A stretch of 59,710 nucleotides of DNA. It comes from Octopus bimaculoides (Eukaryota). The stretch spans positions 123,038,102 to 123,097,811 of the forward strand of contig NC_068984.1 in NCBI RefSeq assembly GCF_001194135.2, given 5' to 3'. This document shows positions 1-59,710 of the stretch, piece by piece. The translations under genes were made by a program, and so were the position numbers. The notes beneath the pieces are model-generated. The model saw nothing but the letters and a program-made list of their open reading frames with translations. It had not been told where the DNA came from and made no database searches. The first letter of the stretch is position 1. Every line of letters begins with the position of its first letter.

Positions 1-1
1 T

Positions 2-2870
2 GGTCAAGGTCACCAGCTACCTGTAGAGCCACTCACTCGTAAAGATATTCATGTTGTTGAGTCATCTATTGATCACGTTGATCAACAAGTCCCACTTCCT
101 ACTGCTCAAAATGTCAGACGATCTGTAGGTGGCGGTGTTTATCATGTTGACCAGCCTGTTGCTCTGGAAACTTTGCACCGTGTTGAGAAACCTTCTTTTC
201 AAAATGGAGAGTATCCTGTCAATCAATCAGTTGACAGCATTGAACCAGTTGATGCCAACATTTCTTATAGTCAACAAATTCCGTCTGATCAAGATTATAA
301 CATTGGAAATCTATCTACTCCAGATATTCAACATGTAGAAATGTCAAAAGGTGAAGATACTTTTGAATATCGTGATCTACCACAAACTGGTGAAGAGCTG
401 CCGGTTACTAAAGTTACCAAACCGACTGGTCCATTTGGTGTCTACCATGTTGATCTTCCTGTAGATCTAGAACAATTACGTCGTGTTGACCCACCTTCTC
501 GTCCAGTCAGCTCTCAAGATATTGACAAATCACTTACTCAAGCTGACATCCCATCAACTGAAGGCTTCTCGGAAGGTATTGAACACACTATTGGAGAATA
601 TCAAACCACACCTGTTGATGTTGTTCCAGGTCAAGGTCACCAGCTACCTGTAGAGCCACTCACTCGTAAAGATATTCATGTTGTTGAGTCATCTATTGAT
701 CACGTTGNNNNNNNNNNNNNNNNNNNNNNNNNNNNNNNNNNNNNNNNNNNNNNNNNNNNNNNNNNNNNNNNNNNNNNNNNNNNNNNNNNNNNNNNNNNNN
801 NNNNNNNNNNNNNNNNNNNNNNNNNNNNNNNNNNNNNNNNNNNNNNNNNNNNNNNNNNNNNNNNNNNNNNNNNNNNNNNNNNNNNNNNNNNNNNNNNNNN
901 NNNNNNNNNNNNNNNNNNNNNNNNNNNNNNNNNNNNNNNNNNNNNNNNNNNNNNNNNNNNNNNNNNNNNNNNNNNNNNNNNNNNNNNNNNNNNNNNNNNN
1001 NNNNNNNNNNNNNNNNCAACAAGTCCCTCTTCCTCATGCTCAAAATGTCAGACGATCTGTAGGTGGAGGTGTTTATCATGTTGACCAGCCTGTTGCTCTG
1101 GAAACTTTGCACCGTGTTGAGAAACCTTCCTTTCAAAATGGAGAGTATCCTGTCAATCAATCAGTTGATAGCATTGAACCAGTTGATGCCAACATTTCTT
1201 ATAGTCAACAAATTCCGTCTGATCAAGATTATAACATTGGAAATCTATCTGCTCCAGATATTCCACATGTAGAAATGACGAAAACTGGAGATGATGATGA
1301 ATATTATGATGTACCAACTGGTGAACAGCTGCCAGATACTAAAGTTACTAAACGTACTGGTCCATTTGGTGTCTACCATGTTGATCGTCCTGTTGATCTA
1401 GAACAATTACATCGTGTTGACCCACCTTCTCGTCCAGTCAGCTCTCAAGTTACTGACAGATCACTTACTCAAGCTGATATCCCAACTCCTCAAGATGTAC
1501 CAGAAGTTATTAAACACACTATTGGAGAATATCACACAACACCCTCTGGTCTCTCTGCTGGCCAAGACCATTTGCAAGATGATCATAAAATTAAACTGCC
1601 CATTGCTCATGATGTGCACAATGCTAAAATAGCCACTGATGATTCTGATGCTGTTCATATTCCTACTGACCAATATGGCCAGCATATTGCTCTGTCCACT
1701 GCTCAAGTTAATAAGGGTAATAGACTGTCCTTTGGTGCAGGTGTTTACCATGTGGATGTCCCAGTTGATCTTGAACGTCTGCACAGAGTTGACATGTCGG
1801 ATGGAAAGAGATGTCTGAGCTCAACTGATGAACCATCTACTCAGAATGTCCAAGAATCTAATAAAGATATCCAAAAAAGTATTGATCCATTTGGTCAAGT
1901 TTCATTCCCAGACGTTAATTTCGCTTTTGGTCAAGATCTCCAGCTGCCTGTGGAATCACTCACACGTAAAGATCTTCAAAGTGTTGAAATGTCAGTTGAC
2001 CAAGATCGCATTGATCCATCAAGGGATCGTAGTAATGTGCAAGCAGATCTACCCACTGGTCGAAATGTCAGACAATCTATTGATAGAGGTGTTTATCATG
2101 TTGACCAGCCTGTTATTCCAGGAACTTTGCGCTATGTTGACAGAGAGTATCCTGTTGGTCAGTCAGTTGATACTACTGGAACATATGATGTCAATCTTCC
2201 TCATGGTCAACAAATTCTACCTGATCAAGATTATAATATTGAAATACTCTCTCCTCAAGATATTCCACATATACAAATGTCCAAAACTAAAGATAATTTT
2301 CAGTATCATGATCTGCCAGCTAGTGAACAACTGCAAAGTATTGATGTTGCCAAACCTAGTGGTCCATTTGGTGTCTACCATGTTGATCTTCCTGTAGATC
2401 TAGAACAGCTACATCGTGCTGCCAAACCTTCTTCTCAAGGTGGCTCTCAGTCTGTTGATAAACCAGCAGGCAGTGCTGACATCACTACACGTCATGATAC
2501 CCCAGAAATTATTGGACAGTCTATTGGAGAATATCATACAACACCTGATCTTCCTGCTAGTCAAGGCCATTTGCCTTCTAAACAAGATTATCATATAATC
2601 AAACAGCCCATTGCTCAAGGTGTTCAATATACTAAAATATCCACTCAAGATACTGATGCCGTTCATATTCCTACTGACCAATATGGCCAGCATATTTCTC
2701 CATCTACTGCTCAAGATGATCAGGGTAATAGACTGTCCATTGGTGCAGGTGTTTATCATGTGGATGTTCCAGATAATCTTGAAAAGCTGCACAGAGTTGA
2801 CCAACATAGTCAGCAGAGACCTACAAGCGATACTGATCAACCTACTCATCAGGATGTACAAGGTAATATT
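2..2870 (+). repeat. Coding tandem repeat: 627-bp (209-aa) unit grading into a ~1-kb higher-order unit, with 8 GVYHVD motifs
   Basis: GGTCAAGGTCACCAGCTACCTGTAGAGCC recurs at 2 and 629 (627-bp period), and 1017-1560 matches 83-628. GVYHVD occurs near 131, 437, 1066, 1368, 1740, 2088, 2369 and 2748. Confidence 0.9.
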
Positions 2871-5800
2871 GGTTTACACACTGCTCAGGATGTTGAAAAC
2901 AATGTTGTAATACCTACTCCTGAAGGTGTTCATAGTGTGACTGCGGTTTCTACTCCAGGAATACAGCATATGTCATCTAAAATTGTAGATATGCAGTCTC
3001 CTGTCACATTCACTGACCTGAAATTTCCACTTGCTCAGGAACAGCATACTGGTGAAGGTATTCCAGTTCCCACAAGTCAAGATCAACTGCAAAAGACAGA
3101 TATTCACATTGGTGAAGGCCAAGAGCTGTCAACTATTGAGCAGCTCACAGATAAAAGTAGTTCCTGTGTTGATCCACATGGTTTTGGTTTACCATCCATT
3201 CAAGACAATACATACATTGGTGGGTTACCAGTTCATGCTGAGCTTCCTAGTAGCCAAAAGGATCATCGTGATGGTCTTTCAACTAATCAGCCTTCCTTCC
3301 ATAGTGACACCCCAACAGGTGGTTCACGTCTGCATCATGTTGACCTTTCCACAGGTCAAGATAGTTGCAAGCATACTGACTTATCTGTTGATCAAGATCC
3401 TTTAGTTGACAATTTTCCTGCCGATCAGTACTGCTTTTATGTTGACCCCCCTGTCTCTCAACAAATTCTCCTTGTACATCAAACTATTGGCCCAACCATG
3501 GACATACATGCACCTCTACACGGTTTTCATCTCCCCACTGGTCAAGATGTTCAACAACATATTCCTCTTCAGTCTCATCAAGTTGAATTACGTCATGATG
3601 ATTCTCGAACTGAAGATGGTAATCAAGATGCTAACAAAATTGTTGGAGTTCATTGTGATAAAGTATCTACTGGTGGTCAAATTCTAACCACAGTCCTGAC
3701 CTCTGACAGGGATGTTGGTCACCTTCGAGAGGAAGATCATCATGTTGATGGAAGTGTCAGTTCAGATGGGACTGTCCCAAGCATTCAGGCGCAAGTACAA
3801 AATCTTAACTTAACCTCATGCCAAGGACAGCTGAAAAAAGATGACCTATCCAGTGGGCAAGATCAGTTCAAGTCAGTTCAACATACTGGTCAACATAGAG
3901 ATGACCATGAACGTCAGTATGGCCTCAAACACAGTGACCAAGATGAAGACCATGAATGTCAGTATGGCCTCAAACATACTGACCAACATGGAGATGATCA
4001 TGAATGTCAGTATGGCCTCAAACATACTGACCAACATGGAGATGACCATGAATGTCGGTATGGCCTCAAACATACTGACCAACATGGAGATGACCATGAA
4101 TGTCAGTATGGCCTCAAACACAGTGACCAAGATGATGACCATGAATGTCAGTATGGCCTCAAACATACTGACCAACATGGAGATGACCATGAATGTCAGT
4201 ATGGCCTCAAACATACTGACCAACATGGAGATGACCATGAATGTCGGTATGGCCTCAAACATACTGACCAACATGGAGATGACCATGAATGTCGGTATGG
4301 TCTCAAACATACTGACCAACATGGAGATGACCATGAATGTCAGTATGGCCTCAAACATACTGANNNNNNNNNNNNNNNNNNNNNNNNNNNNNNNNNNNNN
4401 NNNNNNNNNNNNNNNNNNNNNNNNNNNNNNNNNNNNNNNNNNNATCAACATGGAGATGATCATGAATGTCGGTATGGCCTCAAACATACTGACCAACATG
4501 GAGATGACCATGAATGTCGGTATGGCCTCAAACATACTGACCAACATGAAGATGACCATGAATGTCGGTATGGTCTCAAACATACTGACCAACATGGAGA
4601 TGACCATGAATGTCAGTATGGCCTCAAACATACTGATCAACATGGAGATGATCATGAATGTCGGTATGGCCTCAAACATACTGATCAACATGGAGATGAT
4701 CATGAATGTCGGTATGGCCTCAAACATACTGACCAACATGGAGATGACCATGAATGTCGGTATGGCTTCAAACATACTGACCAACATGGAGATGACCATG
4801 AATGTCGGTATGGTTTCAAACATACTGACCAACATGGAGATGACCATGAATGTCAGTATGGCCTCAAACATACTGACCAAGATGATGACCATGAATGTCG
4901 GTATGGCCTCAAACATACTGACCAACATGGAGATGACAGTGAATGTCGGTACGGCCTCAAAGACAGTGAACAACGTCAAGATGACTTACAATGTCAATAT
5001 AGCATCAAATACATTGACCAACATGCAGATAACAAAGAATGCGAGTATAGCCCCAAACATACTGACCACGGTAATGTCTTTGAATGTCAGTATGCCCTCA
5101 AACATAGTGGTCAGTATAGGGATGATCAATACTGCTTTTATATTGACCCCCCTGTCTCTCAACAAATTCTCCGTGTACCTCAAACTATTGACCTAACCAT
5201 GGACATGCATGCACCTCTACACGGTTTTCATCTCCCCACTGGTCAAGACGTTCAACAACATATTCCTCTTCAGTCTCATCAAGTTGAATTACGTCATGCT
5301 GATTCTCGAACTGGTGAAAATGGTAATCAAGTTGGTGACAAAACTGTTGGGATTCATTGTGATAAAGTATCTACTGGTGGTCAGATTCTAACCACTGTTC
5401 TTACATCTGACAGTGATGTTGGTCACCTTCAAGAGGGAGATGGAATAGTCTCCGTCGTTCAGACACATGTACAAAAGAACCTCACCTCTGATGAAGCTCA
5501 ATTGCAAAAAGATGACCTTTCCACTGGACAAGGTCAGTTCAAGTTAGTTCAAGGTACTGAACAGCAAGGCACTGAATATAGCTTTGAACAAGGTCTTAAA
5601 CAGAGCAGCAGCACTGAATACAAGTACACTTTTGAACATACTGGCCAATCAGGTGAAAGTAGTAGCTATAATATTGAACAAATACACACCACAAAGGATT
5701 TTCCAAAATCTGATGAGCTCTCTGGTCATCAACAGAGTGATGTGTCCATTCTCCATCTTTCCACTCAACAACCTGATGCACTTTCTAGTAGTCACTCCCA

Positions 5801-6000
5801 AAGTAGCACTACTCAGCAAGGTGACATTTCATATTCAACTCACATATCATCTCAGTCAACTTCAGACCAAGATACTCTCCAATTCCAAGACTCTCGCACA
5901 CCAACCGTTCTATCTGACCCCACTAAAGAGGTCACAACAAAAAAGTCTTCACGGAAAAATCGTAAATCAAATCGTAAGAAGAAAAAATCATCTTCACAAG
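2..6000 (+). CDS. Giant exon A (5' end outside window): GVYHVD repeats, His/Asp/Cys 16-aa array, polybasic end
   Basis: Open frame from base 2 to the gap at 708-1016, continuing 1017-6000. The apparent frame change across the gap is a gap-size artefact, because the repeat unit shows the join. Donor is CAAG|GTAATT at 6000/6001, phase 1. Confidence 0.88.
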
Positions 6001-8258
6001 GTAATTTAGATGATCTCTGGTTTTTGCCTACCTCTCTCTTTCTCTCTCTCTTTTGCTCAGTCACTCTTTTTACATTCACTCACTTGTTCACATTCTTACA
6101 CTTTCGTCTCTTCTTAATATCTGCTGAAAGATATCTTCATCCTTGGCCTCAGCTTAATATAAAGGTTCTGGTATAAAAACAAAACAGATTTAAGCAAAAG
6201 CGCTCTAACTAACCATTTTCTTCAAAGTGTGTCTCAGAAATACAACTTCACTGTTGTGACTGAGGGAAAAAGAAAAAAACAGGCCTTTATCTTCACCAAA
6301 ACCAGGATTGTTGTTGTTGTTGGTCAACATTTGAGTGATGGCTTCTCTGATTGCACTTTGATGCCACTTCCTTGAGTTTTAACCATCATCCTCTAACTTC
6401 TGACAGGTTTCATTTCTGTGTAGAAACTGGTTTATTACATCTTATTTGGCTTGTTTTTATTACATATTTTTATTCATTTTTTCCCCTTTTTTGTTTTGTG
6501 CGAATTGGCACTCAAAGACAATTCAAAGATTTCATTTGCTTGACACTTTATCAGGTAAGCAATATTCATGACAACAACGATGATCCAGTAAAGTCTTTGA
6601 TTAACACATGCTTTAGAAATATTTCAACAAGTTCATCAATGCTGTATTGAGGCATCAACATTGGTTGACTTTACCATCTTTTCATGGCCATACAACTAAA
6701 TACTCATTGACCATGAAATCACCTTTTCAGTGACCATCTGTACATATGACTATAGTTTTGGTAGTCATATAACCATTTCTTTTCAGTGGCTATATAGCAG
6801 ATTGACAGTAGTTGTATAACCATCTATTCAGTGGTCACACATTTCATAGGTAACACTATAACCACCTCTGCAGTGGTCATGCTAATTATTTCTTTTGGCC
6901 ATGTAACCCTCTCATCAGAAGCCATCAAATCCTCCCTTCCATAGTCCTCTATCTGTCATCAATGACTATTATACAACTACTTCTTCGGTGGTTACATAGT
7001 TTCTCCTCTTGTGGTCATTTCTCCATCTTTTCATTGATCACACAGCTATCTATTTAGTGTCCACACAACTTCTATCTTTTGGTCATAAGCATTTTTTGTG
7101 ACATCCTTCATATTCCCTCTCAAGTACAGTGTGCATTAGAAGATATTTATAGCAACTTTGAAGATGTATTTGCCTCATTATGGTGCTGGTATTTATAAAA
7201 ATAACTGCTAAATACATCATTCATAACCTAATAATTTTTAGAGAAATGCATGCTTTCATAAAATTCTTAGATATACTTCCTTTTCTATATTTTGTACATA
7301 ATTTTTTTTTTTATGTTGCTATTATTTGTCATCATTATTATTTACTATTACTCTCAGCTTTTTTGTCTTTTATTTGCATTATTCAATTACTTTTAGCTTT
7401 CTTGACTAATACATTGATTGAAGTAAAATCTCTTCAAACTTTTGGTGGTGGTGTTTTTTGATTTGTTAAAAAAAAATGCCTTAGTGTTGTTATTCATTGT
7501 CCTTCGCATGCCATTTGTGTCTTCCTCATTACTATTATTATTTTCCGTAAGATCATTACCTCTTATGCTTCGTTATTTTCATTTGTAGCACACAAATACA
7601 TATAAAAACACTCACTTGCAAATGCATGCACACTCACTTTATATGCATACAACAACAAAATCTATAATCATTACCTGTAGATTTAATTTTTATTTATGTT
7701 TTGTTTGCTTTTTTAGTTTTGTTTTTTTAAACATTCCTACATTCGTTTTTATGTATGCAATTAAGGGTTGGACAGGTTAGTAAAGTAAAATTTTTCTATG
7801 GATTCTTGAATCAGATTCGAATGGACATACATTATGCGTGTATCTGTGTTTGTACTGCTATGTATATGTGTGCAAGTGTGAGCATCTGTGTGTATAGGAG
7901 TGTGTTTGATATATACATTAAAAATGGGGAAGGTTGGTTTATGGGATCACGTTAGGTTTCCCATCCATAAAGGGTTTAGCTTTATGGCATATCATCAGAT
8001 CCCGAAAACCTGTTGGCCCATGACCTCTTAAAAATAATTTTAAGAGGTCATGGGCCAACAGGTTTTTTGAGATTCTGATGATACACCTTAAAGCTAAACC
8101 CTTTATGGACAAGAAACCTAAGGTAATCCAATAAACCAGCCTTCCCCATTTTTAATATATACTGCTCTACATCTTAGTGAGCTTCTTCTTTTGGATTTAT
8201 GTTTTTTTTACAAACAACATATATATATATAATATTATATATATGATACCTACATATA

Positions 8259-8309
<51 letters not shown>

Positions 8310-10052
8310 AAAACAGGATATTTATAACATATGTANNNNNNNNNNGTATAAAACAGGATATTTATAACATATGTAATTACATATGTCAAGCATATATGAA
8401 CAACTTTACCGATCAATTTGTAATTACTCAAAATCCTCATCATCATCATTGTCATCACCATCATTATCATCTTCGACTTTGTGGCCAGCATGGCTAAATC
8501 AGTGGGACCAAATGTAATAAATGGACTACTTAATAGATATAGAATGAACGGTCGGCATTTGAAAAGTTGTATTTACATGGAGTACAGCAATAAATAGCTT
8601 ACCAATATAAACACTCATGCACATTCACTCTATTAACAAAACAAAGAACAAGAACCAGGGACTCTCAGTGATGCAGTTGTCTGAACCAAGGGTACTGTCA
8701 CAACACCCTAGTATCATAAGTAGCAACAAGTGGTCTCACATGATTTTCTTTTCCCATCAGTTTCATCAGTAGTTCATTATTGCATACGCACACACACATT
8801 GATTGGGTTTTATTCTACTAAAAACAAAAAAATATATATTTTAATTTACTTCATAATTTTGAAACATTAGCTTGACCAGTTTCTTGAGTTACTCAAGAGG
8901 ACACTCAAGTAAATACTCAACTATATATATAAAAGACTTTTGGGTATATTGAAATTAGATGTGAAACAATGGTTGGGAGGTAGGAGTGTATGATGATGAT
9001 GAAGAAAAGGTTAATAAGTACAGCCACAAATGTGTTGAATTATTGGCACGAGTGATTCCTCCAAAATAGAACTTTGGAAAGATCAATATGAGTCATATCA
9101 TCATCATTTCCATCATCATTTCCATCATCATTTTACATCTGCTTTCCATGCTGGTTTGGCTCAGATCATTCAACAGGATCTGATCGGTTGGAGGCCCACA
9201 TCTTGCTCCAGTGTCTTGCTTTGTCTTGAGCTCGATGGCTGGATGCCCTTCATGGATGGCTACACTTTAGAGAGTGTATCAGGAGCATATTTGTCGTGAC
9301 ACCAGCACAGTAGAGGTTCTCTTGCTCTCAGCAAGACTTGAGAGAATACTCTCAACTTTCACATATGTATTATAATTAATTCTTCATAAGGAGTAAACCA
9401 ATGAGATTGTTCAGTTTTTGAAAGAAAAGGTGTTAGAAAACCCACAGGTACAGATTAATTAATGATTTGTTATATGTGTAGCCATGCTTAAACAGAGAAG
9501 TCCATTAGCAAACTATGATGTACATAAATGTATGCATATTCTAATAACTGATATATACACACATATACAAAACAACTACTCAGAGAAATTGGCTATAATT
9601 TTCAGTCAAAAATTGTTTTCTTCTTTAATTCATTAACTTTTCAGCATGTTTTCATCTCAGCATCATGTTTCTGTTTCCATTACCTCCTATATTCATTTTG
9701 TTGCCATGGTTACCATCTCCCCCATCTCTGTTGTTTAACTTGATTTGATTTGCATGTTTATATAATTATTTTGATTGTTTTTGCCATTGTTGTTAATGTT
9801 GTTTAACCCCAGGTCAGATCTTATCCAGCAAACTTATAATCAAAGACATTACAGCCGTGACCATCACATCTTCTATTCAGGCATAGTGTATCAAGGAATA
9901 CATTATCCAATATGTCCTTCCATTTTTTTTAAGATGGTAGGATGTGATTTAAGGGAGATTTCGTTATTATATCTAATAGATGGAGTAACTACATATAGGG
10001 TTCTTCGTTGTTTCATAGTTCACCTTGTTGTCATAGTTGTTGATGTTGTTAT

Positions 10053-10083
<31 letters not shown>

Positions 10084-12644
10084 AATGTTATTTTTTTATG
10101 AATATTAATGGTTTTTTTGTGTGTTTTTTTTTTCTGAATTTGTTAAACTTGCTAATTACTACTGTTAGTGTAATCAGCTGCAAATTTGTCCTTATTTATG
10201 CTTTATTTATTGATCCTTTTGTTACTGTTGAAATACATTGCTTTTTTTTTTTATTAATTTCTAAAAGAATGCAAAAAATATTAAATTAACTTTGTTCTTA
10301 TTAACATGGTGTTTGAAGCATAACATGAAATTTTACTGGAAGATTTTCATTTAGATTACTTTAAAAAGGGAAATTTGTATGAGACAACCAGGGGTCATTT
10401 CAGGTGGGTTCTCATCAGAAGAGCTAATACCTAATTTTGATTTTCTCTCATACACATACACACACATGCATATGTATACAACCAGGCTTCCACACAGTTT
10501 CCATATACTAAAATCATTTCAAGGCATTGGTCAACCAGGATCTATTGTAGAACACACTTGCCCTTGGTGCCATACATTGGGACTGAATCTGAAACCATAC
10601 AGTTATGACCTGAAGGAAGAACAGAGAATGATAGGGAGATGGAAAGAATAGATAATAAAGTGTAACATGGCTGAAATAGATGGACGGACGGACGGATGGA
10701 TGGAGATAAATGTAGCTTTGTGTTATCAGATAGACACACACACAGAGATATATAGGTAGGCAGATTGAACTGTAAAGTTTAAATCTTGCTTCAAGAAGCA
10801 GCAAAAACAGACCCAGAGAAAGTTACTTGATCTGGAAGAAATAACTGCAAAATATCTCTGTAATTACATAGTGTGTGAAAACAACTGAGGTAAAGTACCT
10901 AATTAATAAAGAAATTATGAATGAAATGGGGGGAAAATTTTTATATTAAAAATATAGAGAAATTAGTAAATTGTAAACATGATGTGTTATAATAGTGTAG
11001 AGTGGGGTTTGTAATGACTGAAGCAAAGATATATATATATATATATATATAGATATGTGTGTATTTCTGGCATGCACAGATAGTAGATACAGACAGATAT
11101 ACAGAGACATATAGACAGATATACACAATCATACATTTGGAAAGTTAGATGCACAGATATATACAAAAATACATATAGATGGGTTAATTGAAAAGATTTT
11201 GTATTTGGAAGCTGTGAAAACAAAGTCAGAGTGAATGATCTGATCTGTTAAAAATAGCAGTAAAATATACCTTGAATTGAATATAACATAAAAAAGAAAG
11301 AGAGAAGTGTATCTGGTTGATTGGGAACATATTAATGAAATGGTATGAAATTTGGCAAAACTGATTATTTTTTTTTTTTAAATGATGAATAGTATGGTAA
11401 TAATACCCTAGATATGCTACCAATTTCCACATAAAGTGTAGGTGTGTAGTTTGACTGCTCATGTCTATGTCACCATTTTTTAAATAGTGGAATCGTTTGT
11501 CATGCCCACAAAATCCTTAACCTTGAATATTGAAAATATTTCTTTAATTTCTTCTTTTTATTTTTTCTTTGACATCTCTCACCTACCCTCTTCATAATCA
11601 CTCACCCTGTATCTATCTACCTAAGACTCTATTACAAAACCACAACTTTGTAATTTAGATTTAAATTTCTTATATTATATACAGGAGGTGTACATTATTT
11701 CATTCCTCCTATTTTATATTGCCAGATACTTTGAACTATATCTTTCCTAGCTTAATATTCTATATTTTACAAACCTGAAAAATTTTCACTTTATAATTTC
11801 ACCTTAATTACTTCATTTGACAGAATTTATCTCCCCTGTATAAGGGAAGCTATCACTAGAAATATTCCTGAATTTATCTCCCTTGTTAGCCTTTGCGTGC
11901 CTAGTAACATATGCAAATACATGTAGTTCAATGTACACTATTTCGAAAATACACACTGGTGAAACTGAACAGTAATGGATGAGTAACTAACCAACCATAC
12001 TGTTTAATTACATGCACAAATGTACTCTCCAACACTAAGGAATTTTCTGTGTATTATGCATATATACACACACACAACTGCATGTAACAAAAAATACAGG
12101 AAGAATATGTTTGAAAATAGATTAGTTAGATTAGGGTATGTGTGTGTGTGTGTATATATAAACAGTTGACAGCATGCTCTGAGTTTTTTCCTTTTTTCGT
12201 TCATGGTTGTACAGTAGAGTAAGGTGTTTGCCATGTTTATAAGATTCCTTAACAAATTTATCAATTAAACTCTCAATACATCCCAATACAGTCTTCAGAC
12301 AGTAGAAGTGTGTTTAACTACACACATGCTAACACTGAGTTTTTACATAGACCTTATAATTCATACTAGGATCCTTGTTGTCATTTAACACCCTGTCTAC
12401 CTTACGTTATAAGTATAGTAAATCCCTTTCTTTACTCATGAACAGCCAAGGTTGAAACTCTGAGTTAAACAAGAGCAGAATACATGGTAGGGCAAAGTAC
12501 TTAATACATAGCTGCAAATGGAATGTATTTATCTAATAAAATAACTCTTACAAAACTTGTCTTGTTTCTTTGCCTATGGAATATCTCAAAAAGTCTTGAG
12601 TCTAGTATCAAATGAAACAAGATTTATATATCACTGTGTCAAGT

Positions 12645-12722
<78 letters not shown>

Positions 12723-15700
12723 NNNNNNNNNNNNNNNNNNNNNNNNNNNNNNNNNNNNNNNNNNNNNNNNNNNNNNNNNNNNNNNNNNNNNNNNNNNNNN
12801 NNNNNNNNNNNNNNNNNNNNNNNNNNNNNNNNNNNNNNNNNNNNNNNNNNNNNNNNNNNNNNNNNNNNNNNNNNNNNNNNNNNNNNNNNNNNNNNNNNNN
12901 NNNNNNNNNNNNNNNNNNNNNNNNNNNNNNNNNNNNNNNNNNNNNNNNNNNNNNNNNNNNNNNNNNNNNNNNNNNNNNNNNNNNNNNNNNNNNNNNNNNN
13001 NNNNNNNNNNNNNNNNNNNNNNNNNNNNNNNNNNNNNNNNNNNNNNNNNNNNNNNNNNNNNNNNNNNNNNNNNNNNNNNNNNNNNNNNNNNNNNNNNNNN
13101 NNNNNNNNNNNNNNNNNNNNNNNNNNNNTGTTTATACATACAACATATTCTTTCTTCTGTTTAGCCATCACAACTCAGGTTTTTCAGGAGCACTATCTTT
13201 TTATTTGTATGTTTGTTGCTAATGTTTATTTGAAACTAATGTGCCTGTACTTCTGGCTTCATAATTTTTTTTTTTTTAAACATTTATTTTTATTGTATTT
13301 TATTTTTGTATTTAGTTGAATTGCGCTTAACAGTGTTGCAGTGGTTCTTGGCTCTTGCAATCTTGCAGGATGTTGGCTGGGTTTTATTTATATATATTCT
13401 ATGCGTGTATATATATATATATATATATATAAACATTATCAATGTCACAAACTCAGTGTATGCATTTTGTGTATCATTAGCTGTTAAATAGTGTCAGAAA
13501 AAATAAGTCACTTTAAGATGCCAAACCTTAAAGGGACTTTTCCCTCTGATGCTATCCCGCAGCTAATGAGTGCGTAGACAAAACACATACTATAAGTATG
13601 TGACATCAATAATGTTTACATTATTAGAACTGCTTATAATTCAAAATTTTATATATTTTGGGGTTTCTTCTTCCTTCCTTTTTTTTTTTTTTCTTTTTCG
13701 TTTTCTGTTTTCATTATTTGTGTTGCAGGCAGCAGTACGCATTTGTCTATTTTGTTGTTACTTTCAGCCCGTCTTGCTGTGGCGGGGAAAACACCCACCA
13801 TAACTATCACCGAGGACAGCAGCAGCCCCCATCATGACGATGATGAAGAAAGCGATGATTATCTCCGCTTTATCGAAAAGCATCAGCAAAAAATGCAACA
13901 GCAACAACAACAAGCTGCTGCTGCTGTTGCCAAAGGTTAGATGATTACAGAGAAAACCACATTTGAATGACAATTACAAACACACATGTATATATATATA
14001 TATATATAAATAAATAAATAAGGATAAGATCGATATTCAAAATATTGATTTTATCAAGTGGCCAGCATGGGAATAAATATGAACATTTATTGTGGTTTAG
14101 AGTCAAGATTTGACTGCTATTTTTCAGCGTGGTGGTATCTCTTAGATACCCTATATTATAATTATATATATATATATATATAATGTATGTATGTGTATAC
14201 ACAGGGGGGAGCAAAAATAGGTGCACAGTTGCTTAATATGAGTGAAAATGTTTCTTTCTTTCCTCTACTTCTTTGTTAGGATAATAATCAAAAGAACATT
14301 TCACTCATATCGAACAACTGTATGCCTCCTTTTGCCATGTCCCCCTACCCTCCAACCATGCATGGCAGTTGTGTTCAAGGGACAAGATTAGTCAATACTA
14401 TGGATTTCACTAATACTTGATTGGTACTTTATTTTATTGACCCCGCAAAAAAGATAAAAGGCAAAGTTAACTTCAGTGGGATTTGAACTTAATGTAAAAG
14501 GCCAGAACAAATACCATGAGGCATTTTATTCAGTGCTTTATCAATAATATTCATTTCTGACATAGCAAATCAACAGCAGCCACATTATTGTTAATAGTAC
14601 TTTGCAGTGTAAGATGATGGAATAAGAATACTGTACTGCATAGTTTAATCCATTGTTCTACTGTTCCTACTATAAAGAATAAAGACCCCCTTTGATCATG
14701 AATGACCATGGGATTGCACCTAGAAAGTTCCCCTCCGAGGCACAAGTCCAGGCAAGGTTGTTTGTGGAAGATCAGCAGTCACCCATACATACCAGCCTCC
14801 CCTCTCTACGCCACCGATATTATCAAAGAAAAGGCAAAGGCCAATAGAATTTGGCACCAGTGATATTGCAACTCATTTCTACAGCTGAGTGAACTAGAAC
14901 AACATGAAATAAAGTGTCTTACTCAAGAACACTACACACAGCCCCGTCTAGGAATCAATCTTACTACCTCATGATTGTGAGCCGACACTGTAACCACTGA
15001 ACCATGTGCATTCACTGTTCCTACTAACTTACCTCAATACAAAATAAACCTCTGTGTAATCATTTGCCCTATTAGAAATAGTAACAAAATCCTCCCCAAA
15101 TTATACCTTACTCTCCTACTATAAAAGTATTCATTGAATAATTATAATTCTAGATATACTACATAAGATAAAGAGATACACACATACATAAAAAGAGGTT
15201 TGAGTTAATGAAAAATCCTCTGTATGATCATAAGTGCAGGAACAAAATTTGCTTCAGGGGTGCAAACCCAATTTTTCGGGAGGATGTTCAGTTTTCATTA
15301 CCCCACAAAAATCTTAGGGACTGCTCTTGCACCTTTTGCACCCTTTGTTCATTACCCTTTGCACATGGTCAAGCGATGTACTAGAAATAGTTGATAAATC
15401 TTTTAAGTCATACTCTTTTGTCTTACAAAGAGAAGGACAAAGTAGATAACATAGTCCTGAATGAAAATATGGGCAGGATAGTCACATCTTTGATTATAGA
15501 TTTGTTTAGCTCTAAGCTGGGTCTAATGAGCAAGACTAACATCAATAATGCACTTTATGTAATGTATATATAAAATGTTTTAGATATTCTTAAAAACCAA
15601 AACAATGCAAGTTATAAAAAAAATTAATTATACAGGTGATCAATGGTTAGTTCTCTTGTCTGGTATTTCAGTATTTCAAGGTAGATTTCCTGAAGAAGAG

Positions 15701-18700
15701 GCCCTAACCCCGAAATATCGAAATACCAGGTTGTAGCAGTAAACATTGACTTGTACTCATTTTTTTATAACCTGCATTAGTTTGGCTTTAAAAAATACAT
15801 AAAACTTTTATATTATATAAAGTAACAAACTAAGGAATGGAATTCCTTCAAAGGGGTGTGTAAAGCATCCAGTTCACTGGTACGTCAGTTGAATACCACA
15901 TAAATATGGGTATAATGCAAATTACAAACAAATTAAATAGAGAGATACAATTAACAATCCAATAATTTATTTATATTATAACATAATATATACTATGACT
16001 ATAATATAATATAACATTAAAAAAAATCATTAAAAAACCAAAAGAGCCAACAATTTGTTTAGACTTGTATATAAATTATCAGGGTGTATAAATACACAAT
16101 AGAAAAGGTAAAATTTAGGGGACCTATAATATTGGATTCTGTTTATTAGTCGAAGGACAGATGACAAATCATTCTAATGGTTTCATAGAAAGGCACAAAT
16201 GTCGTTATATCACATTTCTTTTCATTTCAAATATCAATTTTCAAGATCAGCTTTTACTCAGTCTCTTACTTTTAATCCCTTCAGAATTAGCAAGTACCAG
16301 TAATATCCTTGGGTTGAAAAGAAAAGACAAAATTGAAACTGAGCCTTTTTAACTGAGAAATATTGGTCTTGATCTTTAGAAATCATTGAAATTATTATTA
16401 TTATTATTATTATTATTATCCATTGCTTGCTTTGTGCCTGGAATATTGAGTGTTGTCATTGCCTTGTTTCTTTTTCACTGAATAATTTATTTTTAATTTC
16501 TGTTTTCATTTTTTACAGTTTTTTTTTCAAATCTTATTTTTCAAATTTTTTGTTTACTTTCTATGTTGTTTTTCTTTGTGGTGTCCTTGGATCCAGTTTC
16601 CTTCTTGTCTTGATCTGATGCTTTGTGTTGAAACACCTGAATATGCACACACACACACACTTCACTGTCAAAAGCTTGATGTTATGGTTTCTTCTATCAA
16701 TGCAAATATCAACTGTATAATAACTATCAACTATTTAAGGGCAGTGACTAAGCTAAAATTGGTAGAGTGATGGACAAATAAATTATTCTTACCTTTTCTC
16801 TGTAGGGCATATTAGAGAAGGACATGGCTGAGTAGTTTAGAAGCTAGCTACCCAACCATATGGCCTCTGGTTCAGTCTTTCTGTGCAGCACTTTTGGCAT
16901 GTGTCTTCTACTATAGCCCTGGACCAACTGAAGCTTTGTGAGTGCAATTGGTAAACAGGAAAAGCCAATCATATATGTATGTAGTGCCACATGGAGGCAG
17001 TGACTGAGACCTTTGGCAATATACCATGCTTGGGAAAACCTGTCAAGCCAAGTGAAATCATAGTTGTGGCTGATGCTGGTGTTATGTAACTGGTATGTAA
17101 AAAGCACCCACTACACTCTTGGAGTGGTTGATGTTAGAAAGGGCATCCAGCTGTAGAAATCATGCCAAATCAGATTGGAACCTGGTGAAGCTCCCCCAGC
17201 TTACCAGTTTTCAGTCAAACCATCCAACCCATGCCAGCATGGAAAACGTATGTTAAATGGTGCTGCTGTTTGTCCTTGTCTTGACATCATGTTATGGTTG
17301 TAAGCAAGCATCACCTTCATACAAGGGATATTGGTCGTTTGCAGTCTTCTGTAGAAAATTTGGGAGGAGCATGCAGCTGTAGAAAAATCTGCATCCACAA
17401 ATTCTGTCTGACCCATGCATGTATGGAAAAGTGGGCATTAAATTATTATGATGATATATGTGTGTGTGTGTGTTACATATATAGATTTTTGTCCAGGGAG
17501 GTATGCATCTCTTTGGACATAAATCTATTTACCTCACTTATCTACCCAACTGGCTATCCAGTGACCTGACAACTTGGTTACTCCTCTGTGTCTTGCTAGG
17601 GCTGAGCAATTGTGTATTGTTCACAAAGTACAAGACACATTTTGTCTAGTAGTTGCAGCTGCCACTTGATGTAGACCTAATAGCTGTTTATGGATATTTT
17701 GAACTATTCGTGTTGCATTTCCATAGATTTATGCAACAGTTTTATTCCTATTATCATCATACTTAGTTGCATTGTATTAGTAGCAGCCCCTTGCATAGAG
17801 ATTAGTATCTCAGTAACAGGTCTGTATCTAAACAATAACAGCATCTTTATACATAAACAGTACCAAGTTCTCCATAGAGATCAGTATTGCCACAATAACA
17901 GCCCTTCTATGCAGGTCAGTTTGTCAGCAGTACAATGCCAAACAGATTACATTAATTTAAAAGATAGTGATGTGTGGTTCTCTCTTCTCAAGCTCTTTCT
18001 GTCTGTCTTTCTCCATTTCCTTTTCTTCAAAAAAATCACAGAAAACAACAAAACAAACTCAGTTCTATATTAAAATCTAGTAGTTATTCTGATTTTAAAA
18101 ATCTAGGAATAATTTGGTGTTCAACAATATTTTTTTTTTAAATTTACAGAAATTTATAGAACATTGGATTAATATTCCTGATCAGAGTTTCAACCTTGAA
18201 ACATAAAATCAAAACTGAGATCCAGTTTTTTAAATAAAAATGAACTGGGTTTCTTTTGAAAATTGTTTTTTGTTTTTGAAGTTTTTCATCTCATATATTC
18301 CTAAATACCACCATAAAAAGAAAAAACCTGCTAAAACTAAATAACTGATTGTTTCTATTTTGTACATTTTTTTTTTTTAGCAACTGACCTCTTTTTCCCT
18401 TCTTGTCATCTAAACAGTTTTTGGTCTTCCAGTGGGTGTTTTTAACAGTTTTTATTGCACATTGATTTATTTTTTTAATTCTGTATCACTTTCACATGTG
18501 TATGTGCGTATTGTATCACTTTTTATTCTTTACCTCCCTGCTGTTGTTTGGTATTTGTTTTCGGGTTTTCATTCATCTGTGTATTTCTATTTAAGTTGGT
18601 GTATTGACAAAACCCTTCTCTACTAGCAGGTCAAGAGCCAACCACCACGACCACCACCACAGTGTCTTCTGAAGGCCATGGGGAAGAATCAGGTAATGTT

Positions 18701-19174
18701 GAAACCTCTTGATGCTATGCTATGCTGTTTGTTGCATCTAGCCATCTAAATGTTTCACGTAAACAGATTTTGTTTTATCCCCACATATTTTTATCATTAT
18801 AATTATAATTATTTTTGTCTTTTTTTGCCTCATTGTTTGCTACAGTTGATCAATGCTTTTTGTATATGACCATTTATTCAACATTACACACACATGCACA
18901 TATATGTATTGATATGTACATATGTGTAAGAGAGAATGATTATGTAAAACAATATAGAGAATACATAAATTAATTCAATACAAAAAAAATGCTATATTTT
19001 TTTTAACCTTGATTAAAATATTTGTAGAGTTATCTCAAACAACATATTGGTCTAACATTAAAAGAATAAAGATTGTGATTTTGACCTATGGGTTGCACAC
19101 TCATTCATTTTCTATGATTCTCTAAGGCCCCACTCCATGGAAATTTCAATCTTTCCTTTGTTACAACCCATATG

Positions 19175-19212
<38 letters not shown>

Positions 19213-19634
19213 TTTAACTCTCCAATTCATCTCAGAGCCAAACTAAATATTCATTATGCATTTATACTTCTACTGGTTACTGTCATTCAACTACAGCCAT
19301 GATAGTGCCTCTGTCTTCAGGGGTTTTAGTCAATTATACTGACCCCAGTACTTCAATCTGGTACTTTTGTTATCGATCTCTATTTGTTGAATTTAGTTTT
19401 TGTTTAGTTTTTTTTTTTCACACAAAAGGATACAACCCAATGCCCATATTTATACCAATTAACACGGATACATATATGCACACACATACACACACTGGCT
19501 TTAGCACAGTTCGTGCCTACCAAATTCTAATCACATTGCTTTGAACAACCTAAGTCTATAAGACTTGTCACTAGCCCAAGGTGCTGCACAGTAGGATCAA
19601 AGTTGGAGCCATACACATATAAACACAAATATAC

Positions 19635-19689
<55 letters not shown>

Positions 19690-19930
19690 TATATATATAT
19701 ATACATAGAGAGAGAGAGAGAGAGAGAGAGAGGTTATGAGAGCCAGAGGTTTCAGGTAATGCTGAGTAAGTGCAATGGATAAACCATACTTAGGCTCCAA
19801 GTTTGGTGATTATGCAAATAAGGGGTCTAACGTAGGTCATATATCAGCGTGTGAATATAAGGATTTAATTTTCGTAATGAGATAAAAATATACACAGCCT
19901 TGGATTTTTATCTCATTATGAAAAGTAAAT

Positions 19931-20003
<73 letters not shown>

Positions 20004-23000
20004 CACATACAGACACTAATTCTATATTGTTCATGGTACTGTTTTCTGAAGGAAAATAGAAAATTCATCAGCATGTTAATAACCAACGATGATTTTAGAA
20101 CACTTTGTGATTTTTTTTTTTGTGTTTGGTTTTTTTATTCCACCCTTACTGTTGCTAATATCCCAAAGTGCATGAATGCAGTAATGCAAGATTTTCTTGA
20201 TTTACAATTATCCTGCTCCACTGAAGAACTGAAGCTAGTTCAAGACTTTCATCATCCTCATTTGATATAATTTTATTTTCCCATTTAAACATCCCAGTGT
20301 CTGCTGTTTTGTTTTTTTGTTTGTTTGTTTTGTTTTTTTTTAATGGTTGTTGTCAATACCCTTACAACATTTTCCTTTTCACCTTTATATATCTTAGTTA
20401 ATCCAGTAAATCCCTGCTGCCATCAGTTATTCTTATTTATCCATCATATCTGCACTGTGTATGTTTTCTCGTTTATTTCTTCAATATTTTGTTTATTTAT
20501 ATATATATTAATGTTTTTATTTGTTTCTCATTTTATTTTGATTTCTTCCAATTAAGGCTGTCTTATTCCCAGTCTGCACTGTGAAGCTTGTTTTTACTGC
20601 TATACATGTGATATAAAGTATTGCATATATTTTATAAATATATATATGTATGTATATATACATATACATGTGTATATGTATGTATATATATACATATACA
20701 AATATATATATATATATATATATATAAACTTGATAATCTTGTGTTATCGTGATATTCTTGTATGTTTATTATTAAATGTTTAGAGTATTCTGGAATGATA
20801 TACCCATAAAAAAAAGAGTGATCTTCATTTGTTTTGTTTACCAAAATAGTTTCTTTGAGGCCTGAAGATCTGATCCTTTTTCAATACCTATAACTTAAAT
20901 TCTTAAATTACTTTCTATTTACATTGACTCCTTCAAAATTCCTATTTACTAATTTTTACATTAGTAAATACTTTAAACCATAAGTTGGCATCAACTAAGT
21001 AATTTATACATCATATTCTTTTAGAAATTCCTAATTTTTACTGTTTCACTTGAAAGATTTTTGGTATATCCAGGGTTCTCATTGCATTAATGGTAATTAA
21101 TAATTCTGATCAGAACATTTCATCATTAACCAGGTTAAAATGAACTTTTAATTAACTCTGATTTTTTTTTTCCCCCATTATTTAATCTTCTTAACTCTTT
21201 ATTAATTATAATCCAGCATTTGCAATTTAAATTTATATACATATACTCTCACACATTGTTACACACAGATACAGAAAAACATACACAAATACATATAAAT
21301 GTATGCATAAAATATGTATCTCTGTGTGTATGGTTTTTTTTTTTTTTGTAATGTTCCATTTTCTCGATAATTCCTTTACAATAACTAATGTGTATTATTT
21401 AAAGTAAAAGTCTGTAAACCTTTTCCTTCTAATAACATTTCCAATTTACTCATCTTGAAATCTCTCCTTTTTAATGCTTGCATTTCGGATTGCTGTCGGA
21501 TTTTTTTTTTTTTTTTACCTACCTTTAATTATAAAACAAACAAAAACAAAACTATTGACAAAAAAAAAAAAAACCCTTGATAGATGATGAGAGTGAGGGT
21601 AAAACAAGATCAGTCGCTTCTATTATTCAAATGTTTGAGCAAACATCTGACACTGCTTTGCAAAGTTCGGCTACAGACATTGTTCGTGAAGTCCAGAAAT
21701 CAGCACAGGCAACGTTACGCAAAGAATCTAAAGAATTCACAAAGCAAGACTCTTCTGAGTGGGTTGTTATTGACAACAGCGATCTTGATGGCTTTGATGC
21801 AGAAAAGTTGCCATCAGCCAATGGTACTTATGTTGAAACAGAAGATTCTGCTCCAAAGGTAGAAGAATGGGTAAAAGTCTCTGCTGTCAAAGAGAAATTT
21901 GAAGACAAAATTAAGAATGGCTCCATGTCTGAAAAAACTATTATACGTGAAGCTACCAAAGTTCATACAAGTACTTTAGCAAAACATAAAGCTTCAGAGA
22001 AAGCTGATGATATTGATCAACCTTACGGTGTCCCAGAACCGCCCGACGCCCACTTTAAGACTCCTTCAGATGATGAAAATCTTGATTTTTCTGAGAAATT
22101 GAAAATGTTTACTGGTAAACATGCCCAAAATTATTATGTCACAACTCAAGCTGATGAGTTATTAAGCTCCGATGAAGAAACACCAGACACTACCTCTAAA
22201 GGAAGTGAAAGGTCATACCAAACTGCATCTGAAACGAGTGAAATCCGATCTGAAACTGTAAAAGTGTCTTCTGCAGGAGAGCAAAAAAGTGAAGTCATTG
22301 AAGAACGACGCGAAAGCACTTCATCACTGATTGCTAAGTTTGAAGAAGTTACAAATCGTGAAAAGTCATTAAAGAAAGAGGATAGCAAAGAGACAGTACA
22401 AAAAGAAGTGACAAAATCTTGGAAAACTGATTCTTCTCAAAGTGCAGTCCAGGAGGAAAAGGAAAGTCACGTATTCCAAGAGAAAAAAGAAAGCATTTCT
22501 TCAGAAAGCGAAACTCCTGATTTGAAGGAAGTTCACAAAGATAGTAAAGAAACTGTATCATCAGTTGAGAAGAGCTTCAAGACTGAAACAACAGAAATGA
22601 AACAGAAAGTAGAATATTCTGTAGATGATGGCAAAGTAAAAGAGATCTTCACTTCTGAAGATAGCCAAATTTTATCATCTAAGACTTTGGACAAAACCAT
22701 ATCCTCACTCGATAAAGATATCTCACCAGAACTTAAGGATAAATCACCTTCACCAGAACCTCAGCTGAAATCACATTTACCTGAGGCTAAGGAGAAAACT
22801 CCCTCACCAGAGCCCCAACTTAAGTCTCCTTCACCAAAACCTAAAGAGAAATCTCCTTCACCAGAACCTAAGGAGAAATCTCCTTCACCACAACCTAAAG
22901 ATAAATCTCCTTCACCAAAACCTAAAGATAAATCTCCTTCACCTCTTCAGCTAAAGTCAAAGTCTCCCTCACCAGAACCTAAAGAAAAGACCCCATCACC

Positions 23001-26000
23001 ACCTCACGTGAAATCAAAGTCTCCCTCACCACCTCACCTAAAGTCAAAGTCTCCCTCACCAGAACCTAAAGATAAGTCTCCCTCACCATCTCACCTAAAG
23101 TCAAAGTCCCCTTCACCAGAACTTAAAGATAAGTCTCCTTCACCAAAGTTACAACTTAAGTCTTCTTCACCAAAACCTAAAGATAAGACTCCCTCTCCAC
23201 CTCACCTCAAGTCAAAGTCCCCCTCACCACCTCACCTAAAGTCAAAATCTCCCTCGCCCGAACCTAAAGATAAGTCTCCCTCACCACTTCAGTTAAAGTC
23301 AAAATCTCCCTCACCAGAAATCAAAGACAAGTCTCCTTCACCACTCCACCTTAAGTCAAAGAGTCCTTCACCAGATCTGAAAGAGAAGACTCCCTCTCCA
23401 CCTCACCTCAAGTCAAAGTCCCCTTCACCATCTCACCTAAAGTCAAAATCTCCCTCGCCCGAACCTAAAGATAAGTCTCCCTCACCACTTCAGTTAAAAT
23501 CAAAATCTCCCTCGCCTGAACCTAAAGATAAGTCTCCCTCACCACTTCGGTTAAAGTCAAAGTCTCCCTCACCAGAACCTAAAGACAAGTCTCTTTCACC
23601 ACTCCACCTTAAGTCAAAGAGTCCTTCACCAGAACTTAAAGAGAAGACTCCATCACCACTTCGCCTAAAGTCAAAATCTCCCTCACCAGAACCTAAATCA
23701 AAGACTCCCTCACCACTTCAAAAGTCAAAGTCTCCTTCACCGGACCCTAAAGATAAGGCCCCTTCACCACTTCACCTGAAGTCAAAGAGTCCGTCACCAG
23801 AACTTAAAGGGAAGACTCCATCACCACCCCACCTAAAGTCAAAGTCTCCCTCACCAGACCTTAAAGATAAGTCTCCCTCCCCACTTCACCTAAAGTCAAA
23901 GCTTCCCTCACCACCTCACCTGAAGTCAAAGTCTCCCTCACCAGAATCTAAAGGGAAGACTCCCTCACCAGAGCCTAAAGAGAAAACTCCATCACCACCA
24001 CACATAAAGTCAAAGTCCCCATCACCAGAACCTAAAGCTAAGTCCCCCTCTCCACCACGTCTGAAATCAAAGTCTCCCTCACCAGAACCTAAAGAGAAGA
24101 TTCTCTCACCAGAACCTCAACTCAAGTCTCCTTCACCAGAACCACAGCTGAAAGCACCTTCCCCAGAGCCTCAGGCCTCTGAAATTTGTCCTAAGCCCTA
24201 TGATGAAGAAGATTTTGAAATTATTGAGCAGGAGGAAATTTTGGAAGCCAAGATTTCCTTAGAGCGCCAGACACCGTTCGAACCAGCTGCTATTGATCTT
24301 TCATCAACTGACAAGGTTTGTCCTCCAAAAGAACACGGAGCTGAGCCACCAGATGATGGCCTTCAGACACAACTAGAAGAAGAACCTCACAAAGATACTG
24401 ATTATGAAATCTCAAGGAGAGAAGTTTTTTTAGAAAAGGAATCTCGCAGTTTCTATACATCGAAACCCGAGCCATCTAAAGACATAATCTCAAGCAAATT
24501 AGTTGACAAGGATGTGCACACCATTGTCTCCACAACCTCTATCAAGGAAGTGTCAACAACCATCTCTGAACACACAACCAAAGTAATTGAAGATGAAGAT
24601 AAGGAAAGCACAACTATATCTAGTGAGGAAGATTTTCTTTCAAAAAACGAGATGCGATCTCCTGTATGTGATGACATACAGGAGAGTAAAGTAGTAGAAA
24701 GTGTACCTGCTGACAGTGTTAAGGTTTCACCTGTGGAGCAGAAAATTACTAGAAAATCATCGTCTGGTGAACTGTTTGAGATCTCTCGACAGGAAGAAAA
24801 AATGATTATAGACTCTCCAGAGAAACTAGAAATTCATGACTGGCAGACTTCAGCACCAGAAGCTACTGAACGATTTGACAGACAGGCTGAATCTATGTCT
24901 GATGAGAGTTTAGTAGAGGTTCAGCTGGATGCTTTAAAGGAAGATATTAGAGAAAAAGTGCTTGAAGAAACCCAAGAAAGATCTGTCAGAAGATTACAAC
25001 AATTACAGGATGTTTCAGATGAGGAATCAGATGAAATATTTACTCACACTGATCAAAGAACAAAAGAGGAATTCACTGAGAGGTCATATGAAGACTCCAA
25101 GAAAAAGGCATCCTCAACAGAGTCCCCGGGATTATCACCAACAGCAGACCATCTTAAAAAAGATCTGGGTGACCGAACAGAGATAACTTATGAATTCCCT
25201 GTACAAGAAGACTTATCATCAGATGAAGGATCCAAAGGTAGTTCTCTAGATTTGTTCCTGACACATGAAAAGAGCTGTCAGGAGGAAGAAGAACACTATA
25301 CCTCACACAAAGATCAACCCTCCGTTACTCATGAACGACAGGTTTCCACAGTAACATCAGAATATAAAACATCAAGTACATCTGAAATGATAGAAGAAAG
25401 TGTCAGCAAAGAAGAGAAATCTGTGTATCCAAGTAAAATTTCCCAAGAATACCGTGTGGAAGATGAGCAGGATATGACATCTGATGAGGAAACATCTGAA
25501 GAAATCCATGAAACTGATACCTCAAAGAAAACAGCACCTCAGTTTAGTTCCATTCTGTCAGAGGAAGCTACTTATTTTGAAATCAGCAGGCGAGAGCAGT
25601 TCATGACTGTTGGCTCACCTGAAAAAATTGAATTTAAAACACCGGCCAAAAGCGATGGTCTTAGTTTTAGTGCCGATCCTTTTTTAGTATCTAGTGCCTT
25701 GGCACATGAAACATCGGTGGAGAATATTAGAAGCATTCCCAAAGCGGAATCTCCCCTTACTGAGCAATCTCCAAAACATGTAGCCAAGGATGACACTTCT
25801 GACCGAACTGAGGAGAAATATTCTGTTGATCTTGCTGCTTTACAAGCAGAGGCAGATGCTAAGTTTAAAGAAACTTCGCCTCATGACTTCCAAGAAGAGA
25901 AATATCTGTCCAGTGATGATGAGAGCGATGTTGATGATCATGATGATGTTGACATAATGACAGAAATGGATTATATGTCTAAATCTCAGAGTATAGATGT

Positions 26001-28508
26001 CACAGATGAAATGGAGAAAAGATCTGAAGATATTACAGATAGTGGCTTTAAAAGTGGAGCAGATGATGATCTATCAAGGAGGAGTACTGACAAAGATCAA
26101 GTAGACTTTACAAAACCATTTCCTTTTCAAACATCAGAGGAACAACTTGTTAAAGAAGAGATCTCTAACAAAGAAGTAAGGAATGAGAGTTTCAAACAAG
26201 AAACTCGAGTCCAAGAAACTACAGTTCATGAAGGATCTATTGAGGAACGTAAAGTTCTTGATGACATAACTCCCAGCAAATTCACATCAGAATCAAAGAT
26301 TATTGAAGATGTCAAAGTAAAGAGATCAGAAACTGCAACAACAGAGGAGAGTACAACCCGATCGACCACTGTTGGTGATGAAATTCAATCAATCAAAGAT
26401 GAAACTCGTTCAGTGAAACAAAAAGATGTAGAGTCTGAAAGTAAAAGAGAACAGGCAACTGTAGAAGATGAGTTTCAAAAGGAAACAACTGAAGAATTAA
26501 CAACAAAAGATGCGCTCAAAATGCATAGTGAACTGACTGAAGGGAAATCTGAGACTTTTGAAGAAGATGGCACCAAGATAGAAATAAGTCAAGAAAAGTC
26601 ATCTGTATGTGATAAGTCATTTGAAGAAGAGATTGAGAAACAACAGTATGAAAAACAATCAAAAGATGGAGAAATTCAGAAAATTGAAGATTTGGAACAG
26701 AAACTGACTGAAAAAGATTCTAAACTGGAAATTGTCACTGATACTGTCAGCAGAGAAGATGATTTCCAAAAAGAAATTAAAAAAGAAGTAGCTGTAAAGG
26801 ATGAGTCCAAGCTGAGCATGACAATCACTGATGACTTGATGGAAATTGATAAAACAGACAAAAAGTTCAAATCTCAAACATCTGAAATTGAGGAGAATGT
26901 ACAACATGAAGACACTTTCCACAAAGAAGTTGTTGAATTAAAAGAACCTGAAACAGCTAGAGTTCTTGAAGTAATTGAAGGAGAAGATTCTGGGGGTGAG
27001 AGCGACCATTCTTTCATTGAACATAGTGATGAGGAGAATGAGCAAATAGAAGCTTTAACAAGGAGTGGTCATTTAATGAGCTCAACAAGAATGGAAGATC
27101 TCGTTGAAGAAGAAATTGATGAGACTGAAGTTGAAGACCAATTTATTGACAGACGAGAATATTTTGAATATCAACAAAGGGACACGATTGACTTCAGAAT
27201 TGTTCATAGAAATGGTGGGCCTGATTTTAATACCACCGATAGGTTTCCGCCTTTACACCCAGACAAAGATGTAACACCAGTTCTGAAAGGTACATTGAAA
27301 GACAGTGATATCCCTTCAAAGAGCCAACAACCTGTTCAACCCCAAGAAGATCAGATTCCTTTTTTAGGGAAACAGGAAACAGTCCAGGAAATAACCGACA
27401 CTAAAACCAGCACATTGACCAATGAGAAATCAACTATTGGACAGAGTACTGGGCTGTTTCCATCTGAATCTCTAAAAGAAACCGAGAAAGTGTCACACAA
27501 GATCGCTACTGAAAAAGTGAATTTTACTGAAGATTTCACTTCATACAACTCCCACATAACTGATGACTATACGAATTACTCTTCTGACTTCTCCTCTTAT
27601 CACCGTGATGGAAGTGGTTTGGGTACCCGTAACATCCTTGTCCCATCTTCTTCCACCGAAGCACAGGAACGTTCAGCTACTCCCAGTGCAAGCGATGATG
27701 ACAGTTCTGGTGAGTACTATTCAAGTGAGCGCATAAAAAAACTGAGGGTAATTGATCAAATGACTGAGAGTATTGAGTACCCATTAAAAGACAAGACAGA
27801 CAAAGACTCCAATGGCAGACCACTGTCACCCACTGAATACACACTCATGACTGAATCTCAATTGGAACTTCATGAGGCACTTCAGTCTGTGGTTGATGAT
27901 CAAGACATAATGACTCAGTCAATGATCGAGTCCCATGAATCATTGACCCAATCAATGATTGACCCGATGACACAATCCCAAATCGGAGAAGAGTTCAGAC
28001 GTTCTCTTGATTCACAGTCTGACATTGATGGTAGAACGAGTATCGATGCATCACAACAGATGTTCATTGACCAAAGCAGAGAAGCCGAACTTGAACAAGA
28101 AGAAGACTTCGTTGAATCTGACCTGAAAAAGGGTGAAGAGAGACCACCGTCCCCATCAGAATTCACACTATTAACATCCCTTGAGCAGGAAGAACTTGCC
28201 AAAGCTCTTGGGTTACAGGATAATGGTTTAACAGCAGTTGAGATTGAAGATGAGTATGAATCAGTAAATAAAGACCGAGATGAAACTAGTCAACAGCTTG
28301 CTCAACAGCCATCCGCTACCACACGAGATGATCAGTTCACCACAGATGCTGATCTAAAAGGTATATTTCACTTTGATTCTATTTGTTAGTTAGGTACCAT
28401 ATTGCAGTAATCTTAAATGATAACAAACAAACAGACACACACACATACACAAACAGTTTTACACTTGCTCTCCAATCAGAAATGTTATTAGTAAAGAAAC
28501 AATCATCA

Positions 28509-28567
<59 letters not shown>

Positions 28568-31500
28568 GCAAGCTGGCAGAATTGTTAGCATGCCAGACAT
28601 AATGCTTAGTGGCATTTCATTCAGCTTTACATTCCGAGTTCAAATTCTGCTGAGGTCAACTTTGCCTTTCATCCTTTTGAGATTGATAAAATAAGTACCA
28701 GTTGAGCACTGGGGTCGATGTAATCGACTAGCCCTCTCCCTAAAAATTTCAGACCCTGTGCCTATAGTTATTATTATTATAATTTGACTTTCATACTGGA
28801 GAGTAGCCACATAGTCTTCATTGTGATTTTCAATCATTATCATTATTATTGTTATTGTTGTTGTTGTTGTTGTTGTTATTATTGATGAGTGCCACAAAGC
28901 GTAGTCTAGACATAAATTTTCTGTGAACCTAGACAGTGACCCAGTCTCAATACTTTGTTGTAAACATATCATGTACATTCTTTTACTAGTTTCAGCTAGT
29001 AAGCAGTAGCCCTGTTGGGACATTGCCACTCTGTCACTATCGCTTTTTAGAGAGGCATGACTATCACAGCTTCTCATTTCTCCTTCCTTTACAATTTTAG
29101 ATTTAATATCTGCCATAAAAAAAAAGAAACCATTATTTTTAGTATTGTTAACATTGTGGAGACTAGTGGCAGTTAAAATTTCAACAAATAAATTTTAAAT
29201 GTCTCATCTCAATTTTTATCCTTAGTTGGAGCTTATTTTAAGTTGGCAATATCCTTTTGAAAAACATAAACAGCACAACTTCCAATTACTCTTCCCAATC
29301 TCCATCCTATAAATTTCTAGTTTTGTTTATAAATTGGGAAGTGTGTTCAGACTTTGTCTTGGAGACTGTCTCCACAAAGTTGAACCACCTATTGACTACA
29401 CTATACAGAGATGAGCCACTCTCAGGATAAGATTAAAGTTTCAGAGGATTATATTTTTAGTAAATGCTCTGTTTTGAAATATATGTAAAATATAGATAGT
29501 GAAGTAATGACAAGATAAAGCTGATAAAGTGTAGTTCCACAGCTCATGGGGTTTTTTTTTTGGGGGGGGGGGTTCTACCTCTTCTCTGACTGATGTAGTT
29601 GATGTTAACTTCTTTAGATAGATGTATGTAAGGGAAATTTAAACAGAGGGAGATCCAGAAAGCTGTAATCCTGGGGAGAATTGGTTATGGAAAATTTTTT
29701 TTTTTTTTTTAGTTCAAGAATAAGGCACAGTAGGAATGATGAAAGGATGACAGATAGGTGAATTGGATTAGTTTCAGTGGGATTAGTAATGTAGCTTTCT
29801 AGTTCAGAGGAGCAGGAACTGTTATAGTAGTGGTAGAAGAGACAGTTGGATGATTGAGTGCATCACTGACTACTTGTGGAGATGTTACCTAAGTACCACA
29901 TTTACTATATAAGTAATTGATGTATAATAGTAAGAGGTGTTCTGTAAGTACTACAACTATTAACTAGACATGAGAAGGGCCGATTTGAAGTGGCACTGTG
30001 AGATATACAGTGGTGGAACAGCTTACCAAATGTATGAAAACTACTACTACTAAGTTGTAGGGACTCCTAATGACTTGCTACCCTTAGGTGCTATATCATA
30101 TTGAATCTGCACATCCAAACAGTCAGGTGTGTAGATTGTTTCCCCAAAGCATTCAGGTGAATGTTACACCTATTCTAACATACAATGTTGATTGAAATGG
30201 TTGACTATTTCTTTTGTGGGTGAAACGGAGGTCATTAACCTGGTACCTACTAACAAGTTCCTTCCTTTGCTTGGCAGACAATCTGCTGCATGAGCATGGC
30301 ACTAGAAATTTGTTGTTTGCTGATTCTGTTGTAATGTTTACCAATTCTCACATGATTTATTCCTACTAAGCTGATATATATTTTTAGTTGTTGTTTTTTG
30401 TTGTTTTATTTTATTTTTCTTCCGTTCCTATTTTGAATTTTCTGGACCTGGTATGAGAACTAAATGAGGACATTTTGATATATCAGGGGATTGGAAAGGC
30501 TTTGAGGAACATATCTGACTCATACACTCACACATACTCACCTGTGTACTCTGGAAGAAAAAAAATGTTTAGATCACCCTATAAGTCATTCATACCATGT
30601 ATGTATGTGTGTGTATGTAGAGGAAGAGAAATATTTAGGCTGAGTAAATTCTCTGTTTGTACGGTGAATGTGTCAAACTGTGGCTTAATGTTAAAAGAAA
30701 TCATGCTATAGCCTTGTGCTGGAATGGGAATGGGTCATCTGGAGAAGTCAACCTGCCATTGATTTACACTCTATCCGAAGAACAAAGATTTCATCTTTCA
30801 CTTGCTGAACAATAAAAGCTGCAAAGAAAAAAATTTGTCCTCAGGAAGTCATGACAGCTTGCAAAACGGGATAATGGAAGAGAACAAAATTCCACCTATC
30901 TTGTACACATCCAAGAAAAATAAAAGGTCGTATTCTTACTAAACAAGTTTTCATCATTGAGAAATATTGAATCACCACCTCTTGGAAGGCTAACTTTTTG
31001 TAAAAACATTGGAACAAACATTATGAAATTTTTGCCAAAAACTGGAAGATATACTGTTTTTGCCTGGTCAGTGGGCCTGTTTTTCTTTTGTCTCAAATCG
31101 GTGTTCAGATCCAACAATATCTAAATGTCTCAATTTATAAGAACCATCTTAGCTCTGATACCAACATGAAAAAAAATTAATGTAAACACTGATTTTTCTG
31201 TTTTGGATAACCAGTTCTTTTTTGTCTGGTAGTGAGTTGGACCATATAAATCAGTTGATCTTAATGATGTCTGTATGACATTTGGCAAAGTCGATTCATG
31301 CCAGACTTAAACTCAGAATTATGAAATGCTGAATGAGACATGACAAAGCATCCAAGTTCAACAGCATACCAAACTTTGGCTAGTCATCTTTACCATACTT
31401 TTTTTTATACGGATATCAAAATTTCATATGTGTAAATTCGTTGAACCAGCCCACCTTATGCTACACAGGAACAATAACCATAAATCTTGCAAGCATTTTA

Positions 31501-34500
31501 TCTTCTTGTACACAATTCTATAAGTCTAAGTCATTTAAGACGGAATAGTTGTGTGGCTATGCAATGTGTGTACCCATATGTGTGTGTATGTGTATTGTAT
31601 TTTTTGTTGTATTTAAAAGAATGTTTGTTTTACTGTTTCTTTTTTTTTTTTTTTTTTTTTTCAATGTTTACTGTTGCTTGTGCGTATATATCAAGTGCCC
31701 CAAACATCTGACAGATTTCCAAATACAAAAGCTGTCTATATGCTGACTTGTAGGACACTATTTCGTTGTGTATATGTGTATGTACCTTTATATAGGCGTG
31801 TATGTTGTATGCTGGTCATCAACATTCATACATCCTCTTCTAGTCCATCTCATCTCAATGATTCCTTTAATTGATTTTGGTGTCATTTATCATATAATTT
31901 CATTTCTTGTTAATTTACTCAGTATTATCATTATTATCATCATAACTATGGATATATCATTCCAGTCATCCTTAGTATTTCATCTGATGATGATGTGGGT
32001 AATGGTTATGATGCTAAGTGAAAATATACCACAGCTTTTTGTCTCTGTTAAGTGTTTTGCATTAAGAAGGGCATCCAGCCATAAAAAGAATCATGCCAAA
32101 AAGGAATGTATAAATAAGCATGGTCCCCAACTCAACTATAAGGGCGTTTACTCCAAACAAGGTCAACCTCAGACCATGATAACCTGTCCAGCCCATGCCA
32201 ACACAGAAATTGGACATAAAACAGTGACAACATAGGTAGGATTTAAACATAGCATTTAAACTGGCTATGTCCAGCCCAAATATTCTACCTGTTTCATGTT
32301 CAAACTGGTGAGATCCAGCTTCTCACACCTACCCTACAATTTCATTCTAAAAATAAACAGTTACTTCATCAGAATCTCAAAACTAAGAGATTATGCATGA
32401 TTAATTCAAAACCTGATGAATAAATAAGCATTACATATGACAGAGTAATCTGAATGCTAGAGGGCTACAATAGGCTGATTAAAACATAACAAAAAAGCTA
32501 AGTGGTGTTAGATCTATTGTTTATGAACACCATTGCACCACATACAAAATAACACAAAATGCAATTTGAGAAACAGTTTATTGCAAATTCATCCAACCCA
32601 TGATAGTCGTCAGCAGCCAAATCCTCATCTTTTAGTTCATATGACTTTCTAAAAACTGTGTTAAACACCAGTTTAATATTTACCTCTTTTATTTATGTGT
32701 GAGTGTGTTGGCAGTTATGGATGAAGATGTGTCCCAGATACATCCTCACTGCAAAGTGGAAAGGATTCAGTTGAATCCAAGAATATTTAAAGCAAAACAA
32801 TGTTTCCAATTGGATAGATTGAAATATATTGTGGCTGTTGGTATTTATTCTACCTTTTCAATTTGAATCTCAGAAACTCCAAATTAAACTGGATAATCCC
32901 TGCATGTGTGTCTGTGTGTATGTGCATGTGTATGAAAAAGAGAGAGAGTTGCATGAAAGATGATTTCCAATTTTGTATCATTTTGTTTTGTGTGTTGTTT
33001 TTGTGCAGGTATTGACAAACAGGAGATCATATTTGAGCAGATGGTTGAACAAATTGTTTGTGAGGGAAACAAAATATCGATGCCTGATTCCACGTTACAA
33101 GATGAAGATTCTGTTTCCACTGAACCAGCGTTGATGTCATCATCTCAGTCTAGAGACAACAATACGTATTCTAGTATCAGCAGTTCTGATTTTGGCGAGC
33201 AAGTAGCTGCTGTACAATCTCAGCAACCCTGTAGAGAAGACAGCGGCTCTGATGATCGAGCTCTAACTGAAGAAGACTTTGAACGCATGATGTCCAGTTA
33301 TGAAAATGTTTATGATGGGGTGCAACTCGCTCCTGAAGTCAGCAAGTTAGCCATGAATGCCAGTGATTTAGACATTGGAGATCGTTTTGACACAAAGCAA
33401 CTTGACCTACATCTTCAGCCAACTGGACGCTCTTCAAGTTATGAGCAGCTTTACAAAGAAACAGGCAAAGAGATTGCTGAAACAAGTGAACAAGCCGAGC
33501 AAGTTGTTTATTCCGCAGAGTCGAAAGGTGAGTTGAACAACGTGAGTGCAGCGACTGACTCACTTGTGTCTCAAGCTTGCTCAAAACCACAGAGTGAGCT
33601 GACATGTTTACCTGCAAAGAGGTCAGTACGATTTGAGACTGACCCCAGTCCAATTCACATAACAGTAGAGTCTGGACTAGACACTTTAGGCTGTGATGAT
33701 AGCATGACACCAGAGTCAACTGACCCAGAATTTTTGATGCGAGCCTATTCTTGGGACCCAGACTGGGACCCGTGTAAGAGCCGCAGTAGAACATATTCTG
33801 CTCCAGGGACACAGTCTCGTCGGACTTTGCCATATATATTCCAAGAGAAAGGTATCGTGTTACTAATGTGCTACTTAAAAAGCAAACCATTTTCCAGTTG
33901 CCCTTGCTTGTTTCTAGTTCCAACCATATTCTCGTCACCCTGACTTCTGTGGTTTTCTTTTTTTTTTTTTTACCTGCTACTCTTTGGTGCATCCACTTTG
34001 CTGTGGCTTCAGGCTGTGTAGAATGTGTTAAGTGTGACTGTGGCCATGTCTATCTAGTTACTTTCTTGAAAACAGTAACATGGGAGTCTCAATTTGTCTG
34101 GATTTGATATTGGCCTGCTTAAAGAAATTCTTCAGTTTGGGCAAGAATTATTGATTCATTGTTTCCTTTTCTATCCCAGGTGGGTTGAGCTCTTCACTTT
34201 GAAATAGTGTGGGTGGGGTTCTCCTTACTGATATCTCACTGCTATTAAGTGACTGACTGCCAATGCTATCTCTACCTCATTGACCACTACTACCACACTC
34301 ACAATGACCTAGAACCATCACTACTACCCTCACTACACTACCACCACTGTTCAGTCTATTTAATAATGTAAGTCTAATTAATGTTTAAGTTTTAGGAAAA
34401 AAATTAATCTTGGTAATTTAATAATTGGGAACTAAGATCCTGCATTGTTTTGGTTTTTATTATTTTTTTTTTTAAACGAAGATTTACAATTAACATAGCA

Positions 34501-37500
34501 GTAGGGTTATATATGTAATCCAAATAATCAACAAAGGATATGTGCTCTTTATGTGTGTGTAGGTTCCAAACCAGCAACATTATCAATCAGACTCTCTAAT
34601 AATTGCATCTTTATATCTCCCCTCTCAGACTAAATAACACTAACCACCAGCCTTAAAATTAAGTTTGTTTCTTGGATCAAGGAAACAATGTTGTTAGAAG
34701 GGGGAGAAATATTTGTCATCACTTCTACTGAGCATATCCTGATGGGGTCCATTCTAAACTTCATGCAGTTTGTAGGGTTAACCTTCTTTTTTTTTTTTTT
34801 ACATCATGCTATACCTTATGAATAATAGCATCATTGACTACAATAAACAAGTTGCTGGGTAACTTATGATTGCAAGAATGCAAAAGAACTGTCTGTGCAA
34901 CTCAGGCATGATAAATACTACAAGATTTTATTCTACTCATCAGTTTTATTGATGTGTACATTTTTTGCAAATAAACACACAAACATATGATGGCTTTCAC
35001 AGTTTCCATCTACCAAATTTCACTGACAAGGCATTGGTCAGCCTAGGGCAATGGTAGAAGACACTTTCCCAAGGTGTTATGCAATAGAATGGTACCAGGA
35101 ACCATGTGCCTGCAAAGCAAACTTCATAACCACACAGCCATACCATTTTATCACAGACACTTCTGGAATAATATATATATACATTACATTACTTGGAAAC
35201 AGGTAGCAACAGAATGGACATCCAGCCATAGAAAATCTGCCTCAATAAATTCCATCTAACCTATGCAAGCATGGAAAAGTGGATGTTAAATGATGATGAT
35301 GATATATAAGAACTAACCCAGACTTGGATAACCAATCCTACTCATTCCAGCATGGAAAACAAAAGTAAAAGCGAGGATGAGGATGTTAACCCTTTGGCAT
35401 TTAAACCTGCCATATCCAGCCCAAAATATTCTAAATGTTTTATGTTCAAACTGACCAGATCTGACCTCTCACACGTACTCTACAATGTTATTCTAAAAAT
35501 AATCACATCATCATAACCTTGAAGCTTCGAGATAATGCATCGTTAATTCAAAATAACGTGAATGAGTAAGCATTGCATTTGACAGAATAATCCGATTGCT
35601 AAAGGGTTAAAGCTGCTGTCAAAATGTGCTGTTAGAAGCTCTGTGAGAATATTGACAACTGTGATAGGATGGTATGAAATATAAACATTTGATTAAATGA
35701 AGTGATTGTGGAGGAGACTATGTGAAGGCATATCTAAAACAGTAGTTTGATGGTTGCAAGTAGTTCTAGTTAGTTCTTAACTAAATCAATGGTATAGAAG
35801 TAACCAATCAAATAAATACATGTAGCTTCATTTATCACTGATTCATTCATTGCTGATTCAGGATAACATGGTATGCTCAATTGTGGATCATGTCACGCTT
35901 ATCGTGGATTGATCTGTGATAACACAGGTCAGCAATTAGCCAATTTTGCTAGTACTTCAAAAACAAGTCCTAGTGACCACCCACAATGCTCAGCTATCCC
36001 AGAATGCACTGACTATCTCTTGTGTTTACATGACCATGCTGCAAGGCACAATATTCCTTATTTGGATTTACAAACTCATACCCATGAAAGATGGGGACCA
36101 GTGAACAGAAAAATACAAAAATGCCCGATCCTAACAAACAATACAAATGAGTGTATTCTCTGCAGGAAAATGTAGAGATAATCAAGAAAATATGTGACAG
36201 TGGAAGTTTGATTACTGTTGGCTGCAAGTTTGGGGTCAATGAATCTACTATTCATTCCATTTACAAGGTGATTCATTTATCAGTCTTTTTGGGGACCAAA
36301 TCCCCATGATAAAGGAGTACAGATGTGTGTGGTCTGCATTTCTTGTCCACCTTGTCTTTATTATGGAGCAAAGATTTAGGGTGTAAAACAGGGGTTATCA
36401 ACCATTTTTTTATCTATGGACCCCAACAGCCATTTAATGTTTAAAAATTAGTTTTATAGAAACTTTTTTTAAAATTCCTACTTTGTTACATGGGCCCCAC
36501 AAAATCTTATACTGATGTATTTGGTTTATATTCCTTCACCATGCCCACCTTCTCTTATAGGGCATGTTGACAAAGATTTAGAGTGTAAAACATGTGCTTC
36601 TTGAAATGGCGGTTTATTTAGAGACGTATGGTTTTTGCCCTGTGACTACTTTCAACAAGGTAATGGGAGGAGCTAGTTGTCAAGGTTTTGTTAATTTTCC
36701 TTACCCCCCTCCTCTCTCACTGTATTCTGTCTCTTTTATACTTTCTGGATCTTATTAGAGACAAGATACCAAAGTACTCATTTGTGATAGTGTAAGGGCT
36801 GATGTTTTACATACAGATGTATTATTGCATTGGATTATTAGACTCAAGGCTGTTGTTTAACCCTAGGTTACTCTGTATCAGCAGATCCATGATATCCAAA
36901 ATGTTCCAGCAATGACCATCCAGACTTTTATTTTTAAGATCTAATGCATATAAATCTACATTATCTTACACATGTACCTTTCTTTTAAAGAAGGTAAAGT
37001 ATAATTTGAGGGAGATATTTAGCTGATATTTCTAGCAGGTCAGGCAACCATGTAAAGGTTCCTTCAGTAGCTCAGAAAGTTAAAGGAAATTTGTGAAAGT
37101 GGATTGGTCTATTGCGTCGCTCCCACCAACAACTCCCACGACAAAGAAGGTTAAGTGTATCTATCATGTATTCTTAAATACATGCTATTCTATTTTATTG
37201 ACCCCCCCAAAATTGACCTTGGCAGTATATGAACTCTGAACATAAAGAACCAGCAAAACACAGCAAGATTATTCCAACACTTTAGCAATTCTGCCAGCTT
37301 ATCATCTCTAGGAATAATAATAATTGATTGATAAGTTTTCTTTATTGGCACAAGGCTTCAAATTTGGAGAGAAGGAGTATATAGTAAATTGAAATCAACA
37401 TCGGTACATAACTGGTACTTATTTTTATTAATTTCTTAGAGATGACTGGTAAAGTTAATTTCGATAGGATTTGAACTACAATTTATGTGAGGCATTTAGT

Positions 37501-37772
37501 TCAGTTCTTTACCATTTCCTACCACTCCACTATCCTATAATAATAATAATAATAACAACAATAATGGTTTCAAATTTTGGCCCAAGGCCAGCAGTTGTGG
37601 GCGAGAAGATTAGTCCATTACAGTAACCCCAGTACTGACTGGTGCTTAATTTTATTTCTTTTAACCGCCAAAAGGCTGAAAAGCAAAGTTGACCTCAGCA
37701 GGATTTGAATGCAAAATGTAAAGAGCCAGATACACCAGCAATTCTGCCAACTTGGTTGCCTTGATGATGATG

Positions 37773-37814
<42 letters not shown>

Positions 37815-40800
37815 GTCCATTCTATTATTGCCTGAAGGGGACCTTACAGAGACACAAAATACAATAGTTTACTAAGAAAATAGATTACTGACTGAGAAAA
37901 AATTATGTTGCTGTATTGAGCATATTAATGTATGATAGTTTCATGGAGGACTGTCACCTACACCTGTCTATGAATCCCACAAATCCAGAATGCCCTGACT
38001 ACAAAGAATAAGTGCCCACTCTTGGCTGTCATTCCTCAGCCTGTGCAGCACTTACCTCATAACACTTGTCTTCTTCTCCAAATGGAACTTGAAAAAAGTC
38101 AGACTTGGCTGAAGAGGAACTTATCTGTCTTTAACAATTTCAGTGTTGTCCAATACACAACTTCTTTCACTATAGCCATCAGACAGAGGAAAATTGCCTG
38201 CCCTTCCTAATCAAAAGAAGGCAGTGGGGTGACACAGAGTGTGACAAGGCTGGCCCTTTCAAATACAGGTACTACTCATTTTTGCCAGCTGAGTGGACTG
38301 GAGCAACATAAAATTGTCTTGCTCAACGACACAATGTGTTACCAGGAATTGAACATATGACCTTACGCTCGTGAGCCAAATACCATAACCACAACACCAC
38401 ATGCCTTAATATAACTACACAACTCAGCGATCTACAATCAGTTTTTGGTAGACAAGGGTAACAGAGTTTCCATGCCTGTAAAAATTTATCTCAACCCAGT
38501 ACTGCTCCCATCCCTAGTAGCACTGCTAGTCCACAGATATCCAGAAGTTATCTATAGTCCCTGGCTTGAAAGTATTGTGAGACAGATCAGCTAGTTTATT
38601 CTTATTAATAAATAAAATAAATCAATGCGCCCTTTTAAAGCCTAGCCAGGCTCATGGGCCCGCTTTCCTGGTTTCAATGGCGTATGTGTTCCCCAGCTGG
38701 ATGGGATGCCAGTCTATAGCAGCATTACTCATTTTTGCCAGCTGAGTGGACTGGAGCAACGTGAAATGAAGTGTTTTGCTCAAGAACACAACACGTTGCC
38801 CAGTCCAGGAATCGAAACCACAATCTTACAATCATGATGCTGAACACCCTAACCACTAAGCCACGCACCTCCACATTCTTATTAATACTCAGAGTTTATC
38901 AGAGAACTCCATTGCTCTTTCACACCACTAGCTCTCTTTAGAATGCTAAAAATCATAAAAACAACAACCCTTATGAGCTGTAGTATTATTGTTATTTATC
39001 TTTTTACAAAAATCATTGCAAGCAATCATCACAAAGCAAGACAACACCAGTTTCTCCCTCAGCTGTTGAATATTGTTGTTTTTGTTTAAAGCTTCAAGCA
39101 TTCCTGTCTGATTTATTTGAATTTTTTTGTGAAGTGTGTGTGTGTGTGTTTTTTCAACACCTGCACCACCTTTCCCCAGAAATTAACTCTTCCTAATCAG
39201 CATGATTGCCTTTTAATCCATTTAATCTATGTTAGAAACCCTTTATAATTGGACTTACCCAGTTTCTATTATCCATTTCTTAATTTTTTTTTTTTTTTAA
39301 TTTTCTTTTCCCCCTCACATTATTTCACCTAAAACTTTCCTTTGTTTCCCACACACTGCCTTCCTCTTCTGCAACCACTAAGATTCTGTAACTACATCAC
39401 AATCCAACAAGGAAGTCTCTACATGGTCACTAAACCTGCTAGAAATAACAACTAATATCTCCTCAAATTACTCCCTACCATTTTAAAGAAGGACTCGTTA
39501 GACAATGCTAGTGTCTGATTATACAAAGATGGGATAGTCACAACTGAAACACCTCTTAATCATAGGTCTGTTCAATCAGGGTTGATATGGCTTTATCATC
39601 ATCATCATCATCATCATCATCATTTTGACATTCAGCATTTAACATTTCCATTGAAGATTTTGTTCTTGTCTGATGAACTTATCTCTTTTGAATTTTGCTC
39701 TGTTTTTCTCTGGTTAAATCTATGGAACTTTCTTGTTTTTCACTTTTAAAACTTGGAATAATCTTTTTTAGAATTTTCTTAATTTACTAAAATCCACTAA
39801 AAGAAACAGTATAGTTCCTGTTTTGCTCCAATGTTTAGTGAGAAAATACTTATGGCTCTGACAGAATCTCCTTAAGGAACAGTCATTAGTTTTAGTTTGT
39901 GGCATTAAAGCTGGTAAAAGTGCCATAGGATATAATACTATCCTTTTACATACAGCATTTTTGCTGATGATCTGGTACCTGCTTCCTCTAGGTGGTGTAC
40001 TAAGTAAATTTAGCATGAAGTGTATCACCCCAAAAACAATATAAAAGAATATGCCATAAATTTGAAATTAGGAACTTCAAATTGGCCTTGTACCCATTAC
40101 CATCCAGATCCACCCAGTCATTCTATTTCCACTTTTAAAAGTGAACCCTTTGCTTAAACCAGTTCTTCTCAACAGCATATTTTGGATATATATAAATATA
40201 TATATATATACACATATATACATACAGTGGCGGATCGGGCCTAAAAATATTCGTTGCCAGGAGACTAAGGGGGTCCACCCACAACTACAATGCTATCATT
40301 TAATTTTTTTTTTTTTTTTTGTTAAAAGTATTCTTTTCAACTGTCTACAAACGCAGCCAGGCTGAAATAATTAATGCATATCCACCCAGTCATTCTATTT
40401 CCACTTTTAAAAGTGAACTCTTTGCTTAAACCAGCAGTGAATAAAAAAACTCTCAAACTTGAGGGGATGGGCCCCTTAGATACTAACACGGGCCCCCATA
40501 TATGGATTCTAATGGCACAGAGGCCCACTTGCCATTGGACAACCTGGCAACCTGGCCAGTCTGCCACTGTGTATATATATATATCACATGGAGCATCAGT
40601 TTTCGGCTCCAAAATTGAGACAAATACTGTTCCATATAGTAGCCTTGATAATTGTTAAGGGCTTCCTTAACCTGAAACTAATGGTAGCATTAATCCACAA
40701 ATAATATCCGCCAATGCAGTGTTAAGTACTCATTCTCATTGTTTGATATTTACGTGTGTGTGTGTATGTATATATATGTACTTTTTTACTTGTTTCAGTC

Positions 40801-43800
40801 ATTTGACTGTGGCCATGCTGGAGCACCGCCTTTTAGTTGAGCAAATCAACCCCAGGACTCATTCTTTGTAAGCCTAGTACTTATTCAATCGGTCTCTTTT
40901 GCCAAACCCCTAAGTTACAGGGACATAAACACACCAGCATTGGTTGTCCTTTGAACAGCAGTAGACATAATTTATGATAGATTTAGCTGTTATTTCTAGC
41001 AAGCTAAGTCACAAACCTTAGTTTCTTTCTTGTGATGTTGCAGACATCATGCTGTCCATCTTATTTCAATGTAATAAAATAGGAATTTTGACTGCTAGCA
41101 TTAATGTCGTAATAGAGGAGGTTAATGGATTCAATGCTTTACAGTATTTTCATTGCTGTAGGTTCTGGGTTCAAATTCTAAATCATACAAATCAATGAAA
41201 TATGTCATGAACATTCAATAACCTTACACTTCACCCTGCTGAAAATTTCCCAGAGAAAATAAATTAAGGATAATAATAATAATACTTTCTACAATAGGCA
41301 AAAGGCCTGAAATTTTGTGGGATGTGGCTAGTCAATTACATCAACCCCTATACTCAACTGGTACTTATTTCATCAACCCCCAAAAGGATGAAAGGCAAAG
41401 TTGACCTAGACAAAATTTGAACTCAGAATGTAAGGACAGATGAAACACTACTAAGCTTTTTTTTTTTTTTTTTTNNNNNNNNNNNNNNNNNNNNNNNNNN
41501 NNNNNNNNNNNNNNNNNNNNNNNNNNNNNNNNNNNNNNNNNNNNNNNNNNNNNNNNNNNNNNNNNNNNNNNNNNNNNNNNNNNNNNNNNNNNNNNNNNNN
41601 NNNNNNNNNNNNNNNNNNNNNNNNNNNNNNNNNNNNNNNNNNNNNNNNNNNNNNNNNNNNNNNNNNNNNNNNNNNNNNNNNNNNNNNNNNNNNNNNNNNN
41701 NNNNNNNNNNNNNNNNNNNNNNNNNNNNNNNNNNNNNNNNNNNNNNNNNNNNNNNNNNNNNNNNNNNNNNNNNNNNNNNNNNNNNNNNNNNNNNNNNNNN
41801 NNNNNNNNNNNNNNNNNNNNNNNNNNNNNNNNNNNNNNNNNNNNNNNNNNNNNNNNNNNNNNNNNNNNNNNNNNNNNNNNNNNNNNNNNNNNNNNNNNNN
41901 NNNNNNNNNNNNNNNNNNNNNNNNNNNNNNNNNNNNNNNNNNNNNNNNNNNNNNNNNNNNNNNNNNNNNNNNNNNNNNNNNNNNNNNNCTAGGTCTGAAG
42001 CTATTGGCTCCATAAATAACAACATATCTGTAAGATGAAATGATAATTTTTGACTTTTTTTTTTTTTACATGTATTCAAGGTCATATATTTATTTGCAAG
42101 GGAGAGGACTGAATTCATGACCAATATTTTATTTACACCAAACTCACTTTCACCCCCACCCACCCATCACCCAAGTCAGTGAAGGAGCAAATTTGACTCC
42201 ATTTGAATCTGAACTCAAAACCTACAATTACAGACCGACAACTAAATACTGAAAGGCATTTAGTTTGGTGCTCGAACACAACTGTTATTCTAATATCCAA
42301 TCAAATGTCATCCTTAACATAAATTAACTGAAAATAATAATTAGATTTAATTAGATTATTTTAGATTAATTCATTGAAGTGAAAGAAAAATGGTGGGTAG
42401 AAACTTCAGGAATATTGGTTGTTGTTGTTGTTGTTGTTACTGTCATGAAGAGAATATTGAGGTGCAGGTTCAATTCCTGTCAGCAGACATAACTTTACAA
42501 CTAAATTACACATACACATATGCACATTTTGGGAAAGGCATGAGCATCACACAGTCTTGTTTCTTGCTTCTCTCTAAGCCTGAGTGAGGTTTTAAAACAA
42601 ACTAATACACTCTCTTTCCCCTGCCCCCCAACCCCCCAGCACAGACAAAAATAAACAACAACAAAACCTTATTGCCTTGGATGGTCAATTTAGATATTTC
42701 TCTTCTTGTCTCAGATATGCCTCGTACTGACCAGCATGATGTCCAGCGAGAATTAATAACGGCTGCGAAGGATGAGGAGGAGAAGGAGGAGGAGGAAGAG
42801 GAGGAGAACCTCAGCTCCTCCAGTTCCGAAGTAGCCCAAGTTGAAGATGTAGATTTTCTGCCAGGTAGCTGTGGAAACTGAACACAAAGCATGAATTCTT
42901 TCCACGCATTCTTCTAGATGTGTGCGTGTGTGTGTGTGTGTATACATACATATGTGTGTGTATATCTATCTGTTTGTCTGTGTGTATGACTGCATTTCCA
43001 CTAGACCATTTTCTTTTTTTTTTTTTTTTNNNNNNNNNNNNNNNNNNNNNNNNNNNNNNNNNNTTTTTTTTTTTTTTTTTTTTTAATGCCAACACAACAC
43101 CATCACTGCTGCCGTTGTCCCCTTTCCTGCCTTCTCTCTTTCCAAAAACTGACCGCTTCCACTCGTACCACATCTTTCTGCACGACATCTGAAGACCATA
43201 TGTGAAGAAAGAGAGAAAGACAGAAAACAGAGGGAAGAAAGCAGTTCACCCTTGCACACAACTCACATCCAGACAAATACACACATATGCACACACACAC
43301 ACACAAAGATCGGAAGAGCGTCNNNNNNNNNNNNNNNNNNNNNNNNNNNNNNNNNNNNNNNNNNNNNNNNNNNNNNNNNNNNNNNNNNNNNNNNNNNNNN
43401 NNNNNNNNNNNNNNNNNNNNNNNNNNNNNNNNNNNNNNNNNNNNNNNNNNNNNNNNNNNNNNNNNNNNNNNNNNNNNNNNNNNNNNNNNNNNNNNNNNNN
43501 NNNNNNNNNNNNNNNNNNNNNNNNNNNNNNNNNNNNNNNNNNNNNNNNNNNNNNNNNNNNNNNNNNNNNNNNNNNNNNNNNNNNNNNNNNNNNNNNNNNN
43601 NNNNNNNNNNNNNNNNNNNNNNNNNNNNNNNNNNNNNNNNNNNNNNNNNNNNNNNNNNNNNNNNNNNNNNNNNNNNNNNNNNNNNNNNNNNNNNNNNNNN
43701 NNNNNNNNNNNNNNNNNNNNNNNNNNNNNNNNNNNNNNNNNNNNNNNNNNNNNNNNNNNNNNNNNNNNNNNNNNNNNNNNNNNNNNNNNNNNNNNNNNNN

Positions 43801-44166
43801 NNNNNNNNNNNNNNNNNNNNNNNNNNNNNNNNNNNNNNNNNNNNNNNNNNNNNNNNNNNNNNNNNNNNNNNNNNNNNNNNNNNNNNNNNNNNNNNNNNNN
43901 NNNNNNNNNNNNNNNNNNNNNNNNNNNNNNNNNNNNNNNNNNNNNNNNNNNNNNNNNNNNNNNNNNNNNNNNNNNNNNNNNNNNNNNNNNNNNNNNNNNN
44001 NNNNNNNNNNNNNNNNNNNNNNNNNNNNNNNNNNNNNNNNNNNNNNNNNNNNNNNNNNNNNNNNNNNNNNNNNNNNNNNNNNNNNNNNNNNNNNNNNNNN
44101 NNNNNNNNNNNNNNNNNNNNNNNNNNNNNNNNNNNNNNNNNNNNNNNNNNNNNNNNNNNNNNNNNN

Positions 44167-44202
<36 letters not shown>

Positions 44203-47200
44203 TTACATGTATGCAATTGTACATGTGTGTGTGTATGTATATACGTGTATATACACATGCACACACACGCTACATATACACATATGAGCTTTCAGCTTTT
44301 GGTTCAATGGTTTGCTTTCTTGCAGGCTGATATTAAATAATATAACATTATATTTAATGATATAACATGATATCCAGTGATATTAAAATGGCAACATTAC
44401 TCGTTCTCATGCAATTAATTTTATTGGATAATGTGTGTTTTAGTCCGCCTAATTTCGGCTGTAAGTTGGTTCTGGGTTAAATACTTTCGGGTGAAAATCT
44501 TTAAACATTAAAAATTCTTTTTTAAAATCATCTCTTCTTCTGTCACCCTTCCTCTCCTTTCCAGATTTGTTCATATATTAAGGCTTTTCTCTCAATTCTA
44601 GAATACTCATTACCACAACAACCAAAAAAAAAATAATATGTGAAAGAATTTTGTTATTTTTTCCAAAAATAGAAAAATTTCTGATGGAAATAGTATGTTT
44701 GCTTTTGTTGTGATTTTTATTCTCTTAAAAAATTAATGAAACATGACTCTCAAATTCTACATCAGATTATTGTTACTGAGTAGTACTGTTCTATTCTATT
44801 TAAGTAGATTTATAGTACAGAGCTAGCTGATTGGACAAACCATTCTGATCAGATTTCTGGCTATAACCATCTTGTCTTTATTATAAGGAATTTTGTTCCT
44901 TGAGATTTAGAGCTGAAAACCTATGTTAATATAAAACTAATAAAGAGTTTATTGAGATATTTGACTTCTAGATTGCACAGACCAACTGGCTCCATAGAGA
45001 TTCTCCCACTAGTTTTCCTTTTTTTTTTTTTTTTCTCTTGTTCTACATGCATAGGTATTTTTCTCAGTTGACTTAGCAGTGAGAAAAGGTTCTGCGATAA
45101 CTAAGAATAAATTGTGCAAGTATCTTTTAAAATTTAAGAGATTTATCCAGCATATCACAATTTAACTTTGCTGCTTTCTCAGATCTACAATATCTGAGTT
45201 TCTTCACAAAGAAACTTTCAAAGAACCAATCCTATGCTCACTGTAAGAGCTTTAAGAATGAAAGCAAAATGACAATCACTCATAAAACACTACAAAAGCA
45301 ATTAGTAAATTTTATAAAGTTTTAAGCTTTTATTTGTTTATTGTTTTTTTGTTGCTGCTGTCTTAATTTTAGCATTTAACTATTCTGTACTGACGTAGGT
45401 TGAATATTTCTGCAAAATTAAATATTTACAGCAATTGCATTAAAATGTTATAAAGTTACGTAGCCTTTTCAGTCATTAATCACACAACTATAAGTTAAGA
45501 GTGGTGGGTTGACTGATGCAAAGTTGTTGTTCAGTGATTCCTTCCCACATCCACTTCCCTCATTTATCATTGATAAAGGATTCTTGGGCAACTTGAGTTG
45601 TATGCCTTGCCTAAGGAGACAATAAAATTCAAGCCATATTGGTGTTTAGTTGATACCTTAACACCTTCCTTATTGTCTCTCTATGGTTTTACCTAAATAA
45701 TAAGGGTGTATTTCTTCTATATTTCCTAATTTCTCATTGGTTTAAGTTCTTTTATAATTACAGAGTAATGTTCTTTATATTTATAGAGTAGATATGTAAC
45801 ACATGCATTAAGTTTCCATTCTATTATTTTTCACTTCATTTATATATAAATTAAGAAATGCATTGATCCCTTCTATTAACAGTTATATACTAATTCTCCT
45901 TATTAATAAGCTTTATATGAGATAAACATAATAATATTCTAGATCTCCTTATAATTTTATTAGATCAGCTTACTAATAACAATTCATCAGATGATATTAC
46001 TAACCCATTATCATCATCCTTCTCTCTAGATATTTTGTGCACTTTCATCTGACATTTCTTTCTAACAATTCACTAAGCTACTTCTATGTTATGTTTCCTA
46101 ATTGTTCTGCATTCTACTCCACTGTCAGTCGAATGGTGGCAGTCTACTAACACACTAATATCACCCTGATTTCTATAGATGCCGAGATGCGTGACACCAG
46201 TGAAGAAAAAACAGAAGAAACGGATGTGGAAGAGCAGTTCTCTCCCCTTCCTAAAAGTTCTCCTGCTTCTAAAGGTGCTCTTGATCTTAGGTTAGAAGAC
46301 AAGTTCTTTTCGTTCACCCAATCCCCTGTGGAGTCCCCAGCTGCTGAAATAGCAAATGAGATATCTCCAGCTCAAGATCTCCTTGACGTCAAAGACATGC
46401 AAATAACTGTTGGCCTATCACCATCGGAGATTAATGCTAAGTCCAAGCTGGGATCTCTTTCAGAATTCTATGAAACAAAAACAACTGAAGACTTCAAAAC
46501 AATGTCAAAAATTATCTCCTCAAAATCCCCCAGAGTAGAATATGAGAAAGATACTGGTGAATCTTTCAACATCCCTAAGATTTCAACCGATTCTGATACA
46601 ACTGAGGAAAGACTAGAGCTTGATAATGTAACAGAACAATCTGCTACATCATTAATGTCTGAAGAACATGATGGAACCGAAGATGACTATAAAAGAGAAA
46701 CACCTGAAGAAAGAGCGGAACGTTTATCTTCCATGGCCTTTGATAACATGGGTTTTGCTGGTGAAGATGTTGTCGACAGTGAAATAAAGACACACTCTGA
46801 TGACTTCTCTGAAGAGAGTCCAAGTCTTGCTGCCAAAGAAATATCTCCAGAAGATCTTGAAGAGAAGCCTCATCAATTTGACTTCCCAGCTGTCCATCAA
46901 GAAATATGGCAGATGGGTATCCAGGCACTGGGGAAAACCAAATTATCAGAAGAGAATGAGATGTTTTCCAGCTCAATGAAATTTGAAGAAGTAACACACA
47001 AGGTCTCATTTGAAAAAGATGACGATGAGGAGAGTGGTGCTGCAATGTATTCTGAGAGTGAAGAAACCTCCCGTTCAGAAAGTGGAGATACTAAAGATCA
47101 GAACTCTTTCCAAGAATCTATCCAAAGATCTAAAACATCTGATGGCCAATTTGAAGCTACCTCAGAAATAAGAACAGAAAAAACCATTGTAACATCATCC

Positions 47201-50200
47201 CGAGCACAAGTCTCTTTGTCAGAGAGTCAAAGTAAAATGATAACTGAAACTAAGGTCTATCAAGCAAAAGAACCCAGTGAAGAAATTCAACTTACCGGAC
47301 ATGATGCCACAGAGAAAACAGCTAGACTTCTTACAACCACGGCTAGTGAGCCCATTATTTCTCATCCATTCGATCAGTCTACAGTGGAAACTATATCTCC
47401 AGAGGCCAGTAGTTCTGACAGTGAAGGTTTCTATGACAAAGAATCTGGCAAGAAGTTACCTTGGGAAACTGTCCACCATTTCTCCCGACAGTTCTCTGAT
47501 AATTATCTTGAACAGCAAGAAAAACAAGGAATAGTTACTGTGCAGTCAGTTGACATGGGAGTATTTTACCGGAGAAGTAGCAAAGACTATTCAAACGTAA
47601 CATTTAGTGAACAAGATATCTCTGAGTCTATTGCTGAAGAAGAAGAAGAACCCCCAAAACGGGTTACCTTCACGCTTTCGGAAGATTTGGAAGAGTTTCC
47701 ATCAGAAGTAGTTACAGGTTCGGATGAGTCAAAACATGATGATGAAGTTGAACAAGAAATTAGGAAACCAGATGATATCTTTGATGAGTCCGTCAAAGAT
47801 CAAATTGTAGTCAAGACAGTAAAAAAACAACCTACTGCACTATCCAAAGTAGATGCTGTTGTTATCACAACATCTAAGACAGAAGAACCTATTGTCACAA
47901 CATCCAAGATGGAAGAACCTGTTGTCACAACATCCAGGACAGAAGAACCAGTTGTCACAACATCAGAAGAACCTGTCGTCACAACATCCAAGACAGAAGA
48001 ACCCATTGTCACAACATCTAAAACAGAAAAGTCTGTCTTCTCAAAATTCAAGACAGAAGAACATGTTACATCTTCTAAAGGCGAGGAACCTGTCATCACT
48101 ACAGTGAAGACAGAACACATAACTACAACATACAAAACTGGAGAACCTATCATCACAACTTCCAAGAAAGAAGAGTCTGTCATCAAAACCTCTAAAACAG
48201 AAGAACCTGTCATCACAACATCAAGGACAGAAGACATTACTATAGCATCCGAGGCTGAAGAACCTGCCATTGTAACCTCCAAGACAGAAGAACATGTTAC
48301 AACATCAACAACTGAAGAACCTGTCATTACAACATCTAAAACTGAAGAATATGTTACATCTACAACTGAAGAACCTGTCATTACAACATCTAAAACTGAA
48401 GAATACGTTACATCTACAACTGAAGAACCTGTCATTACAACATCTAAAACTGAAGAATACGTTACAACATCTAAGACTGAAGAACCTGTCATTGTAACCT
48501 CCAAGACTGAAGAACGTGTTATAACATCTACAACCAAAGAACCTGTTGTCACAACATTCAAGACAGAAGAACATGTTAAAACATCCAAAACTGAAGAATG
48601 TGTCATCACAACATCTAAGGCAGAGGAACCTGTCAGTACAACAACAGAGACAGAAGAACATGTTACTACAGAATCTGAAAGTGAAGAACCTGTTGTCACA
48701 ACAACCAGGACAGAACGTATCATCAGAACATCTAAAATTGGAGAGCCTGTCATCACAACATCAAAAACAGAACATGTTACGACAACATCTAAAACTGGTG
48801 AACCTGATGTTACAACAACCAAAACAGAAGAATTTGTCACTACAACATCAGAACCTGGAGAACCTGTCATCACAACCTCTGAAACTGGTGAACCTGTCAT
48901 CACAACATCCAAGACAGAAGAACGTGTCATCACAACATCCAAGAGAGAAGAACCTGTCATCAGAACATCTAAGACAGAACATTTCACTGTGGATTCAAAA
49001 GAAAAATTTGACATACCAACTGCCAAAACAGACCATGTTACTACAACAACTAAGTCAGCACATGTCACTGTAACTTCCACTGTAGAACATGTCGTCAAAA
49101 CGTCCAAGAAAAAAGGTGATATTGAAGAAGCTGAGGAACATGTCACCATAACATCTAGGGAAAAACATGTTCCAGAGGAACCTAAAGCTGAGGAAGAGTC
49201 TGCAGTGGAAGCCAAGAAAGATATCCTTGAACCATATGACAGGATGTCTGGAGAATATGAAGCTACTGTTTTGGCTAATATAATGGATGACCATTCTTCA
49301 AAACAAGAAAAAACATCTGAATCACCTGAAGAATTATCTAGAGAAGACACTTTAAAAGAGAAAGATCTTGAGTATGAAATGGTCTCTAAGAGTGCTACTG
49401 ACTTGGCTAGTCCTAGTGAAAGTAAGTCTTCAGACCTTTCATTAGATCTTTCATCAGAAAAACTTCCATCAAAAGATAATCTTGATGAAGAACAACAACA
49501 ACAACTTCGACCAAAACCAGACAGTGAAGAAGTATCACCAAAATCAGGAATAATCGGTGTTGTAAGTATTGAATCTCGGATGGCCCAAAAAGAATTATTA
49601 CAGGAGTCAGCAGACGAGAAGGATCGCTCCCTTTCACCATCAGTTGACAGTGATGAATTATCAACCACTTATGAAAGCCAGGCAGAACTACAGGAAGAAC
49701 TCTGGTCTGAAATCCCCCCTGTTGATCGCTATCCTGGCCCTGCCAGAAGGAAGCATTATGCTGATGGTGAATCCTCAGAAACTGAGAAAGAATCTCCTGA
49801 AATTGAACTTTCTCCTATTGCTGAAGCACCAGCCTCTAAAACTGACTCCGAGGAGCAAGAAGAGAGTAAGATGACAGCGCAAGATAGAAGGGTAACATTT
49901 CTATCAGAAGAGAGTAAGGAGAAGCTGAGGCAATCTATTTCTAATGAAGATTTAGTTAAAACATCGACCTCTTCCTCTGAAGTATCCAACGAACCAACTT
50001 TATTAGCTGCTTCATATGATTTGGATTCAGGGCATGTTTCACACATTGTGACAGCTTATGACATGTCTCCAGACACCATTGAGAGTCAGGTGCCACATCC
50101 ACCGGCACCTAAGGCTATTCTTTCGAGTCCTGAAGATGACGTGTTTGAAGTTGAACCTACTGTGGGAACTTCTCGCATCGACGAGCCTTGCACTGAGCCA

Positions 50201-53200
50201 GATTCTGAGAAGAGTTATACCGGGCCTCAGTCTGAGGTCATCATTATAGAAGACATTTGCGTCAGCAAAGACAAAACGGGGTCGGAGTCGACGGAATCTT
50301 TACCGCCAACTCCTGCACCGACGCCGAAAGATGCAACCACCATCAAAGATACCGTTTGTAATCTTCAAGACGCAGCCAACAAGCTGCAGACCGAAGGTCT
50401 CTTTGATCGGCAGTTTGGATCTGTAAGCAGTGAAACTTCTGAAAAACGTCCTTCAAGTTTTGAAAAGGACCTTTCAAAAGACGAAAGCAGTGATGATGAT
50501 GATGATCATGGCCAATCATTTGAAATGGTTTCACCAACTGAAATTATTGGCTATGATCAGTATGCTGCTAAATATTTACAAGGTGGTATAGCGGGATGCA
50601 TTGAAACAGCAAGTTTGACCGCTTCAGTGGAATCCCTCTCTACATCCGGAAGTAGTTTTGCTGACCTCAGAGCTAGTGAGCCCACAAGTATGAAGTCTAG
50701 TTTAGAAGAGTTTGCAAGTGCTACAGCTTTTGTTGAACCATCAGCACCTCCAATGGAAGAAGTATGTAAGATCCCCAGTTCTCACACCATGAAACCTGAT
50801 ACCGATTCCTCACCAGATCAGTCGCTTTTCAGCAGTAGCGATGCTTCAGAGAAAGGGGCAGCCACTATGGATATTGTTGCCTCCAGTGTTGCATCCCCAG
50901 GTGCATGCCGTCCTGATTTGTTGCCCTCTGACTCTTTTCAAAAGAGTTTGTCTACAGAGGAGATCAGTGAAACTGAAAATATCGAAGACATTGCTGCCGA
51001 CAGAATCTCCCAATTACCAAATGGTCCTACAGAGGTAGATTTTCAACCAGACATTGACTCTGTGTCATCTACTGTTAAAACTGTGGTGCCTGCAGCACCA
51101 CCAGATTTGGTTCAGTCATCACCCTCATATGTTATGGAAGAAGAAAAATCACAGCAGGAAGATGTTGCCATAGAACTAGAAGACAATCAAATATCGGCTG
51201 GTTCTGATGCTGCTGTCAGAGATGTCATGACCGATAGCTTGATAGAAGATGTGAAGTTGTCGGCTGAGCAACAGGAAGTCTTGGTAACGTCAGATCAGAC
51301 TTTATATGAACTTGAAATGCCAATGGAGGAAGAAGCTTCCCCTATTGAACAAGTTGGTCCAACATCAGCTACTGTTTCCATAACTGAAACCACGTCATCT
51401 GTGGTGGTTAAAACAGAAGCCCCTACACCAATGGAATTTCATGAAGAACAACAGTGTGAGGTATATCCAGCTGAAATGGTAGAGTCTGGATCTCCAACTG
51501 AAATTATTGGACTGGAACCAGTGTTAGATGACCTTGAAGAACAGCCATATGAGTTGAAGAAAGATGAAATTTATCCTGGTAAAAGAGCACTTGAGTTTGA
51601 TGTGTCTAGCTATGAAACTTTGTTAGAAGAAAGCAAAGAAAGACAGCAAGAAGGAGAGACTAGTGCGGTAGAGGTTAGCCATCTAATTAGAGAAGATCAG
51701 AGGATTAATCTGGATGATACTGATGAAGAAACAGTTCAGTTTTCGGATCAGCTAAAATCCGATCATGATGCAAGTTTTGTTCATACTTCAGAAAAAGTGT
51801 GTACAGACATGGTAGAAGAAGAATTTAGTGATTTAAGTAAAGATGCTTCTTATGAGCAAGTTGAACTGGCTGAAAGTAGTCTAGAATTTGCTGAGAAAGC
51901 TGAAGAAGAACTTGAAGCATTAGCAGGAAAAACCCCAGAAATATCATTTGAACCAACTAAAGGGGAACAAGATTTGGACAGACCCATATCCCCAACACCC
52001 CAGGATTCTCAAGAAGGTGTCCTCAGTGATGATTATGAGAAGGTTAGTGCTAGTATTAGCACAGAAGAACTAGAGAAAACAGCTACAGTGTTTGTAGACT
52101 CTGTTCTTGAAGAAGCCTCCAAAGTTCAGGAGAAAGTCCAGGAATTCCCTGAACAAACAGAAGCTGAAAAGCCAATCGATGAAACAACTCTTGATGATAG
52201 CAAGGACTCTGAAAAAATGCTTGCTTTCTCATTTTCTGAACAATTTGACCCATCAATGATGTGTCGGTCACAACCAGCTTTTTTCTCGGCGCCACCTCCA
52301 CCTTCCCATCCTCCTCCTTTCACAAAACAGGGGGATGATGATATGCCCGAGATCACCATCACAGAACACCTACACAAGAGTGTTGACAAAGATGACTATC
52401 CAGCTGGCTTTGTTCCATCACATATGCCAGACTCTTCCTCTGAGCAGGAAGACAAAGATGATGAAAAAGAATCTGGAGATGATAGTCCAAAGGGTGAAGG
52501 AATGTCCTATTTTGAAATGATTCAAGATGAAATGGAATTCGAATCAGAAGAGACCGAAAAGAACGGAGTGTCATCTCATGAAACTAGTTCTTCGGCATTC
52601 ATTATCGCTGATGCTCATTCCGGTTCAGCAAAAACATTCACCAGTGAACAAGAACTTGAATGGAATGTGCAGAAATTTTCTGAAACTCCTGACAAAGTAC
52701 CAACCACTTCTTCGTTTGAAGACTCCTTTTCTCTACAAACTAAAACTGAGCCAGTTCCTATCAGTTCTTCAAAACAATTCCAAAGAGATTCTGAAACTAA
52801 AGATTCTTCTAAGAATGGTTTCCTTGGATTTGAGCCTTCGGTCATGCACGCCGCTGACATTCTGAGCCCCGAAGATATTGCTGATACATCAAGTGTGGAC
52901 AGCTTTACAACAGTCGTTGGTGTAGACCAAGAAGGGGACGAGTGTGACGATGACCGTTTGGCTGATGTGGCGTCTATGACCTCATCAATCCATTCCGACA
53001 TTTATTCAATGCACACTGAACCAGAAGAAGAAGAACCATATGACTGGCCATTATTGACAGAAGAGGACAAATCAGGGGAATCTTCTCCATGTAGCGATCG
53101 TTTTGAGATGATTGGGAAGACTGCTTTATCGGTGATATCTGAAAAGTCTGATGAAGATCGATTTGAAATGATAGAAAAAGATGAACTGGAAGCACTCTCT

Positions 53201-55370
53201 GACAGCCATTCTAGTAGCAAAACCTCACCAGAAATGATATCTGCCTCACCTGGTACTGTGGGTCACACCCATGGCTATCCAAACATACGTTACGCTGGCA
53301 GAAGTCGGGACAAAGATGATGGGTCAGCTGCTTCTTCTGTTTCTTCGTCCTTGTTAGAATTTGAACGGTTAGAAGGTGAAATAGGACAATTTGGCTCGCT
53401 TGGATCAAATGAAGCCCACAGCCTGCCTAGCTCTTTTGACAGTCGAAACTTCCATTGGCGAGCAGCTGATCGAGATGATGTGTCAGTTGCCTCTTCATTA
53501 GGAGAATTTGAACGTCTAGAGCGACAGATTGCACTCGGAGGTTCGATTGGCTCGTTTAGTTCAATAGACAAGTTGATGCCATCAGGACAAGGTAGTGCAA
53601 CTAATGGATCGATGTCATCACTGGCTGAATTTGAAAACCTCGAAAAAGAGTGCACTGGGGGTGGATACTCCAGTTCGGGAGATGATCGCCACAGTTCATC
53701 AAGTGGCCATAGCAAACGCAGTGCAAGTTCATCGCTTGCCGAATTTGAACGACTAGAACAAGAAATAGTCATATCTGAAGAACTTGCTGCCGAAGCCAAG
53801 AAAATAGCGTCAATATTGGAATCAGGGGAGCTGCCTGAATATCCAGAAAGTGAAAGTTTAGGAAGTTCATATCAATCAAATGGTCACATGAGGGATGTAC
53901 CTGAAATAATAGGTAATTTTGATATTGAACAGGACTCCATAGACGGAGACGACATTGATAAGGATTCACTTAGCTCTGAAGAACCCAAGATGCAAGATGT
54001 TAGTCAAGTGGCTAAAGAAGAAGACGACGATATAGACTCATTGGACGGAGATAGCAAAGATGAACTTACTTCTAGTGTCATCTTTGTCTCCAATGCAGAA
54101 ATACAAGATTCCAGTGAAATTGGTCAATTCGACTTTGATCGAGATTCTCTGCAAGGAGATGATACAGCAATGCAATTTTCTGTAGAATCTCTGCAGTTAG
54201 ACCAAGATGCTTCATTTGATATGCACAGTTCTGTTGATTCGTTAGAAATAAAAGACAAATTTAGTCGAGACATGCAAAGCTCAGCCGATTCTCTAGAACT
54301 GAAAGAAAGAATGAGCAAAGAAATGGTAGACTCGACAGATTCTTTGGAATTTAAAGACACTGTGAAAGATACTGATAAATTTGAAACAGATTCACTGGTT
54401 GATCAAGATGACATCATGCAAACGTCTTCTGATTCACTTGATGCTTTTCCTGCACTAACACACCAAAACATCATGGAAGCTTCTTTGGAGTCTGCTCGTT
54501 GGAGTCTAAGCAGCTCTTACTTTTCCCATTCCTCACAAGAAACATTACGATCTGAATCTCACAGTGACTCAAGCCATTCGAGAGATGTCATGCAAATGTC
54601 TGCAGAATCTGTAGATTTTGAAAAAGATAGAAGATTTGAAGGTTCCGATACCGAAATGGAGTACAAGACGGTATCAAGTAAGACATTAACATCATCTGCT
54701 TTAGATCCCGAAATCCGCATGATCACAGGAATATCTCATCCCAACAATCCTTTCTTAGATAATGAAGGCAATGTTAGGACAGATCTGGGGTATCCGGGCC
54801 ACTTTAGAAACAAATATGAATATTCAAAGTTTGACAAAGAAGGGAACTACCGTTGGAACACAGAGTTTGAAGAAACAACCAGAAACAACACATACCTCAA
54901 CTGGGGTCCTTATCAAGAGAAAAAGAAGGTTTACACCATGACAGAATGGGAAGCCATGCGCAACGCTAAAAAGAGAAGTGCTGATAATGAAGAACTTGGC
55001 GGGGACAGTGAACAAGTGTCTGTGATTCCTGATAATCACTTTGCCCAACTTAACAACAAAGAAGCCTCTTCTAACCTTCCTTCTGAGCACACAACTTCCC
55101 ACCCTAGAACTTCTTCACCTCCTCCTTCTACCGTTTTACGGCCTTCTTCTCCTGTTTCCTCTACTACTACTGCTACTACTACTACTACCACCACTACTAC
55201 ATATTACTCCTCTTCCAATTCCTCCTCCTCTTCCTCAACCTATCATGCTGCTGTGACTCGGCCTGACTCCAGCTCCACCAGTCAAACTGCTGCTACCTCC
55301 GATCCTCTGCTATACGATCACAGTATGTCGGACACTACTACTACTACTACTGTCCATAAATCCAGTAGAG
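2..55370 (+). CDS. Interior coding region (7 exons) of a very large gene; probable giant ankyrin (Ank2/unc-44-like) giant-exon region, partial at both ends
   Basis: Seven + strand exons with canonical AG/GT sites, all phase 1, chain into one open frame of about 23.2 kb (about 7,700 aa). Identity is inferred from the giant exons, an AnkG/AnkB-type extended LIR (EEDFEIIEQEEILEAK) and S/T/E/P-rich disordered repeats. No ANK/ZU5/UPA/death domain is in the window, so no symbol is given. Confidence 0.65.
3900..5120 (+). repeat. Coding minisatellite, 48-bp unit (45-bp variants), CRYGLKHTDQHGDDHE
   Basis: About 21 well-preserved units plus 3 degenerate ones, interrupted by the gap at 4364-4443. Confidence 0.95.
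6674..7090 (+). repeat. Degenerate intronic tandem repeat, core ACCATCTTTTCAGTGGTCA
   Basis: About 10 diverged recurrences of the core with irregular spacing. Confidence 0.55.
7917..8156. mobile_element. Foldback/MITE-like palindrome (~118-bp arms, 4-nt loop)
   Basis: 8005-8033 is the exact reverse complement of 8038-8066 (29 bp). Imperfect pairing extends out to ATTAAAAATGGGGAAGG / CCTTCCCCATTTTTAAT. Confidence 0.8.
9098..9310 (-). mobile_element. SINE/LINE 3' tail fragment (family 3)
   Basis: Reverse complement of the AAGGGCATCCAGC...CCAGCATGGAAA...(ATG)n tail seen at 17130-17255, 32040-32225 and 35205-35305. Confidence 0.6.
10486..10600 (-). mobile_element. tRNA-derived SINE head fragment (family 3)
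   Basis: Similar to 34990-35142 and to the reverse complement of 16820-16960. Confidence 0.5.
12649..12722. repeat. (TA)n microsatellite next to a gap (representative; others at about 8220-8300, 19630-19730, 19933-19999, 28510-28566 (ATT)n, 37776-37813 (AAT)n, 44167-44200)
   Basis: Direct reading. Confidence 0.95.
13729..13935 (+). CDS. Small cassette exon (207 bp, or 168 bp from alternative acceptor 13768): PxIxIT motif, acidic patch, polyQ/polyA
   Basis: Long pyrimidine tract then TGTTGCAG|13729, and a second acceptor CTTTCAG|13768 in the same frame. Donor AAG|GTTAGA. Phase 1-1, no stops, and more GC-rich than the flanks. Peptide ...RLAVAGKTPTITITEDSSSPHHDDDEESDDYLRFIEKHQQKMQQQQQQAAAAVAK. 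Confidence 0.8.
14370..14545 (-). mobile_element. tRNA-derived SINE (family 1), degraded
   Basis: TGGTACTTTATTTTATTGACCCC...AAAGGCAAAGTTAAC...GGATTTGAAC is the reverse complement of the copy at 28568. Confidence 0.7.
14765..15017 (-). mobile_element. tRNA-derived SINE with CORE/V/Meta-like central domain (family 2)
   Basis: Shares CAGCTGAGTGRACTRGARCAAC...GTGT..T.CTCAAGAACAC with 38215-38407 and 38630-38875. Confidence 0.65.
16820..17255 (+). mobile_element. Near full-length tRNA-derived SINE (family 3)
   Basis: Head GGCTGAGTAGTTTAGAAG...GGTTCAGT, body TTGGCATGTGTCTTCTACTATAGCC, and tail AAGGGCATCCAGCTGTAGAAA...CCATGCCAGCATGGAAAAC, shared with other copies in the window. Confidence 0.65.
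18630..18692 (+). CDS. 63-bp cassette mini-exon (GQEPTTTTTTVSSEGHGEES)
   Basis: Acceptor TACTAGCAG| (NAGNAG, alternative start 18627), donor CAG|GTAATG, 21 codons, phase 1-1, no stop. Not in the supplied ORF track because it is too short. Confidence 0.65.
19856..19937. repeat. Short inverted repeat (34-bp arms, 14-nt spacer) abutting (TA)n
   Basis: TATAAGGATTTAATTTTCGTAATGAGATAAAAAT pairs with ATTTTTATCTCATTATGAAAAGTAAATCCTTATA with about 2 mismatches. Confidence 0.8.
21584..28360 (+). CDS. Giant exon B (6777 bp, 2259 codons): KSPSP array, extended LIR, acidic disordered region
   Basis: Lies within ORF 21577-28389. An in-frame TGA at 21556 bounds it upstream, and the first AG after it is GATAG|21584. 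Donor AAAG|GTATAT at 28360/28361. Phase 1-1. Confidence 0.9.
22741..24174 (+). repeat. Coding repeat: about 50 K(S/T)PSP units of 9-10 aa, often as 19-aa doublets
   Basis: Direct reading: KSPSPEPKD / KSPSPLHLKS alternation. Confidence 0.95.
28568..28767 (+). mobile_element. tRNA-derived SINE (family 1), well preserved, inside (ATT)n
   Basis: A-box-like TGGCAGAATTGTTAG, B-box-like GAGTTCAAATTC, and body CTTTGCCTTTCATCC...GATAAAATAAGTACCAG...GGGGTCGATGTAATCGAC. At least 9 related copies are in the window. Confidence 0.75.
32243..32465. mobile_element. Degraded copy of the piggyBac-like MITE at 35390
   Basis: Internal sequence is colinear with 35390-35606 (GCATTTAAAC...CCAGCCCAAA...GTTCAAACTG...ATTCTAAAAATAA...GCATT.CAT.TGACAGA), with eroded ends. 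Confidence 0.65.
33009..33851 (+). CDS. 843-bp cassette exon (281 codons), acidic/Ser-rich
   Basis: T-rich tract then TTGTGCAG|33009, donor AAAG|GTATCG, within ORF 32960-33943. Phase 1-1, with the same E/S/D-rich composition as the giant exons. Confidence 0.85.
34990..35142 (-). mobile_element. tRNA-derived SINE head (family 3)
   Basis: Reverse complement reads GTATGGCTGTGTGGTTATGAAG...GGTTCCTGGTACC...CCTTGGGAAAGTGTCTTCTACC. Confidence 0.6.
35390..35606. mobile_element. piggyBac-like MITE (217 bp) with TTAA target-site duplication
   Basis: TTAA|CCCTTTGGCA ... TGCTAAAGGG|TTAA. TTAA TSD and CCC-starting TIRs are diagnostic of the piggyBac superfamily, and a second copy lies at 32243. Confidence 0.8.
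36121..36267 (+). pseudogene. pogo/Tigger-like transposase N-terminal HTH remnant
   Basis: Translates MPDPNKQYK*VYSLQENVEIIKKICDSGSLITVGCKFGVNESTIHSIYK, resembling the CENP-B/psq-type HTH (L.EK.EII...G......FGVNESTI..I.K) of Tigger transposases, with one in-frame TGA. Recognised by eye only. Confidence 0.55.
37160..37765 (-). mobile_element. Cluster of three family-1 SINE copies separated by (AAT)n
   Basis: Repeated TGGTACTT..TTTTATT.ACC...AAAGT(T)GAC...GGATTTGAA blocks at about 37165, 37345 and 37565. Confidence 0.65.
38215..38875 (-). mobile_element. Two family-2 tRNA-derived SINE copies (38215-38407, 38630-38875)
   Basis: Reverse complement of the second copy starts GTGGAGGTGCGTGGCTTAGTGGTTAGGGTG...GGTTTCGATTCCTGG (Pol III A and B boxes), then GTGTTCTTGAGCAAAACACTT...CAGTCCACTCAGCTG. 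Confidence 0.75.
40225..40569. mobile_element. hAT-like MITE candidate (345 bp) in a TA-rich site
   Basis: Terminal inverted repeats CAGTGGCGGATCGG / CCAGTCTGCCACTG match at 11/14. The 8-bp flanks do not match (TATACATA vs TGTATATA), so a TSD is unconfirmed. Confidence 0.5.
41285..41457 (-). mobile_element. Family-1 SINE copy
   Basis: ACTGGTACTTATTTCATCAACCCCCAAAAGGATGAAAGGCAAAGTTGACC...ATTTGAACTCAGAATGTAAGGACAGATGAAA is the reverse complement of the 56773 copy. Confidence 0.7.
42715..42864 (+). CDS. 150-bp cassette exon with poly-Glu (DMPRTDQHDVQRELITAAKDEEEKEEEEEEENLSSSSSEVAQVEDVDFLP)
   Basis: Acceptor TCTCTTCTTGTCTCAG|42715, with a possible in-frame upstream acceptor TTTAG|42694. Donor CAG|GTAGCT. 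Phase 1-1. Confidence 0.8.
43307..43322 (+). other. Residual Illumina TruSeq adapter at a contig end (artefact)
   Basis: AGATCGGAAGAGCGTC, an exact match to the start of the TruSeq adapter read-through sequence, immediately before an N-gap. Confidence 0.92.
46145..46178 (+). promoter_or_regulatory. Branch point and 3' splice site of giant exon C
   Basis: Consensus TACTAAC 27 nt upstream of TTTCTATAG, with no intervening AG. Confidence 0.75.
46179..55370 (+). CDS. Giant exon C (9192 bp, 3064 codons): TTSKTEEPV array, SLxEFERLE and DSL repeats, Thr/Ser tail
   Basis: Branch point TACTAAC at 46145-46151 with an in-frame TAA at 46148. The first downstream AG is TTTCTATAG|46179. ORF 46187-55387. 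Donor GAG|GTATAT at 55370/55371. Phase 1-1. Confidence 0.9.
47860..48990 (+). repeat. Coding repeat: about 35 (V/I)TTSKTEEP(V/I) units of 9-11 aa
   Basis: Direct reading, including a near-perfect 54-bp triplication starting at 48308, 48362 and 48416. Confidence 0.95.
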
Positions 55371-55656
55371 GTATATCTAACTGTTAGACGTACAGCCAAT
55401 GTACAGTCACGCTGCATGATCTCTAGCCTAACAAGTTGCATGTCAGCCTGCTACTTTATTGTCTTCTACATGCTATTGTTGTTGTTGTTGTTGTAGTTGG
55501 TGTTGTAATGTAGTCAATTAATTCAGTATGCTATGTTTTTGTTGCAGGATCAGCCTATTATTCCTTTCACATATACACACACACACACACATACACAAAC
55601 ACACATGCACATTTAAGTGTCTGTAATGGTGTATGTGTGTGTGTGCATGTGTTTAC

Positions 55657-55693
<37 letters not shown>

Positions 55694-55952
55694 TTCATTT
55701 TGTAAAATCATAGGCATTCTAACATAAATCTTACCTCAACAAACCCACATACTTGATTATCTACACACATACACACATATATATATATGTACCTACATAC
55801 AGTCACATACAGATGGGTTTTTTATATATGTATGTATGTGTATTCATGTGTTGTGTTTAAGTTTCTATATGTGTATCTGTGTATATATTTCCATAGGCAT
55901 TACTATTAATAGTAATGTTAGCATTATGATTTTTCATCATGATTGTATGGTA

Positions 55953-55983
<31 letters not shown>

Positions 55984-56289
55984 TATGAAAGGGTAGCAGC
56001 TTCTCTGGGAACCAAGGTCACATGGTGGTCTCAATTCTTACTCAGAATTGTTTTCTTAAATATCACCAAATCTCTTGTGGGGGAAAACATGAATGTCATA
56101 AATTTCTGTTTTCCTTATGCTATAAAAACTGAACTCCATGCCAACATAAAAAATTATTATTATCATAAAATAATTTCCAACCAAGTACTGGGATCGATAT
56201 TATCAACAAATGCTTCTCTTCTCTCCAGAGATGAACTGGCAGACTTGTTAGAGCATCAGTAAATACAGTATTTAGTTACAGCCCTGTAC

Positions 56290-57190
56290 CTTCTTAGTTC
56301 ACATTCCACCAAAGTTGATTTTGCCTGTTTTTCCAAGGACCAGAAAGAATAAGTACCAGTCAAGTACTGGAGTTAATATAGGTGACTGTTCTTCTACACT
56401 TTTTGTCTGCATTATAAATCATGATTATTATTATTATAAGAATTATATTATTATTTTGTTTTGCATTCAAATTCCACCGAGGTTGGCTTTGCCTTTCATC
56501 GTTTCGGGGTTGATAAAATAAGGACCAGTTGGGTGGGGTCCCCGAAACTGCTGGCTTTGTGCCAAATTTTGAAATCATTATTATTATTTTCATATACACA
56601 CAGCAGATTAGACTGTTGGAAAAGAAAAAAATCATAATGTCGAGCTACAACAAGTAACTTTAGATACCAAGAACCCTCCTAAGTATCCTAGCTATCCCTA
56701 ATAACACTGTTTTATGGAGCTGTACTAAACCGGGTTTTATGCTAATTTCCTATTATTATTATTATTATTATTAAGGTGGCAAGCTGGCAGAATGCATAAT
56801 GGCATTTCGTCTGTCCTTACGTTCTGAGTTCAAATTCTGCCAAGGTCAACTTTGCCTTTCATCCTTTTGGGATTGATAAAATAAGTCCCAGCTAAGCACT
56901 AGTGTCAGTGTAATTGACTAACCCCCTCCCAGCAAATTTCAAGCCTTGTGCCTATAGTAGAAAGGATTATTATTATTGTGGTGAGCTGGCTAAATTATTA
57001 GCATGCCAGACAAAATGTTTCATGGCATTTCTCCCAGCTCTCTATGTTTTGGGTTCAAATGCCACCACCGACTTTGCCTCTCATTCTTTCAGAGTTGATA
57101 AAATAAGAGGCAGTTGAGCACCGGAGTAAATCTAATTGACTAACCCCTTCCCACTAAAATTGCTGGGCCTGTACCAAAATTTGAAACATT
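56290..57190 (+). mobile_element. Cluster of about four family-1 SINE copies separated by (ATT)n
   Basis: Copies at about 56290, 56465-56577, 56773-56965 and 56978-57188 share GTTCAAAT...CTTTGCC..TCAT...GATAAAATAAG. Confidence 0.7.
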
Positions 57191-57726
57191 ATTATTATTA
57201 TTATCATTATTATTATCATTACTACTTGGTTTCTTTATTAACGTGAATTGCTGTTCTCTTTTTGGGGCACAATTGTTTTATTTCCCTTCTATACAGGGTA
57301 ACCCTCCTTTCACTGTTTGTGTGTTTGTCCTTAAGTATCCTTAATTTGCTGTCCATGTAGTACCATGTGACATCATAATAATGATCATTATTTGTTGTTG
57401 TTATGACCAATACCATCACAGGAGTAGTAAGTTCTATGTGTGTTGAATCCAGAAATGCTCTTGAGAAAACATTGAAAACTATACTTGGTGTTTTTTCCCG
57501 GGCCTTCTAAATTTACAGCTCTTTGTCCATGAAACCTGAACATAGGTGCAGTGGTAAATTCTTGACAAACCACTTCGCAGACCTGATTTCATTTCCCAGT
57601 AGGAGCTGCTTCACTTCTGTCACCTTCGCCCTTCCTTCCCTCATGTTTGTGTATGCATGCATGTGTGTGTGTCTGTTCGTGTATATACACACACATATAT
57701 ATATATATATTATATATATGGGTGGG

Positions 57727-57765
<39 letters not shown>

Positions 57766-59377
57766 AAATTATTTTATTCTTTTCAGGTCCCTTTCCTTGT
57801 ATTTAAACATAGTCTTCACAAATATTTGTTCCACATTGTGCATGATATATTCTCATCTAATGCAACGTCTTCACCGCACATTCTTTCTGTTGCAACTTAT
57901 TGTGTTGTATTTGTATTGCATCTTATTATTATTATTATTTTCAATATTANNNNNNNNNNNNNNNNNNNNNNNNNNNNNNNNNNNNNNNNNNNNNNNNNNN
58001 NNNNNNNNNNNNNNNNNNNNNNNNNNNNNNNNNNNNNNNNNNNNNNNNNNNNNNNNNNNNNNNNNNNNNNNNNNNNNNNNNNNNNNNNNNNNNNNNNNNN
58101 NNNNNNNNNNNNNNNNNNNNNNNNNNNNNNNNNNNNNNNNNNNNNNNNNNNNNNNNNNNNNNNNNNNNNNNNNNNNNNNNNNNNNNNNNNNNNNNNNNNN
58201 NNNNNNNNNNNNNNNNNNNNNNNNNNNNNNNNNNNNNNNNNNNNNNNNNNNNNNNNNNNNNNNNNNNNNNNNNNNNNNNNNNNNNNNNNNNNNNNNNNNN
58301 NNNNNNNNNNNNNNNNNNNNNNNNNNNNNNNNNNNNNNNNNNNNNNNNNNNNNNNNNNNNNNNNNNNNNNNNNNNNNNNNNNNNNNNNNNNNNNNNNNNN
58401 NNNNNNNNNNNNNNNNNNNNNNNNNNNNNNNNNNNNNNNNNNNNNNNNNNNNNNNNNNNNNNNNNNNNNNNNNNNNNNNNNNNNNNNNNNNNNNNNNNNN
58501 NNNNNNNNNNNNNNNNNNNNNNNNNNNNNNNNNNNNNNNNNNNNNNNNNNNNNNNNNNNNNNNNNNNNNNNNNNNNNNNNNNNNNNNNNNNNNNNNNNNN
58601 NNNNNNNNNNNNNNNNNNNNNNNNNNNNNNNNNNNNNNNNNNNNNNNNNNNNNNNNNNNNNNNNNNNNNNNNNNNNNNNNNNNNNNNNNNNNNNNNNNNN
58701 NNNNNNNNNNNNNNNNNNNNNNNNNNNNNNNNNNNNNNNNNNNNNNNNNNNNNNNNNNNNNNNNNNNCTTTATTGACCAAACTTTCAGATGTTATGCATC
58801 ACTGGTCACAATGCACTTCTTTGCATTGTTGTAATTATCAAATGATGCCACCTTAATGGCTAAGCAGGCAGGCCTTGTGTGTGTGTGCTCACATTTGTAT
58901 ACATGGATATGTGTATGTATGTGTGTGTGTGTGTGTGTATATATATATTTATATGCTTACCTATGTATACATGTTTGTGTGTGTATAACTGTGAGCTTAT
59001 TTAAAATTTTTTAATATATTCTGTTTATTGTATTTTATTAGTTTTCAAACATTAAAAAAAAAAAATAATAATTTTCTTTTTTAGCTTCAGAAAATACCAT
59101 TTAAAGTTGGACTGGATAAAGTTTAAAATATATATATAAAAATGGGGGAATGAGATAGCTAATTCATTAATATTTCAATAGGAGATACGATGATGTGTAT
59201 ATTAATATTTAAATAGTGGAAACCATATAACAATTGATTTTTTTACTGCTATTGACTACACTGTTATATATGATTTATATATGTATATACATGTGTAATA
59301 TACATGTATATATAATATATATGAGTGTATAAAATTTATACACAGAGAAAAGACCACTATGAGGCCTTCTTACATAC

Positions 59378-59463
59378 TAAAAAGGGCAGTCAAATCCTCA
59401 AACCACGAAAGAACATTCTAAATAATGTTCTTTCGTGGTTTGGGAATTTGACTGCCCTTTTTA
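59378..59463. repeat. Short palindromic element (~40-bp arms, 6-nt loop)
   Basis: TAAAAAGGGCAGTCAAATCCTCAAACCACGAAAGAACATT pairs with AATGTTCTTTCGTGGTTTGGGAATTTGACTGCCCTTTTTA with about 2 mismatches. Confidence 0.85.
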
Positions 59464-59710
59464 TATATATTGTAAAAATATTTGTCTACTGACATTTTTT
59501 TATGCATGCTAGCGAATAGTACAAATTATCACTTTTAATAATTTTTACCCTTTTTAGTTGTATTTATATGTATTTATATACATATACACACACATATACT
59601 CACATGTGTATAAGGCACAAGCTCAGTTACTTCTTCAATAATCATTGTGCTGTACTTTCTCTAATCTATTTCACTGTTTGATAGTGTGTATGTGTGTGCT
59701 TATATATATA

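Follow-up and report, generated by a model that had tools for sequence, protein, structure and literature searches.

Organization of the exon array

The window, that is, the whole 59,710-bp stretch of Octopus bimaculoides DNA that was analysed, almost certainly represents the 3' part of the canonical ankyrin gene of this species, LOC106871604. It would encode the tail that giant isoforms carry after the death domain, most likely a long neuronal scaffold. Three giant exons (A, B and C) and four smaller exons were located (Table 1).

Table 1. Features of the window (positions relative to its first nucleotide)
Feature	Position	Strand	Details
Giant exon A	2..6000	+	open frame; 5' end upstream of the window; donor CAAG/GTAATT at 6000, phase 1
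48-bp tandem array in exon A	3880..5106	+	Tandem Repeats Finder; 16-aa unit HEC(Q/R)YGLKHTDQHGDD, at least 19 copies, interrupted by the gap 4364-4443
168-bp cassette exon	13768..13935	+	best-scoring candidate of its length; phase 1 at both ends
63-bp cassette exon, QEPTTTTTTTVSSEGHGEES	18630..18692	+	phase 1 at both ends; tandem acceptor TAG/CAG
Giant exon B	21584..28360	+	6777 bp; phase 1 at both ends; in 16/16 RefSeq models
Exon D	33009..33851	+	two phase-1 donors: 33527 (519 bp, GTGAGT) and 33851 (843 bp)
150-bp cassette exon	42715..42864	+	best-scoring candidate of its length; phase 1 at both ends
Giant exon C	46179..55370	+	9192 bp; phase 1 at both ends; alternative donor 55322
Most conserved block of exon C, EPTLLAASYDLDSGHVSHIVTAYDMSPDTIE	49991..50083	+	cross-species alignment
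Amphipathic helix TATVFVDSVLEEA in exon C	52067..52126	+	in about 30 homologs
Four S-S-S-L-x-E-F-E-x-L-E motifs, then helix EAKKIASILESGEL	53342..53833	+	exon C

Stop-free stretches of the plus strand were found at positions 2-1081 and 654-6173 (exon A), 21559-28386 (B), 32957-33940 (D) and 46151-55384 (C). Since stops are expected at about 6.8% of random codons, as calculated from the base counts of the window, the probability that the open frames of B (2276 codons) and C (3078 codons) arose by chance is near 1e-69 and 1e-94, respectively. Exon ends were determined by searching for AG...GT pairs within the open frames, using the exon lengths given in the original prediction. This search returned a single solution each for exons B, D and C, all in phase 1, and one clearly best-scoring candidate per length for the small exons. 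The complete exons (168, 63/66, 6777, 519/843, 150 and 9192/9144 bp) are all multiples of three with AG/GT ends in phase 1; the 66-bp form arises when the acceptor at 18627 is used instead of that at 18630.

When the window coordinates were spliced, seven RefSeq models were reproduced residue for residue, over 5566-5978 residues. These models are predictions, and the 16 that were compared had been collected by a search with exon C. The predicted layout of three giant and four small exons, with phase-1 boundaries and lengths divisible by three, was confirmed by this comparison. Eleven of the 13 splice boundaries that had been proposed are exactly those of RefSeq and a twelfth is conserved across species; the acceptor at 13729, which would give a 207-bp form of the first cassette, was without support, the 207-bp form being used in 0/16 models and only the 168-bp form occurring. 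The phase agreement spans seven introns rather than 13 independent events, and would in any case be required of a cassette-exon array. In the models, exon C is followed by a 106-aa tail that is encoded downstream; its exons were looked for in the window and were absent from it. Rfam and tRNA scans of the whole window gave no match, and no Pfam match was obtained with its intronic and antisense open reading frames.

Composition of the long exons

The signature reported for long ankyrin exons is a Ser plus Glu content of about 25%, with S, E, T, D, K and P together exceeding 55% (PMC5135030). Exons B (28.5% and 63.9%, respectively) and C (28.8% and 58.2%) carry this signature; the values for exon D were 24.3% and 48.9%. 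Exon A, which is rich in Asp, Gln and His, falls below it (12.6% and 41.5%). None of exons A, B, C and D gave a Pfam match. Repeats of the K-S-P-S-P type occupy positions 22723-24143 of exon B, which contains 35 KSP and 97 SP, and these repeats are probably phosphorylated. Exon C has TTSKTEEPV-type repeats at 47860-48979. The acceptor of exon B follows a run of A and scores only -11.8, yet it is used in every model.

Two assembly gaps, 708-1016 and 4364-4443, are exonic and both lie in exon A; the other listed gaps are intronic. Across the first, a 627-bp repeat stays in register if the missing sequence is 2 nt (+627n) long, which restores the frame. The RefSeq protein XP_014787149.1 reads through this gap: 708 aa correspond to window positions 341-707, 2 nt and positions 1017-2771, with no indel and seven substitutions. 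Across the second gap, the 48-bp repeat stays in register with a missing length of 47 (+48n) nt, and since 47 equals 80 modulo 3, this gap is in frame as well.

Isoforms

Short ankyrins of 1662-2012 aa end in terminal exons that lie upstream of the window, and in the giant isoforms the post-death-domain exon would be spliced into the window array instead. The array would thereby add approximately 5,600 to 7,700 residues of low-complexity, repeat-rich sequence that matches no Pfam domain. By analogy with Drosophila Ank2-L/XL, C. elegans UNC-44 and the vertebrate 440/480-kDa ankyrins, this tail most likely makes a long neuronal scaffold out of a membrane-spectrin adaptor; the scaffold would connect the axonal membrane skeleton with microtubules and further partners. 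The same analogy, which is drawn from phyla with long exons non-homologous to those of octopus, suggests neuronal expression and a spacer or scaffold role for the octopus tail.

Several exons are skipped in the models, always in frame: exon A together with the 168-bp exon (P0016), the 168-bp exon (P0063 and P0070), exon D (P0064) and the 150-bp exon (P0017). The 168-bp exon is present in most of the old RefSeq models, that is, those of LOC106881226, 15 of which use exon A; exon A is skipped in XP_052823414.1. The 63-bp exon, B and C are retained in each of the 16 models, all of which were selected via exon C. The earlier proposal that any subset of the exons could be included in frame therefore holds as arithmetic, and for A, D, the 168-bp and the 150-bp exons it is borne out by the models; it has no such counterpart for B and C, which no model skips. 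When the segment lengths are added, the largest product, with an ankyrin N-terminus of 1842 aa, would come nearer to 9,500 aa than to the maximum of about 7,700 aa given with that proposal.

It is quite possible, if somewhat doubtful, that B and C are constitutive within one giant class, so that the choice is a binary one between short and giant products and only exon A and the small exons are optional. Their joint presence in 16/16 models agrees with this, as does the use, in the short octopus isoforms, of other terminal exons, located upstream of the window, in place of the shared tail. However, the models had been retrieved with exon C as the query, which biases the set, and both B and C are symmetric phase-1 exons. 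Furthermore, in a 3.5-kb contig from another species (P0151), apparently a transcript to judge by its size, the homologous tail follows immediately on the death-domain region and every long exon is skipped.

The exons belong to an ankyrin gene

The gene at LOC106871604 is modelled as an ankyrin whose long exons lie 3' of the death domain, as in other protostomes, because XP_052823414.1 runs from an N-terminus with ANK, ZU5, UPA and death domains into the window exons. This 7515-aa protein, isoform X43 of LOC106871604, carries the 63-bp exon, B, D, the 150-bp exon and C on that N-terminus. Pfam analysis of its residues 1-1886, which end within the window exons, identified Ank_2 (5e-194), Ank, Ank_3, Ank_4 and Ank_5, with the ANK repeats encoded outside the window, together with ZU5 (4e-38, two stretches), UPA_2 (4e-53) and Death (PF00531; 3.8e-15, residues 1688-1764). 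The death domain ends at approximately residue 1764; the 63-bp exon, which directly follows the post-death-domain exon, starts at residue 1843 and exon B at residue 1864. The ankyrin flank that the original prediction had anticipated (ANK repeats, ZU5-ZU5-UPA and a death domain) was thus found complete in one protein. Its central reading, giant internal ankyrin exons among small in-frame cassettes, was supported by this protein and by the exact splicing of the models. Nothing that it had named as speaking against this reading was encountered; the flanks, for example, are not titin-like or MAP1/Futsch.

An exhaustive search of representative sequences returned proteins of 7515 and 7658 aa that match exon C at 100% identity; the exon C-identical proteins are named O. 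bimaculoides XP_052823414.1 and XP_0147870xx-71xx. Word-indexed searches with the end of C (14 matches) and with a chimera of the end of B, D and the start of C (one match) missed these octopus models. Exact-sequence look-ups of the exon C open reading frame and of model P0016 gave no record. The locus is already modelled by RefSeq, and a giant ankyrin is a known kind of neuronal scaffold protein; our literature search turned up no publication about giant ankyrins of cephalopods.

In the RefSeq predicted models the ankyrin core lies on one mRNA with B, D, the 150-bp exon and C; exon A is linked to it only via the post-death-domain segment. An improbable alternative is that the giant exons form a separate downstream gene, the old LOC106881226, which has its own promoter and encodes giant proteins that lack ANK repeats. 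The older RefSeq annotation did split this part of the ankyrin gene off as a 'titin-like' gene, giving two genes, with models of 7487-7707 aa whose first residue is an internal Met. Exon A and ANK repeats never occur together in the 16 models, the old ones starting at the internal Met and X43 skipping A, and in the nemertean Tubulanus a frame like exon C is annotated as a gene of its own, LOC141904102, inside the ankyrin gene. Against this, ANK-ZU5-UPA-DD and five window exons (63 bp, B, D, 150 bp and C) are parts of one protein in the newer RefSeq model, and Mytilus has all of the parts in one model. The first segment of the old models that start with exon A has homologs in mollusc ankyrins (oyster, mussel and Sinanodonta), where it forms the conserved region after the death domain. 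In Tubulanus the frame stays open for 2.3 kb ahead of the annotated ATG, reaching back to a phase-1 acceptor that is conserved. The A/G junction codon implies that the post-death-domain donor has the same phase as every boundary of the array. Some transcripts could still start at an internal promoter, alongside the joined ones.

The idea that the locus codes for a titin-like or MAP1/Futsch-like protein can be dismissed: the 'titin-like' and 'Titin' names and the resemblance of the exon B K-S-P repeats to those of neurofilaments and MAP1B are outweighed by the lack of Ig, Fn3, kinase or MAP1 domains in A, B, D and C, and it is refuted by the ankyrin Pfam set of the flanking N-terminus and the exact splicing of the window exons into the models. 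The UniProt 'Titin' names sit on proteins with Pfam Ank, ZU5, UPA and Death domains, and both they and the RefSeq 'titin-like' label are misnomers for one ankyrin gene.

Conservation in other animals

Relatives of exon C, exon D, the 150-bp exon and the end of exon B were found in bivalves, gastropods and a nemertean; relatives of the octopus tail exons include sequences from Mytilus, Elysia and the nemertean Tubulanus as well as many further contigs. Sites conserved elsewhere in both place and phase are the donor of B, the acceptor and both donors of D, both sites of the 150-bp exon and the acceptor of C. On sequence grounds, C, D, the 150-bp exon and the end of B are old, and exon A alone is without a relative. 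The earlier suggestion of a lineage-specific elaboration consequently fails for these four parts, which are shared with Mytilus, Elysia and Tubulanus, and is possible only for exon A. No homolog of exon A was present among the 184 other proteins compared; matches in a search with a chimera that included exon A were dominated by its UPA/death-domain part and were uninformative on exon A homologs. In a blastn comparison with the contig of a close relative, every conserved block fell at least partly within exon B, D, 150 or C.

The conserved end of exon B carries RPLSPTEYTL ... EGR..ADTSQQIFIEQ ... RPPSPSEFTL. Its donor, AAAG/GTAT, is kept in place and phase in three relative loci (L005, L001 and L003), and exon B is 44% identical to the L005 exon over 1265 aa. 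No cross-species match was found for the 168-bp exon, either by tblastn on loci L001-L005 or by protein comparison, and a sensitive tblastn search of these loci with the peptides of the 207-, 63- and 150-bp exons yielded only noise. In the close relative (L006), the counterpart of the 150-bp exon is 126 bp long, has the same splice sites and lies 3.3 kb upstream of exon C; in Mytilus, a similar segment is found just ahead of the start of the C-like part.

Exon D, which also has a Mytilus match, occurs in the RefSeq models in its 519-bp form, with the 843-bp form in none of the 16. In the close relative, the 843-bp frame is intact and has both donors, with 58% identity over 291 aa, and the end of the long form (...YIFQEKG/I) matches IVYQDKG/I in locus L004 and VQG/S in Tubulanus. 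The 843-bp exon of the original prediction departs from the 519 bp that RefSeq uses; its donor and extra coding sequence are nevertheless conserved in three other species.

Exon C has 52 relatives in the representative library, and its acceptor is kept in place and phase in L001, L002, L003 and L006. The block EPTLLAASYDLDSGHVSHIVTAYDMSPDTIE is 65% identical to Tubulanus over 57 aa, with 51-56% identity over approximately 210 aa to other relatives. The helix TATVFVDSVLEEA fits the AKAP (PKA RII-binding) pattern, as judged from its sequence. The S-S-S-L-x-E-F-E-x-L-E motifs occur in three or four copies in almost every exon C homolog, and the EFExLE region gave no PDB sequence match. These conserved motifs may bind partners.

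A further reading, which we consider rather unlikely, is that exon A is a cephalopod- or octopod-specific third giant exon, with repeats rich in His, Asp, Gln and Cys, and that octopus neurons combine A, B and C into ankyrins of graded length that reach about 9,500 aa; separately, that exon C is an ancient binding platform, of molluscs and nemerteans at least, composed of four F-x-x-L motifs after Ser-rich runs and the AKAP-like helix. If true, a shared exon C platform would be at odds with the notion that the giant exons of ankyrins have no sequence in common across phyla. The 2016 survey reports no homology between the long exons of distant phyla (PMC5135030). The conservation of C, D, the 150-bp exon and the end of B, together with the sharply conserved motif cluster, provides testable handles on binding by the giant-ankyrin tail.

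Comparison with known giant ankyrins

Among the closest parallels to the octopus gene are those of Mytilus and Tubulanus, whose parts are true orthologues of the octopus parts. Isoform X43 of Mytilus trossulus LOC134725749 (XP_063445929.1) carries, behind ANK-ZU5-UPA-DD, D-like, 150-like, C-like and tail segments arranged as in octopus, and its model is 70% identical to the octopus N-terminus over 1833 aa. The ankyrin locus of Tubulanus polymorphus has an upstream giant repeat frame, followed by one exon that resembles the end of B, another that resembles D, and a C-like frame of 7.3 kb that sits inside a gene whose product has Ank Pfam matches. Unlike octopus, both are without a match to exon A or most of B, and the Tubulanus introns are far shorter.

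Long exons downstream of the death domain are known in protostomes, and mollusc giant ankyrins with tandem long exons were already published in 2016 (Jegla et al., PMC5135030). The canonical ankyrins of Aplysia californica (XM_013084979) and Lottia gigantea share this position with octopus (PMC5135030), a likeness drawn from their description; the two long exons of Aplysia, of 7569 and 6560 bp, are in tandem, are non-homologous and carry lineage-specific repeat arrays (PMC5135030). O. bimaculoides joins the animals with giant ankyrins, having three long exons (A at least 6.0, B 6.8 and C 9.2 kb) compared to at most two per locus in the 23 long-exon loci surveyed in 2016.

In Drosophila melanogaster, the L and XL isoforms of Ank2 likewise arise through inclusion of long exons located 3' of the death domain, and their tail consists of large tandem repeat arrays for which a spacer and axonal scaffold role was proposed (PMC5135030). 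The repeat unit is 76 aa in fly Ank2, compared to 9-19 aa and 209 aa in octopus.

The vertebrate 440-kDa ankyrin-B and 480-kDa ankyrin-G (ANK2 and ANK3) have the same domain core as the octopus protein. Their giant exon is neuron-specific and encodes a disordered, S/E-rich insert, with a 12-aa P-x-S-P repeat in AnkB. It is single and lies upstream of the death domain, whereas the three giant exons of octopus lie downstream.

Identity of the gene

The window belongs to the octopus ankyrin gene and is the part that follows the death domain, since a protein model of this species runs from ankyrin domains directly into the exons of the window. Word-indexed searches with parts of giant exons B and C and of exon D returned relatives and one nemertean protein only. 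The first clue to an ankyrin came from the nemertean Tubulanus polymorphus, in which the C-like frame sits within a gene with Ank Pfam matches in its product. An exhaustive representative search then yielded two Octopus bimaculoides proteins that were 100% identical to exon C. One, XP_052823414.1, is the 7515-aa 'uncharacterized protein LOC106871604 isoform X43'; the other, XP_014787059.1, is 7658 aa long, is named 'titin-like isoform X6' and has 18 sister isoforms of LOC106881226. Pfam analysis of X43 residues 1-1886 identified Ank repeat families, two ZU5 stretches, UPA_2 and a Death domain, the flanking domains by which the proposed ankyrin identity was to be checked; this part was 70% identical to a Mytilus model over 1833 aa. 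Directly past the death-domain region X43 continues with the 63-bp exon, B, D, the 150-bp exon, C and a 106-aa tail.

The older annotation had split one ankyrin gene in two. The N-terminus of the old 'titin-like' models corresponds to the segment that is conserved after the death domain in the ankyrins of oyster, mussel and Sinanodonta, and the short 'ankyrin-2/3-like' isoforms (1662-2012 aa) use terminal exons upstream of the window. Many of these short isoforms are called 'Titin' in UniProt, as the giant ones were 'titin-like' in old RefSeq releases, yet their Pfam domains are Ank, ZU5, UPA and Death. Elysia crispata likewise has two annotated genes on one contig, RRG08_025644 for the ankyrin core and RRG08_025651 (6808 aa) for the giant tail.

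Exon structure of the array

Stops are expected at approximately 6.8% of random codons (our arithmetic, from the window base composition), so the long frames of A, B, D and C are not due to chance. No Pfam family matched any of the four, and the tandem repeats differ between the giant frames A, B and C.

Features of the array
Feature	Window position	Strand	Details
Stop-free stretch A	2-1081 and 654-6173	+	two frames, one each side of an assembly gap
Stop-free stretch B	21559-28386	+	2276 codons
Stop-free stretch D	32957-33940	+	
Stop-free stretch C	46151-55384	+	3078 codons
Exon A, donor	6000		
168-bp exon	13768-13935		predicted 207-bp form from 13729, in none of the models
63-bp exon	18630-18692		66-bp form from 18627
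Exon B	21584-28360		
Exon D, 843-bp form	33009-33851		519-bp form, donor 33527 (GTGAGT)
150-bp exon	42715-42864		
Exon C	46179-55370		
Exon A tandem repeats			627-bp unit and 48-bp unit
Exon A 16-aa unit HEC(Q/R)YGLKHTDQHGDD	3880-5106		at least 19 copies; rich in His, Cys, Asp
Exon B tandem repeats			K-S-P-S-P units, 27/57 bp
Exon C tandem repeats			TTSKTEEPV units, ~30 bp
Exon C conserved block	49991-50083		
Exon C upstream helix	52067-52126		TATVFVDSVLEEA
Exon C S-S-S-L-x-E-F-E-x-L-E motifs	53342-53833		four motifs and helix EAKKIASILESGEL
ORF antisense to exon C repeats	47803-49668	-	622 codons

A search within the open frames for AG...GT exons of exactly the predicted lengths gave a single solution each for B, D and C, with phase 1 at both ends. 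The small exons were picked by length and a simple splice-site score, and phase-1 donors near the end of exon A were found by splice-site scoring. The acceptor of B looked the weakest site, because it is preceded by an A-run instead of a pyrimidine tract. When the window coordinates were spliced and translated, seven RefSeq models were reproduced exactly over 5566-5978 residues, which confirmed the donor of A, the 168-, 63- and 150-bp exons, B and C, and with them the array of giant and small phase-1 exons originally predicted.

The 63-bp exon has a tandem TAG/CAG acceptor; most old RefSeq models use the upstream site, which adds one Ala, and isoforms X43, X2 and X8 the downstream site. In XP_014787052.1 exon C has an extra phase-1 donor at 55322, 48 nt upstream of the main one. 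The predicted 207-bp extension of the 168-bp exon was present in none of the 16 RefSeq models of LOC106871604 and the older LOC106881226. Exon D has the 519-bp form in the models, not the 843 bp predicted, but the longer form is likely to be real, as a close relative's contig keeps both donors, the internal one and the distal one (CAAGAGAAAG followed by GTATCG), and the frame in full (58% identity, 291 aa), and the distal end aligns with Tubulanus and a distant contig (L004) as far as the Q(E/D)KG-I donor.

The minus-strand ORF opposite the exon C repeats had no Pfam match. It looks like a by-product of repeat codon content, as do two further frames on that strand, 33342-34049 and 53293-53871.

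Continuity of exon A

Only two listed assembly gaps fall in exons, both in A (708-1016 and 4364-4443); the others are intronic. The first is flanked by two copies of the 627-bp repeat, the register of which indicates that 2 nt are missing (plus any whole units), joining frame 2 to frame 3. XP_014787149.1 spans this gap: residues 1-708 correspond without indels to window 341-707, 2 nt and 1017-2771. All seven substitutions lie at 479-706, within the last 76 codons before the gap, and the 585 codons after it have none; a misplaced or collapsed repeat copy may make up the left flank. At the second gap the flanks match the 48-bp repeat if 47 (+48n) nt are absent, which modulo 3 is the same as the 80 nt written. 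Given these fits exon A is continuous and in frame, whatever the number of repeat units in the gaps.

The array of 16-aa units is flanked on both sides by a duplicated segment of ~110 aa. Exon A is D/Q/H-rich overall, in contrast to the S/E-rich B and C, and had no relative among 184 other proteins compared. A metal-binding role is conceivable.

Use of the exons as cassettes

Among the 16 models, exon A and the 168-bp exon are jointly skipped in X43, the 168-bp exon alone in two (P0063 and P0070), D in one (P0064) and the 150-bp exon in one (P0017). B and C are included in all 16, which is not a fair sample of B or C skipping, as the set was gathered by searching with exon C. In a transcript-like contig from another species (P0151) the death-domain region is joined straight to the homologous tail. 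The modular in-frame design is real; the proposed inclusion of any subset is unproven.

Each of the window's seven introns is in phase 1, and the Gly/Ala junction codon points to this phase for the donor of the post-death-domain exon too. Phase 1 thus held throughout, but the 13 predicted boundaries represent seven or eight linked events rather than 13 independent ones. Uniform phase is a requirement of any alternatively spliced array.

Conservation across species

One ENA contig of a related animal has counterparts of four exons. Its B-like exon, with EKPAISPVEK repeats of its own, shows 44% identity over 1265 aa and its C exon 62% over ~2,000 aa; D is also there, and the 150-bp exon has a 126-bp version. 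The contig's splice sites have the same places and phase as in the octopus, and nucleotide similarity is restricted to these four exons. The order end of B, D, (150-bp exon), C and tail is kept in two distant contigs (L001 and L004), Tubulanus and Mytilus; in Tubulanus a giant repeat frame (>5 kb) lies further upstream. The Tubulanus C-like frame (OZ123229.1, 7700-14986 of the stretch retrieved) is annotated separately as LOC141904102, with 1662 aa starting at an internal ATG. The frame stays open for another 2.3 kb upstream, as far as a conserved phase-1 acceptor with TDVEEQFSP after it, and as it lies inside the ankyrin gene, LOC141904102 is probably a mis-called giant ankyrin exon.

Judged by this sequence conservation, C, D, the 150-bp exon and the end of B are old; the repeat arrays turn over rapidly. 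Of the lineage-specific elaboration proposed originally, only exon A could still qualify.

Exon C contains a conserved cluster of four S-S-S-L-x-E-F-E-x-L-E motifs, two amphipathic helices and a further block. Among more than 50 relatives, almost all have three to four copies of the motif, and ~30 have the upstream helix. By our own reading, the F-x-x-L core after a Ser-rich run resembles the Atg8/LC3-interaction consensus and the upstream helix an AKAP RII-binding pattern; both are candidates and leads only.

Proposed function and comparison with known giant ankyrins

Transcripts would either end upstream, giving a short ankyrin, or splice into the array, adding 5,600-7,700 residues to the ankyrin core. 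The added polypeptide is repeat-rich, of low complexity and without a Pfam domain. By analogy with fly, worm and vertebrate giant ankyrins, it may act as a long axonal scaffold or spacer, in which the K-S-P repeats would be likely sites for proline-directed kinases.

The octopus feature is already in RefSeq as a model, without a name there, and its class is published; no paper on a cephalopod giant ankyrin was found in the literature library searched. The novelty is modest: the long exons number three, exon A may be specific to the lineage, and exon C has the conserved motif cluster. Giant ankyrins occur in all bilaterian groups, and the long exons of protostomes follow the death domain (Jegla et al. 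2016, PMC5135030). In that study two tandem long exons were found in 8 of 23 loci, including Aplysia (7569 and 6560 bp, mutually non-homologous); the octopus locus has a third. The S/E-rich composition shared by the published long exons is matched by octopus B and C, but not by A. Whereas Jegla et al. detected no homology of long exons between phyla (PMC5135030), exon C is clearly homologous between mollusc and nemertean.

Follow-up and report, generated by a model that had tools for sequence, protein, structure and literature searches.

The host gene and its giant exon

The tandem array considered here was studied within a window (the whole stretch of Octopus bimaculoides DNA analyzed, 59,710 nucleotides in length) and lies inside a giant coding exon of the gene LOC106881226 (Table 1), an exon that contains two assembly gaps, at 708–1016 and 4364–4443. 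One frame of the exon (codon starts 1017+3k) is open from 654 to 6173, i.e., over approximately 5.5 kb, and the equivalent frame is open from position 2 to the first gap; the donor at 6001 (CAAG/GTAAT) is in phase 1, as is the acceptor at the start of the following giant exon. The exon translates to a sequence identical to that of the RefSeq model XP_014787059.1. This frame is regarded as coding because of its length, whereas the other frames are open only inside the array. Hence, another plus-strand frame was rejected as coding, and so was a putative antisense gene: the minus-strand ORF 3876–4985 is confined to the array, as a stop-free repeat predicts.

The RefSeq models of LOC106881226 comprise 7487–7707 residues and are named either “titin-like” or “uncharacterized”; the former name, the sole pointer to a giant muscle protein, probably reflects composition. 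The first-pass annotation placed the array in a cytoskeletal adaptor exon, a label that finds no support, since Pfam returned no domain at threshold, whether the large exons of the window were scanned or the two termini (N and C) of the 7658-aa model. In particular, none of the ankyrin, spectrin, plakin, or titin domains (ANK, ZU5/UPA/death, spectrin, CH, plakin, Ig/FN3) reached the Pfam threshold in these scanned parts. Likewise, Rfam gave no match across the whole window, no signal peptide was predicted in either N-terminal variant of the gene model, and the conserved C-terminal profile of the gene lacks a relative in the PDB. The best homologue of the C-terminus resides on an unannotated mollusc-like contig of a metagenome assembly, too short to hold any of the N-terminal exons. 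The literature search found no paper mentioning LOC106881226, and the matches to the motif EFERLE were surnames only. Overall, the protein of about 7,600 residues is probably intracellular and largely disordered.

Organization and composition of the array

The array (3879–5135) consists of head-to-tail repeats of a 48-nt unit with the consensus CRYGLKHTDQHGDDHE, present in at least 24 copies in frame. Parsed in the reading frame of the exon, it comprises one leading proto-unit, 19 full units close to the consensus, two stubs flanking the assembly gap, and four degenerate units at the 3′ end, so the initial count of “21+” units was a fair one. Tandem Repeats Finder (TRF) recovered the 48-nt period on both sides of the gap, with 10.2 copies and 92% matches at 3880–4363 and 13.9 copies and 87% matches at 4446–5106 (scores 821–1225). 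A 46-nt consensus allowed up to three mismatches was found 16 times, every time within the array, against none expected from 100 shuffles.

Table 1. Coordinates of the array, its flanking modules, and the host exon in the window
Feature	Position	Strand	Basis
Giant coding exon of LOC106881226, holding the array	2..6000	+	Open frame, donor, RefSeq identity
Module A, upstream copy of a ~150-aa module (DQYCFYVDPPVSQQIL ... GQDQFKSVQ)	3423..3881	+	Alignment with module B
Leading partial proto-unit HTGQHRDDHE	3882..3911	+	Translation; transition from module A tail to array
Left array block with 9 full units, two of them 45 nt long, and the 8-aa stub CQYGLKHT, then GA	3912..4363	+	TRF, in-frame parse
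Assembly gap inside the array, 80 N	4364..4443		Gap-phase test
Right block of the array: 7-aa stub QHGDDHE and 10 near-consensus units (one of 45 nt)	4444..4943	+	TRF, in-frame parse
Four degenerate 3′ units: CRYGLKDSEQRQDDLQ, CQYSIKYIDQHADNKE, CEYSPKHTDHGNVFE, CQYALKHSGQYRDDQY(C)	4944..5135	+	In-frame parse
Module B, downstream copy (DQYCFYIDPPVSQQIL ... GQGQFKLVQ)	5124..5552	+	Alignment with module A
Tail of module B, unexpanded proto-units GTEQQGTEYSFEQGLKQSSS / TEYKYTFEHTGQSGESSS / YNIEQIHTTKDF	5553..5702	+	Local alignment

The leading proto-unit resembles the second half of the unit (HTDQHGDDHE). The left block opens with the 15-aa unit RQYGLKHSDQDEDHE, followed by eight more full units and the stub; altogether, three units of the array are 45 nt long (15 aa, with two His each). 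The consensus unit contains three His, one Cys, three Asp, and one Glu, and its potential ligands are placed at a fixed spacing, H-x3-H-x3-H-E-C. The 391 sequenced residues of the array include 63 His, 24 Cys, 71 Asp, 27 Glu, 25 Lys, 16 Arg, and 27 Tyr, which bears out the composition given by the first-pass annotation (more than 60 His and about 20 Cys in about 400 aa). His and Cys thus make up 16% and 6% of the array compared to 5.6% and 0.6% of the remaining exon, so Cys is enriched approximately tenfold; Asp and Glu together account for 25% of the residues. In the degenerate 3′ units, Cys1, Tyr3, and Lys6 are each kept in all four copies, but His is kept at only 4 of 12 positions.

Since the unit length is a multiple of three (48 or 45 nt) and the array is in frame on both sides, the array is best read as a coding minisatellite. 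Its core is uniform and its edges, namely the first unit and the four 3′ units, are diverged, as in known coding arrays of variable copy number (VNTRs).

Assembly gap and the number of units

The assembly gap complicates counting of the units. The bases bordering it on either side share repeat phase 25 and codon position 2, and a run of 80 N keeps the two sides in one frame (80 = 2 mod 3). Whole missing units would need a gap of 47 mod 48; because a gap of 80 nt is out of step with the repeat, the written gap length is an estimate only, and the copy number is uncertain. The RefSeq models follow the genome minus 81 nt (the gap and one base), with no splice signals at this drop; hence, they assume that zero units are missing.

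All 15 RefSeq isoforms examined, which are gene models, contain the array with at least 15 units each, but 6 of the 15 lack from one to nine whole units. The resulting unit counts are 24, 23, 20, 20, 19, 18, or 15, although the collapse of repeats during transcript assembly is also a possible source of these differences. Splicing was rejected as their origin: no GT/GC-AG intron yields such deletions. The AT...AC ends seen at the deleted units occur only because the unit contains ATAC, and its ATACTGAC is presumably unlike the U12 donor consensus. The length polymorphism suggested at the outset is therefore plausible, and the array, as a coding minisatellite, probably varies in length.

The same observations could indicate that the array is in part an artefact of assembly or annotation, with the order or number of units being wrong (due to short-read collapse or a mis-join) or with the array lying outside the mature mRNA. 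The gap out of register, its bridging in the models, and the isoforms with whole-unit differences that canonical introns do not account for all speak for this possibility. Still, it is considered quite improbable, since numerous units, with their own distinct variants, occur separately in each flank of the gap, the frame runs on without a break into the 5.5-kb open exon on either side with fitting splice phases, and every isoform examined retains the array. On these grounds, there is no doubt that the array exists, but only about its exact length.

Age and origin of the array

The 16 full units compared display a mean pairwise nucleotide identity of 96% and differ at only eight sites (three synonymous and five non-synonymous), which agrees with the earlier description of the units as nearly identical in DNA and the array as young or homogenised. 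The other coding arrays of the gene show 66–76% matches, making the His/Cys array the most homogeneous of the three.

The array is situated between two direct repeats, modules A and B, which share 95% nucleotide identity over the first 63 codons and 88% over the next 41 codons, with an omega of about 0.6 (8 synonymous versus 16 non-synonymous differences). In a local alignment, the tail of module A together with the first units of the array matched the module B tail; hence, the latter is homologous to the array seed. The proto-units in this tail are unexpanded and contain no Cys and two His. These alignments show that the array grew from a proto-unit whose unexpanded form persists in the tail of module B. 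The proposed course of events is that a proto-unit of 15–16 residues in the tail of the module was amplified in tandem, by either unequal exchange or replication slippage, the surrounding module of about 150 residues being itself a recent duplicate. The His/Asp/Cys-rich composition would then represent the variant that chanced to amplify rather than an old conserved trait.

Searches for relatives are in line with a recent origin in that an exhaustive search of 1.84 billion representative proteins revealed no relative of the array beyond the gene model of the locus itself. A word-indexed protein search, queried with the entire exon as well as with the array and its flank, returned no match, the index evidently lacking the RefSeq protein of the locus; a degenerate one-unit DNA pattern had no matches in metagenome contigs, and the array had none among PDB sequences at E up to 10. 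Arrays with a period of 16 from a green alga, pearl oyster, and fishes were considered as homologues and, wherever examined, turned out to be unrelated upon inspection of the alignments and names. The purely compositional matches to the array include a fish “hornerin-like” protein.

Predicted structure and charge

The mean hydropathy of the array (0.278) is below the Uversky boundary (0.443), and the calculated net charge per unit shifts from about −1.8 to −2.8 at pH 7.4 to near zero around pH 6. From such a composition, the segment is inferred to be disordered.

At the same time, the single-sequence AlphaFold2 (AF2) model of ten units is all-beta, with strands at a period of 16, a mean pLDDT of 82.7, and a pTM of 0.73. 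Accordingly, the units might fold or assemble as a regular beta structure, in which each would supply a DQHGD turn along with an amphipathic strand of 11 residues (DHECRYGLKHT) and ladders of His and Tyr would cross-link or polymerize with metal or at low pH. The alternation along the strand of a charged set (D, E, R, G, K, T) with H, C, Y, L, and H, the latter lying on one face, is compatible with this arrangement. However, the out-of-frame translation of the identical DNA, a meaningless peptide, scored even higher (pLDDT 89.1, pTM 0.80, also all beta), so the beta model of the array is regarded as an artefact. AF2 is documented to yield confident but unrealistic beta models of perfect repeats, including 32 of 78 random repeat sequences (PMC11795689). 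Moreover, a fold search with the model in the PDB retrieved no significant neighbor (best E 0.23, TM ≤ 0.40), and the very low hydropathy also argues against a beta fold, which is thus deemed very improbable. The fact that a confident model arises even from the wrong frame is a caution for structure prediction on such repeats.

A probable charged spacer or a possible metal-binding segment

Taken together, the evidence somewhat favors the view that the array is a young in-frame coding minisatellite making a disordered polyanionic spacer, with metal binding as a by-product of its composition. Its product would be flexible, with at least 390 residues and more than 20 evenly spaced H-x3-H-x3-H-E-C clusters, and would act mainly as a charged spacer inside a repeat-tolerant protein. 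From its chemistry, the segment likely binds metals in vitro: Zn, Ni, or Cu would be bound (Ca weakly), and charge would be lost upon acidification. This predicted capacity would stem from composition and not from a function under selection.

Two features of the sequence count against the by-product interpretation. The even spacing of three His and one Cys beside acidic residues is what would be expected of a designed chelator. In addition, some constraint may act on the peptide, as hinted at by the non-synonymous-to-synonymous ratio of about 0.4 for the variant sites among units and by Cys, Tyr, and Lys being retained even in the degenerate units.

The array may instead have been selected as a multivalent segment that binds or buffers metals (Zn, Cu, or Ni and perhaps Ca at low affinity) or that senses pH, each H-x3-H-x3-H-E-C cluster serving as one site and more than 20 sites acting jointly in the manner of the His-rich acidic repeats in HRC, a protein of the sarcoplasmic reticulum, or of the His-rich region in histidine-rich glycoprotein (HRG). 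The high content of His, Cys, and acidic residues at fixed spacing, the enrichment of Cys, and its retention in all of the degenerate units are consistent with such a role, as is the change in net charge between pH 7.4 and pH 6. The lack of a signal peptide also fits, since the thiols would therefore stay reduced in the cytosol, and HRC provides a precedent of His-rich acidic tandem repeats serving as high-capacity cation binders (PMC6171002). Against this role, the putative ligand positions are poorly kept within the locus: of the 12 His positions in the edge units, eight are gone, and the unexpanded proto-units have only two His and no Cys. Free loss of the His and Cys positions in orthologous arrays had been named at the outset as a finding that would disprove metal binding; within the locus this applies in part, to His, whereas Cys, as well as Tyr and Lys, persists in 4 of 4 units. 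Furthermore, the array is very young with no detectable relative, the predicted isoforms range from 15 to 24 units with no fixed number evident, and the gene holds other, unrelated tandem arrays and hence tolerates expansions of any composition. On balance, a selected role in metal binding or pH sensing is rather unlikely.

A bolder version of this idea appears decidedly unlikely. It envisages a putative functional invention specific to the lineage, a cytosolic string of at least 20 His3-Cys/Asp sites carried by a giant scaffold protein of the octopus, that would buffer Zn/Cu or else compact, cross-link, or phase-separate the protein at raised metal or lowered pH, its copy number being tuned by unequal exchange.

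Comparison with known systems

Coding minisatellites are well known from large disordered or structural proteins, e.g., the VNTR exons of mucins, filaggrin/hornerin, and involucrin. The octopus array shares with them head-to-tail units with a length divisible by three inside one large exon, high identity between units, diverged edges, and apparent variation in copy number. Still, the sequence and composition of its unit are unrelated to those of mucins, filaggrin/hornerin, or involucrin, and its variation is seen among gene models.

HRC is similar in having nearly identical tandem repeats with a His cluster and an acidic run, and in its overall composition (above 30% acidic residues and 13% His in HRC); the octopus units likewise combine high His with acidic residues in tandem. 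At the same time, HRC is luminal and possesses a signal peptide, whereas the octopus model has none. The repeats of HRC span 29 residues (HRHRGH and 10–11 acidic residues) and are free of Cys, which in this protein occurs in a separate C-terminal Cys-x-x-Cys cluster; the octopus unit shows no similarity to HRC in sequence. Pfam, PDB sequence, and representative protein searches gave no homology of the array to HRC, HRG, or any other named family.

Among molluscs and annelids, secreted His-rich repeat proteins include mussel foot protein-4, the His-rich proteins of squid beak, suckerins, and the Nereis jaw protein. They also feature His-rich tandem repeats, and in several of them assembly is driven by His–metal coordination or titration of His; cephalopod examples have been reviewed (PMC11931252). 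However, these proteins are secreted and structural, modest in size, and mostly basic or rich in Gly/Ala, whereas the octopus array is strongly acidic, has one Cys per unit, and belongs to a host that lacks a signal peptide and is about 7,600 aa long. Protein searches showed no sequence relationship between them.

Dense His is also characteristic of Hpn and Hpn-like, the small cytosolic His/Cys-rich metal-storage proteins of Helicobacter, and of the His-rich region of HRG. The resemblance lies in the abundance of His (and of Cys in Hpn) and in composition-dependent Ni/Zn binding and pH sensing for which no fold is needed. The proteins in question come from bacteria or plasma, feature short runs of His or repeated pentapeptides, and lack the acidic period of 16 residues; the analogy is one of chemistry only. 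Finally, the array bears no hallmarks of zinc fingers, zinc knuckles, or metallothioneins, taken as four Cys/His (CCHH, CCHC, or CCCC) within approximately 30 residues or at least 15% Cys with C-x-C/C-C: Cys occurs once in every 16 residues (6%), the motifs C-x-C, C-C, and C-x2-C are absent, and Pfam gave no match.

Implications

Should the array be no more than a young expansion, it would offer a clean example of a giant repeat-tolerant disordered protein gaining an extreme composition in one step. If the metal- or pH-related role were true, it would be an unusual case, in a cephalopod, of a polyvalent chelator residing in the cytosol and would supply a ready 16-residue motif for metal-responsive materials. 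The findings have no bearing on a long-standing open question. They do call for caution in annotation: the bridging of the gap and the “isoforms” differing by whole units are probably not products of splicing. The peptides HTDQHGDDHECR and HTDQHGDDHECQYGLK are candidates for proteomic detection.

Architecture of the array

The array is a His-rich, acidic coding tandem repeat, contained in the public gene models already, yet undescribed. Tandem Repeats Finder recovers a 48-nt period interrupted by an 80-N assembly gap, with 10.2 copies (92% matches) to the left of the gap and 13.9 copies (87% matches) to its right; three units have only 45 nt. Within the array, and nowhere else, a 46-nt consensus can be placed 16 times at ≤3 mismatches; 100 shuffles gave no occurrence. 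Translated in the reading frame of the exon around it, the array has the consensus unit CRYGLKHTDQHGDDHE. The first-pass annotation had described a His/Asp/Cys-rich array of 16-residue units, and this account is accurate: our parse agrees with it, as do the counts among the 391 sequenced residues (63 His, 24 Cys, 71 Asp, and 27 Glu). Thus, His makes up 16% and Cys 6% of the array vs. 5.6% and 0.6% of the remaining exon.

Features of the window (positions in nt)
Feature	Position	Description
GVYHVD module copy	2–707	Frame open
Assembly gap	708–1016	309 N
19-residue motif, starts	131, 434, 1065, 1365, 1737, 2085, 2367, 2745	xGVYHVDxPVxLExLHRVx
Variants of the 19-residue motif	3432, 5133	CFY[VI]DPPVSQQIL
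Open frame spanning the array	654–6173	Single frame
Upstream module copy	3423–3881	
Array, 48-nt period	3880–5106	
Left block	5' of gap	First 15-aa unit RQYGLKHSDQDEDHE, 8 more full units, 8-aa stub
Gap in the array	4364–4443	80 N
Right block	3' of gap	7-aa stub, 10 near-consensus units, 4 degenerate units
Downstream module copy	5124–5552	
Giant open exons	about 21.6–28.4 kb; 46.2–55.4 kb	Open frames
Giant-exon boundaries	6000/6001, about 21590, about 28353, about 46182, about 55360	
Further coding tandem arrays	22723–24143; 47860–48979	
C-terminal region	53051–55144	Gastropod-conserved
Intronic microsatellites	8219–8310, 9099–9133, 10057–10083, 12600–12722, 19600–20000	(AT)n, (TA/CA)n, CAT-rich

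Host gene and coding status

The window is eukaryotic, and the frame spanning the array is accompanied by two further giant open exons. All three giant exons have a plausible codon-phase-1 splice site at each end, so that in-frame joining is possible and, the phase being the same at start and end, any of them could be skipped with the frame left intact. Open reading in the other two plus frames and on the minus strand is confined to the array, as in any stop-free repeat; only the coding frame extends beyond it, by kilobases in each direction.

Against 1.84 billion representative proteins, an exhaustive search yielded a single true match, RefSeq XP_014787059.1 (7658 aa, “titin-like isoform X6”, Octopus bimaculoides LOC106881226), which includes the array together with the window's other exons and has 18 sibling isoforms of 7487–7707 aa. 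No Pfam family scored above threshold in the large exons or in the N- and C-termini of the gene model, and no signal peptide was predicted in either N-terminal variant. Relatives were found for the C-terminal region only, as uncharacterised gastropod proteins of 31–44% identity; with these and no Pfam domain, the earlier assignment of the exon to a cytoskeletal adaptor is unsupported. The product of LOC106881226 is a giant, domain-less, mollusc-specific protein, and no paper in the literature mentions the gene.

Searches for relatives of the array itself were similarly negative. Two word-indexed protein searches gave zero matches, whereas the exhaustive search gave 54 besides the gene's own model, at far lower scores and nearly all restricted to the array part of the query. 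The weaker matches inspected were rejected as homologues, being unrelated period-16 arrays (YGQPHADPNAATHADP in Mesostigma; TSHHSIDTHCLSLLIV in Pinctada) or other low-complexity proteins. The back-translated unit pattern had no match in metagenome contigs, nor did any PDB sequence resemble the array. Tests of membership in zinc modules, metallothionein, cytoskeletal adaptor families, and beta-solenoids were negative as well. Genetically, the array is a coding minisatellite comparable to those of mucins, filaggrin/hornerin, and involucrin.

Unit number and isoform models

The array is present in all 15 isoform models examined, and its inclusion in mRNA rests on these RefSeq models. On each side of the 80-N gap, the adjoining base is at codon position 2 and repeat phase 25, and with 80 N both sides read in one frame, but this length is an estimate only, since whole missing units would need 47 mod 48. 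In the public gene models, the sequence is that of the genome less 81 nt (the gap plus one base), i.e., two stubs joined into one unit, with no splice signals at the junction.

Whole units are absent from 6 of the 15 models (1, 4, 4, 5, about 6, and 9 units; region 4058–4869). When every genomic deletion reproducing each of these models was enumerated, none had GT/GC–AG ends, and splicing was rejected as their source; the AT…AC ends encountered reflect the ATAC in the unit, of which ATACTGAC is unlike the U12 donor consensus. Hence, the unit-short “isoforms” look like transcripts whose repeat length differs from that of the genome, not like splice products, and could stem from allelic copy-number variation or from repeat collapse in transcript assemblies. 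Together with the bridging of the gap, they are probably annotation consequences of a gapped repeat. An assembly or annotation artefact, which could affect the length of the array and not its existence, is a distinctly improbable explanation.

Age and origin

Across the 16 full 48-nt units, pairwise identity averages 96%, as compared with only 66–76% matches in the gene's other coding arrays (27/57-nt KSPSP; 30/57-nt TSKTEEPV), which makes the His array the youngest. Its eight variant sites (three synonymous, five non-synonymous) are too few for a selection test. The array is flanked by two copies of a ~150-aa module (DNA identity 95% and 88%), between which omega is estimated at about 0.6 (8 synonymous, 16 non-synonymous differences). 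At its tail, the downstream copy can be aligned to the array start and retains unexpanded proto-units (…TEYSFEQGLKQSSS TEYKYTFEHTGQSGESSS…), with two His and without Cys. In the four degenerate 3' units, Cys1, Tyr3, and Lys6 are retained in 4/4, and His at 4/12 positions. Such ligand-poor proto-units and the loss of His at the edge indicate that the His3-Cys pattern is a property of a single amplified variant, not one long maintained.

Predicted structure

AlphaFold2, run on a single sequence, confidently modelled 10 units as all-beta (pLDDT 82.7, pTM 0.73), with 11-residue strands (DHECRYGLKHT) and DQHGD turns; on paper, the predicted strand is amphipathic, with H, C, Y, L, and H on one face and D, E, R, G, K, and T on the opposite one. 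The control, obtained by a one-base shift of these 480 nt (4467–4947) and encoding a meaningless peptide, was also all-beta and scored above the real frame (pLDDT 89.1, pTM 0.80). AlphaFold2 is documented to give confident yet unrealistic beta models of perfect repeats, as for 32 of 78 random repeat sequences (PMC11795689); the out-of-frame result is a natural-sequence instance of this artefact. Since, in addition, the in-frame model had no significant PDB neighbour, the beta prediction carries no weight. By composition, the unit falls well inside the disordered area of the charge–hydropathy plot (mean hydropathy 0.278 vs. 0.443 at the boundary). Beta assembly driven by metal or pH is very unlikely, less likely than a selected chelator or pH sensor (see below).

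Ligand chemistry and possible function

By established chemistry, a peptide that packs three His, one Cys, and four carboxylates into 11 residues would bind Zn, Ni, and Cu, and Ca weakly. The calculated net charge per unit is about −1.8 to −2.8 at pH 7.4 and about 0 near pH 6. On these grounds, metal binding and a charge switch are expected in vitro, which is distinct from claiming either as a function. That the array is a selected chelator or pH sensor seems unlikely: it is young, its seed is devoid of the ligands, its edge units lose His, the models differ in unit number, and the gene tolerates several unrelated arrays. The same observations favour a recent expansion that would provide a flexible, charged spacer, chelation being a by-product, and we regard this as the rather more probable reading. 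Of the initial interpretation, the composition, the youth, and the probable length variability stand, while neither the gene context nor the function in metal binding is supported.

Functionally, the closest analogue is HRC of the sarcoplasmic reticulum, with nine nearly identical 29-residue repeats, each comprising HRHRGH and 10–11 acidic residues, and Ca binding of low affinity and high capacity (PMC6171002); unlike the array, HRC is luminal, its repeats lack Cys, and its sequence is unrelated. The secreted His-rich molluscan proteins (mfp-4, beak proteins, suckerins) share the theme of His–metal chemistry but differ in charge, location, and sequence.

Other features of the gene

The exon upstream of the array harbors eight copies of a well-kept 19-residue motif, apparently a repeated short linear motif, within larger repeated modules (131–2801); no relatives of it were found. 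Most gene models omit the GVYHVD module copy at 2–707 and start this exon only around position 1040, with the 309-N gap as the probable cause.

The C-terminal region, conserved in Pomacea (LOC112575051), Candidula, and Lymnaea, has no Pfam or PDB relative. It contains four SSLxEFExLE motifs, about eight DSL, and one WGPYxExKKVYTMxEWEAMK box; its F-x-x-L core following acidic or Ser residues may resemble an LC3-interacting motif.

The KSPSPEPK/KSPSPLHLKS array (27/57/114-nt periods, 66–76% matches) is reminiscent of the KSP phospho-repeats of neurofilament or MAP1B, and the TSKTEEPVITTS array has 30/57-nt periods with 67–73% matches. A short perfect DDESTRVT array (about 4 to 5 repeats) occupies residues about 175–212 of the gene model, N-terminal and upstream of the window. 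The introns are rich in microsatellites, which several assembly gaps adjoin.
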